DNA of 64,000 bases, taken from positions 92,132,001 through 92,196,000 of the forward strand of contig JANJGN010000019.1 of NCBI GenBank assembly GCA_026770705.1, in the 5' to 3' direction. The notes under the pieces were generated by a model. That model was not told where the DNA came from and made no database searches. It was given only the letters and a program-made list of their open reading frames with translations. This document shows positions 1-64,000 of the stretch, one piece after another. The DNA comes from Isurus oxyrinchus. Its lineage: Eukaryota. The position numbers were made by a program, and so were the translations under genes. Each line of letters opens with the position of its first letter. Position 1 is the stretch's first letter.

Positions 1-1315
1 CAAGTAATTACAGGTCAATCATCCTAACCTCAGTGATGGGCTAACTGTTGGAAAAGTTATAATAATATAAATCATTATTTAGAAAGGCATGGGTCATTAA
101 TGGACAGTCAGCATGGATATGTTAGGAGAAGGTTGTATCTGACTAACTTGATTGAATTTTTTGAGGAGGTAACAATCAGGGTCAATGAAACTAACACTAT
201 ATGGATATTAGCAAGAATTTTGACAAGGTTCCAGGTGGCAGACTGGTCAGGAAATTGAAAGCTCATGGTATCCAAGGGTAAGTGGCAAGTTGGATCCAAC
301 ATTGCTTGAGTAGCAGGAAGCAAAGGATAATGTTCAATGGATGTCTTTGTAACTGAAGGGCTGTTCCCATGAGGTTCTCTGGGGCTTAGTACTGGGCCCC
401 TTGCTTTTTGTGCTAAATATCAATGATTTGGAATTAAGTGTAGGCTGCATGATTAACAAGTTTCCAGATGGTACAAAAATTTGTTTTTGGGTAGATAGTG
501 AGGGAGAGACTGCAGGAAAATATCAATGGACTAGCTAGGTGGGCAGAAAAGTGCCAAATGGAATTCAATCTAGAGAAATGTGAGGTAATACATTTAGGGA
601 GGGCCAAAAGATGAGGGAATACACTATAAATGGTAGAATACTGCACAGTGCAGAGGAAAAGAGTAGATGACCATAGATCCCTGAAGGTAACAGGACAGGT
701 AGATAATGGGCTCAAGACTGAATTTAGGATACTTCTCTTTATAAGCTGAGGTGCAGAGTATAAGGACAGGGAGGTTACAATAGCACTGCATAAAACATTA
801 GCTTCCACAGCTGGAGTATTGCATAGTGTTCCAGTCTCCCCATTACAGGAAGGATGCAATTGCATTAGAGAGGGTACAAGGAAAATTTGTAAGGATGTTG
901 CCAGGAATGGAGATGTTTAGCTATGGAAAAAGATTGGATAGGCTTGGGTTGTTTTTTTATTGAAGCTGAGGAGGCTGAAGGGAGATTTAACCGAGCTGTA
1001 TATAATGATGAGGGGCCTAGATAAGGAGGACAGAAAGGACGTATTTCCGTTAACAGAGAGGTCAATAACCAGGGGGCACAGATTAAAAGTAATTGGCAAG
1101 TGGGTTAGAGGGGAGTTGAGGAGAATTTTTTTTTCACCCAGAGGGCAGGGAGGATCTGGAACTGACTGTCTGAAAGGGAGGTAAAGGCAGAAACCCTCAT
1201 CACATTTAAAAAAAAAAGTAAAAGCTATGGACCATGAGCTGGAAAGTGGGAATAGCCTGGACAGCTCATTCCTGGCTGGCACAGACACAATGGACCAAAT
1301 GGTGTACTGTACATG
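1..1315 (+). mobile_element. Decayed CR1-clade LINE, RT region to 3' end
   Basis: Broken frames give CR1 ORF2 motifs: NYR-V-LTSV-G at the start, a CLTNL-EFFEEV-like stretch at ~135-170, and LRRLKGDLTELY-M-RGLD...TRGHRLKV (ORF 960-1184). Many stops and frameshifts. Confidence 0.85.
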
Positions 1316-1412
1316 TTCAATATTTTGGTGCATCTAAGTGTCAGTTATACTAAATATGAGCACAAGGCAGCAACCAAAATAAATCCTAATGATAGCAATA
1401 TAAAGAAACCTT

Positions 1413-2027
1413 GGGTAAAATGTTTAGCTGGGTGGGCAGACGTGCGCCCAATCCGCTCGAGTGTAAGACGACGTGCGTTGACGTTAGGCGAGTGTTCCAA
1501 AGTCAATGTGTAGTTATGTGATATTTCGGTTGGCGGCGCGCGTGCCGACAATAAAAAGGCCCGTTAAGGCCAATAACAAAGTTATTAACTTAAATTTTTC
1601 GCTGCCCGTCCAGCCTTACGGTGGGATGAGGTTTCCTAAAGCAAATAAAAATAGAATAAAAAATTTAAAATTGAATTAATAACATGTCCCTGCTCATTTG
1701 GCAAAGTCACATGAGGGGATATGTTTTATGACGTTATGCATTTCTTTATTTATTTTTGTGAAAATTCTTCATCCCCCTGAGGCAGCTCTGTGCGATTCTC
1801 TTGCACTCACTCACGCGCACGTGTGAAGTTCACGCTCGCCCCGCTCGCCGTCTTCCCCCTCCCCCACCTCCCCTCCCCACCCCCCGCCCGTACAGACAGT
1901 GCTAAGCGCTGCCGCTCATGTTTCACGCCGGGCGGGCCTTAATTTGCCTTCCAGCCTTGATCGCGGGCGGCGGACGGCTTCCCTGCCCCTGCCCCCGCCC
2001 CAGCCCAACAAGGGCTAAGTTCTGCCC
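1413..2027. mobile_element. Non-autonomous PIF/Harbinger-like element (MITE)
   Basis: Imperfect TIRs gggtaaaatgtttagc / gctaagttctgccc, 3-bp direct repeat CTT on both sides (1410-1412, 2028-2030), CpG-rich interior, no ORF. Confidence 0.6.
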
Positions 2028-2064
2028 CTTGAAATAGAAACGGAATGCTCTGGATATACACAAT

Positions 2065-2183
2065 GACCGGAATTTTCCAGCCCCTCACACCGGTGGGATC
2101 TTCTGGTCCTGCCAACGTGAATGGAGATTTCAATGACTCACCGGCCCCGCCGTGGGAGATTCTGCTGCCGGAAATTTCCGACC
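2065..2183. mobile_element. 119-bp Harbinger-like MITE
   Basis: TIRs gaccggaattttcc / ggaaatttccgacc, flanked by AAT on both sides (2062-2064, 2184-2186). Confidence 0.6.
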
Positions 2184-2214
2184 AATGAGTCTGAGAAACT
2201 TTGATACAATTGAG

Positions 2215-2475
2215 TGTAAGTAAAGAGTCAACTTTATTTGTCTGGGTCTGGAGTCACAGGCAGGCATGAGAGGTAAGGATGACAGATTTCTCTCCCTCAA
2301 GTACCATGAGTGAACCAATTGGGATTTTCATGACTCATATGACCACTTCAACTGATGCTAGGTTTTTTTATTTTTAAATATTAAAAACTGAATTCAATTT
2401 ACCAACTGCTCTGGTGAGATTTAAACCCACATTCTCTGTAATACCAGTCCAGTAATATAACCAGCATACCACTGA
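2215..2475 (-). mobile_element. Degraded tRNA-derived SINE (family of 23968-24295)
   Basis: Shares the gggtctggagtcaca...cagattt...gtgaacca and gtgagattt-aaccca blocks with the copies at 10575 and 23968. Confidence 0.6.
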
Positions 2476-2677
2476 ACCCATATTAAGATAGTTGACGTCA
2501 GCCAAGATGGCGATCAGGCCACTATAAACGACTTGTTCCTGGGTTAGGGAGAGGAAGGGTAAATTCAACTATCTACTCCCACTCCTGAGCCACTATATGA
2601 TCACTGTGTGAAGACATCATCGATCTGTGGTTTGGTAGGTTCTGCCCTTGTTTCAACAGAAGGTGACACTCCTTCTT

Positions 2678-3570
2678 AGAGTGGTTCAGTGCTGGAACTC
2701 TCTTGACTCTGAGTCAGAGGCTGTGGTTTCAGCCCCATTCCAGAGACACATAATCCAGGCTGACATTCCAGCGCAGTACTGAGGGAAGGCTGCACTGTTG
2801 GAGATGCCTTCTTTGGCATGAGATGGTTAACAGATGCCTCATCTGCCCTCTCAGGTTGAGGTAAAGATCCCATGGTATGATTTGAAGAAGAGCAGGAGAA
2901 TGCTATCTGGTCTCCTGGCCAATGTATTTCCCTCAACCAACATCACTCAGGTTATTTGTCATTGTTTCACTGCTGCCTTGTTAGCACTTTGGTACCACAA
3001 TTCCTACTTTGCATTAGTGACTACACTTCAAAAACAGAAACATAGAAAATAGGAGCAGGAGTAGGTCATTCGGCTCTTTGAGACTGCTCTGCCATTCAGT
3101 ATGATCATGGCTGATCATCTCAATGCCGTACTCCTGCTCTCTCCCCATACCCCTTGATGCCTTTAAAGTCTAGAAATCTATCTATTTCCTTCTTAAATAT
3201 ATTCAGAGACTTGGTCCCCACAGCCTCCTGTGGTAGAGAATTCCACAGGTTAGCCACCCTCTGTGTGAAGAAGTTTTTCCTCATCTCAGTGCTAGATGGC
3301 CTGCCCCGTATCCTGACACTGTGACCCCTTGTTCTAGCCGCGCCCCCCCCCCCCCCATCCACAGGAAACATCATCCCTGCATCCAGTCTGTCCAAGTCTG
3401 TCAGAGTGTTATATGTTTCAGTGAGATCTACTCTCATTCTTCTAAACTCCAGTGAATACAGGCCTAGTCAGCCCAATCTGTCCTCATACGACAATTCTGC
3501 CATCCCAGTGTAAGCTGCTTTGGGATGCCCTGAGGTGGTGGAGGGTGCTATGTAAATGCAGGTTTTTTTC
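2678..3570 (+). mobile_element. Deu-domain SINE (SacSINE1/AmnSINE1-like), split by a CR1 fragment
   Basis: tRNA-like head, Deu-type core tctgccctctcaggt...aaagatcccatgg...gaagaagagcagg, and tail gctttgggatg...tgctatgtaaatgcag. Interrupted at ~3031-3507. Confidence 0.75.
3031..3507 (-). mobile_element. 5'-truncated CR1 LINE 3' end
   Basis: ORF 3120-3437: RVDLTETYNTL...RTRGHS...MRKNFFTQRVANLWNSLP, a CR1 ORF2 C-terminus, with a (TTTCTATG)-type tail. Confidence 0.9.
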
Positions 3571-3879
3571 CTTCTTTCCAAACTCACATATGGTGAATGG
3601 TCACTTGGGAGAGAAAGATTTATTCCACTGGAGGAAAAAGTGGCATGGAAGAAACAAAAAACATTTGTTTAAATATTTTCTGGAATCCCTGTGTGCCACA
3701 GACTGATATTTCTATGATTTTAGATGGAGTGACTCCAACTTCATTTTGTAAATGGTTTCAGCCAGCTGTGTCTTTGGGAGGTCTGTGTGAGAATCCCATT
3801 TCTCTGTGGCCTAGATGCTATGTGATGACAAATACAAGTAATTGGCTGCACGCAACAAGAACCAAAGGGGGGGAAAAAA

Positions 3880-4290
3880 ACAAAGAGCTTGAATTTATAT
3901 AGCGCCTTGCCCCACCTCGGAATGTTCCGGAGCACTTTACAGTCAATGAAGCACTTTTTGAAGTGTGGTCATTGTTGTGATGTAGGCAACCAATTTGTAC
4001 ACAGCAAGGTCCCACAAAAAGCAATGTGCTAAATTACCAAGTAATCAGTTTTAGTGAATTTGGATGAGGGATAAATATTGACCAGGACGCCATGGAGAAC
4101 TCCATTGCTCTTCTTTGAAATAGTGTCTTAGAATCTTTTACATCCACCTGAGAGAGCAGATGGAGCTTTGGTCTTATGCCTCATCCAAAATAGCACCTCT
4201 AAAGGTACATCATTTCTCAGCATTCTGGAGTGGGATTTGAACCTATAACCGCCTAATTCAAGGAGCAAAGGCATTGCCTACCAAGCAACA
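3880..4290 (-). mobile_element. Deu-domain SINE
   Basis: Reverse-strand copy of the family at 2678, 21310 and 22240. Confidence 0.75.
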
Positions 4291-4664
4291 GCAGCACTTC
4301 CAGATAGCTCAAGGTCATTAAGTTGTTGAAGTAGGAAAAAAGACCCGCAGTACCTAGAGGAGGAGGGTGAATCTATGATAGAAAGGGGAGGGGTGGGGGC
4401 AGATGTCAGAGTCAAGAGTAGGACACCAGCAGACATCCCTGGCAATTTCCAGGAGAGTGCCTCTCCTCTGGATAGCGATAATATAGAGTTTCAATGTGAC
4501 AGGGATGTGCCATGCACTAAGGCAATGCAACAGGGAAGGAGAGAAAAGAGAACATTTTTAATATAGCAGACATGTTGTGATATTTGGCGATTCAATTATT
4601 TGGTTTCCAGATGAAAATCTGTGCAAAGCAGACAAAAGAAATGAGAAGTAAAACATAATCAACT

Positions 4665-4745
4665 TGCACTGTTGACTCCATTTATCCCTCCACAGATGCT
4701 GCCAGACCTTCTGAGTATTTCCAACAAATTCTGTTGTTTGCAAAA
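4665..4745 (+). mobile_element. Old Penelope-like terminal-repeat fragment
   Basis: ctccacagatgctgccagacct-ctgagtatttcca...ttctgtt is a diverged version of the PLE terminus at 54480-54540. Confidence 0.6.
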
Positions 4746-4833
4746 TGGAGTGGAAGAGATGAAGAATCTGATGTTGAATAGGAACCAATTGTTCTCTAGG
4801 TGGGAATGAATAACACAGATATAAAGTAGGCCA

Positions 4834-5088
4834 AAACAAAGAGAACTGCGGATGCTGGAAATGCAAAACAAAAACAGAATTACCTGGAAAAACTCAGCAG
4901 GTCTGGCAGCATCGGTGGAGAAGAAAAGAGTTGACGTTTCGAGTCCTCATGACCCTTCGACAGAACTTGAAGGTCTTGAACTTCAAGTTCTGTCGAAGGG
5001 TCATGAGGACTCGAAACGTCAACTCTTTTCTTCTCCGCCGATGCTGCCAGACCTGCTGAGTTTTTCCAGGTAATTCTGTTTTTGTTTT
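4834..5088. mobile_element. Palindromic Penelope-derived mini-insertion
   Basis: Two inverted ~105-bp copies of the PLE terminal repeat around a short loop (~4971-4981). Flanking direct repeat TATAAAGTAGGCCA (4820-4833, 5088-5101). Confidence 0.9.
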
Positions 5089-5569
5089 ATAAAGTAGGCC
5101 ACAGGTCCTTCACGCTCAATTTCCGGCATTGCGAGCTTAAAGGGAGGACCTAGGGTGAAATATTTTCTGAAACACTCACATAGCAGTGAAGAGAGACAGA
5201 GGGTTAACAAACAGATCGACCAGTGGCTAAGGCTTTAGAATAGGGAACGTTGGGATACCTTTTGGAATGAGGGTTCCCACACAGACCACTTGGGCTTCAT
5301 CTAAACCAAAGGTGGGGGAGGGGGTGGAGTTGCTGGAAGGATAGATCGATGGGGAGTGTTTAAACTAGCTGTGCTGATGTTTGCGATAGAGATACTGATG
5401 GAAGGAAATTTTAAGCTGTGCCAGTGAAAATACAAATCAAAAGTTTAATAAGTCTAATTCCAATGCTGGAAGATAAGCAAAGCAAAAATGATAACAAAAT
5501 AAATGGGAATGGAATACAGGAATGGAGCTGAGCTTGCATTAGTGTAAGAAGTCTACTGTCACAGGGCAT

Positions 5570-6690
5570 AGTTATGATATTGCAAATTTTTAGAAAACTA
5601 TTTTAAAATTTAACTTTTTTAAAAAAACTTTGGACTGAGTTTAAAGACTGTTTCAAAATGGCTTTAAGCTAAAGGACAGAATTGTGGATTTCAAACTGGG
5701 TCTCCTCTCCCGAGAGGACAAAAGACAATCCTTAATTTAAAACAAAAACAGAATTATCTGGAAAAACTCAGCAGGTCTGGCAGCATCGGCAGAGAAGAAA
5801 AGAGTTGACGTTTCGAGTCCTCATGACCCTTCGACAGAACTTGAGTTCAAGTCCAGAAAAGAGTTGAAATATAAGCTGGTTTAAGGTGTGGGGGTGGGGG
5901 GGAGAGAGAGAGAGAGAGAGAGGGAGAGAAGTGGAGGGGGGTGGTGTGGTTGTAGGCAAAAGCAGTTTTTGCCAGACCTGCTGAGTTTTTCCAGGTAATT
6001 CTGTTTTTGTTTTGGATTTCCAGCATCCACAGTTGTTTTGTTTTTAATCCTTAATTTAATTTTGGTTCACTGTGGTCTTGTCCAGGAGATAATAAAGTTT
6101 TGTTGAGGCCTCTTTGTATGTATGTAAATTGTGCCTTGGCTAGGACTACAGCTAAAAACCACAAGTGGGGGAAGGGCTGTTTTGAAGTGTCCATGCCTTA
6201 TTTGGGAGATGGTTGGCATTTTTGTACAGGTCACATGATAATAGCAACCATTTTGACTTACCTGCAAAAAGCATTGAAAAGAACAGGAAGCGGGCTACTT
6301 AACACACGGAGAACCAGCTTGAAGAGCTTCAACCTAGGGAGAGACAGAGAAAGGCTTCTAAAAACAGCTACTGGTCTGCTGTAAAATAACTAGGTAGCCA
6401 AAAGTGCCACAGTACAGAATTAGAAGAGAAGAACCTTTTGTCCTCCTGTAAACCCTGATTCCATCTACTGAGCTCACCTGTTAAAGCAACCTCTGGCAAT
6501 TTGACAGTGGAAGCCATCGCAGCTGCAGAGACAACTCTATAACCTCAAGACCTTCACTCCAAACAACGCAACAGCTTGACTTCAAAACATAACAGGCCTG
6601 CACCAAACAATAGAGAAACTGAGCTGACCCAATTTTTATAAATCGCGCTTTTTTTCATTTGTAACTAGTCTTTGTGTGTGTGTGAGTTAT
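5570..6690. mobile_element. Unclassified insertion, possibly a solo LTR, inside the old CR1
   Basis: Separates the CR1 endonuclease start (SVRSL, ~5541) from its continuation (LDIISIAET, ~6720). No coding motif recognised. Confidence 0.35.
5741..6045. mobile_element. Palindromic Penelope-derived mini-insertion
   Basis: Inverted PLE termini with an internal (GA)n segment matching the reverse complement of 54340-54540. TSD AATCCTTAATTTAA (5727-5740, 6046-6059). Confidence 0.9.
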
Positions 6691-7561
6691 CTGACGGGTC
6701 TTGCTAGGGTTGACAAATTGGACATCATTAGCATTGCAGAAACATGAAAGAATGATTCCAATCTATGGGAAACAAAGCTGGAAGGATATACAGGAGAGAC
6801 CGTGTCAGGTTTAGAGAAGATCATCTGGTAGTGCTATGTGGGGATATGCTATAGAACTTCAGTCTTGGATAAACGCCTTGACCTGAAATGTGGGACTAGA
6901 TAAAGTCGACAAATGATAATGCACCAACTGCATAGAACTTCAAGATTTCAACTTAACTCAGACAAGAATACCTATACTGGTAAGACAGCAACAACAAAGG
7001 GATGTCTAGAGTTAATAGAAGGCTGCTTTATGACTCAGTATGTAAACAAGCCAACAAGGGGTGAAAATATCATGTATTTGATGGAGTAATAGGGCTGATC
7101 AAATCTCCAACACAAAAGTGGGCGAGGCTTTAATCACCAGTAATCATAATGTAATCATATTCAACATTAGAAGGATTGGAGGGGTTGTTAAAAAAAACAC
7201 AACGCTCATACATTTTAAGAGAACCAAACTGATGTGCTTGAGGATTGTTGTCAGATTGGACCTAGAAGGTTTGAATATGGCTAGCTGAGTGAAGGAACTA
7301 TGGATTTCCTGGAGATGATGCAATAACCCAATGTGTACACATACAAAATAAAGGTACTAAACTTAAAGGCACTCAGGCCTGGTTGAATGGGCTACCAAGC
7401 AGCAGCGGATTTACAGTTAGTAGGGCCTTGGGCTCAGCTTCATTTTGGTCACCCCCATGCCCCACTGGGACTGCGAATCCTCCTTCCCTCCCCCACTCTC
7501 CCTCTCTCCCTCCCCTCACCCTCACCCCCATGCCCCAGCTGCACCAAGCTCGCAAATCAGG

Positions 7562-9499
7562 TCTGGAGAAGTCGTCCTCGGCAGACAGACCGGTGATTTT
7601 GAAAGTGGCCATGATTTTCCCGTGGTCATGAGTGACCCGAATATGCAATGGCTGTGCCTGTTTCTATGACAGGATCAGCTCCCTGGTTCGGTCAGGATGA
7701 CCATTCGCTTGGGCAGGTTTCTCAGGCCCAAAACATTGTCTGTTTTCCTTCTTCTTCAGCCAGGGGATCCAAGATCTCCTGAGATTTAACTCATTCACTG
7801 CTGGTGGATACCACTCCTACACCGAGGGTCACTCCAGGGGCTTCTTAAGCCCTCCTTTCCAGTGATTGTTCATCAGATGGTTTTCTTCTTGTATGGATTT
7901 TCACATAAATACAACAGGATTGTCTTCCTCTCCCATGCCATTGGTTGGACCGTTGGTCTGTGGATATCACTGGGAGATCTATCATTCTTCAACATTCACA
8001 CTTGGCCTGAGTGCCCCACTATACCGTTTAGACAGCTGTGCTCCTTTGCCAAGCTCACAAGCTCTTGGCCCATGTTTTTGTTTTTGTTCTCCCCTTGTTG
8101 GAAAGGTTTCCAGCGAACCAAATAACTGGGCTGCGGCTGGGAAAGCTGGTCTTCCTTGTTCATGAATTTTCTCCTTCAGTTCCTGGATGTCGGCCACCAG
8201 CTCTCGAGTTTGGCCTCTTCAACTGAGAAATGATTCCAAGCCTCAGCCTCCTGGTCCAGGGTTTCACTTTTCCCCACTACCTTGCCTTTGCTCAACTGCT
8301 TTATTATTTCTTCCAGCTGTTGGCTCAGGAGCTTTGCTTTGTCTCGTTCACTCCTGAACTTCCGCTCGAGCTGGTTGTATTCGTCCTCAGTCTTCATCAG
8401 GTCACCTTCAACTACCTCCTACTACTTCAATCGAGACTGCAATCACTCTGTTTCCAGTGTGAGCTCTTTAATTTTGTTATCATCCAGCCAAGTGTCTCCC
8501 GAATGTTTCTCCAGTTCTTTCTTGGCTTTATTTCAGGGTGCATCACTTTCCGCTTCTTTTACACAGTTAAGCCCCTTCTTCAACAAGCCAAATCTAAAGT
8601 TCGGATCATTTGACTTTAGCTGTTTGTCTTTGAGTTCCACCTTCAGTTCATCCCTTTCATTGAGAAGGATGGATATTTTCTTCTCTATTTCCGATTTCAA
8701 TTTCAGCAGCTCCTTATTTTCTTGTATCTGTTACCTGTGTTGTCTTACTTTGTTCCTCCTTCAGCTTGTTATTAAGGTCAATCACTTATTGCTCTTCCTG
8801 GTTTCACTTGTCCGCCACGCCTCTCCTTTCATCCACCAACATCACAGTAGAAGAGTCAATGTTAACTCTGTGTGTTAGTCTCCACAGATGCTGCTAGACC
8901 TGCTGTGTTTTTCCAGCATTTTCTGTTTTCCATATCATAGTAAAAGACTTCAACTTGGGCAAGTTGTCTTTCCAGTCCAGCTTCTGACAATTCAAGTTCT
9001 TTCACTCGGCCTTTCACTAATTCCAACTCACTGACCAGGCCTTTGGTCAGATTCTTCTCTTTATCCAAACTAACATGCAGTTGTGAACATTCCGATTTGC
9101 TTTTGTTAAAAACGTCTTCCAGTTTTTCTAGATCAACCATTCTATTTTGTAGTTTTCCCACCTCCATTTTCAAGTTCCCACTCTGCAGTTCTTCCTCGTT
9201 CAATCTTTTCTTCAGTTCTCTGCCCTGATCTTGCTCCTTGGTTATCTCCTCCGTCCTTACCCTCCATCTCCAGTACCCGCTTCCGCAGGTTTTCCACCTC
9301 AGCCATGAGGCTGGAGTTCACATTCCTGAAGTTCCTCCTCAGCTTCCTGTAGGCTTTTGTTGTTCTCCGCCAGCTCTTCAAGCTGATGGCTCAGCTTTCA
9401 CCCCAGCTGGTGGTTCTGAGACTCTTGGGCGGCGAGTTTGGCTGTTATCTCGTCATGCCCTTGCAAAGACTTGGCGGACTTGTGCCCGAGTTCCACCTC
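7562..9499 (-). pseudogene. FILIP1: Frameshifted fragment of filamin A-interacting protein 1 coding sequence
   Basis: Colinear peptides EVELGHKSAK..HDEITAKLAAQESQN, NSSLMAEVENLRKRVLEMEGKD, LEKLEDVFNKSKSECSQLH, MKTEDEYNQLERKFRSERDKA, LSKRYSGALRPSVN and QPLHIRVTHDH..ATFKIT. These match FILIP1 as recalled better than FILIP1L or LUZP1. Multiple stops and frameshifts; no start, stop or splice sites. Confidence 0.88.
8855..8932 (+). mobile_element. Older Penelope-like terminal fragment inserted into the FILIP1 fragment
   Basis: gttaactct...ctccacagatgctgctagacctgctg...ttttctgtttt, with a diverged TSD atcacagtagaaga / atcatagtaaaaga duplicating the FILIP1 KSFTVM codons. Confidence 0.7.
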
Positions 9500-10574
9500 G
9501 TCTTCCCATGACGGTTTGTTTCAGTGTCTTGAGAGGGTGAGGAGGGGGGTGCAGAAACTGCCAGGAGGTTTTTTTGTATACAGCCGAGCAGACAGCTTAA
9601 TGGCTCAGCTGAAAGACGGCGCTTCCAACAGTTCAGCACTCACCATCAGTTTGGGGCACCCCACCCCTGTCATTTGGAGACCTCGTGCCACGGCACGGTG
9701 TGTTTCATTGTAAATCCGCCCCTGCCACCAAGTAACTCATAAAGAAGGGGGTAAAAAGCTTTTAAGGCCATGAAAGAACATGGCATTGGGTAAAGATGCG
9801 GCTCAGTCCCAAAAGGTGTGCTCGAAGTGTAAAAAAAGGCTTCAAAATGGCAAAGAAAATGTTTTAATTGAATGTGGCAAGAAAATTGAAAAGTATTAAT
9901 AAAAAGTTTTTTAGTTTTAAGAGAAAATGAGAAATGAGGGTTGGAATAGGGCTCTTGAAAGTTGGATCAGGTGAGGGAATGACATTCATGCTACATATGT
10001 TGCAAACATACAAGATTTCTGTCTCCATCTTTATCAGGAGGAGACAGTAAGCTTATCTGATCTGGAAAGGGAGTAGGGCTTTGCAGAGGTAAGTTGTAAC
10101 GCTTCACATTACTACCAGCAAGGTTGCTGAACAGCTGTGCAAATTTAAGGTAAATAAATCTCAGGGAGTGGATAAGGTACAACCAAGGACCCACCAGAAA
10201 ATTGCAGGAACTCTTTCACAAATTTTTCTGTAATCAGTGAATACCGGAGATGTGCCTGGGAACTGGAGAAAGGCAGATATCACCCCTATTGTTCCTTAAG
10301 GTCACAAAAGTGACCCAGGAAATGACAGACCAGCGAATGGATAAAGTTAGGGAAACCCTTATTAAAAATATGATCATGGAGCATCTGGACAGAAATAAAA
10401 CCAGTAAAACATGGGTTCATGAAAGGGAGATGTTGCCAATTGTGTTTACTAGTCTCCTTTGAAGATGTAATAGTTTTATAAGTCAACATGAGTAAGTGTT
10501 ATTTGCTACTCTGACTGATATTTAATTCACCTGTCACCAGTTAACTGGGAGGCTTCTATCTCCAATGACCAGAC

Positions 10575-10937
10575 ATTTTTTTTATTTGTTCCTGGGATAT
10601 GAATATCACTGGTAAGGTCAGCGTTTGTTGCTCACCCCTAATTGCCCCTGAGAGCCAGCCACATTGCTGTGGGTCTGGAGTTATATGTAGATCAGACCAG
10701 GTAAGAATGGCAGATTTCCTTCCCTTAAAGGGGCAGCGGTGAACCAGATGGGTTTTTATGACGATCGATGATAATTTCATGGTTACTGTTACTAACTTTC
10801 AATTTCAGATTTTTAAAAAATAATTAATTGAATTTAAATTCCACCAGCTACCATGGTGAGATTTGAACCCATGTCCCCAGAGAATTAGCCTGGGCCTTGG
10901 GATTACACGTCTAGTGACATTACCACTGCACCATCTC
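10575..10937 (-). mobile_element. tRNA-derived SINE with LINE-derived tail
   Basis: A/B-box-like head (ggtgcagtggtaatg...gggttcaaatctcacc). The tail gggcaattagggg...tcatatcccaggaac is shared with the LINE end at 14630. Confidence 0.8.
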
Positions 10938-10939
10938 AC

Positions 10940-11465
10940 CCATGCTGGGTCTTCACAGATCTCTAGCGCCTCCCACTCTCCCTGCATTTGTAAGCTGCGT
11001 GATGGCTTGAGGGCCACCTCCGACGCTTTCTCTCTCCCTCGTGTTCTGTGTTCTTCTTCTCCTGCGATGGGGAAGAGACCTGTGAGTGGGAGAAATGCAT
11101 GCACTTACCCAATGGATGGAGAGCATTTGCTGACGGTGACCGTGACGTTGCGTATGGGTAAGGGTGAGGGTGATGGACAATGTGAGGAAATGTTTAAACA
11201 GAGCGGGATGGGTGTGCCTGTACAGTAATCGGGTATGAGGGATGAGGTGCTGGAGTAGAGTTGAGTAGGCAGATTGAGGGGGGCTGTGGTGATGCACACA
11301 TCAGGTGAATGTGCCACTTCCCTCACTTTTCCAGCCCTGGTTAGTACATTAAACTGCTTCCTGCATTTGATTCAGGACCGTGGCGCTTTGCTCCTGCTGC
11401 TGACCTCTTCTGCCACCCCCAACCACCTCTTCTTGGTTTATCCAGCAAGCTTCCTCCTCCCATTT
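10940..11465 (-). mobile_element. Harbinger-type Myb/SANT-like (MSANTD/NAIF1-like) gene remnant
   Basis: WLGVAEEVSSRSKAPRS*IKCRKQFNVLTRAGK, then a gtgagg donor, an intron, an atcgcag acceptor (~11062) and NTRERESVGGGP. Confidence 0.65.
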
Positions 11466-11474
11466 TTAGGGAAT

Positions 11475-11878
11475 CTTCTTCTACTTCTTCTTCTTAGGCA
11501 GTCCCCTCGGGACTGTCTTTCACTCCGGGGCTGTGGGTCCTGAGGTGACTAAAAAGTCCGATGCTGGATCCGCATACTCTGCCACAGGTGGGGCAGGTAG
11601 TGTTTGATGCGGCGGGTGGGTGGGATGCCCAGATGCTCAGGAAGGGGGGAGGAGAGGGCGAGGAGGGCTGGAGGAGGGGAAGAATGAGGGGGTGGAGGGG
11701 AAGGAGGAAGCGAGATGGGGAAGGAGGAGGGGAAGAATGAGGGGGAAGGAGATGGGGAGGAGGAGGGGAGGGGGGTGAAGGGGATGGAGGAGGGGAGGAG
11801 GAATGGAGTGTTGCGGCGAGGAAGATAGAGTGTCCGTGCGATGACACAGCCTTGCTTGACCCCAATTTGCACTCATTT
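11475..11878 (-). mobile_element. Internally deleted RTE-clade LINE
   Basis: RT motif GVKQGCVIA-TL-SIFLAA (11805-11872), C-terminal CPTCGRVCGSSIGLFSHLRTH, and an (AAG)n tail at 11475-11495. Confidence 0.8.
11640..11805 (+). repeat. Polypurine (GGA/GGGA-rich) low-complexity tract
   Basis: Almost pure G/A run, directly visible. Confidence 0.9.
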
Positions 11879-13049
11879 TGAGTCTGTGGCAGATCATTGG
11901 CACGTTAAAATCCAGCCCAATATTTCTGGAAGTGAAAATGCAATCTTTGCACAGGCTCTCTTGGGAGACTGTCGAAGCAGTGGGCATTGATTCATTCCAA
12001 TGCAAATTAGACAGAATTTTTTCAAGAAAGAGCCATTTGGGATACAGTCTGTGTAATTTGAGACATGATGTAAATGTAGCGGGCTTGGGAGGAACAGGTG
12101 TCTCGGACACAGAGATTTTCCTTGTCATCTTGACCTGAAGGAGATTAATGGGTAGAGGTTACTGCTCAATTATCACTGTCTCATGCAACTACCAGAATAT
12201 TGCAAGGCAAAGACCTTGATCTTTGGTCTCTCAATTGCCATATTTCTAGGGAAGGTGCTCTATAAAATATAACTTCCTTTTTGGTCAAGTGGTCCTCAGT
12301 TTAATGTTTCACCTGACAAGCTGACCCTGAAATGAACTTGAGGTTAGTGAGTGGGGTCCAATTGCTTCTACCTATAATCCTGTATAAAATAATTTTATTA
12401 CATTTAACCTTATTCTGAATTTTACATAAGGGGACAGTGGAGACCGATTCTTAAGGACATTTGAGCTGTTAGCAAACCATCACAGATAGGATGGGAAGAT
12501 TGGTTTGCATTTTTTTTACAGCTTTGTATTTTCCCTGGTTGTTCTGAAGTACAGTGCAGATTAATATACAGAAAAAATGATTCTTACTGCTTTTGACTTT
12601 GTGCCCAGGAATGTGTAGGCATCCATTTCACTGTGATGGAAAACTTGGGGCCATAGTTCCACAGAACTGACAAGAGAAATGCATTTGAAACTGTGGTTAG
12701 AGGGAGGGAAGGTAATGATTTAAGATGGGGGCGGTCTGCTGGAAGTCGTTCCGGATCATTTAAGGTCTGACTGGTTGACCAAGAGCCCAGATCACAAAGT
12801 CCAACTGGCAAAGTGAGCTGTGCATTCAGCATCTGATGAGCGGCACAGAGGCCTGTTTTCCTACCCAGTTAAACACTGGCCGACTTATTGAATCATTGGT
12901 TGATTGAGCCAACAAGATGTGTGCCATAGACTCTACTTTCTGAAGTTGGCAGTGAGAGAAGTTTCAACCTCAAATGATGGGTGGGTTGGGACTTAAGGGG
13001 AAGGGGGTGGGGGGGGGGGGGTGCAGGGGGGAAGAAAAAATTCTAAAAA

Positions 13050-14100
13050 TATCAAACACCCAGAAACCTGTCTCCAAAATGGCCACTTCCAGGTGTAATG
13101 GGTGCACATCTGGCTAAGTGTGAGTAAGCTACTTGATGGCAGTGGCAGGATCGTAATAAGGAGACAATTTTCCAATGATTTGAATAGAGAATTGAACAGA
13201 GATAGAATCAAGCTGATCAGATCTTGCACTGACTGCTGAGATACTTTTGACCTATGACCCTGGGGCTTGGGAGACCCTGAGGGCTGTGCCAAGGACTGTA
13301 CCAACTGTACCTGTGCAGGGGCAGCTTCAGCCATCAGGAGAAAGGTAGCATGTTGAGTCCCGGCTTTAGAGAGGGGTGATGGACCAACAGGTGAGAAGCA
13401 GGAGCGCTTCCATGTCCCCCTTTGTAATCATCCCTCCACCTGGCCACATCTATTCTACCATGCTGCTGGAGAGCAGTTTGGTGAAGATTAGTGATGCTGT
13501 ACAATTCTCCTCCTCATCAGTATCTGTGTTCTTGGAGCAAAGCTTGGAGAGAACTGGTTACCCCTCAACATGGACTCTCCGCAGCTGTTCCCTGCCACAA
13601 CCACCTACTCGTACTCACTTATGAATGGTGAACCACCAAGTGAAAACCCAACCAACTGTCCACTGGTGTTCGGCTGTACCTCCTGTGACAGTGCACCCTC
13701 AGAAGGAATGAGGTTGTGTGAGGAATTGTCCTTCTTGCAACATTTGCTGTATGCGTGAAGGCATGTGGATAAGGTTTGGTCGTGGCAAAGTCACAATCTT
13801 GACAACTGCCATGCTCAGTCTCCTCAAAGTTCTGTAAGCGATGAAATACAATCAGCATATATGTCAGAAAAAGTTGTAATTCTGTTACCAGGTATCTCTG
13901 AGCTCCCAGTCTTTCCACCTCCCGTTGACAGGGATGCAAATGAGCCACTTACCTCCATGGCCTCCTCCTCTGCATCTGTTAGCGACAGAATTTGTGATGG
14001 TCCAAATCTAATCATTTTTCTTTCCTTTGAGATTTGTGCCCTCTTCGCTTACAAGGGCCGAAAAACAGATCTGTGAGTGTAGGTGAGGTATTTATTAGAT
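13050..14100 (-). mobile_element. Harbinger-type Myb/SANT-associated gene remnant (downstream exons)
   Basis: AKRAQISKERKMIRFGPSQILSLTDAEEEAMEVSG (~13950-14050) resembles the KxAHNxRExxxTGGGP..LTxxEExA motif that follows the Myb/SANT domain. Confidence 0.5.
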
Positions 14101-14629
14101 GGATGCAGTGTATTTGGTCCAGGTGACCATTTGACCGATGCATTACGATAGGGGTGTATGGATACATCAGCTTAGGATCAAACGGGATGCCAAGACTGCA
14201 GTCTGGTTTTGCTTGAGAGAGTGGCCAAGGAGAGGAGTGGGCTGAGTGGTTGGGGAACGGAGCGTGTGGAAGCCAACAGCTTAAGACAAAGAAGCATTAA
14301 ATGTGACACTAAGGAAGCAACTGCTGATCTGACAGGGAGGTGACCATTCAAAGGTACTCTTGGGGCTGAGGGCTATCCTGAAACCTGAAGTGGTTGGAGG
14401 CTACATGGCCACATCAAACTAATGGTGTGTGGCTCGTTGCTTGGATCTAGTCACTTATGTGAATGAGCAACTAACAGTAGACAAACATAAGATGAAGTAA
14501 AACTAGAGCCTACGTACCTGCATCTGATAGTCAACTAGATTTGAGCCTGGAATTCACTCCCAGGTATCCACTATTTTATATATAACTCACCTAAACCCCT
14601 CAGTTAGATCCTAGCCTATAGCTCACTAT

Positions 14630-17120
14630 TTTTCCTTTGTTCATGGGACGTGGGCATTGCTGCCAAGGCCAGTATTTATTGCCCATCCCTAATTGCCCTT
14701 GACAGGGTGGTGATGAGCTGCTTTGTTGAACTGCTGGAATCCATGTGGTGAAGTTACTCCGACATTCTTGTTAAGTAGAATGTTCCAGGATTTTGACCCA
14801 GCAACGACAAAGGAATGGTGATAGGTTTCCAAGTCAGACTAAGTGAGGTATTTTTTAAGGGGAACTTTCAGGTGGCAGTACTCCCTTGCACCTGCTGCCC
14901 GTATCCTTCTAAGCAGTGAATGTTGCGGTCTGAGGAGGTGCAAAGAAGCCTTGGAGAGTTCCTTGCAGTACATCTTGTAGATCGGACACATTACAGTCAG
15001 TGTGCATCGTGGTTGAAGGGGTTTAAGGTGGTGGATAGGTGCCAATCAAACTAACTACTTTGTCCTGTTGAGTTTCTCAGGTGTTATTAGAGTTACACTC
15101 ATCCAGGCAAGTGGAGAGTATTCCATCGCAATCCTGACTCAGGATGTGGACAGGTTTTAGGGAGTCAAGAGGTGAATCACACACCACCAAGTGCCTAGCC
15201 TTTGGCCTGGTCTTGTAGCCACAGTATTTCTGTAGTTGGTCCAGCTAGGTATCTTGCCAATGGTGACCCCCAGGATGTTAATAATTGGGGATCTGATGAT
15301 GGTCATCCTCTTGAATTCAAATGGAGATGGTTAGGCTCACTCTTTTTGGAGATGGTCATCGCCTAGCACATGTGCAGCGTGAATATTACTTGCCGCTCAT
15401 CAGCCCAAGCCTGAATGTTGCCAAGATCTTTCTGCATGTGGGCACTGACTGCTTTATTATGTGAGGAGTTATGAATGGAACAGAAGATTGTGGAATCATA
15501 GCGAGCATCCCCACTTCCTGCTTTATGATGGAGGGAAGGACATTGACAAAGCAGCTGAAGATGGTTGGGCCTAGGACACTATCCTGAGGATCTTTGCCAG
15601 CAGTGTCCTGGGGCTGAGATGATTGGTCTCCAACCACCACTATCAGCTTCCTTTGTGCTAAATACTGAGAGTGGAGACTTTGCCCCTTGAGTCACTTTGG
15701 CTTCAATTTCATTATAGAGTTTTTCTCTTGATTTCCATTTTCTTCATTTTTACTTGTCAAAGGCTGCTTTGATATCAAGGGCTGTCACTCTTACTTTACC
15801 TCTGGAATTCCACTATTTTGACCATGTTTGGACCAAGGCCGTAATGAGTTCTGGAGGTGGGTTCTTTGGCGGAACCCAAACTGAGCATGGTCGACAACAC
15901 CTTCCATCACTTTGCTGATGATTGGGAATGGGCTGATAGAGCGTTAATTGGCTGGACTGGATTTGTTCTGTATTTTCAGACAGGACCTATCTGGGAAATT
16001 TTCAAATTTGTCAGGTAGATGCCAGTGCTGTAGTTATATTGGAACAGCTTGGCTAGAGATGTGGTTATTTCTGGAGCACAAGTCTACAGTGCTGTAGCCG
16101 GGATGTTGTCAGAGCCCTTAGACTTTTGCCTTCAGCCATTTCTGAATATCACATAAAGTGAACTGAATTGTAAACAGCTCAGTCTTATCGTTTGCACTGA
16201 TGTGCTGGGCTCCTTCATCTTTGAGGATGGGGATATTTAGAACCATAAAAAAGTAACAACACAGAAGGAGGCCATTCAGCCTATCTTGTCCATGCCAGCC
16301 CGAGGACACCCAGGTGCCCTTTCTAATCCCACCTTCCAGCACCCGGCCCATAGCTCTACAGTTTCTAGCACTTGAGGTGCAGATCCAGGTACTTTTTAAA
16401 AGAGTTTGGAGTTTCTGCCTTTACCACCAACTTGGGCAGCGAATTCCAGACACCCAATACCCTCTGCATAAAAAAGTTCTTCCTCATGGCCCCCGCTACA
16501 TTTGTGGAGTCTCCTCCTCCTCCAGCTAGTTGCTCACTTGTCCACCATCATTCATGGCAAACTGCAGAACTTTGATCTCATCCATTGGTTGTGAGGTCAC
16601 TTAGCTCTCTATCTCATGTTGCTTTTTCTGTTTAGCATGCATGTAGTCCGGTGTTGTAGGTTCACCACATTGGTACCTTATTTTTAGGTATGCCTGGTGC
16701 TCCCCATCGCATGCTCTCCTGCACTCCTTATTGAACTAGGGTTTACTCCTGGCTTGAAGGCAATGGTAGAGTGAGGGATAGGCCAGGCCATGAGGTTACA
16801 GATTGCAGTGGAATACAACCCTGCTGCTGCTGCTAATAACCAGCATCACTTCTTGCCATCCCAGTTTTGAGCTGCTCGATCTCTTCTGACTTAATTCCAT
16901 TTAGTATGGTGTTAGTGCCACACAACATGATGGAAGAAGCCCAAGTGTGAAGATAGGACTTCATCTCCACCAGGGCTGTGCACTCATTCCTATCAACTCT
17001 GTCATGGACAGATGCATCATGACTTTATTGCATAGGTTTTTCTCTCATGTTAGTTCTTCCAGTTTGTCAGCAACTCCCTTTAGGACTTGACCAGCTCAAT
17101 CAAGAGTGCTGCTTTTGACC
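14630..17120 (-). mobile_element. Decayed CR1/L2-group LINE
   Basis: PQDSVLGPTIFSCFVN-LPSII (ORF 15386-15640). Same family as 24445-25465. Interrupted at ~16240-16490. Confidence 0.85.
16240..16490 (-). mobile_element. CR1 3' fragment nested in the older LINE
   Basis: CR1 3' end: aactttttatgcagagggtattgggtgtctggaattcgctgccc on the minus strand and a ggctgaatggcctccttctgtg tail. Confidence 0.75.
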
Positions 17121-17124
17121 CACT

Positions 17125-17595
17125 CTCAGTCCCTCCCAGTTATTCTACTTATAAACCATCTCAACACTTTGATTAAATTCCAATCTGCAACTTGCTCTCA
17201 GCATTACATTATTCTGCATATAAAGCACATGAAATCCTCGATTGGATATTCTTGTCTGAAACTCATTGTCAGGTATCCATAACTCTGTACATAAAGCATT
17301 TGACCCCTCAATTAGATTCCAGCCTGTCACTCATTCCCAGATATCCATTATTCTATATATAAACCACCTGAACTCCTGGAATAGATACCAGCCTGTAACT
17401 CACTCCCGGTTAAACATTATTCGATATATAACTCATCCAAACTCTTCAATTAGATTCTAGCCTGTAACTCACTCCCGAATATACATTAATTCAAACATAA
17501 ATGATCCGTATACCTTGATTAGATTCCAGCCTGTAACTCACTCCTGGTTATCCATTATCCTACATATAAACCAACTGGTGCCCTCACTTAGATTG
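17125..17595. repeat. 69-bp minisatellite, ~7 degenerate copies
   Basis: attagattccagcctgtaactcactcc...attctatatataaacca recurs at 17172, 17241, 17311, 17380, 17449, 17518 and 17587. Confidence 0.9.
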
Positions 17596-18214
17596 ATTCA
17601 CTTTTGGATGTCCAATATAAATCCCATTAAAAAGTAGGGCACTTTAAACAGAGTGTTTAGCAACAGCTACAATGTTCCAGAGAAGCCAGCTGCTCCCCAT
17701 CTTTACTTGGCAAGAACTTCTCTCAAAACCACCAATGATTCATTGCTTTCACCTGCTGCATTGGACTCTGTCCAACCCCATCGGACTGAAGTGCCTCGTA
17801 ATGATTTAAAGTAATCTTTGATTAATAAACTTGCTGAATATACAGAACACTCTGCAGGGGTGCAGGGAGGGTTGGAAATGAATGATGAACTGTTTTTTTG
17901 GAAAGAAATATTTCTTTTTATGCTATTAATTCATCGCTCATGTAACTGAAGAAGCGTCTTGGCTTTCCTTTAGTTACTCGAAACCTATTTCCCTTAGGAA
18001 GCCTCTCTCATCAAACTCAACTAAACTGACTTAGGAGTTAGCACTGCTGCTGCCTGCAACACACCATCCAAAATTTAGTTAGAGGGCTTAAGATCCTTGT
18101 TGGCACCTCCCTGCAAGTAGGAGTTGCATATTCAGTGCCAGCCAAAAGAGATGAAATGAATCAACATTCTCCCCAATTGCATGCTATTGCAAGAGGTCGC
18201 CAAGGGTTACAATC

Positions 18215-18570
18215 CCTTGAACATGTTCCATTAAAACTTAAATAAATAAGCTGTAGAAACAGAGCCTTGGTCAGATCCCCATCTGGAGTACTCCATTCAG
18301 TTTTGGATACATAGGTCTTGGAAAGGGTGCAATACAGATTCACCAGAATGTTTCTGGGCTTTTAATGGCTCAAATATGATTTCATGTTATGTAGACTCGG
18401 GTTGTATTCCTTGAGTATAGAAGATTAAGGGGTGATCTAATTGCGGTGCTTAAGATGATCAATAGAGCCGATGGGTAGATAGAGAGGAGTTATTTCCTCA
18501 GGTGAGGGAGTCCAGAACAAGGAGGTAAAACTTTAAAATTAGAGCTAGCTTTTAGTAGTGAAATCAAGAA
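18215..18570 (+). mobile_element. Old CR1 fragment
   Basis: Decayed YRALVR-HLEY and RRLRGDLI-V-KMI motifs. Confidence 0.7.
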
Positions 18571-18884
18571 TGTTCTTGCTCTTGGCTCCAGGGATACCAC
18601 AGGGGACCTTCTGCTGACCTGGGCTTGCTCATCTCCGCCCCTCCCAGTGCCTACCATTGTACTTCTGCCGTTGAACCTGCCTGTCAACATTCCTCAGGCC
18701 CGAATGCCTCAAAATGGCATCTGAAAGGGCACCCAAAAGTCAAATTGTATTCAAGTTGGGTTGTGGTGAGCAGAGGAGGGAAAATGAAAGGGAACACGAG
18801 TGAAAAGTGTGGAATGTGACTACATGATAAAGAGTGAATTGAGGTAGAAGAGGAATCAATCAACAATTGTTATGACTCAGAATT

Positions 18885-19219
18885 GGGGTTGACAACTATG
18901 GTTGGATATATTGCTGCAAGTTTCATCACATGACCTGATGCTGCCAATGCTATGCCCTGTAATCCTGCCATTGGTTGCCTGATACATCAATCCCTATGGT
19001 GCCCCGCCTTTCCATGCCAATTCCTTACCTGATTGGCTATAAAGCAGCTTTTTTTCCCTATAAATAATAATCAAAAAGTTTCAAAGAAAAGTTTCAGTCA
19101 ATTTCTTTTATTGCCCTTTTGATATTTTTTTCTTGGGTTTGCTCACAATGGGATCCTGGAAATTATCCTTCGATTTCTGGAGACTCCAGGACAACCCTGG
19201 ACGGAACTGGCAACCCTCA
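18885..19219. mobile_element. hAT-like MITE (GGGTTGCCA-type TIR)
   Basis: Ends gggttgacaac / ctggcaaccc. Related inverted copy at 32447-32770. No TSD recognisable. Confidence 0.55.
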
Positions 19220-20049
19220 TGTAGAGTGTCAGTGTGGGTTTGTGTTTGCAGTGTTCAATGATACAGTCTCTAGCATCATACATTTTATGAGCGGGAAGTA
19301 CTTTTTTTAAAAAAAGAAAAAAAAATAAGGTCACTAATCTATAGACAATGCAGGTCCTTTTCCTCTTTGTTCCAGAGAAAGTGGGGACTCTGAGGCCTAG
19401 TCGCAAAGGGAAGCCTTTCCCACCATTGTTCATGAGGAAAAAACAGGAAACGATAGCCGGCTCCCTGAACACCGAAGGCTCCCAAACAGACACAAAACAA
19501 CAACACCTTCACTGAACGATCAGGCAGACAGCAACACACATAGATTCCAGGAGACTATTCCTAGAAAGCTTATTTACGTAAGGAAGCCTGCCCAAAAAGC
19601 TCCAGTGCTAAAAACATCCCTTGGGATCCTGGAAAGCAGGATCAAAGCAATGGCAACCAGCCTTCAGCAAAATTAATGGCCTGATCAAATCAGAGCATTT
19701 TTTTTATAAAGTGCATGCGTCAGGCTCAATAGAAACTACCTGTAACTAGGCTTCCTTGAATACTGTAGACAATACAAATATCCTAAATCCTATTCGGAAG
19801 TGAGGTGCTAACAGGGGCCAATACTGGCAAAAGAACCAACAGAGGAGATTTTATTTTACACAGAGAGTTGTAATCTGGGATACGCTGTCCGAAAATGTGG
19901 CGAAAACTGATCCAATTGGGACTTTCAAAAGGGCATTGGATATGTTAGTGTAAAGGGGAACATTCGCTGACTATCCCTTCAAGGCCCTATATTTATACAG
20001 GTGAGCTGCTGATGCCCGGAGTAATTATATGTATTCAGCAGCAAGCTAG

Positions 20050-21262
20050 AACAGGAATCATTTTGACTTTGGGCAGTAGTTTTTTTTACAGCCCTGTTGG
20101 CGTCATGTATGAGTGGACAACATGGCAAGACAGCCAAAAATTGGTTTCAAGCCGTTGTGAGACCAGTTTGCGATTTTTTTGCTCCATCCTTCAATGGTGG
20201 GCCGTGTTTCCCATGCATGTGGGGAACCTAATTTCAATACTTTAGCATCTCATTATAAGCCCTGCTCGCCGGAATCACCCCCCACACTGGACCTGGTGGG
20301 CTGCACTTCGCTCGGAGCTTCAAAGTTTGTTTGCCCACCTACATGGTCATCAGCGCCAGGCTTCGCAGGCAGCACTACATCACTTTTAGGGTTGCTCTAC
20401 CTACCAGAGTAGCCGTAAGGTGGGGGTGGCTTTTCAATGGCTGCAGGGCTAGGGCTTGCATGGGGAAAGGGGAGAAATGGCCTCAGGCAAGGGAAGAGGC
20501 TGCAGGGTGAGGGCTGTACTGAGGAAGGAGGGTAACTCAGGTGTGTGTACGGGGACACATGTTGATCTGTGCAAGTTGCCCCAAGAGGGTGAGAAATGAG
20601 AAGGCAGTCTCCAGAGGAAATGAGGCCAGATGGAGATGTGAAGGTGTGTGTGGGAGAGTGAGTGGTGATGTCCCTTGAGCTGGTGGTGAGTGAGATGCCA
20701 GTGAATGTGTGATGGCCTTTTGAGTGTGTGAGTAGAGTGATGAGATGGTTGCCTTACCCTGGCGGCACGGATGAGATCATTTATCTGTTTTCTGCACTGG
20801 GTGGCTGACCTCTTGGGTGCAGCATTGGCACTGACCACCACTGCCACTGCCTCCCCAAGCCAGAGTGGTGAGACTGATGGGCCTCCTGCGGCCAGAGCGG
20901 GTGTAGAGGGCATTGCGGTGGGCCTCCACGGCATCCCAGGGAGGCGTCACTGAATCGGGGGGGGCTGCACTCTTCATGGCTTTTGGGGCCCATGTCTTCA
21001 ACAGTGCCCTCCTGAGCTGCAAGCATTGAGATGTGTGCGCGCGGCTGCACTTTAAACATGGTGCCCTGTGTGAGGAAGTGGTGAGGTAATGGTGTGGCAG
21101 GCAAATCGGAGGCCACCCGCCAGTGAGACAATTGTGGCTGCACAATTAACGAGGCGGGAATGGGATGATACGGCACGAAAACCCGCCATTGCGGCTGGCG
21201 GGTAAAATAACTTCTTTCCCACCCACTACGGCACTTTCCGCAAATCTGGGATGATTCCGCCC
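20050..21262 (-). mobile_element. Harbinger-derived element with a Myb/SANT-like DNA-binding exon
   Basis: PRFSDASL...W-EAVAVVVSANAAPKRSATQCRKQINDLIRAAR followed by a gtaagg donor (~20757). Frameshifted. Right end ..gatgattccgccc resembles a Harbinger-type TIR. Confidence 0.7.
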
Positions 21263-21309
21263 TGAGCTTTCCAACCCTCCAGGATTGTCCTGGAACATCC
21301 AGGGGGAAA

Positions 21310-21735
21310 AAAAAGACTTGCATTTATCTAGCACCTTTTATGACCGGATGTCCCCAAAAAGCTTTACTTTTAAAGTGTAGTCACTGTTGCAATGTAGGGA
21401 ACGCAGTAGCTAATTTGTACATGGCAAGCCCTCCCCCGAACAGCGATGTGATAATGATGAGATCATCTGTTTTTGCGATGTTTATTGAGGGATAATTATT
21501 GGCCAGCACACCAGGGAGAACTCCCCTGCTCCTCTTCAAAATAGCGCCATGGGATCTTTTACACCCATCTGAGAGAGCAGGCAGGGCCTCAGTTTCAACA
21601 TCGACACCTCCAACAATGCAGTGCTCCCCCAGATGGTCAGTCTTGACTTTTGCACTCTCAGCCTGGAGTGGAATTTGAACCCCAGAGTTGTCTGGCTCAG
21701 AAATGAGAGAGCTACCCACTGAGCCGCAGCTGACA
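21310..21735 (-). mobile_element. Deu-domain SINE
   Basis: Head gctgcggctcagtgggtagc..ggttcaaattcc and core ctctcagatgggtgtaaaagatcccatggcgctatt. Confidence 0.8.
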
Positions 21736-22239
21736 AACAATAAAAGGGCTTCAAGATGCTGCTGAAAAAAAAAATCATCTGGACATTTCAAAAGATATAT
21801 GTTTTTTTGAAAAATATTTTAGTCAGAAAAATCATATTGGAGAGGGGAAGAAGGAGGGCTGTTTGACTGAAATTGAGAATCATCCAGTAGAATGATGAAG
21901 AGCTGTTTGCGTTTCAGTTGGGTGTTGGGAAGCGCATGGGCACCGCAAGTATTGGCATGTTGGTCAACCAATAGTGGGAGCATGGGGCACTGCGAGACAG
22001 GAGGTCATGTGGCAATGCTAAGTGCAACGGGGGCTTTATCAGGTCGCTTGTCTGTATTACATCTCTCCTGTCGACTTCAGTATAAATTAGACATGCGATT
22101 GTTGGGCAATGGGCAGCTGATTCCACCTCCCCTTTTGTGCTGTCGCCCAAAGTTAGAATTACCCTAAATGAGTTTCAAACGTTTGTGTGGATGCCAAACA
22201 CAGCAGCCTTTCCCTTATAATGCCATGAATGAACCACTA

Positions 22240-22705
22240 GCTGTGGCTCAGTGGGTGGCACTTGCCTTGAGACAGACTGGCAAGGGTTCAAGTCCCAATC
22301 CGGACACTTTGCCATCAAATCTAGACCAACACCTGCAGTGAGGTACTGATGGAATGCTACACAGTCAGAAGGTGTCACCTTTTGGATGAGGTGTTAAACT
22401 AAGGCCCCATTTGTCCTCTCGGGGCGATGGTGAAAGATCCGGCAACACTATTTCAAAGAAGAGCAGCGGGGAGTTCTCCCCGTTGTGACTCCATCAACAT
22501 TTAACCTTCAACCAATAATGCTAACACACAGATTATCTGGTCATTGTCACGCTACTTTTCTGTGGGATCTTGCTGTGCGTAAATTGGCTGTCATGTATTG
22601 TACATGACGACAGTGACTATATTTTTTAAAACAATACTTAATCGGCTGTAGGTAGCTTCAGGGCATCCAGAGGTTGTGAAAGGCATGACATAAATGCAAG
22701 CCTTT
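22240..22705 (+). mobile_element. Deu-domain SINE
   Basis: Full-length copy, inverted relative to 21310-21735. Confidence 0.8.
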
Positions 22706-23085
22706 CATTCTTCTGTAATGTCTTTCCTCACTTCCCCACCACTACACCCCACCCCGGCCACCACCAACTTAATGCCTAAAGTAAATTTGGAGCAGCTCAT
22801 CTCGTGTATAAATCTAATATGAATGGGATCGCGAAATGAAGACATGCCTGCCTTCCACCTTCTGGTTCCACAAGGCCTCCCTTTGCAGCCACGGCTTCCA
22901 GCGACAGCAGGTCTGTTCTCATGTCCACATCGGGATTCTGGCCACAGGGAAAGCAAATTCCTTTGAACCAGGAACCACACATATGCCCATGTCGGCCACC
23001 TCTTTGTCATCATGTGGGTCAGAGGCAGCCTGCGGCTACATTGAGCACAACAATTGAAATCAAACAGGATTGCTAATGAACAGAG

Positions 23086-23295
23086 ATAAAAACAAAAAAA
23101 CTGCAGATGCTGGAAATCCAAAACAAAAACAGAATTACCTGGAAAAACTCAGCAGGTCCGGCAGCATCAGCGGAGAAGAAAAGAGTTGACATTTCGAGTC
23201 CTCATGAGTCATGAGGACTCGAAACGTCAACTCTTTTCTTCTCCGCTGATGCTGCCGGACCTGCTGAGTTTTTCCAGGTAATTCTGTTTTTGTTT
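23086..23295. mobile_element. Palindromic Penelope-derived mini-insertion
   Basis: Near-perfect hairpin of PLE termini with apex at ~23207. TSD TTGCTAATGAACAGAG (23070-23085, 23295-23310). Confidence 0.9.
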
Positions 23296-23534
23296 TGCTA
23301 ATGAACAGAGCTGGCTGTGAGTATTGTTGGTGGCCAGGAGTCTTTCCAAAGTGAGTAGCACTTGGGAGTGCCTGGCATTGGTACCAACCCTCCTGTGAGT
23401 CTCCCAGGAATCGACAGTTGCTGCCCTGTGCATTAGTCCAAAAGCTGGGGCCTGTACCCACGACTGTGCAGCAGTCCCTCAGTCCTGTGATGGAGTGCAA
23501 TCTTGGATTATGGCTTATTCCCTGATTTAAAAAG

Positions 23535-23712
23535 AAAAGCTTGTACTTATGAAGTGCCCTTTCTACACTCAGGGTGTTCCAAAGCCAAAGCAGTATTTTT
23601 GTTATGTTGGAAACGCAGCAGCCAATTTGCACACAGCAAGCTCCCACAAACAGCAATGTGTTAATGACAAGATAATAGGTTTTTTTATAGTGATATTGGC
23701 AAAGGGATAAAC
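23535..23712 (-). mobile_element. Partial Deu-domain SINE (3' half)
   Basis: gcagccaatttgcacacagcaagctcccacaaacagcaatgtg block shared with the copies at 3880 and 21310. Confidence 0.7.
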
Positions 23713-23967
23713 ATTATAGACACAAAGGGGTATAAATTTGACTTGGCATTAAAATCAGATGCAGTGTAAAATAGGCGGCAGATTTGTTATTGCCTGCTTT
23801 ATGCAACCGCCCAAAGCAAATTTGACACCCCAGAGATTTCAATTCACTCTTGTATTTGACAGGGTGAACCAGCCAAGTAAGCAGAGCATCAATGAAAGGC
23901 AACATCTCCATCTTGTGTCAAAAACTTAAACTGCACCTAAACCTCAAGTTCCAGCAAAGACTGGGGA

Positions 23968-24295
23968 GGGAGGTGGTAGCATAATGGTATTGCTGCTGGA
24001 CTAGTATTCCAGAGACCCAGGGTAATGCCCTGGGGACCCAGGTTCAAATCCATGGCGGATGGTGGAATTTATTTTTAAAAAAAAACCTGGAATTAAAAGT
24101 CTGATGATGGCCGCAAAACCATTGTCGATTGTTGTAAAAACCCATCTGGTTCACTAATGCCCTTTGGAGAAGGAAATCTGCTTGCCTGGCCTACATGTGA
24201 CTTCAGACCCCACAGCAATGTGGTTGACTCTTAAAAATGCCCTCTGAACCAGGGCAATTATGGACGCCCACATCCCATGAGTTAATTTTTTAAAA
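23968..24295 (+). mobile_element. tRNA-derived SINE with LINE-derived tail
   Basis: Same family as 10575-10937: aaaacccatctggttcactaatgccc...gcaatgtggttgactct...gcccacatcccatga. Confidence 0.8.
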
Positions 24296-24444
24296 GTCTA
24301 CCTACCTCAGCTGGAATGAGGATCAAACCCCATGCTGTTGATGTTATTCTGAACCACAGGCTAGCCATGTTGCAATGACTATACTAAGGAGAGTGGGATG
24401 AGTGGCCTGAATAGGGAGGGATTCATAGAATGCATATTGTACAC

Positions 24445-25465
24445 TATAGCCCATCCCCAATTGCCCTTGAGCAGGTGGTGGTGAGCTGCCTTCTTGAACC
24501 ACTGCAGACCACGTGGTGTAGGTACACTCACAGTGCTGTTAGGGAGGGAGTTCCAGGATTTTAACCCAACAATAGTGAAGGAACTGTGATATATTTCCGA
24601 GTCAGGATGGTGTGAGGCTTGGAGGGGAACTTCCAGGTGGTGGTGTTCCCATGTGTCTGCTGCCCTTATTCTTCTAGATGATAGTGGTCGAGAGTTTGGA
24701 AGGTGCTGTCTAAGGAGCCTTGGTGAGTTCCTGCAGTGCATCTTGTAGATGGTACATACTACTGCTACAATGCATCGGTAGTGGAGGGAGTGAATGATTG
24801 TGGATGGGATGCCAGTCCATGGGCTGCTTTGTCCTGGATGGTGTCGGGCTTCTTGAGTGCTGTTGGAGATGCACTCATCCAGGCAAGTGGAGAATATTCC
24901 ATCACACTCCTGACTTGTGCCTTGTAGATGGTGGATAGGCTTTAGGGAGTCAGGAGGTGAGTTACTCAGCACAGGATTCATCACTTCTGACCTGCTCTTG
25001 TAGCCACAGTATTTATATGGCTAGCCCAGTTCAGTTTCTGGTCAATGGTAACCCCCAGGATGTTGACAGTGGGGGATTCAGCAATGATAATAACAGTGAA
25101 TGTCAAGGGGCAGTAGTTAGATTCTCTCTTGTTGGAGATGGTCACTGCCTGGTGCTTGTGTGGTGTGAATGTTACTTGCCACTTGTCAGCCCAAACCTGG
25201 ATATTGTCCAAGGCCTTGCTGTATTTGGACACATACTGCTTCAGTATCTGAGGAGACGTGAATAGTGCTGAACATTGTGCATTCATCAGCGAACATCCCC
25301 ATTTCTGACCTTATAATGGAAGGAGGGTCATTGATGAAGCAGCTGAAGATGGTTGGGCCTAGGACACTACCCTGAGGAACTCCTGCAGTGATGTCCTGGA
25401 GCTGAAATGATTGACCTGCAACAACCACAACCATCTTCCTTTGTGCTAGATATGATTCCAACTTG
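24445..25465 (-). mobile_element. 5'-truncated CR1/L2-group LINE (RT to 3' end)
   Basis: ITAGVPQGSVLGPTIFSCFIND-PSIIRSEMGMFADEC, ILGVTIDQKLNW and WNSLPNS motifs. Confidence 0.9.
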
Positions 25466-25499
25466 GGGCCTGCCTCCTCATCCTGCCCCGGTAGCAAAA

Positions 25500-26870
25500 T
25501 CATACAAACATACTAATTAGGAGCAGGTGTAGGCCAATAGACCCCTCAAGCCTGCTCCACCATTCGATAAGATCATGGCTGATCTGAATGTCACTGCAAC
25601 CCCACATTCCCATCTACCCCCAATAACCTTTCATCCCCTTGCTTATCAAGAATTTATCTAGCTCTGCCTTAAAAATATTCAAAAGACTTTGCTTCCACCG
25701 CATTTTGAGGAAGAGAGTTCCAAAGACTCACTACACCCTGAGAGAAAAATTCTCATCTCTGTCTTAAGTGGGCGACCCCTTAATTTTAAAGAGTGACCCC
25801 TAATTCTAGATTCTCCCACAAGAGGAAGCATCCTTTCCACATCCACCTTGTCAAGATCCCTCAGGATCTTATATGTTTCAATCAAACCGCCTTTTATTTT
25901 TCTAAAATCCAGCAGATACAAGCCTAACCTGTCCAACCTTTCCTCATAAGACAAGCGGCCCTTCCCGATATTAATCTAGTAAACCTCTGAACTGCCCCCA
26001 ACGCATTTACATCATACCTTAAATAAGGTGACCAATACTGTACACAGTACTCCAGATGTGGTCTCACCAATGCTCTGTATAACTGAAGCATTACCTCTCT
26101 ACTTTTGTATTCAATTCCCCTTGCAATAAATGATACCACATTCTATTAGCTTTCCTCATTACTTGCTGAACCTGCATACTAACCTTTTGCAATTCATGCA
26201 CTGGGACACCCAGAACCCTCTGCATCTCAGAACTCTGCAATCTCTCACCATTTAGATAATATGCTTTTTTTATCCTTCCTGCCAAAATGGACAATTTTGC
26301 ATTTTCCCACATCATATTTGCCAGATTGCCAGATCTTTGCCCACTCACTTAAACTATCTATATCCCTTTGTAGCTTCCTTATGTCTTCTTCACAACTTAC
26401 TTTCCTACCTATCATTGATTCATCAGCAAATTTAGCTACCATACCTTTGGTCCCTTCATCCAAGTCACTTAAATAAATTGTAAAAAGCTGAGGCTGCTGC
26501 ACTGATCCCTGTGGCACATCTTGCCAACAAGAAAATTACCCATTTATGCTTCTGTTTCCTGTTAGCTAGCCAATCTTCTACCCATGCCAGTATGTTACCT
26601 CCTGCACCATGAACTTTTACTTTCCACAATAACCTTTGATGTGGCACCTTAACAACTGCTTTCTGGAAATCTAAGTACAGTCCACCATCCGGTTCCCCTT
26701 TATCCACTGCACATTACTTTGTCGAAGAATTCCAATAAATTGGTTAAACATGATTTCCCTTTCACAAAACCATATTGAATCTGCCCAATTAACTTAAACT
26801 CATTTAAGTGCTCTGCTATATTGTCTTTTATAATAGCTTCTCACATTTCCCCATGACAGATGTTAAGATG
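25500..26870 (-). mobile_element. 5'-truncated CR1 LINE
   Basis: YLDFQKA-KVPHQRLL, PQGSV..LFTIY..DLDEG..VAKFAD, YRALVRPHLEYCVQYWSP and SYEERLDRLGLY motifs, with a (TATG/TTTG) tail. Confidence 0.92.
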
Positions 26871-27679
26871 TTAATCATGGCAGAAACTGTGATTCAGTGA
26901 CACTCAAATAATCAAGGATGTACATACCTGCAGAAGAAGAAGAAACATAAACATTTCCTCTACCTGAGCTGCAACTAAAATTTTCGAAGGCTGTATTGTA
27001 TCTTTCATTACCAAGGTCTTTTTTTCCCTTCTCTCTCCCTCTTCACACTTTTATAATCAGGAATATTTAATTCCCAGTCTATCACTGACCAAAGCCCAAT
27101 TTTCATCAAGGACTATTTTCTGAAACACATGAATTAATGCACAAGATGTAAATATAACCCAAATTCTTAAATGGCTGTGTTGGATTTTGAACTCATGTTC
27201 TCTGGATTATTAGTCCAGTCCTCTCCATTACTAGTCTATTCTTTATTTTTATTTTTATTTGTAACATAAACACTGAAGTACTGTATAAAAGGCTACTGGG
27301 GTAGCCTGAATTGAAATGTACTAATAACACTCAAACTTCCTGACTGAAAACATCTGGGCACCTCAATTATAAGTAGGGAATGCAGTCTTCAGAGAGGAAA
27401 TTTGGGTGTACCTGAAATTTAAAGAAATGGGACAAATAAAGGGGAGGTTCTAATGGTATCACAACACCTTGACGATCTTGCCAGAGCTAAGGGGACAGAG
27501 GATGAAAGAGAACACAGACTAAAATGAAGGTAAATGAAAATCTGACAGGCTTCCAATCAACTATCACCCATTTTTTTTGTCTGATAACATTGAACTTCAT
27601 GCCTTGTGACGTCCAGATGATTTACAAGAAACGAACACTTCATCTGTTAGAGTGGGACTGGCTATGTTATAGATAAAAT

Positions 27680-27930
27680 AGGGACGGCTGGGTTACTAGT
27701 GGGATTGACTGGATTCGGGTACAGTAGAGGGAGCAGGTTAAGGGTACATTGGAAGGATTAGAGAGGCTGGATGAGTTAGGGGTACACTAAGGGGGCAGGG
27801 AGTAGCCAGATTAGGAGTATACTCAGGGGCAGAGAGTAGCTGGGTTAGTAGCACACTGAATGGGAGTGAGATTATCCAGGTTAGGGATATGCTAAGAGGG
27901 TAGAAAGTAGCCAGGATAGGGTACGCTGGA
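27680..27930. repeat. Degenerate ~35-bp G-rich minisatellite
   Basis: Units like ggttaggggtacactaagggggcagggagtagcca repeated 5-7 times at 34-36 bp spacing. Confidence 0.6.
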
Positions 27931-28711
27931 GAAAACATGGTGAATTAGTTTATGATACAGTCACCATGGACTTGGGGAACTTTGGATGCCTAGCGTCGGG
28001 GTGGCTAATTTGGGCGTCTGAGGAAACATAAAAATAAGTCAGTGAAAACTCTGGGCCCTTGACAAGTTTAGACATGTACTCAATGTGGTGCAGCCTATAT
28101 ACTGTACACAAAGAGCTGCATTGTATCAATTGTAACTGAAGTACAGTTTAAGATAGTAAGAGGATAATGGAACCTCAATAGCACATTGTTGCTCTAGTTT
28201 GTTCCTTTCTTAATGTTATTTTCTAATATTTTCCCTCTCTGCTCTCCTCAACACACTCTTCATTCTGAGGTGTTGGTCCACCGGAATACATAGCCCTCTG
28301 GTTCCTTGACCTAGTACTCATTCTCCACGTGTAGTGATTGACAACCAACAATTCCTCAACTCCTCCACGAGCGACAGCACAGCAAAGCTGTATCACCCTC
28401 AAACGATGTTCACCCATGAACCCTTTTCAAAAGGGCAGCAATCATGAGCAGGAACCCTGGCTGATGTGTGTTTTTTTTTTGCCTTTCCCTATCCCAGAGG
28501 CACTGAGAGTTAAAACCTCACTTGACTTAAAGATACGTTTCAAAGCTTTCTACAAGCAATTATCTTGCAGAGTAAGAATCTTCGCAATGGAGGGAGGATC
28601 ATTAGCAGCACTAGTGGCTGAGTCAGGAAATAAATGTGCAGTAATGAGTCATACAATCTCAGGTGGGTGCTAAGTGGGCTGTAAAGGACCTCAGTGGCCT
28701 TGGGCTAGGGA

Positions 28712-29820
28712 GGTTAAGTGGGAATGTAAGCTGTGAGGAGGACACAAAGAGGCTGCAAAGGAACATAGACAGGTTAAGTGAGTGGGCAAGAATGTGGCAG
28801 ATGGAATATAATGTGGAGAATTGTAAAGCTATATACTTTGGTAGGAAAAATAGAAAAAACATAATATTTTTTAGATGGTTAGAGATTGGGAGGGGGTTGC
28901 ATTCAGAAGGACATTGGTATCCTTGTATACGAATCATAGAAACATAATATAGTGACACAGCAAGCAATTATGGAAAGGAAATAATATGTTAGCCTTTATT
29001 ACAAAGGGATTGGAGTATAAGAAGTGAAGAACTCTTACTACAATTACGCAGGGCATTGGTGAGGCCACCAATGGAGTACTGAGTGCTGTTTTGGACTGCA
29101 GGTAGAACATTCTTGCCTTAGAGGAAATGCAACAAAGGTTCAATAGACTGGCCGGAATGGGAGGATTGTCTTATGAGAAAAGATTGATAACGCTTTGCCT
29201 ATATTCCCTGGAGTTAGGAAAATGAGGGATGATCTAATTGAAACATATAAAATCCTTAAGGGGCTTGACAGGGTAGATGTTGGGATGATGTTTCCTAGGG
29301 TTGAGGAGTCTAGAGCACAGGTTCACAGTCTCAGAATAAGGGTCAGCCATTTAGGGCTGAGATAAGAATTTTCTTCATTTAAAGAGTTTTGAATCCTCTA
29401 CTCTGAGCAGCTTTAGATGCCTGGTTGTTGAGTATAGTAAAGACAGAGGTGGTAGTTTTTCAGTATTAAGGAAATCAATATGTGGATAGTATGGAAGTTA
29501 GACTATGAGACCTTAAGATGTAGGAGCTGAAGCCATTCAGCCCATCGAGTCTGCTCCGCCATTCAATGAGATCATGGCTGATCTGATAATCCTCAACTCC
29601 ACTTTCCTGCCTTTACCCCATAGCCCTTAATTCCCTTACTGATTAAAAATCAGTCTATCTCAACCTTAAATATACTTAACACCCAACTTCTACAGCCCTC
29701 TGTGGTAAAGAAGTCCACAGACTCACTACCCTGTTGAGATGGATGATCAGTCATGATCTTACTAAATGGCAGAGGAGACTCGAAAGGCTGAAGGGCCCAC
29801 TCCTGTCCTTATTTCTTATT
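28712..29820 (+). mobile_element. CR1 3' portion with an inverted CR1 tail nested at ~29505-29733
   Basis: VSCEEDTKRLQRNIDRLSEWARMWQMEYNVENC motif. The younger minus-strand tail reads gccattcagcccatcgagtctgctccgccattc. Confidence 0.85.
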
Positions 29821-29859
29821 TTTTTAAATTATTCTCCATTTGACCCTGTACAACCAGCA

Positions 29860-30160
29860 GGTCTGAAAGAATGGATTGGTGTCGTTCCATCTGTGGGAGA
29901 TTGTGGGAATGCAGCCTCAGAATGGGGTGAGGTCTGATGAAATCATCTGCTGCACTTTTTCTGACGGTCGAACAAGCCGACTCTGGAAGGGTAAAGTCTG
30001 CCACAAGTGCCACACATGAAATTGCCCCTGGCTGGTGGTGCCGGATGATCTCTGCTGATGCCGTGTTTACAGGGCTGGTGTCTGCTTTGGAGCTTCTGAA
30101 AACACATGTCCTTATGGTCACGATCGCCTGCCCAGACATCACCATTTTTTGGAACACCTT
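29860..30160 (-). mobile_element. RTE-clade LINE 3' end
   Basis: A minus frame not shown in the ORF track ends FMCGTCGRLYPSRVGLFDRQKKCSR*, an RTE-type terminal Cys motif. Confidence 0.6.
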
Positions 30161-30429
30161 AGATATAAAAAGGGACTGAGCTTTTCTTTTGTCCCAAGAA
30201 ATTTGTTGTCCTTTGGGTCAATTATATCAAACTGAGACCCCTGCCCGCCTCATTTCATGGTTCAGCTAAATGTTGAAGATCCCTTAGCACAATTGGAAAA
30301 TGATCAGAGGATCTCCTGGTGTCCTCCTTTCAACTACCATCATCCAAACATCTCATTGATGTCCATGAATGACTACCACGTTTGCAATGGGTTATGTTAT
30401 TGTAAGCTAAAATCATACCTGCTTTAGAA

Positions 30430-30670
30430 CTTCAATTCAGTTCAAATCTGGAAACAAAGAGCTGTATCAGTAAAAGCGACCATGAACCTATTGGAATGTC
30501 GAAAAACCTAACTAGCTCACTGATGCCCTTTAGGGAATGAACCCACCGTCCTTACTCTATCTGGGTCTGCACATAGCTCTAGTCCTACATCAGCAAGGTT
30601 TATCTGCCCTCTGAAGTGGGCCCAAGAAGCCATTCAGCCTGGCCAGTAATGCTCACATCCCTTGAGTGAA
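30430..30670 (+). mobile_element. Degraded tRNA-derived SINE body
   Basis: ctcactgatgccctttagggaa...gtccttactctatctgg...tgctcacatccc, family of 23968. Confidence 0.65.
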
Positions 30671-31021
30671 GAATAATGCTTGGCTTTAGCCTTTCAAGGG
30701 TAGTCCTTCCTGCTGTGGCTTGCTCTCATTGTCAGACTCAACATGGGCAGGGAGCTCACTCACTTTATTAAAGTAGGGATGACTCTGGAGATCCTGAGGG
30801 ATTCAACAGTCATCCAAACAGACAGATGAAGATCCTGCTGTGTCCTTTCGCATCCCTCCAACCCGGGAACCAAAGCTATTTAAAGTCAGCTTGAAAACAA
30901 TTTTCTTGTCATCACTGGGAGAGCTGCAGATTTCTGTGGAATGGCAAGGTGGATGAGAAATAATCCTGATACTCTCCATTTCTACTGCTCTTTGTGATGG
31001 CTTGATCAAGACTCATTAGTC

Positions 31022-31523
31022 TTCTTCTTATCGTGTCCACGGACAGTCTATATATGGCCCAGCCAGAACTGGACACATTTTTACACCATGTTGTTGAATT
31101 CAGCAAGATCTGCAACAGTGCAGGGTCCCTCTAGTGATAGGCATTGCAGGAGATGTTGCATAGTCTGTGGCTCAGTTCCACATTCACAAGTTGTCGGGCA
31201 GGTTGTATATCCCCATTTGCTTAGTGACACCTTTGAACGACCTACACCAGTCCTAAGTCTGTTAAGGCACTTCCAGGTTGCCCAGTTGCAATTAGCTCCT
31301 GCAGGAAGGCTTTCATCCAGTAGAATTTCCATTGCTGGGGGTTGTTTGAGACTGGCGAGCCAGTCTTTCCACAAGGCAATGCGGGCTTCAGATGGGGTTG
31401 ATTGTAATGGAACAACACTGTTCATGAAGCTCTTCCTTGACTTTAGATCCCTAGGAGGATCTTCCAACACAGGAGGTCGTTCAGCCCATTGTGCCTGTGC
31501 CAACTCTCCAAGAGAGCTATCCA
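31022..31523 (-). mobile_element. 5'-truncated Ingi/Vingi-like non-LTR retrotransposon
   Basis: WKCLNRLRTGVGRSKVSLSKWGY..CECGTEPQTMQHLLQC CCHC knuckle, gacacgat(aag)n tail, TSD ATTAGTC (31015-31021, 31524-31530). Clade name is from motif recall. Confidence 0.7.
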
Positions 31524-31549
31524 ATTAGTCCCAGTATTTTTCTACTCAT

Positions 31550-31965
31550 CCATTCACGAAATGTGAGTGTCATAGGCAGGGCCAGTAATTATGGCCAATC
31601 CCTAATTGGTCTTGAAATGGTGGTGGTGAGCAGTTGCCTGTTGACGGCACTCCCACAGACTGTTTGCCTGCTCATCCCCTGCAGCCCTCTTACTATCCAC
31701 TTTTCAAGGTTTTATCCAATTCCCTTTGAATCTGCTTCCAGCACCCTTTCAAGAGGTGCACTTGAGATCATAACTCACTGCAGAAAATGATTTCTTCTCA
31801 TCTCCCCTGGTTCTTTTGCCAATTAACTTAAATTTGTGTCTTCTTATTACCAACCCTTCTGTGGGTGGAAACATTTTCTCCTATCTACTCTAACAAAACC
31901 CCTCATGATTTTGGACACCTCCACTGAATCCCCTGTTAACCCTCCCTGCTCTAAAGAGAGCAAAA
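31550..31965 (-). mobile_element. Old LINE tail plus CR1 3' fragment
   Basis: gccaatccctaattggtcttga tail followed by decayed CR1 sequence (cccctggttctt...ttttctcctatctactcta..aaacccctcatgatttt). Confidence 0.6.
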
Positions 31966-32446
31966 CTGGCTATATAGTCAGGAACCTACATCCAGCCAGG
32001 TATCTTTTAAATATTTGCTCTTTGGAGAAAATAGTATAACCTTAGTTACAGTAATCATCTCTCATATCTTTATGGGACTGTCCTATTTGACTGACTTACT
32101 TGCAGTGAAAACAAGGGCAGCCCATGTATATGTCTTGGTTCCATAAGTCTTAGTATTTCAAGGTGAACTACCGAGCAAAATTACTTTGAAAGGTTACTAA
32201 AGTTCATGAGGTGCATGTTGGGATTCTTGCTCTCGCTGTTCTAATTTTGCCCCTTTCTTCTCCTGTGGGAGCAGACCTCATGCCAAAATCTGGTTCTGCA
32301 GTTGCTAACAGCACGACTGCACCACACCCAGCTAGCTGGTTGCAATGCTTTTACTGCTTCCACCGATCCTTGTTTACAATTTTTTTTGGTTCTTAAAACA
32401 GTGGCTTTAAGGTCACTTTTCAGTCAGCCAAAGTCCCAGATTCTAC

Positions 32447-32770
32447 CGGTTGCCAATCTTCCAGGAGTCTCCTGTATTAAAGATTAATCACACGCCAGTG
32501 GGAGCAAACCAGGGGTTGGGGGGTGTGGTGGGGGGGGGGGGGGGGGGGGGGGGGGGGTTGCGGTGGGGAGATCACAGGGGCATTAGAAAAGGTGGTATTT
32601 GTTTCATCTATGATTGTTTTTATTTGTTATAAAAATACTGGAGTTGTGGTGGGGGAGGGGGGAGTTTGTTGATTCGAGAGGTCATGTGATGAAACCTCCA
32701 ACGTCCAATCAGAGTTGACGACTCTAAGGGGAACATGATCACATTATAACTCCATGGCTTGGCAACCACC
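32447..32770. mobile_element. hAT-like MITE (GGTTGCCAA TIR) containing a poly-G run
   Basis: Ends ggttgccaa / ttggcaacc. Homologous to 18885-19219. Confidence 0.6.
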
Positions 32771-35189
32771 AAATATTGGCAGGACTCCAAGAGAAACTCC
32801 ACAAGAAGACTAGCATCTTCTACATCAACTGAAGGGGAGAAAGGAGACGAGAAAAGCTTGGTGTTTAGACAGTGCCTTTCATGTCCTCAGCACCTCTCAA
32901 AGCGCTCATAGCCAATGAAGTATTTTTAAAGTGTACTCACTGTTGCTGTTTTACACTTTATTTATATTCAAATGATTGCTTATAAATATATTATGAATTA
33001 AGATTACTTGTTTTGTTTGTATCATCATCAAAATGCAGCATCTGTTGCCATGAAAATTCTTCAATAAAACCAATTATCTATCTAATTATTTAAACAATTC
33101 AGCTGAAAAGGCTTAATGACAAACAAGGAAGTTCTCCTGCTGGTCTGGACACTCAACCTGGATTCCAACCTCAACTAACATACTCAAAACAGATGGATCA
33201 CAGAGATGTTAGGTACACAACATGGTCTCAGTTAAATGTGCTCCAAGCTCATGGATAAATTTCAGGGTGCCACAGACATCACCACCATTTTACCCGCTTT
33301 GCACTGCACAGTACAGTGACCTGCTTTAAGGCCTTGGATGACTAATCGCGATTCGGATAGGGCGGCTCCTTGAGTTGACCAACATGTTCATGTGGAAAGC
33401 ATGATTGCCATAAGTCTGTCAGATAAGGAATGTGCAAACTGATGTGCTGAAGAGGGCATGGTTAAAATTGCACAGGACAATAGCGACTCTGCTACTGCCA
33501 ATACAGTGGCAACAGGGGGTTCTAATCCTGATTTCCTAACCTCAGCCCCCTAGTAACCTAATCTTACCACTGTAAACCCAACTCCAAAACCTACTCAACA
33601 CTCAAAGCACAAACTCTAATGCTCCAACAGTAACCTTAAACAAAACCCAGATCCATTTCTAAACACCTTCACCTAACTCAAGTCTCAATAATAAACACCC
33701 AATGCATAACTCTAAACCTAACCCAACTCCAGTAATAAACACCCTAACCATAAAGCCAGCTCCAGTGATAAACACCCTAACCCTAAACCCAGTTCCAGTA
33801 ATAAATGCCCTAACCCTAACCCAAGCTCAGGTAAAAAACACCTTAACCCTAAACCCAACTCCAGTAATAAACACCCTAACTGTAAACCCAACTCTAGTAA
33901 TAAACACCCTAAACCTGAACCCAGCTCCAGTAATAACCACCCTAACCGGAAACCCAACTCCAGTACTAAACGCTCTAACCGTAAACCCAACTCCAGTAAT
34001 AAACACCTAACCCTATACCCGTCTCCAGTAATGAACACCCTAACCCTAAACGCAACTCCAGTAATAAACACACCAACCCCAACTCCAGTGTTAAACACCC
34101 AAACCTGAAACAATACTCCAGTAATGAACACATAACCCAAAACCCAACTCCAGGTACAAATACCCCAACTGTAAATCCAACTTCAGAAATAAACACCCTA
34201 ACCGTAAACCCAACTCCAGTAATGGACACCTTAAACCAAACCCCAACTCCAGTAATGAACACAATAACCCCAATTCCAGAAATAAACACCCTAACCGTAA
34301 ACCCAACTCCAGTAACTAACACCCTAACCCTAAAGACAACTCCAGTAATACACACACTAACACTTAACCCAACTCCAGTAATAAACACCCTATCCCTAAA
34401 CCCAGCTCCAGTAATAAACACAGTAACCCCAACTCCAGTAATAAACAGCCTAAGCCGAAAGCCAACTCCAGTAATAAACAGCCTAAGCCGAAAGCCAACT
34501 CCAGTATTAAACACCCTGAACCAAAACCCAGCTCCAGTAATAAACACCTTAACCTCAACTCCAGTAAAAAACACCTGAAACCTAAACACAACTCCAGTGA
34601 TAAACACACTAACCCTAAAACCAAACGCAGTAACAAAGACCCTAACTCCAGCTCCAGTAATAAGCATCCTAACCCTAAAGCCAGCTCCAGAAATACACAC
34701 CCTAACCGTAAACCCAACTCCAGTAATAAACATACTAACCATAAACCCAACTCCAGTAATAAACATCCTAACCCAAAACCCAGCTCCAGTAATTAACACC
34801 GTAACCCCAACTCCAGTAATAAACACCCGAAATCTAAACACAACTCCAGTGATAAACACCCTAAACCAAACTCCAGTAATAATCACATAACCCAAAACCC
34901 AACTGCAGTAACAAGTACCCTAACCGTAAATCCAACTCCAGTAACAAACACCCAAACCATAAACCCAACACCAGTAATAAACATCCTAAGCCTAAACCCA
35001 GCTCCAGGAACAAAACACACCAACCCCAACTCCAGTAACAAACACCCAAACCCTAAACCCAACACCAGTAATAAACATCCTAAGCCTAAACCCAGCTCCA
35101 GTAACAAAACACACTAACCTCAACTCCAGTAACAAACACCCAAACCCTAATCCCAACTCCAGTAATAAACATCCTAAGCCTAAACCCAG

Positions 35190-38100
35190 CTCCAATAATA
35201 AAACACACTAACCCCAACTCCAGTAATAAACACCCAAAACCTAAACAAAACTCCAGAAATAAACACGCCAACCGTAAACCCAACGCCAGTAATAAAGGCC
35301 CTAACCCCAACCCCAACTCCAGTAATAAACAGCCTAACCCGAAACCCAACTCCAGAATTAAACACCATAAATCTAAACTCCACTCCAGTAATAAACACGT
35401 TAAACCCAAGTCCAGTAATAAACACCCGAAACCTAAAAAGAACACCAGTAATAAATAATCAAGACCTAAACAAAACTCCAGTAATAAACACACTAAACTT
35501 AAACCCAACTGGAGTAACAAATACCCTAACCGTAAACCGAATTACAGAAATAAACGACCGAACCGTAAACCCAACTGCAGCAATAAACACCGTAACCCTA
35601 AACGTAACACCAAAAATAAACAGCATAACTGTAAACCCAACTCCATTAATAAACACCCTAACCCTAAACCCAGCTCCAGTAATAACCACCCTAACCGGAA
35701 ACTCAACTCCGGTAATAAACACTCTAACCCAAACCCAACTCCAGAATTAAACACTGTAACCCCAGCTCCAGTAATAAACACCTTAAACCTAAACCCAGCT
35801 CCAGTAATAAAAACCCTAACCTCAACTCCAGTAATAAACACCCAAAACCTCAACAAAACTCCAGAAATAAACACGCTAACAGTAAACCCAATGCCGGTAA
35901 TAAAAACCCAAACCCTAAACCTAGCTACAGTAATAAAGACCCTAACACTAACTCCAACAAAAAACACCCTAAACCTGAACCCAACTCTGGTAATAGCCAC
36001 CCTAACTCTAAACGGAACACAAGTAATAAACAACCGAACTGTAAACCCAACTCCAGTAATAAACACCCTAACCCTAATCATAACTCCAGTAATAAACACC
36101 CTAATAGTAACCCAAATCCAGTAATAAACACCCTAATTGTAACCCAAATGCAGTGATAAACACCCTAATTGTAACCCAAATCCAGTGATAAATACCCTAA
36201 TCATAACCCAAGTCCAGTAATAAACTCCCTAAACCTAAACACAACTCCAGTAATAAACACCCTAACCCTAAACCCAACTCTAATAATAAACACCCTAACC
36301 CCAACTCCAGCAAAAACCACCCTAACACTGAACCCAACTCTAGTAATAACGACTCTAACCCTAAATCCAACTCCAGTAATAAACACCCTAACCCTAAACG
36401 CAGCTCCAGTAATAAACACACTAACCCCAACTCCAGTATTAAACATTGAAACCCGAAATCAAACTCCAGTAACAAACACACTAATCCTAAACCCAACTTC
36501 AGTAACAATTACCCTAACCGTAAACCCAACTTCATAAACAAACGCCCTAACCGTAAACCCAACTGCAGTAATAAACACCCTAACATCAGCTCCAGTAATA
36601 AACACCCTAATGCTAAATGTAACTCCAGTAATAAACACCATAACTGTAAACCCAACTCCATTAATAAACACCCTAACCCTAAACCCAGCTCCAGTAATAA
36701 CCACCCTAACCGGAAACTCAACTACGGTAATAAACACCCGAACCCAAAACCAACTCCAGAAATAAACACCCTAAACCCAACCCCAACTCCAGAATTAAAT
36801 ACCGTAACCCCAGCTCCAGTAATAAACACCTTAAACCTAAACCCAGCTCCAGTAATAAACACCCTAACCTCAACTCCAGTAATAAACACCCAAAACATCA
36901 CCAAAACTCCAGAAATAAACTCACTCACCGTAAACCCAATGCCGGTAATAAAAACCTAAACCCTAAAACTAGCTACAGTAATAAACAACCTAACCCTAAC
37001 CCCAGCTCCAGTAATAAACACCCTAACCCTAACTCCAGCAAAAAAACCCTAAACCTGAACCCAACTCTGGTAATAGCCACCCTAACCCTAAACGCAACTC
37101 AAGTAATAAACAACCGAACCGTAAACCCAACTCCAGTAATAAACACCCTAACAGTGACCCAACTCCAGTAATAAACACCCTAATAGTGACTCAACTGCAT
37201 CAATAAACACTCTAACCGTAACCCAACTCCAGTAATAAACACCCAAACCCTAAACCAAACTCCTGTAATAAACATCCTAACCCTAAACACAGCTCCAGTA
37301 ATAAACACACTAACCTCAACTCCAGTAGTAAACACCCAAACCCTAAACCAAACTCCTGTAATAAACATCCTAACCCTAAACACAGCTCCAGTAATAAACA
37401 CACTAACCTAAACTCCAGTAATAAACACCCAAAACCTAAACAAAACTCCAGTAATAAACACATTAACCCTAAACCCAACTGCAGTAACAAATACCCTAAC
37501 CATAAATCCAACTCCAGTAATAAACACCCAAACCCTAAACCCAACTCCAGTAATAAACATCCTAAGCCTAAACCCAGTTCCAGTAACAAAACACACTAAC
37601 AACAACTCCAGTAATAAACACCCAAAACCTAAACAAAACTCCGGAAATAAACACGCTAACCGTAAACCCAACGCCAGTAATAAAGATTCTAAACGTAAAC
37701 ACAACTCCATTAATAAAGACCCTAAATCCAACCCCAACTCCAGTAATAAACAGCCTAACCCGAAACCCAACTCCAGAATTTATCACCCTAAATCTATACC
37801 CCGCTCCAGTAATAAACACCTTAACCTCAGCTCCAGTAATAAACACCTGAAACCCAAAAACAACACCAGTAATAAATAACCAAAACCTAAACAAAACTCC
37901 AGTAATAAACACACTAACCCTAAACCCAAATGGGGTAACAAATACCCAAACCGTAAACCGAACTACAGAAATACATGACCGAACCATAAACCCAACTGCA
38001 GTAATAAACACCCTAAACCTAAACGCAGCTCCAGTAATAACCAACCGAACCGGAAACTCAACGCCGGTAATAAACAACCTAACCCAAACCCAACTCCAGA

Positions 38101-41100
38101 AAAAAACACCCTAAACCTGAACCCAACGCTGGTAATAGCCACCCTAACACTAAACGCAACTCAAGTAATAAACAACTGAACCGTAAACCCAACTCCGGTA
38201 ATAAACACCCTAATGGTGACCCAACTCCAGTAATAAACACTCAAATCATAACCCAACTCCAGTAATAAACACTCTAACCGTAACCCAACTCCAGTAATAA
38301 ACACCCAAACCCTAAACCAAACTCCTGTAATAAACATCCTAACCCTAAACCCAACTGCAGTAACAAATACCCTAATCGTAAATCCAACTCCAGTAATAAA
38401 CACCCAAACCCTAAACCTAGCTCCAGTAACAAAACACACTAACCCCAACTCCAGTAATAAACACCCAAAACCTAAACAAAACTCCAGAAATAAACACGTT
38501 AACCGTAAACCCAACGCCAGTAATGAAGGCCCTAACCCCAACCCCAACTCCAGTAATAAACAGCCTAACCCGAAACCCAACTCCAGAATTAAACACCATA
38601 AATCTAAACTCCACTCCAGTAATAAACACGTTAAACCCAAGTCCAGTAATAAACACCCGAAACCTAAAAAGAACACCAGTAATAAATAATCAAGACCTAA
38701 ACAAAACTCCAGTAATAAACACACTAAACTTAAACCCAACTGGAGTAACAAATACCCTAACCGTAAACCGAATTACAGAAATAAACGACCGAACCGTAAA
38801 CCCAACTGCAGCAATAAACACCGTAACCCTAAACGTAACACCAAAAATAAACAGCATAACTGTAAACCCAACTCCATTAATAAACACCCTAACCCTAAAC
38901 CCAGCTCCAGTAATAACCACCCTAACCGGAAACTCAACTCCGGTAATAAACACTCTAACCCAAACCCAACTCCAGAATTAAACACTGTAACCCCAGCTCC
39001 AGTAATAAACACCTTAAACCTAAACCCAGCTCCAGTAATAAAAACCCTAACCTCAACTCCAGTAATAAACACCCAAAACCTCAACAAAACTCCAGAAATA
39101 AACACGCTAACAGTAAACCCAATGCCGGTAATAAAAACCCAAACCCTAAACCTAGCTACAGTAATAAAGACCCTAACACTAACTCCAACAAAAAACACCC
39201 TAAACCTGAACCCAACTCTGGTAATAGCCACCCTAACTCTAAACGGAACACAAGTAATAAACAACCGAACTGTAAACCCAACTCCAGTAATAAACACCCT
39301 AACCCTAATCATAACTCCAGTAATAAACACCCTAATAGTAACCCAAATCCAGTAATAAACACCCTAATTGTAACCCAAATGCAGTGATAAACACCCTAAT
39401 TGTAACCCAAATCCAGTGATAAACACCCTAATCATAACCCAAGTCCAGTAATAAACTCCCTAAACCTAAACACAACTCCAGTAATAAACACCCTAACCCT
39501 AAACCCAACTCTAATAATAAACACCCTAACCCCAACTCCAGCAAAAACCACCCTAACACTGAACCCAACTCTAGTAATAACGACTCTAACCCTAAATCCA
39601 ACTCCAGTAATAAACACACTAACCCCAACTCCAGTATTAAACATTGAAACCCGAAATCAAACTCCAGTAACAAACACATTAATCCTAAACCCAACTTCAG
39701 TAACAATTACCCTAACCGTAAACCCAACTTCATAAACAAACGCCCTAACCGTAAACCCAACTGCAGTAATAAACACCCTAACATCAGCTCCAGTAATAAA
39801 CACCCTAATGCTAAATGTAACTCCAGTAATAAACACCATAACTGTAAACCCAACTCCATTAATAAACACCCTAACCCTAAACCCAGCTCCAGTAATAACC
39901 ACCCTAACCGGAAACTCAACTACGGTAATAAACACCCGAACCCAAAACCAACTCCAGAAATAAACACCCTAAACCCAACCCCAACTCCAGAATTAAATAC
40001 CGTAACCCCAGCTCCAGTAATAAACACCTTAAACCTAAACCCAGCTCCAGTAATAAACACCCTAACCTCAACTCCAGTAATAAACACCCAAAACATCACC
40101 AAAACTCCAGAAATAAACTCACTCACCGTAAACCCAATGCCGGTAATAAAAACCTAAACCCTAAAACTAGCTACAGTAATAAACAACCTAACCCTAACCC
40201 CAGCTCCAGTAATAAACACCCTAACCCTAACTCCAGCAAAAAAACCCTAAACCTGAACCCAACTCTGGTAATAGCCACCCTAACCCTAAACGCAACTCAA
40301 GTAATAAACAACCGAACCGTAAACCCAACTCCAGTAATAAACACCCTAACAGTGACCCAACTCCAGTAATAAACACCCTAATAGTGACTCAACTGCATCA
40401 ATAAACACTCTAACCGTAACCCAACTCCAGTAATAAACACCCAAACCCTAAACCAAACTCCTGTAATAAACATCCTAACCCTAAACACAGCTCCAGTAAT
40501 AAACACACTAACCTCAACTCCAGTAGTAAACACCCAAACCCTAAACCAAACTCCTGTAATAAACATCCTAACCCTAAACACAGCTCCAGTAATAAACACA
40601 CTAACCTAAACTCCAGTAATAAACACCCAAAACCTAAACAAAACTCCAGTAATAAACACATTAACCCTAAACCCAACTGCAGTAACAAATACCCTAACCA
40701 TAAATCCAACTCCAGTAATAAACACCCAAACCCTAAACCCAACTCCAGTAATAAACATCCTAAGCCTAAACCCAGTTCCAGTAACAAAACACACTAACAA
40801 CAACTCCAGTAATAAACACCCAAAACCTAAACAAAACTCCGGAAATAAACACGCTAACCGTAAACCCAACGCCAGTAATAAAGATTCTAAACGTAAACAC
40901 AACTCCATTAATAAAGACCCTAAATCCAACCCCAACTCCAGTAATAAACAGCCTAACCCGAAACCCAACTCCAGAATTTATCACCCTAAATCTATACCCC
41001 GCTCCAGTAATAAACACCTTAACCTCAGCTCCAGTAATAAACACCTGAAAACCAAAAACAACACCAGTAATAAATAACCAAAACCTAAACAAAACTCCAG

Positions 41101-41600
41101 TAATAAACACACTAACCCTAAACCCAAATGGGGTAACAAATACCCAAACCGTAAACCGAACTACAGAAATACATGACCGAACCATAAACCCAACTGCAGT
41201 AATAAACACCCTAAACCTAAACGCAGCTCCAGTAATAACCAACCGAACCGGAAACTCAACGCCGGTAATAAACAACCTAACCCAAACCCAACTCCAGAAA
41301 AAAACACCCTAAACCTGAACCCAACTCTGGTAATAGCCACCCTAACACTAAACGCAACTCAAGTAATAAACAACTGAACCGTAAACCCAACTCCGGTAAT
41401 AAACACCCTAATGGTGACCCAACTCCAGTAATAAACACTCAAATCATAACCCAACTCCAGTAATAAACACTCTAACCGTAACCCAACTCCAGTAATAAAC
41501 ACCCAAACCCTAAACCAAACTCCTGTAATAAACATCCTAACCCTAAACCCAACTGCAGTAACAAATACCCTAATCGTAAATCCAACTCCAGTAATAAACA
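35190..41600 (+). repeat. Tandem higher-order duplication, 2 x ~3.2 kb
   Basis: Identical translated ORFs at offsets 3231 (35542 vs 38773) and 3198 (37568 vs 40766). The offsets differ by exactly one 33-bp monomer. Confidence 0.92.
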
Positions 41601-42143
41601 CTCTAACCGTAACCCAACTCCAGTAATAAACACTCTAACCGTAACCCAACTCCAGTAATAAACACTCTAACCGTAACCCAACTCCAGTAATAAACACTCT
41701 AACCGTGACCCAACTCCAGTAATAAACACTCTAACCGTGACCCAACTCCAGTAATAAACACTCTAACCGTGACCCAACTCCAGTAATAAACACTCTAACC
41801 GTGACCCAACTCCAGTAATAAACACTCTAACCATAACCCAACTCCAGTAATAAACACTCTAACCGTAACCCAACTCCAGTAATAAACACTCTAACCGTAA
41901 CCCAACTCCAGTAATAAACACTCTAACCGTAACCCAACTCCAGTAATAAACACTCTAACCGTAACCCAACTCCAGTAATAAACACTCTAACCGTAACCCA
42001 ACTCCAGTAATAAACACTCTAACCGTAACCCAACTCCAGTAATAAACACTCTAACCGTAACCCAACTCCAGTAATAAACACTCTAACCGTAACCCAACTC
42101 CAGTAATAAACACTCTAACCGTAACCCAACTCCAGTAATAAAC
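41590..42143 (+). repeat. Homogeneous 32-bp sub-array (~17 copies)
   Basis: (ctctaaccgtaacccaactccagtaataaaca)n, with a short run of a ccgtga variant. Confidence 0.92.
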
Positions 42144-45100
42144 ACACTAACCCTAAACCCAACTGCAGTAACAAATACCCTAATCGTAAATCCAACTCCA
42201 GTAATAAACATCCTAAGCCTAAACCCAGTTCCAGTAACAAAACACACTAACAACAACTCCAGTAATAAACACCCAAAACCTAAACAAAACTCCGGAAATA
42301 AACACGCTAACCGTAAATCCAACGCCAGTAATAAAGACTCTAAACATAAACACAACTCCATTAATAAAGACCCTAAATCCAACCCCAACTCCAGTAATAA
42401 ACAGCCTAACCCGAAACCCAACTCCAGAATTAAACACCCTAAATCTATACCCCGCTCCAGTAATAAACACCTTAACCCCAGCTCCAGTAATAAACACCCG
42501 AAACCTAAAAACAACACCAGTAATAAATAACCGAAACCTAAACAAAACTCCAGTAATAAACACACTAACCCTAAACCCAAATGGGGTAACAAATACCCAA
42601 ACCGTAAACCGAACTACAGAAATACATGACCGAACCGTAAACCCAACTGCAGTAATAAACACTCTAACCCTAAACGCAGCTCCAGTAATAACCAACCGAA
42701 CCGGAAACTCAACGCCGGTAATAAACAACCTAACCCAAACCCAACTCCAGAAAAAAACACCCTAAACCTGAACCCAACTCTGGTAATAGCCACCCTAACA
42801 CTAAACGCAACTCAAGTAATAAACAACCGAACCGTAAACCCAACTCCAGTAATAAACACCTTAATGGTGACCCAACTCCAGTAATAAACACTCAAATCAT
42901 AACCCAACTCCAGTAATAAACACTTAAATCATAACCCAACTCCAGTAATAAACACTCAAATCATAACCCAACACCAGTAATAAACACACTAACCCTAAAC
43001 CCAACAGCAGTAATAAACACCCTAACCCTAAAGACAACTCCAGTAATACACATCCTAACCGTGAACCCAGCTCCAATCATAACCACCCTAACAGTAAACC
43101 GAAATCCGGTAATAAAGGCCCTAACCATAAACCCAACCCCAGTAATAAACCCCTAACCCTAAACCCAACTCCAGTAATAAACACCCTAAACACAACCCCA
43201 AATCCAGTAATCAACACCCTAAACCTAAGCCCAACCCCAGTAATAAACCCCTAACCCTAAACCCAACTCCAGTAATAAACACCCAAAACCTAAACAAAAC
43301 ACCTGTAACAAACACCCTAACCCTAAACCCAGCTCCAGTAATAAACACCCTAACCCTAAACGCAACTCAAGTAATAAACAACCAAACCGTAAACCCACTC
43401 CAGTAATAAACACCTTAACCCTAAACCCAGCTCCAGTAATAACCAACCTAACCGGAAACCCAACTCCAGTAATAACCAACCTAATCGTTACCCAATTCCA
43501 GTAATAAACACCCAAATCGTAACCCAGTTCCAGTAATAAACACGCTAACCGTAACCAAACTCCAGTAATACACACAGTAAGCCCAACTCCAGAAATAAAC
43601 AGCCTAACCCGAAAACCAACTCCAGTATTAAACATCCTAAACCTAAACCCAGCTCCAGCAATAAACATCTTAATCCCAACTCCAGTAATAAACACCCAAA
43701 ACCTAAACCCAACTCCACTAATAAACACCCAAAACCTAAACAAAACTCCAGAAATAAACATACAAACCCTAAACCCAAATGCAGTAACAAAGACCCTAAC
43801 CCTAAACCCACCTCCAGAAATAAACACCCTAACTGTAAACCCAACTCCGGTAATAAAGGCACTAACCCTAAAGACAACTCCAGTAATACACACCCTAAAC
43901 CTAAACTCAGCTCCATTAATAAACACCCTAACCCCAGCTCCAGTAATAAACACCCAAAACCTAAACAAAACTCCAGAAATAAACACACAAACCCTAAACC
44001 CAAATGCAGTAACAAAGTCCCTAACCCTAAACCGACCTCCAGAAATAAATACCCTAACTGTAAAACCAACTCCGGTAATAAAGGGCCTAACCGTAAACCC
44101 AACTCCAATAATAGACATCTTAAACCCAACACCAACCCCAGTAATAAACACTCTAACCCTAAACCCAACAGCAGTAATAAACACCCTAACCCTAAAGACA
44201 ACTCCAGTAATACACATCCTAACCATGAACCCAGCTCCAAACATAACCACCGGAACAGTAAACCGAAATCCGGTAATAAAGGCCCTAACCATAAACCCAA
44301 CCCCAGTAATAAACCCCGAACCCTAAACCCATCTCCAGTAATAAACACCCTAACCCTAAACCCAGCTCCAGTAATAACCAACCTAACTGTAAACCCAACT
44401 CCAGTAATAACCAACCTAATCGTTACCCAATTCCAGTAATAAACACCCAAATCGTAACCCAGTTCCAGTAATAAACACGCTAACCATAACCCAACTCCAG
44501 TAATACACACAGTAAGCCCAACTCCAGAAATAAACAGCCTAACCCGAAAACCAACTCCAGGATTAAACATCCTAAATCTGAACCCAGCTCCAGTAATAAA
44601 CTTCTTAATCCCAGCTCCAGTAATAAACACCCAAAACCTAAACCCAACTCCACTAATAAACACCCAAAACCTAAACAAAACTCCTGTAATAAACACACAA
44701 ACCCTAAACCCAAATGCAGTAACAAAGTCCCTAACCCTAAACCGACCTCCAGAAATAAATACCCTAACTGTAAACCCAACTCCGCTAATAAAGGCCCTAA
44801 CCGTAAACCCAACTCCAGTAATAGACATCTTAAACCCCACACCAAACCCAGTAATAAACACCCTAACCCTAAACCCAACTCCGCTAATAAAGGCACTAAC
44901 CCTAAAGACAACTCCAGTAATAGACATCTTAAACCCCACACCAAACCCAGTAATAAACACCCTAACCCTAAACCCAACTCCACTAATAAACACACAAAAC
45001 CTAAACAAAACTCCTGTAATAAACACACAAACCCTAAACCCAATGCAGTAACAAAGACCCTAACCCTAAACCGACCTCCAGAAATAAATACCCTAACTGT

Positions 45101-48100
45101 AAACCCAACTCCGCTAATAAAGGCACTAACCCTAAAGACAACTCCAAAAATACACACCCTAAACCTAAACTCAGCTCCATTAATAAACACCCTAACCCCA
45201 GCTCCAGTAATAAACACCCAAAACCTAAACAAAATTCCAGTAATAAACACCCTAACCCTAAACCTAGCTCCAGTAATAAACACCCTAACCCTATCCCCAA
45301 CTCCAGTAATAAACATCCTAACCGTAAACCCAGCTCCAGTAATAAACACACTAACCCCAACAATAAACATCCAAAACCGAAACCCAACTCCACTAATAAA
45401 CAACCAAAACCTAAACAACAGTCCTGTAATAAACACACTAACCCTAAACCCAAATGCAGTAACAAAGACCCTAAGCCTAAACCCACCTCCAGAAATAAAT
45501 ACCCTAACTGTAAACCCAACTCTGGTAATAAAGGCCCTAACCGTAAACCCAACTCCAGTAATAGACACTTTAACCCAACACCAACCCCAGTAATAAACAC
45601 CCTAACCCTAAACCCAACAGCAGTAATAAACACACTAACCCTAAAGACAACTCCAGTAATACACACCCTAATCGTAAACTCAGCTCCATTAATAAACACC
45701 CTAAACCTAGCTCCAGTAATAAACAGCCTAACCCTAACCCCAGCTCCAGTAATAAAGAGCCAAACCTTAAACCCAGCTCCAGTAATAAACACCCTAATCG
45801 CAGCCCAACTCCAGTAATAAACACCCAAACCGTAAACCCAACTCCAGTAATAAACACCCTAACACTAAACCCAGCTCCAGTAATAAACACCCTGATCGTA
45901 ACCCAACTCCAGTAATAAATACCCTGATCGTAACCCAACTCCAGTAATAAACAGCTAAACCCTAAACCCAACTCTATCAATAAACATCCTAACCATAAAC
46001 CCAGCTCCAGTAACAAACACACTAACTCCAATTGCAGTAATGAACACACAAAACCTAAACCAACCTCCAGAAATAAACACGCTAACCGCAAACCCAATGC
46101 CCGTAATAGGCTCCCTAACCCGAAACATAGCTCCAGTAATAGACACACTAACCCTAACCCCAGCTCCAGTAATAACCACCCTAACTGTAAAACCAACTCC
46201 AGTAATAAACACCCTAATCATAACCCAAGTCCAGTAATAAACACCCTAACCCTAAACCCAACTCCAGTATTGAACAACCTAACCCTAATCCCAACCCCAG
46301 TAATAAACACCCTAACCCTAAACCGAGCTCCAGTAATAAACACACCAACCCCAACAATAAACACCTAAAACCTAAACAAAACTTCAGAAATAAACACCAT
46401 AACCGTGAACCCAAAGCCGCTAATAAAGGCCCTAAACGTAAACTCAACTCTAGTAATAAGCACAGTAACCCCAACTCCAGTAATAAGTATCCTAACCTGA
46501 AACCCAACTCCAGTATTAAACACCCTAAACCTAAACCCAGCTCCAGTTTTAACCACCCTAACCATAAACCCAACTCCAGTAATAAACACCCTAAACATAA
46601 CCCAACTCCAGTAATAAACACCCGAAACCTAAACCCAACTCCAGTAATAAACACCCTAAACCTAAACCCAACCCCAGTAATAAACATCTGAACCCTAAAG
46701 CCAGCTCCAGAAATAAACACCCTAACCCGAAACCCAACCCCAGTAATAAACACCCAAACCCTAAACCCAACTCTAGTAATAAACATCCTAACCCTAAACC
46801 CAGCTCCAGTAATAAACACACTAACCCCAACAATAAACACCCAAAACCTAAACAAAACTCCAAAAATAGACACCATAACCGTGAACCCAAAGCCAGTAAT
46901 AAAGGCGCTAAACGTAAACTCAACTCCAGTAATAAACACAGTAAACCCAACTCCAGTAATAAACAGCCTAACCCAAAAGCCAACACCAGTATTAAACACC
47001 CTAAACCTAAACCCAACTCCACTAATAAACACCCAAAACCTAAACAAAACTCCTGTAATAAACACACAAACCCTAAAGCCAAATGCAGTAACAAAGACCC
47101 TAAGCCTAAACCCACCTCCAGAAATAAACACCCTAACCGTAAACCCAACTCCGGTAATAAAGGGCCTAACCGTAAACCCAACTCCAATAATAGACATCTT
47201 AAACCCAACACCAACCCCAGTAATAAACATTCTAACCCTAAACCCAACAGCAGTAATAAACACCCTAACCCTAAAGACAACTCCAGTAATACACATCCTA
47301 ACCGTGAACCCAGCTCCAATCATAACCACCCTAACAGTAAACCGAAATCCGGTAATAAAGGCCCTAACCATAAACCCAACCCCAGTAATAAACCCCTAAC
47401 CCTAAACCCAACTCCAGTAATAAACACCCTAAACACAACCCCAAATCCAGTAATCAACACCCTAAACCTAAACCCAACCCCAGTAATAAACCCCTAACCC
47501 TAAACCCAACTCCAGTAATAAACACCCAAAACCTAAACAAAACACCTGTAACAAACACCCTAACCCTAAACCCAGCTCCAGTAATAAACACCCTAACCCT
47601 AAACGCAACTCAAGTAATAAACAACCAAACCGTAAACCCACTCCAGTAATAAACACCTTAACCCTAAAACCAGCTCCAGTAATAACCAACCTAACCGTAA
47701 TCCCAATTCCAGTAATAACCAACCTAATCGTTACCCAATTCCAGTAATAAACACCCAAATCGTAACCCAGTTCCAGTAATAAACACGCTAACCGTAACCA
47801 AACTCCAGTAATACACACAGTAAGACCAACTCCAGAAATAAACAGCCTAACCCGAAAACCAACTCCAGTATTAAACATCCTAAATCTAAACCCAGCTCCA
47901 GTAATAAACATCTTAATCCCAACTCCAGTAATAAACACCCAAAACCTAAACCCAACTCCACTAATAAACACCCAAAACCTAAACAAAATTCCTGTAATAA
48001 ACACACAAACCCTAAACCCAAATGCAGTAACAAAGACCCTAAGCCCAAACCGACCTCCAGAAATAAACACCCTAACTGTAAACCCAACTCCGCTAATAAA

Positions 48101-51100
48101 GGCCCTAACCGTAAACCCAACTCCAGTAATAGACACCTTAAACCCCACACCAAACCCAGTAATAAACAGCCTAACCCTAAACCCAACTCCACTAATAAAC
48201 ACCCAAAACCTAAACAAAACTCCTGTAATAAACACACAAACCCTAAACCCAAATGCAGTAAGACCCTAACCCTAAACCGACCTCCAGAAATAAACACCCT
48301 AACTGTAAACCCAACTCCGGTAATAAAGGCACTAACCCTAAAGACAACTCCAGAAATACACACCCTAAACCTAAACTCAGCTCCATTAATAAACACCCTA
48401 ACACAGCTCCAGTAATAAACACCCAAAACCTAAACAAAATTCCAGTAATAAACACCCTAACCCTAAACCTAGCTCCAGTAATAAACACACTAACCCCAGC
48501 TCCAGTAATAAACTGCCTAACCCTAAACCCAACTCCAGCAATAAACACCCTAACGTTAAACCCAGCTCCAGTAATAAACACCCTAATCGTAACCCGACTC
48601 TAGTAATAAACACCCTAATCGCAGCCCAACGCCAGAAATAAACACCCAAACCCTAAACCCAACTCCAGTAATAAACACCCTAACACAAAACCCAGCTCCA
48701 GTAATAAACACCTGATCATAATCCAACTCCAGTAATAAACACCCTGATCGTAACCCAACTCCAGTAATAAACACCCTAATCGCAACCCAACTCCAGTAAT
48801 AAACAACTAAACCCTAAACCCAACTCTATCAATAAACATCCTAACCATAAACCCAGCTCCAGTAACAAACACACTAACCCCAATTGCAGTAATGAACACA
48901 CAAAACCTAAACAAAACTCCAGAAATAAACACGCTAACCGCAAACCCAATGCCAGTAATAGGCTCCCTAACCCTAAACCTAGCTCCAGTAATAGGCTCCC
49001 TAACCCTAAACCTAGCTCCAGTAATAAACACACTAACCCTAACCCCAGCTCCAGTAATAAACACCCTAACCGTAAACCCAAGTCCAGTAATAAATACCCT
49101 AAACCTAATCCCAACTCCAGTAATGAACAACCTAACCCTAAACCCAACCCCAGTAATAAACACCCTAAGCCGAAACCCAACTCCAGTAATAAACACCCAA
49201 ACCCTAAACCCAGCTCCAGTAATAAACACACTAACCCCAACAATAAACACCCAAAACCTAAACAAAACTCCAAAAATAGACATCATAACCGTGAACCCAA
49301 AGCCAGTAATAAAGGCCCTAAACGTAAACTCAACTCCAGTAATAAACACAGTAACCCCAACTCCAGTAATATACAGCCTAACCTAAAAGCCAACACCAGT
49401 ATTAACCACCCTAAACCTAAACCCAACTATACTAATAAACACCCAACACCTAAACAAAACTCCTGTAATAAACACACTAACCCTAAACCAAATGCAGTAA
49501 CAAAGACCCTAGCCCTAAACCGACCTCCAGAAATAAACAAAACCTAACCGTAAACCCAACTCCAGTAATAAAGGCCCTAACCGTAAACCCAACTCCAATA
49601 AGAGACATCTTAAACCTAACACCAACCCCAGTAATAAACACTCTAAGCCTAAACCCAACAGCAGTAATAAACACCCTAACCCTAAAGACAGCTACAGTAA
49701 TACACATCCTAACCGTGAACCCAGTTCCAATCATAACCAACCTAACAGTAAACCGAAATCCGGCAATAAAGGCCCTAACCATAAACCCAAACCCAGTAAT
49801 AAACCCCTAACCCTAAACACAACTCCAGTAATGACCACCCGAAACACAACCCCAACTCCAGTAATCAACACCCTAACCCTAAACCCAACCCCAGTAATAA
49901 ACCCCTAACCCTAAACCCAACTCCAGTAATAAACACCCAAAACCTAAACAAAACTTCAGTAATAAACACCCTAACCCTAAACCCAGCTCCAGTAATAAAC
50001 ACCCAACCCTAAATGCAACTTAGTAATAAACAACCAAACCGTAAACCCCCTCCAGTAATAAACACCCTAACCCTAAACCCAGCTCCAGTAATAACCAACC
50101 TAATCGTTACCCAATTCCAGTAATAAACACCCAAATCATAATCCAGTTCCAGTAATAAACACGCTAACCATAACCCAACTCCAGTAATACACACAATAAG
50201 CCCAACTCCAGTAATAAACAGCCTAACCCGAAAACCAACTCCAGTATTAAACATCCTAAATCTAAACCCAGCTCCAGCAATAAACATCTTAATCCCAGCT
50301 CCAGTAATAAACACCCAAAACCTAAACCCAACTCCACTAATAAACACCCAAAACCTAAACAAAACTCCAGAAATAAACATACAAACCCTAAACCCAAATG
50401 CAGTAATAAAGACCCTAACCCTAAACCAACCTCCAGAAATAAACACCCTAACTGTAAACCCAACTCCGGTAATAAAGGCACTAACCCTAAAGACAACTCC
50501 AGTAATACACACCCTAAACCTAAACTCAGCTCCATTAATAAACACCCTAACCCCAGCTCCAGTAATAAGCACCCCAATCCTAAACAAAATTCTAGTAATA
50601 AACACCCTAACCCTAAACCTAGCTCCAGTAATAAACAGCCTAACCCTAACCCCAGCTCCAGTAATAAACACCCTAACCCTAAACCCAACTCCAGTAATAA
50701 ACACCCTAACCTTAAACCCAGCTCCAGTAATAAACACCCTAATCGTAACCCAACTCCAGTAATAAACACCCTAATCGCAGCCCAACTCCAGTAATAAACA
50801 ACTAACCCTAAACCCAACTCTATCAATAAACATCCTAACCATAAACCCAGCTCCAGTAACAAACTCACTAACCCCAATTGCAGTAATGAACACACAAAAC
50901 CTAAAAAAAACTCTAGAAATAAACACGCTAACCGCAAACCCAATGCCGGTAATAGGCTCCCTAACCCTAAACATAGCTCCAGTAATAAACACACTAACCC
51001 TAACCCCAGCTCCAGTAATAACCACCCTAACCGTAAACCCAACTCCAGTAATAAACACCCTAATCATAACCCAAGTCCAGTAATAAACACCCTAACCCTG

Positions 51101-52002
51101 AACCCAACTCCAATAATGAACAACCTAACCCTAAACCCAACCCCAGTAATAAACACCCTAAACCTAAACACAACCCCAGTAATAAACCCCTAACCTTAAA
51201 CCCAACTCCAGTAATAAACACCCAAAACCTAAACAAAACACCAGTAATAAACCCCTATCCCTAAACCCAACTCCAGTAATAAACACCCAAAACCTAAACA
51301 AAACACCTGTAATAAATACCCTATCCCTAAACCCAACTCCAGTAATAAACACCCAAAACCTAAACAAAATTCCAGTAATAAACACCTAACACTAAACCTA
51401 GCTCCAGTAATAAACAACCTAACCCTAACCCCAGCTCCAGTAATAAACACCCAAACCCTAAACCCAACTCCAGTAATAAACACCCTAACCTTAAACCCAG
51501 CTCCAGTAATAAACAACCTGATCGTAACCCAACTCCAGTAATAAATAGCTAAACCCTAAACCCAACTCTATCAATAAACATCCTAACCATAAACCCAGCT
51601 CCAGTAACAAACACACTAACCCCAAATGCAGTAATGAACACACAAAACCTAAACAAAACTCCAGAAATAAACACGTTAACCGCAAACCCAATGCCGGTAA
51701 TAGGCTCCCTAACCCTAAACCTAGCTCCAGTAATAAACACAATAACCCTAACCCCAGCTCCAGTAATAACCACCCTAACCGTAAACCCAACTCCAGTAAT
51801 AAACATCCGAACCCTAAACCCAGCTTCAGTAATAAACACCCTAACCCGAAATCCAATTCCAGTAATAAACATCCTAACCCAAAACCTAAACAAAACTCCA
51901 GAAATAAACACCATAACCGTGAACCCAAAGCCACTAATAAAGGCCCTAAACGTAATCTCAACTCTAGTAATAAGCACAGTAACCCCAACTACAGTAATAA
52001 GC

Positions 52003-52139
52003 AAAACAAAAACAGAATTACCTGGAAAAACTCAGCAGGTCTGGCAGCATCGGCGGAGAAGAAAAGAGTTGACGTTTCGAGTCCTCATGACCCTTCGACA
52101 GAACTTGATTTCGAGTCCAGGAAAGAGTTGAAATATAAG
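52003..52139 (-). mobile_element. Short 5'-truncated Penelope-like insertion in the satellite
   Basis: Reverse complement of the PLE 3' terminus. TSD CAGTAATAAGC (51992-52002, 52140-52150). Confidence 0.9.
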
Positions 52140-52853
52140 CAGTAATAAGCAGCCTAACCCGAAACCCAACTCCAGTATTAAACACCCTAAACCTAAACCC
52201 AGCTCCAGTAATAACCACACTAACCGTAAACCCAACTCCAGTAATAAACATCCTAATCATAACCCAACTCCAGTAATAAACACCCGAAACCTAAACCCAA
52301 CTCCAGTAATAAACATCCGAACCCTAAACCCAGCTTCAGTAATAAACACCCTAACCCGAAATCCAATTCCAGTAATAAACATCCTAACCCTAAACCCAGC
52401 TCCAGTAATAAACACACTAAACCCAACAATAAACACCCAAAACCTAAACAAAACTCCAAAAATAGACATCATAACCGTGAACCCAAAGCCAGTAATAAAG
52501 GCCCTAAACGTAAACTCAAATCCAGTAATAAACACAGTAAACCCAACTCCAGTAATAAACAGCCTAACCCAAAAGCCAACACCAGTATTAAACACCCTAA
52601 ACCTAAACCCAACTCCACTAATAAACACCCAAAACCTAAACAAAACTCCCGTAATAAACACACAAACCCTAAACCCAAATGCAGTAACAACGAACCTAAC
52701 CCTAAACCGACCTCCAGAAATAAAGACCCTAACCGTAAACCCAACTCTGATAATAAAGGCCCTAACCGTAAACCCAACTCCAGTAATAGACATCTTAAAC
52801 ACACCAACCCCAGTAATAAACACACTAACCCTAAACCCAACAGCAGTAATAAA

Positions 52854-54540
52854 CACTTCCTCCAAATAAAAGGTGTGGCTATGGGTACCCGCATGGGCCC
52901 CAGCTATGCCTGTCTCTTTATGGGGTATGTGGAACATTCCTTGTTGCAAAACTACTCCGGCCCCCTTCCACAACTTTTTCTCCGGTACATCGATGATTAC
53001 TTCGGTGCCACTTCATGCTCTCGTCGGGACTTGGAAAAATGTATTAATTTTGCTTCCAATCTCCACCCCTGCATCATTTTCACGTGGTCCATCTCTGACA
53101 CTTCCCTTCCCTTCCTTGACCCCTCTGTCTCAATCTCTGGTGACAGACTGTCCACCAATATCCATTACAAACCCACTGACTCCCACAGCTACCTCGACTA
53201 CAGCTCCTCACACCCCGCTTCCTGTAAGGACTCCATCCCATTCTCCCAGTTCCTTCGCCTTCGTCGCATCTGTTCCGATGATGCTACCTTCAAAAACGGT
53301 TCCTCTGACATGTCCTCCTTCTTCCTTAACTGAGGTTTTCCACCGACGGTCGTTGACAGGGCCCTCGACCGTGTCCGGCCCATCTCCCGCGCATCCGCCC
53401 TCACGCCTTCTCCTCCCTCCCAGAAACATGATAGGGTCCCCCTTGTCCTCACTTATCACCCCACCAGCCTCCGCATTCAAAGGATCATCCTCCGCCATTT
53501 CCGCCAACTCCAGCACGATGCCACCACCAAACACATCTTCCCTTCACCCCCCTTATCGGCATTCCGTAGGGATCGCTCCCTCCGGGACACCCTGGTCCAC
53601 TCCTCCATCACCCCCTACTCCTCAACCCCCTCCTATGGCACCACCCCATGCCCACGCAAAAGATGTAACACCTGCCCCTTCACTTCCTCTCTCCTCACCG
53701 TCCAAGGGCCCAAACACTCCTTTCAAGTGAAGCAGCATTTCACTTGCATTTCCCCCAACTTAGTCTACTGCATTCGTTGCTCCCAATGTGGTCTCCTCTA
53801 CATTGGAGAGACCAAACGTAAACTGGGCGACCGCTTTGCAGAACACCTGCGGTCTGTCCGCAAGAATGACCCAAACCTCCCTGTCGCTTGCCATTTTAAC
53901 ACTCCACCCTGCTCTCTTGCCCACATGTCTGTCCTTGGCTTGCTGCATTGTTCCAGTGAAGCCCAACGCAAACTGGAGGAACAACACCTCATCTTCCGAC
54001 TAGGCACCTTACAGCCTTCCGGACTGAATATTGAATTCAACAACTTTAGGTCGTGAGCTCCCTCCCCCATCCCCACCCCCTTTCTGTTTCCCCCTTTCTT
54101 TTTTTTCCAATAAATTATATAGATTTTTCTTTTCCCACCTATTTCCATTATTTTTAAATATTTTAAAATCTTTTATGCTCTCCCCACCCCCACTAGAGCT
54201 GTACCTTGAGTGCCCTACCATCCATTCTTAATTAGCACATTCATTTAGATAATATCACCAACTTTAACTTTAACACCTATGTGTTCTATTGTACCATTGT
54301 TGTTGACATCTTTTGATGATCAGCTTCTATCACTGCTTGTTTGTCCACACAACCACCTCTCTCTCTCTCTATCTCTCCGCCCCCCACACACACACCTTAA
54401 ACCAGCTTATATTTCAACTTTTTCTTGGACTCGAACTCAAGTTCTGTCGAAGGGTCATGAGGACTCGAAACGTCAACTCTTTTCTTCTCTGCCGATGCTG
54501 CCAGACCTGCTGAGTTTTTCCTGGTAATTCTGTTTTTGTT
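52854..54540 (+). mobile_element. 5'-truncated Penelope-like element (RT + GIY-YIG endonuclease, Neptune-like Cys linker)
   Basis: One frame 52854-54056: QIKGVAMGTRMGPSYA, LRYIDD, YKPTDSHSYL, CPRKRCNTC, NLVYCIRCSQCGLLYIGETKRKLGDRFAEH, GLN. One premature TGA at 53331 (likely CGA>TGA). 3' UTR/pseudo-LTR 54057-54540. Confidence 0.95.
54440..54478 (+). ncRNA. Putative minimal type I hammerhead ribozyme in the PLE terminal repeat
   Basis: AGTT-CTGTCGA-A-GGGTC-atgag-GACTC-GAAA-C-GTC-AACT: stem I AGUU/AACU, stem II GGGUC/GACUC, GAAA, GUC cleavage triplet, palindromic ACGT in place of stem III. Also at 4929-4967(-), 4986-5024(+), 5803-5841(-) and 52067-52105(-). Confidence 0.6.
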
Positions 54541-57500
54541 CCAGTAATAAACATCCTAATCGCAGCCCAACTCCAGTAATAAACATCCAAACCCTAAACT
54601 CAAACTCCAGTAATAAACACCCTAAACTAAACCCAGCTCCAGTAATAAACACCCTGATCGTAACCCAACTCCAGTAATAAACAGCTAAACCCGAAACCCA
54701 ACTCTATCAATAAACATCCTAACCATAAACCCTGCTCCAGTAACAAACACCCTAACCCCAGCTCCAGTAATAAACACCCAAAACCTAAACAAAATTCCAG
54801 TAATAAACACCCTAACCCTAAACCTAGCTCCAGTAATAAACACCCTAACCCTAACCCCAGCTCCAGTAATAAACAGCCTAACCCTAAACCCAACTACAGT
54901 AATAAACACCCTAACCTTAAACCCAGCTCCAGTAATAAACACCCTAATCGTAACACAATTCCAGTAATAAACACCCTAATCGCAGCCCAACTCCAGTAAT
55001 AAACACAAAACCCTGAACCCAACTCCTGTAATAAACACCCTAAACTAAACCTAGCTCCAGTAATAAACACCCTGATCGTAACCCAACTCCAGTAATAAAC
55101 ACCCTGATCGTAACCCAAGTCCAGTAATAAACAGCTAAACCCTAAACCCAACTCTATCAATAAACATCCTAACCATAAACCCAGCTCCAGTAACAAACAC
55201 ACTAACCCCAATTGCAGTAACGAACACACAAAAACTAAACAAAACTCCAGAAATAAACACACTAACCGTAAAACCAATGCCGGTAATAGGCTCCCTAACC
55301 CTAAACCTAGTTCCAGTAATAAACACACTAACCCTAACCCCGGCTCCAGTAATAAACACCCAAACCCTAAAACCAGCAAAAAACACCCTAAACCTGAATC
55401 CAACTCTAATAATAATCACCCTAACACGAAACACAAATCCAGTAATAAATGCCCTAACCATAAACCCAACTCCAGTAATAAACACCCTAACCCTAAAGAC
55501 AACTCCAGTAATACACACCCTAACCGTGAACTCAGCTCCAATCATAACCACCCTAACAGTAAACCGAACTCGGTAATAAAGGCCCTAACCATAAACCCAA
55601 CTCCAGTAATAAACACCCTAAACACAACCCCAACTCCAGTAATAAACACCCTAACCCTAAACCCAACCCCAGTAATAAACCCCCAAAACCTAAACAAAGC
55701 TCCAGTAATAAAACCCTATCCCTAAATCCAAATCCAGTAATAAACACCCAAAACCTAAACGAAACACCTGTAATAAACACCCTAAACCGAGCTCCAGTAA
55801 TAAACACCCTAACCCTAAACGCAACTCAAGTAATAAACAACATAACCGTAAACACAACTCCAGTAATAAACACCCTAATCGTTACCCAATTCCAGTAATA
55901 AACACCCAAATCGTAACCCAGTTCCAGTAATAAACATGCTAACCGTAACCCAACTCCAGTAATACACACAGTAAGCCCAACTCCAGTAATAAACAGCCTA
56001 ACCCGAAAACCAACTCTAGTATTAAACATCCTAAACCCAGCTCCAGTAATAAACATCTTAATCCCAACTCCAGTAATAAAAACCCAAAATCTAAACCCAA
56101 CTCCACTAATAAACACCCAAAACCTAAACAAAACTCCTGTAATAAACACACTAACCCTAAACCCAAATGCAGTAACAAAGTCCCTAACCCTAAACCGACC
56201 TCCAGAAATAAACACCCTAACCGTAAACCCAACTCCGGTAATAAAGGCCCTAACCGTAAACCCAACTCCAGTAATAGACATCTTAAACCCAACACCAACC
56301 CCAGTAATAAACACTATAACCCTAAACCCAAATGTAGTAATAAACACCCTAACCCTAAAGACAACTCCAGTAATACACACCCTAACCGTGAACCCAGCTC
56401 CAATCATAACCACCCTAACAGTAAACCGAACTCCGGTAATAAAGGCCCTAACCATAAACCCAACTCCAGTAATAAACACCCTAAACACAACCCCAAATCC
56501 AGTAATAAACACCATAACCCTAAACCCAAACCCAGTAATAAACCCCTAACCCTAAACCCAACTCCAGTAATAAACACCCAAAACCTAAACAAAACTCCAG
56601 TAATAAACCCCTATCCCTAAACCCAACTCCAGTAATAAACACCCAAAACCTAAACAAAACACCTGTAATAAACACCCTAACCCTAAACCCAGCTCCAGTA
56701 ATAAACACTCTAACCCTAAACGCAACTCAAGTAATAAACAACCTAACCGTAAACCCAACTCCAGTAATAAACACCCCAATCGTTACCCAATTCCAGTAAT
56801 AAACACCCAAATCGTAACCCAGTTCCAGTAATAAACACGCTAACCGTAAACAAACTTCAGTAATACACACAGTAAGCCCAACTCCAGTAATAAACAGCCT
56901 AACCCGAAAACCAACTCCAGTATTAAACATCCTAAACCTAAACCCAGCTCCAGCAATAAACATCTTAATCCCAGCTCCAGTAATAAACACCCAAAACCTA
57001 AACCCAACTCCACTAATAAACACCCAAAACCTAAACCCAACTCCACTAATAAACACCCAAAACCTAAACCCAACTCCACTAATAAACAACCAAAACCTAA
57101 ACAAAACTCCTGTAATAAACACCCTAACCGTAAAACCAACTCCGGTAATAAAGGCCCTAACCGTAAACCCAATTCCAGTAATAGACACCTTAAACCCAAC
57201 ACCAATCCCAGTAATAAACACCCTAACTCTAAACCCAACAGCAGTAATAAACACCCTAACCCTAAAGACAACTTCAGTAATACACACCCTAAACCGAAAC
57301 TCAGCTCCATTAATAAACACCCTAACCCCAGCTCCAGTAATAAACACCCAAAACCTAAACAAAATTCCAGTAATAAACACCCTAACCCTAAACCTAGCTC
57401 CAGTAATAAACACCCTAACCCTAACCCCAGCTCCAGTAATAAACAGCCTAACCCTAAACCCAACTCCAGTAATAAACACCCTAACCTTAAACCCAGCTCC

Positions 57501-60500
57501 AGTAATAAACACCCTAATCGTAACCCGACTCCAGTAATGAACACCCTAATCGCAGCCCAACTCCAGTAATAAACACCCAAACCCTAAACCCAACTCCAGT
57601 AATAAACACCCGAAACTACACCCAGCTCCAGTAATAAACACCCTGATCGTAACCCAACTCCAGTAATAAACACCCTGATCGTAACCCAACTCCAGTAACA
57701 AACACCCTAATCGCAACCCAACTCCAGTAATAAACAGCTAAACCCTAAACCCAACTCTATCAATAAACATCCTAACCATAAACCCTGCTCCAGTAACAAA
57801 CACACTAACCCCAATTGCAGTAATGAACACACAAAACCTAAACAAAACTCCAGAAATAAATACACTAACCGTAAAACCAATGCCGGTAATAGGCTCCCTA
57901 ACCCTAAACCTAGCTCCAGTAATAAACACACTAACCCTAACCCCGGCTCCAGTAATAAACACCCTAACCCTAAACCAGCAAAAACACCCAAAACCTGAAT
58001 CCAACTCTAGTAATAATCACCCTAACCCGAAACCCAACTCCAGTAATAAACACCCTAACCCTAAACCCAGCTCCAGTAATAAACACTCTAACCCTAAACG
58101 CAACTCAAGTAATAAACAATCTAACCGTAAACCCAACTCCAGTAATAAACACCCCAATCATTACCCAATTCCAGTAATAAACACCCAAATCATAACCCAG
58201 TTCCAGTAATAAACACGCTAACCGTAACCAAACTTCAGTAATACACACAGTAAGCCCAACTCCAGTAATAAACAGCCTAACCCGAAAACCAACTCCAGTA
58301 TTAAACATCCTAAACCTAAACCCAGCTCCAGTAATAAACATCTTAATCCCAGCTCCAGTAATAAACACCCAAAACCTAAACCCAACTCCACTAATAAACA
58401 CCCAAAACCTAAACAAAACTCCTGTAATAAACACACTAACCCTAAAGCCAAATGCAGTAACAAAGACCCTAAGCCTAAACCCACCTCCAGAAATAAACAC
58501 CCTAACCGTAAAACCAACTCCGGTAATAAAGGCCCTAACCGTAAACCCAACTCCAGTAATAGACACCTTAAACCCAACACCAACCCCAGTAATAAACACC
58601 CTAACCCTAAACCCAACAGCAGTAATAAACACCCTAACCCTAAAGACAACACCAGTAATACACACCCCAAACCTAAACTCAGCTCCATTAATAAACACCC
58701 TAACCCCAGCTCCAGTAATGAACACCCAAAACCTAAACAAAATTCCAGTAATAAACACCCTAACCCTAAACCTAGCTCCAGTAATAAACACCCTAACCCT
58801 AACCCCAGCTCCAGTAATAAACAGCCTAACCCTAAACCCAGCTCCAGTAATAAACACCCTAACCTTAAACACAGCTCCAGTAATAAACACCCTAATCGTA
58901 ACCCAACTCCAGTAATAAACACCCAAACCCTAAACCCAACTCCAGTAATAAACACCCTAAACTACACCCAGCTCCTGTAATAAACACCCTGATCGTAACC
59001 CAACTCCAGTAATAAACACACTGATCGTAACCCAACTCCAGTAATAAACACCCTAATCGCAACCCAACTCCAGTAATAAACAGCTAAACCCTAAACCCAA
59101 CTCTATCAATAAACATCCTAACTATAAACCCTGCTCCAGTAACAAACACACTAACCCCAATTGCAGTAATGAACACACAAAACCTAAACAAAACTCCAGT
59201 AATAAACACCCTAACCCTAAACCCAGCTCCAGTAATAACCAATATAACCATAAACCCAACTGCAGTAATAAACACCCAAATCATAACCCAACTCCAGTAA
59301 TAAACACCCTAACCGTAAAACCAATGCCGGTAATAGGCTCCCTAACCCTAAACCTAGCTCCAGTAATAAACACACTAACCCTAACCCCGGCTCCAGTAAT
59401 AAACACCCTAACCTTAACACCAGCAAAAAACACCCAAAACCTGAATCCAACTCTAGTAGTAATCACCCTAACCCGAAACCCAACTCCAATAATAAATGCC
59501 CTAACCATAAACCCAACTCCAGTAATAAACACCTTAACCCTAAACCCAGCTCCAGTAATAACCAATATAACCGTAAACCCAACTCCAGTAATAAACACCC
59601 AAATCGTAACCCAACTCCAGTAATAAACACCCTAACCGTAACCCAATTCCAGGAATAAACACCCTAACCGTAACCCAAACTCCTGTAATAAACATCCTAA
59701 CCCTAAACACAGCTCCAGTAATAAACACACTAACCTCAACTCCAGTAATAAACACCCAAAACCTAAACAAAACTCCAGTAATAAACACCATAACCCTAAA
59801 CGCAACTCCAGTAATAAACACACTAACCGTAAACCCAGCTCCAGTAATAAACCCCTAACCCTAAACCCAACTCCAGTAATAAACACCCTATCCCTAAACC
59901 CAGCCCCAGTAATAACAAACCTAACCCTAAACCGAACTCCAGTAATAAACACCCAAATTGTAAACCCAGCTGCAGTCATAACCAAACCGACCCTACACCC
60001 AACTCCAGTACTAAACGCCCTAAGCATAAACCCAACTCCAGTAATAAACACCCTAACTCCAGCTCCAGTAATAAAGACCCTAACGCTAAACGTAACTCCA
60101 ATAATAAACAGCCTAACTGTAAGCCCAACTCCAGTAATACAGACCCTAATCATAACCCAACTCCAGTAGTGAACACCCTAACCCTAAACCCAACCCCAGT
60201 AATAAATATCCGAACCCTAAACCCAGCTCCAGTAATAAGCACCCTAACCCAAAACCCAACTCCATTAATAAACACCCAAACCCTAAACGCAACTCCAGTA
60301 ATAAACATCCTAACCCTAAACCCAGCTCCAGAAATAAACACACTAACCCCAACAATAAATACCCAAAACCTAAACAAAATTCCAGAAATAAACACCATAA
60401 CCATGACCCAAAGCCGGTAATAAAGGCCCTAATGTAAACCCAACTCCAGTAATAAAGACAGTAACCCCAACTCCAGTAATAAAAAGCCTAACCCAAAACC

Positions 60501-63308
60501 CAACACCAGTATTAAACACTCTAAACCTAAACCCAGCTCCAGTAGTAAAGAGCTTAACCCCAACTCCAGTAATAAACACCCTAACCCTAAACCCAACTCC
60601 ACTAATAAACACCCAAAACCTACACAAAACTTCTGTAACAAACACAGTAACCCTAAACCCAAATGCAGTAACAAAGACCCTAACCCCAGCTCCAGTAATA
60701 AACACCCTAACCCTAACCCCAGTTCCAGTAATAAACACCCTAACCCTAAACCCAACTCCAGTAATAAACACCCGAAACCTAAACCCAACTCCAGTAATAA
60801 ACACGCTATCCCAAACCCAACTCCAGTAATAAACACCCTAAACCCAACCCCAACTCCAGAATTAAACACTGTAACCCCAGCTCCAGGAAAAAACACCCTA
60901 AACCCAACTCCAGTAATAAACACCCGAAACCTAAACCCAACTCCAGTAATAAACACCCTAAACCCAATACCAGTAATAATCACCCTAACCCCAAAGATTA
61001 CTCCAGTAATACACACCCTATCCCTAAACCCAGCCCCAGTAATAACAAACTAACGCTAAACCGAACTCCAGTAACAAACACCCTAACCGTAAAGCCAGCT
61101 CCAGTCATAACCAATCTAACCCTACACCCAACTGCAGTAATAAATGCCCTAACTCTGGCTCCAGTAATATAGACCCTAACGCTAAACGTAACTCCAATAA
61201 TAAACAGCCTAACTGTAAGCCCAACTCCAGTAATACACACCCTAATCGTAACCAAACTCCAGTAATAAACACACTAACCCTAAACCCAAACCCAGTAATA
61301 AACATTCTAACCCTAAACCCAGCTCCAGTAATAAACACCCTAACCCAAAACCCAACTCCATTAATAAACACCCAAACCCTAAACCCAACTCCAGTAATAA
61401 ACATCCTAACCCTAAACCCAACTGCAGTGACAAATACCCTAACTGTAAACCCAAATCCAGAAATAAACACCCTAACCCCAACTCCAGTAATGAACACACT
61501 AACCATAAACACAGCTCCAGTAATAAACACCCTAAACCCAACTCCAGTAATAAACACTCTAACCCTAAAGCCAACTCCAGTAATAAACACCCTAACCCTA
61601 AATCCAACTCCAGTAATAAACACACTAACCTTAAACCCAGCTCCAGTAATATACACCCTAACCCTAAACCCAACTCCAGTAATAAACGCCCTAACCCTAA
61701 ACCTAGTTCCAGTAATAAACACCCTAACCCTAACCACAGCTCCAGTAATAAACACCATAACCCTATTCCCAGCTCCAGTAATAAACACCCTAACTCTAAA
61801 CCCAACACCAGTAATAAACACCCTAACCCTAAACCAGCTCCAGTAATAAACACACTAACCTTAAGCCCAGCTCCAGTAATAACCACCCTAACCGTAACCC
61901 CAAATCCAGTAATAAACACCCTAATCGTGGCCCAACTCCAGTAATAAACACCCTAATCATAATCCAACTCCAATAATAAACACACTAACCGTAACCCAAC
62001 TCCAGTATTAAATACCCTAACTGTAAACCCAATTCCAGTAATAAATATCCTAACCCTAAACCCAGCTCCAGTAACAACACGCTAACCCCAACTCCTGCAA
62101 TAAACACCCAAAACCTAAACAAAACTCCAGAAATAAACACGTTAATCGTAAACCCAACGCCGGTAATAAAGGCCCTAAACGTAAACCCAACTCCAGTATT
62201 AAAGACCCTAAACATAACCCCAACTCCAGTAATAAACACCGTAACCCCAATTCCTGTAATAAACAGCCTAACCCGAAACCCAACTCCAGTATTGAACACC
62301 CTAACCCTAAAGCCAGCTTCAGTAATAAACACCTTAACCCCAACTCCAGTAATAAACACCCGAAACCTAAAACCAACGTCAGTAATAAATAACCAAAACC
62401 TAAGCAAAACTCCAGTAATAAACACACTAACCCTAAACCCAACTGGAGTAACAAATACCCTAACCGTAAACCTAACTACAGAAATAAACACCCTAACCGT
62501 AAACCCAAATCCGGTAATAAAGGCCCTAACCATTAACCCAACTCCAGTAATATACACCTTAAACCGAACCCCAACTCCAGTAATAAACACCCGAAGCAGA
62601 AACCCAATTCCAGTACTAAACACCCTAAACCTAAACACAGCTCCAGTGATAAATACCCTAACCCCAACTCCAGTAACAAACACCCAAAACCTAAACCCAA
62701 CTCCAGTAATAAACACACTAACCCTAAATGCAACTGCAGTAACAAATACCCTAACCGTAAACCCAACTCCAGAAATAAACACACTAACCATAAACCCAAT
62801 GCTGGTAATAAAGACCCTAACCCTAATCCCAATTCCAGTAATAAACATCCTAACCCTAAACCCAATTCCAGTAATAAACACCCTAACCCTAAACCTAGCT
62901 CTAGTAATAAACACCCTAACCCTAATTCCAACTCCAATAATAAACACGGTAAACCGAAACCCAACTTCAGTAATAAACTCTCTAACCATAAATCTTGCTC
63001 CAGTAATAAACACCCTAACTCTAAACCCAGCTCCATTAATAAACACCCTAACCCTAAACCCACGCCAGTATTAAACACCCTAACCCTAAACCCAACTCCA
63101 GTATTAAACACCCTAACCCTAAACCCAACTCCAGTAATAAACACCCTAACCCTAAACCCAGCTCCAGTAATAAACACCCTAACCCTAAACCCAACTCCAG
63201 TAATAAACACCCTAACCGTAAACCCAGCTGCAGTAATAAACACCCTAACCCTAAACCCACCAGTATTAAACACCCTAACCCTAAATCCAACTCCAGTAAT
63301 AAACACTC

Positions 63309-63515
63309 TGGCACCAATCATCACAGTGACGTCACAATGCTGCTGGCTCCGCTCCTTCAGGAATTGAAGTGTGCGGCCAGGTGCACGAAACTAAAAATTA
63401 TTGCGGACCACAAAAAACACGGGCCGCACCGCGCCGCTTGGTCGGGTGTGGTGACGTGTTTCCGGTGACGGTGCTGTTTCCGGCGAAGAGGCAGAGCTGT
63501 AATAGTGAGACTGAC
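63309..63515 (+). promoter_or_regulatory. CpG-rich TATA-less promoter / 5' UTR of SRP14
   Basis: CCAAT box 63314-63318, palindromic CRE GTGACGTCAC 63326-63335, half-CREs GTGACG at 63451 and 63465, two ETS-type TTTCCGG at 63459 and 63477, high CpG density. Confidence 0.75.
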
Positions 63516-63539
63516 ATGGTGTTGCTGGAGAGTGACTCG
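63516..63539 (+). CDS. SRP14: Signal recognition particle 14 kDa protein, first coding exon
   Basis: gacATGG Kozak context, encodes MVLLESDS, then a phase-0 donor GTGAGA at 63540. Vertebrate SRP14 begins MVLLE(S/N)(E/D)x-FLTELTRLF with, as I recall, a 24-nt first coding exon. Only 8 codons are visible in the window. Confidence 0.85.
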
Positions 63540-63679
63540 GTGAGAGGATGGGAAAGAGGGGCGTAATGCTGGGGCAGTTTAGGGTTTGGGGGGCAGTCTG
63601 GGACTGCGGCAGTGTCGGGTAAAATTGGGGTAATGGTGGAGTAACAAGTAGTGCGATGGGAGTTGGGGGGTGTCTGGGG

Positions 63680-64000
63680 CAGGTTGAGGGGGTCTGGGCA
63701 GGTTGGGGGGGGTCTGGGGCAGCCTGGGGCGTGGGGGGGGGGGGGGCCTGGGGCGTGGGGGGGGGCGGCCTGGGGCGTGGGGGGGGGGCGGCCTGGGGCG
63801 TGGGGGGGGGGCGGCCTGGGGCGTGGGGGGGGGGCGGCCTGGGGCGTGGGGGGGGGGGCGGCCTGGGGCGTGGGGGGGGGGGGCAGCCTGGGGCGTGGGG
63901 GGGGGCAGTCTGGGGCATGGGGGGGGGTGCCTGGGGCATGGGGGGGGGTGCCTGGGGCATGGGGTTGTGCCTGGGGCATGGGGGGGGTGCCTGGGGCAGT
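63680..64000 (+). repeat. G-rich ~21-23-bp minisatellite in SRP14 intron 1
   Basis: (cctggggcgtggggggggggcgg)n and (cctggggcatggggggggtg)n, running off the window. Confidence 0.9.

Follow-up and report, generated by a model that had tools for sequence, protein, structure and literature searches.

The window, 64,000 nucleotides of Isurus oxyrinchus contig JANJGN010000019.1 (positions 92,132,001 to 92,196,000), carries the first exon of SRP14 near its right end, and all features described below are given on the forward strand. The gene had been named correctly: the translations of exons 2 and 3 match PF02290 (E 5e-6 and 5e-5). In RNA-type contigs of two studies, exon 1 (63480..63539, ATG at 63516) continues at 63539 into an overhang identical to exon 2, joined with zero mismatches; 2 of 4 runs had a contig at this place. 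SRP14 is intact and spliced; the true start of its first exon may lie further upstream than 63480. The second and third exons and the final coding exon are found 5-11 kb past the window; the short fourth exon was not located. Genome Pfam searches for the SRP14 and GCN2-type (PF12745) families gave no match, but the controls were silent too, and short exons make this silence uninformative. Downstream lie two long frames on the minus strand, neither with a Pfam match.

The proximal promoter (63306..63479) is a small CpG island (GC 0.56, CpG observed/expected 0.95 over 63306-63540) containing what we take to be a CCAAT box at 63314, a CRE palindrome at 63327 and ETS-like TTTCCGG motifs at 63459 and 63477. 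An earlier note on this DNA described the promoter, about 200 bp long, as the only boundary between a satellite and the gene. It does abut the satellite, but repeats lie on both sides: a G-rich minisatellite in intron 1 begins within the window (63662..64000) and continues for 4.3 kb beyond it, forming a 4.7-kb array in which 97% of 25-base windows have a G4Hunter-type score of at least 1.2. In the 4 RNA-type runs no contig covers satellite units or the upstream promoter, which speaks neither for nor against a divergent TERRA-like transcript.

The upstream array is built head-to-tail from a modal unit of 33 bp (33712-63306 by TRF). The unit reads CCCTAA, CCCTAA, ACCCAA, CTCCAG, TAATAA and ACA in succession, exactly as it had been parsed. 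Wrap-around alignment counted 874 units, with 552 distinct units among 870, a divergence of 12%, and identities of 0.63 at lag 33 and 0.41 at lag 6. Originally described as a 30-kb satellite, the array is not continuous: a 1.68-kb insert (52857..54539) splits it into a distal arm (33712..52856), where variant units and duplicated blocks form a mosaic, and a proximal arm (54540..63305), leaving about 27.9 kb of repeat. Blocks of 100-500 bp are common to both arms across the insert at 86-100% identity, and divergence from the modal unit in the distal arm is about 10-17% per 25-unit bin. Direct reading of the sequence adds a decayed distal fringe of C/A-rich unit fragments (33530..33711, left limit approximate). 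The insert is a 5'-truncated retroelement with the end of an RT, a GIY-YIG endonuclease and one in-frame stop, presumably Penelope-like from its domain order; against Pfam, its ORFs gave GIY-YIG at the cut-off (E 1.3e-4) and RVT_1 below it (E 0.019). The 12-bp direct repeat at both of its ends is indistinguishable from a unit-phase offset.

The 27-bp variant noticed earlier exists (92 of 874 units, with six bases missing in the hexamer zone), but it is not the commonest short form, which is 32 bp long (143 units). A homogeneous run of this 32-bp variant (41582..42145; 98-100% identity at multiples of lag 32) represents a recent local expansion. A 3.2-kb block (35200..41601) is a recent tandem duplication or an assembly duplication, and its copies differ at 3 positions over 2000 bases and at 4 over 1187 (99.7-99.8% identity). 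Internal block duplications are of many ages, and the recent ones suggest that copy number may vary among individuals. Within the unit, A positions are mutated in 3-8% of cases versus 13-22% for C, and A and T are the least mutable bases throughout.

Genome-wide, exact matches of unit probes fall inside the window without exception, all on the same strand (115 of 115 and 162 of 162). The mapping proposed in the earlier note thus yields a single locus that is not subtelomeric, counted as exact matches in assembled sequence, which strongly diverged copies or unassembled arrays would escape. The contig measures 114.3 Mb; 22 Mb of it separate the array from the nearer end, and 92 Mb of chromosome lie to the left. 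Subtelomeric satellites are found near chromosome ends, usually several; genome-wide exact matches placed no copy of the 33-bp family at any end. A 20-mer from the telomere-like side of the unit has 7 matches outside the window, all of them in period-6 telomeric arrays. Head-to-tail units of about 7-100 bp, confined to one locus, characterise a single-locus minisatellite, and the array has both features.

The last whole unit ends at 63305 and is followed by three further in-phase bases to 63308, so that the array stops 5-8 bp before the CCAAT box. Counted from 63308, the previously given distances of 5 bp to the CCAAT box (63314) and 207 bp to the ATG (63516) are right. The junction is real: in 4 of 4 DNA runs, short-read contigs from a possible source sample and from three studies of a second species, one contig begins at 63280 within the terminal unit, which carries a private variant, and continues through the promoter. 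The two species differ at 13 of 380 promoter/intron bases, yet both have the junction. Across 63280-63313 no difference in the terminal unit is listed for the second species, and the first C of CCAAT is a T in all three second-species runs. Contig depths on the unit add up to about 90-250x that of the promoter contig, a ratio which is not a copy number. The eight promoter-proximal units (63046..63305) are the nearest to consensus in the whole array, with 9 differences versus a minimum of 16 in 855 other eight-unit windows, and CCCTAACCCTAA is intact in 7 of the 8 versus at most 5 in any other window. The first units at the distal end, with 1-4 differences each, are less conserved than these eight.

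An exact match to the TTAGGG repeat covers 13 of the 33 bases of the unit, and 0 of 3000 shuffles reach even 12, so a short telomeric seed is possible. The hexamer-based ancestry proposed for the unit could hold for these bases only; the remainder are at shuffle level, and whole-unit ancestry is unsupported. The several degenerate hexamers are not borne out: tested by composition shuffles, agreement with CCCTAA repeats extends to 11 of the 21 bases at positions 13-33, with P 0.34 in the best register and 0.058 in a fixed one, and to 8 of the 16 at positions 18-33 (P 0.48). The two perfect hexamers are present in the consensus, but in only 97 of 870 units. CCCTAA occurs three times in a row nowhere in the window; with 0 triple hexamers and a lag-6 identity of 0.41, the array lacks the near-exact period-6 TTAGGG of a short interstitial telomeric sequence. 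The genome's own telomerase RNA (TERC, RF00024) matches the unit only in the 10-base template. A TERC-ITS origin, in which copied telomerase-RNA sequence would flank the telomeric repeat, was rejected, since the other 21 unit bases and both flanks are at chance versus telomerase RNA (P 0.66, 0.31 and 0.77).

The array does offer half-sites of what we take to be the TRF1/TRF2 consensus (YAACCCTAR, 176 times), and neighbouring half-sites are at most 35 bp apart in 51 of 175 gaps. Their density is 5.9 per kb versus 34.7 per kb in a degenerate interstitial telomeric array of the same genome (C17; 5 kb, period 6), which has three times the hexamer density and six times the half-site density of the SRP14 array. 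The telomere-like 12 bases are 14.9% diverged versus 9.3% for positions 17-33. With half-sites this sparse and the telomere-like bases the most decayed, a maintained shelterin platform is not supported. G-quadruplex potential is weak and flank-like (4.2% of windows at or above 1.2; 0.21 canonical motifs per kb versus 0.27), on which ground G4/R-loop-driven expansion was rejected for the upstream array, though not for the intronic one.

Kilobase arrays beside promoters were also found elsewhere in this genome. Among 39 CpG-island-like YY1-motif sites, 10 have an array of at least 1 kb within 500 bp; four of these are upstream, one 58 bp from the motif, and motif direction in this sample may differ from gene direction. 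Of the 121 sites found, the first 100 on the list served as the pool for hand-picking this sample, with C26 thinned; 60 were fetched and 39 kept, 21 of 60 being dropped by the GC/CpG filter, without which the count is 12 of 60. Two of the sampled loci (L162 and L163) have a common unit and are probably paralogues. The largest upstream array among sampled promoters is 5.4 kb, and none nears the SRP14 array in size. As background, 3 of 20 arbitrary points (round coordinates, no formal random draw) have an array of at least 1 kb at or within 600 bp of the centre, so promoter enrichment over background is not established. Two of the 20 points lie in or beside arrays of at least 55 kb and at least 31 kb, lengths of merged TRF blocks that extend past the sequence fetched, and the first of these has a 33-bp unit with 73% matches. 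At ZNF143-motif sites (60 fetched of 87) an array of at least 300 bp lies within 600 bp in 7 of 60; this was a poor promoter sample, most of the 60 being without a CpG island, and an ETS-CRE pattern gave 4 sites only and was set aside.

Four loci (L082, L159, L157 and L160) resemble the SRP14 array in carrying kilobase arrays 60-500 bp from a promoter motif, but their units are 19, 20, 54 and 20 bp and their lengths 1-5 kb. At L082 the arrays on either side are G-rich and point away, with TTAGGG in the upstream unit, and L159 has the words AACCCTAA and CCAACTCCA in common with the SRP14 array. A resemblance between the unit and the L159 flank is not counted as homology: the P of 0.0065 versus shuffled units belongs to the best of 120 flank windows and was noticed post hoc. 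Among 75 arrays at 140 sampled loci are 2 whose units, unrelated and of 19 and 20 bp, mostly include a telomere hexamer (exact matches of 9 and 11 bases), and both sit at promoter-like sites. The G-rich strand points away from the promoter at SRP14 and in 6 of 7 upstream arrays, but in only 6 of 12 downstream arrays, where it makes no simple rule. The arrangement of the SRP14 array is not exceptional for this genome; unusual are its size at a promoter and its eight best-conserved proximal units.

The array is probably a single-locus 33-bp macro-minisatellite that grew in place at the SRP14 promoter edge and is tolerated rather than functional; it is likely largely neutral. Its seed would have been C/A-rich DNA with a doubled CCCTAA at the upstream promoter edge, derived either from C/A-rich promoter-flank DNA by slippage or from the insertion of a very short telomeric stretch, two sources which the data do not separate and between which we lean slightly to the former. 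Once duplicated as a 33-bp unit, the seed could have given 27- and 21-bp variants through slippage between internal 6-bp repeats, and interior unequal exchange and conversion would have multiplied variant blocks of 32 bp to 3.2 kb until the array reached about 870 units, with the retroelement inserting later. This turnover likely spared the terminal units, which are anchored to unique promoter DNA and would have remained close to the ancestral unit. For such neutral terminal stability human D1S80, with constant terminal repeats and a mutating centre, is a reported parallel (PMC3356730). The promoter's own factors likely preserve its activity by keeping the small CpG island open, and the islands of other repeat-flanked promoters in this genome may be held open likewise. 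Local growth is favoured by the one locus, the one strand and the block duplications of many ages, by the fastest decay falling on the telomere-like part, by the commonness of repeat-flanked promoters and large arrays in the genome, by the telomere hexamers in two unrelated arrays at promoter-like sites, and by the intact, spliced SRP14. Counted against it are the size, which no sampled promoter array approaches, the persistence of the junction despite 13 differences between the two species in 380 bases, the 13-base telomere match exceeding all 75 sampled arrays, the arrays of at least 1 kb at 3 of 20 arbitrary points as well, the poor fit of the strand rule to downstream arrays, and the extra conservation of the eight proximal units, which selection would explain too.

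It is unlikely that, in line with the earlier note's idea minus its fossil end, the unit came from a short interstitial telomeric insertion and the array recruits telomere binders such as TRF1/TRF2 and ZBTB48, making SRP14 chromatin or output depend on the availability of telomere factors. Such recruitment would fit the 13-base match, the half-sites with their close spacing, and the intact doublets being densest at the promoter; ZBTB48 is reported to bind TTAGGG and variant repeats and to occupy promoters as an activator (PMC5452029), and extra-telomeric TRF2 at promoters is likewise reported (PMC6879327, PMC6264879). However, the unit has two hexamers and never three, the doublet decays faster than the rest and is seldom intact, the remaining 21 bases and the flanks bear no telomerase-RNA likeness, G-quadruplex potential is similar to that of flank DNA, and unrelated promoter arrays of the same genome carry comparable motifs.

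Quite unlikely as well is a selected upstream promoter element in the proximal units, with the array a neutral overgrowth that perhaps terminates upstream read-through. Each unit has AATAAA and ATAAACA, the latter presumably a forkhead-type motif (the sense strand has 549 RTAAAYA and 614 AATAAA words), divergence within the unit is lowest in AATAAACA (7.2%), and the best-conserved block adjoins the promoter. However, with A and T positions the least mutable, mutation may account for this conservation, the forkhead label is presumptive, terminal stability has its neutral precedent in D1S80, and even the adjoining CCAAT is not kept in the second species. Promoter VNTRs are reported to be able to tune expression (PMC12776774), which counts for such an element. 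More doubtful still, the eight telomere-doublet units might be a selected ZBTB48/TRF2 docking site that would keep the SRP14 CpG island open against the 28-kb repeat, with shark promoters (SRP14, L082, L159) repeatedly recruiting TTAGGG minisatellites.

An assembly artefact at the junction or in much of the array is very improbable: the 3.2-kb block is duplicated at 99.7-99.8% identity, and among the contigs examined none has 31 letters satellite-side of the junction or spans the array, but the junction contig in all four DNA runs, the summed depth over the unit, the 552 distinct units and a window without any N stand against it. The fossil chromosome end suggested earlier, or a fusion point, has as slim a chance. 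The CCCTAA content is strand-uniform, and fusions are reported as the main interchromosomal change in elasmobranchs (PMC11406177), but fusion ITSs are described as head-to-head (PMC8537989), and the window has 0 inverted cores and 0 occurrences of TTAGGGTTAGGG on the + strand. The C-rich strand would place the telomere to the left, yet 92 Mb of chromosome lies there, and the 33-bp family is absent from the real ends. BMF lies 377 kb upstream of SRP14 on the same strand; the two are reported as neighbours in chicken (PMC12159700) and both map to human band 15q15.1, a kept linkage which argues against a synteny break as far as BMF and the examined flank, 310 kb apart, show.

Compared with known systems, the array resembles promoter VNTRs such as those upstream of MAOA (PMC12776774) and D1S80 (PMC3356730) in its 30-odd-bp unit, interspersed variants, single locus, stable terminal units and place directly upstream of a promoter, but differs in its roughly 870 units, 28 kb and satellite-like kilobase block duplications. 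With interstitial telomeric sequences of the short and fusion classes (PMC8537989) it shares an interstitial position and TTAGGG words on one strand, but its period is 33 and not 6, at most two hexamers stand in a row, and it is neither head-to-head nor flanked by telomerase-RNA sequence. The plant satellite PaB6 (PMC4273535) likewise has intact TTAGGG dimers among other sequence in its unit, but its unit is 249 bp long and its 10^4-10^6 copies are pericentromeric on multiple chromosomes, whereas the SRP14 array occupies one euchromatic gene locus. The authors of that paper hold that a telomere origin cannot be established from sequence, and the same conclusion applies here. The SRP14 array is likely an extreme but ordinary promoter-flanking minisatellite.

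Kilobase arrays adjoin about a quarter of the CpG-island promoters sampled in this genome. A literature search found no description of this, and nothing combining SRP14, satellite and shark. The SRP14 locus is a natural test of how small an active promoter can be between 28 kb and 4.7 kb of repeats. Telomere-protein binding under selection on the proximal units would, if true, link telomere factors to a housekeeping promoter via a repeat array, and the docking reading, if true, would mean that the chromatin of housekeeping genes responds to the supply of telomere factors in a lineage of long-lived vertebrates.

The 33-bp tandem repeat upstream of SRP14 was delimited by TRF as one array (33712-63306), in which wrap-around alignment parsed 874 units: most measure 33 bp (604), the remainder 32 bp (143), 27 bp (92), 21 bp (6) or some other length (29). 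The 27-bp variant described as common in the earlier note exists, but the commonest short length is 32 bp. Likewise, the reported ~30-kb satellite is present but broken by a 5'-truncated Penelope-like retroelement (52857-54539; RT end and GIY-YIG frame, one in-frame stop), which has a single copy within the array. Units diverge from the modal unit by 12% on average and 552 of the 870 near-complete ones are distinct. Duplicated blocks form a mosaic in the interior: a 3.2-kb tandem duplication whose copies differ at 7 of 3187 bases, a uniform run of 32-bp units (41582-42145) and many blocks of 100-750 bp at 86-100% identity, with some pairs lying across the retroelement. On the left the array fades into degenerate C/A-rich DNA; on the right it stops abruptly.

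The final complete unit reaches 63305, and the SRP14 promoter follows with a CCAAT box (63314), a TGACGTCA palindrome (63327) and the ATG at 63516. The identity of the gene was confirmed: its downstream exons translate to SRP14, and exons 1 and 2 are joined without mismatch, skipping a 5.5-kb intron, in contigs of presumed RNA type from two studies. These contigs lack the differences typical of the processed SRP14 retrocopy (L002:1320-1546; G000:C30, about 8.36 Mb), which is frameshifted and decayed, with exons 1-3 joined. Intron 1 carries a 4.7-kb G-rich minisatellite of very high G-quadruplex potential, starting 120 bp after exon 1 (window 63662-64000, continuing in L003:1-4340), so the promoter and exon 1 form a ~350-bp island between two arrays. 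Early intron 1 also holds a 14-base stretch that is a reverse match to the upstream unit at 13/14. On the minus strand 22-27 kb past the window, two long open frames of 385 and 693 codons (L005:1875-6696), without a match in Pfam, are possibly large exons of SRP14's downstream neighbour.

The junction between satellite and promoter is supported and common to two species. In 4/4 DNA runs, of which one may be the source sample and three are separate studies of the second species, a single contig extends from 63280, within the terminal unit, through the SRP14 promoter. The second species differs from the window at 13/380 bases. Among the four runs no contig had 31 letters on the repeat side, the formal requirement for a bridge, and none spanned the whole array. 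As the break point is identical and the same private variant is found in both species, misjoining appears unlikely. Many units were detected in the second species, with a summed depth ~90-170x that of the promoter contig (a measure of depth, not of copy number). In all three of its runs CCAAT at 63314 is TCAAT; the box is therefore not invariant.

Genome-wide mapping of the unit, proposed earlier as a choice between a single and a subtelomeric location, identified a single locus: all 115 matches of a 20-base unit core in the 4.98-Gb assembly, and all 162 of a degenerate 23-base pattern, fall in the window. A telomere-side pattern matched the array 32 times; its 7 remaining matches, elsewhere in the assembly, all fall in period-6 telomeric arrays. 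The array lies 22 Mb inside a 114.3-Mb contig, counted from its end, with BMF on the same strand 377 kb upstream. Human SRP14 and BMF are both placed at 15q15.1 (PMC6826789, in part), and in chicken one listed 360-kb island includes BMF, SRP14 and EIF2AK4 (PMC12159700, in part). No head-to-head junction, described as a mark of fusion interstitial telomeric sequences (PMC8537989, in part), was found in the window. With the BMF-SRP14 interval read in part, the interstitial single locus, the retained linkage and the lack of such a junction make the suggested fossil chromosome end unlikely. A better candidate is a degenerate period-6 telomeric array of 5.1 kb on contig C17 (L019:4700-9860, about 88.51 Mb of 118.7 Mb), which, 30 Mb from the contig end, is a true interstitial telomeric sequence. 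Telomere-protein half-sites number 34.7 per kb there vs 5.9 in the SRP14 array.

A stretch of 13 bases in the unit consensus is identical to telomere repeats. Composition shuffles, which ignore internal duplication (possible in any minisatellite unit), reached a 12-base match in 0/3000 cases and the telomere alignment score of the consensus in 1/1000; the match therefore shows the doubled CCCTAA, not its source. The view of the unit as hexamer-based extends to these 13 bases but not to the other 21, which match telomere repeats at chance level (P 0.34 in the best register, 0.058 in a fixed one), and nowhere in the array do three hexamers occur in succession. The two perfect hexamers are likewise present in the consensus but intact in just 97/870 units. 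Divergence is 14.9% at positions 1-12 vs 9.3% at 17-33 (for C alone, 21.8% vs 13.4%), a contrast that may be exaggerated by slippage in the alignment and by variants common to several units. The telomerase RNA of this genome matches the unit through its template only, and the G-quadruplex potential of the array equals flank level. The 27-bp variants probably arose by slippage between internal 6-bp repeats, whatever the origin of those repeats.

Promoters were sampled through a YY1 motif (121 sites in the genome, control 0; 60 fetched, 39 passing a CpG-island filter). In this small sample 10/39 sites lay no more than 500 bp from an array of at least 1 kb, with the array upstream in 4 and downstream in 6 (longest upstream 4.7 and 5.4 kb), and enrichment over background was not supported (3/20 arbitrary points). 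Two of the 20 arbitrary points lie in or beside arrays of at least 55 kb and at least 31 kb, the former with a 33-bp unit at 73% matches. Around them, arrays of at least 55, 26 and 31 kb and of 12 kb, with 33-, 37- and 50-bp units, occupy L172-L179 (G000:C12:59.96-60.05 Mb) and L180-L185 (G000:C7:89.97-90.04 Mb). Interstitial macro-minisatellites appear to make up a large share of this genome. Among 100 YY1-motif matches listed, 20 cluster at G000:C26:22-40 Mb, probably a zinc-finger gene cluster; some adjoin 167-252-bp repeats that resemble zinc-finger exons.

The 140 sampled loci contain 75 arrays. In two of these, at L082 and L159, whose units are unrelated, most copies include the telomere hexamer, and each of the two sits at a promoter-like site. 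At L082 (3130-6552; G000:C36, about 5.487-5.491 Mb), arrays of 1.1-1.4 kb flank a ZNF143-motif promoter, the upstream one with a 19-bp unit containing TTAGGG, and the G-rich strands of both point away from the promoter. The layout is that of SRP14 at small scale, but the units are unrelated to the SRP14 unit. The 2.5-kb array at L159 (5090-7684; G000:C35, about 19.293-19.296 Mb; 20-bp unit with AACCCTAA and CCAACTCCA) lies downstream of a YY1 motif at a distance of ~200 bp, with many CCAAT boxes ahead of the motif, and the likeness of the array's flank to the SRP14 unit exceeds that of 119 other flank windows. Size, promoter contact and the CCCTAA word are thus each not rare in this genome; no second case combining all three at 28 kb was found in the sampled loci.

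The eight units adjoining the promoter stand out for their conservation: they show 9 differences from the consensus, whereas none of 855 other windows has fewer than 16, and 7/8 keep the doublet vs at most 5 in other eight-unit windows. Neutral anchoring of terminal units would explain this, with a precedent in D1S80 (PMC3356730, in part). The alternative is selection on a putative binding site. As ZBTB48 is described as binding TTAGGG and variant repeats and acting at promoters (PMC5452029, in part), its binding at this candidate site would be plausible. A fresh copy run is ruled out, since the differences are mostly private. Each array unit also contains ATAAACA and AATAAA, presumably a forkhead motif and a poly(A) signal.

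A literature search found nothing combining SRP14, satellite and shark. The closest parallel found is a promoter-proximal minisatellite (PMC12776774); PaB6, a satellite with telomere words, is another (PMC4273535, in part). The SRP14 array is a very large promoter-proximal minisatellite, a new case of a known class. It probably grew in place via slippage and unequal exchange and is probably neutral, with the SRP14 promoter probably maintaining itself beside it.
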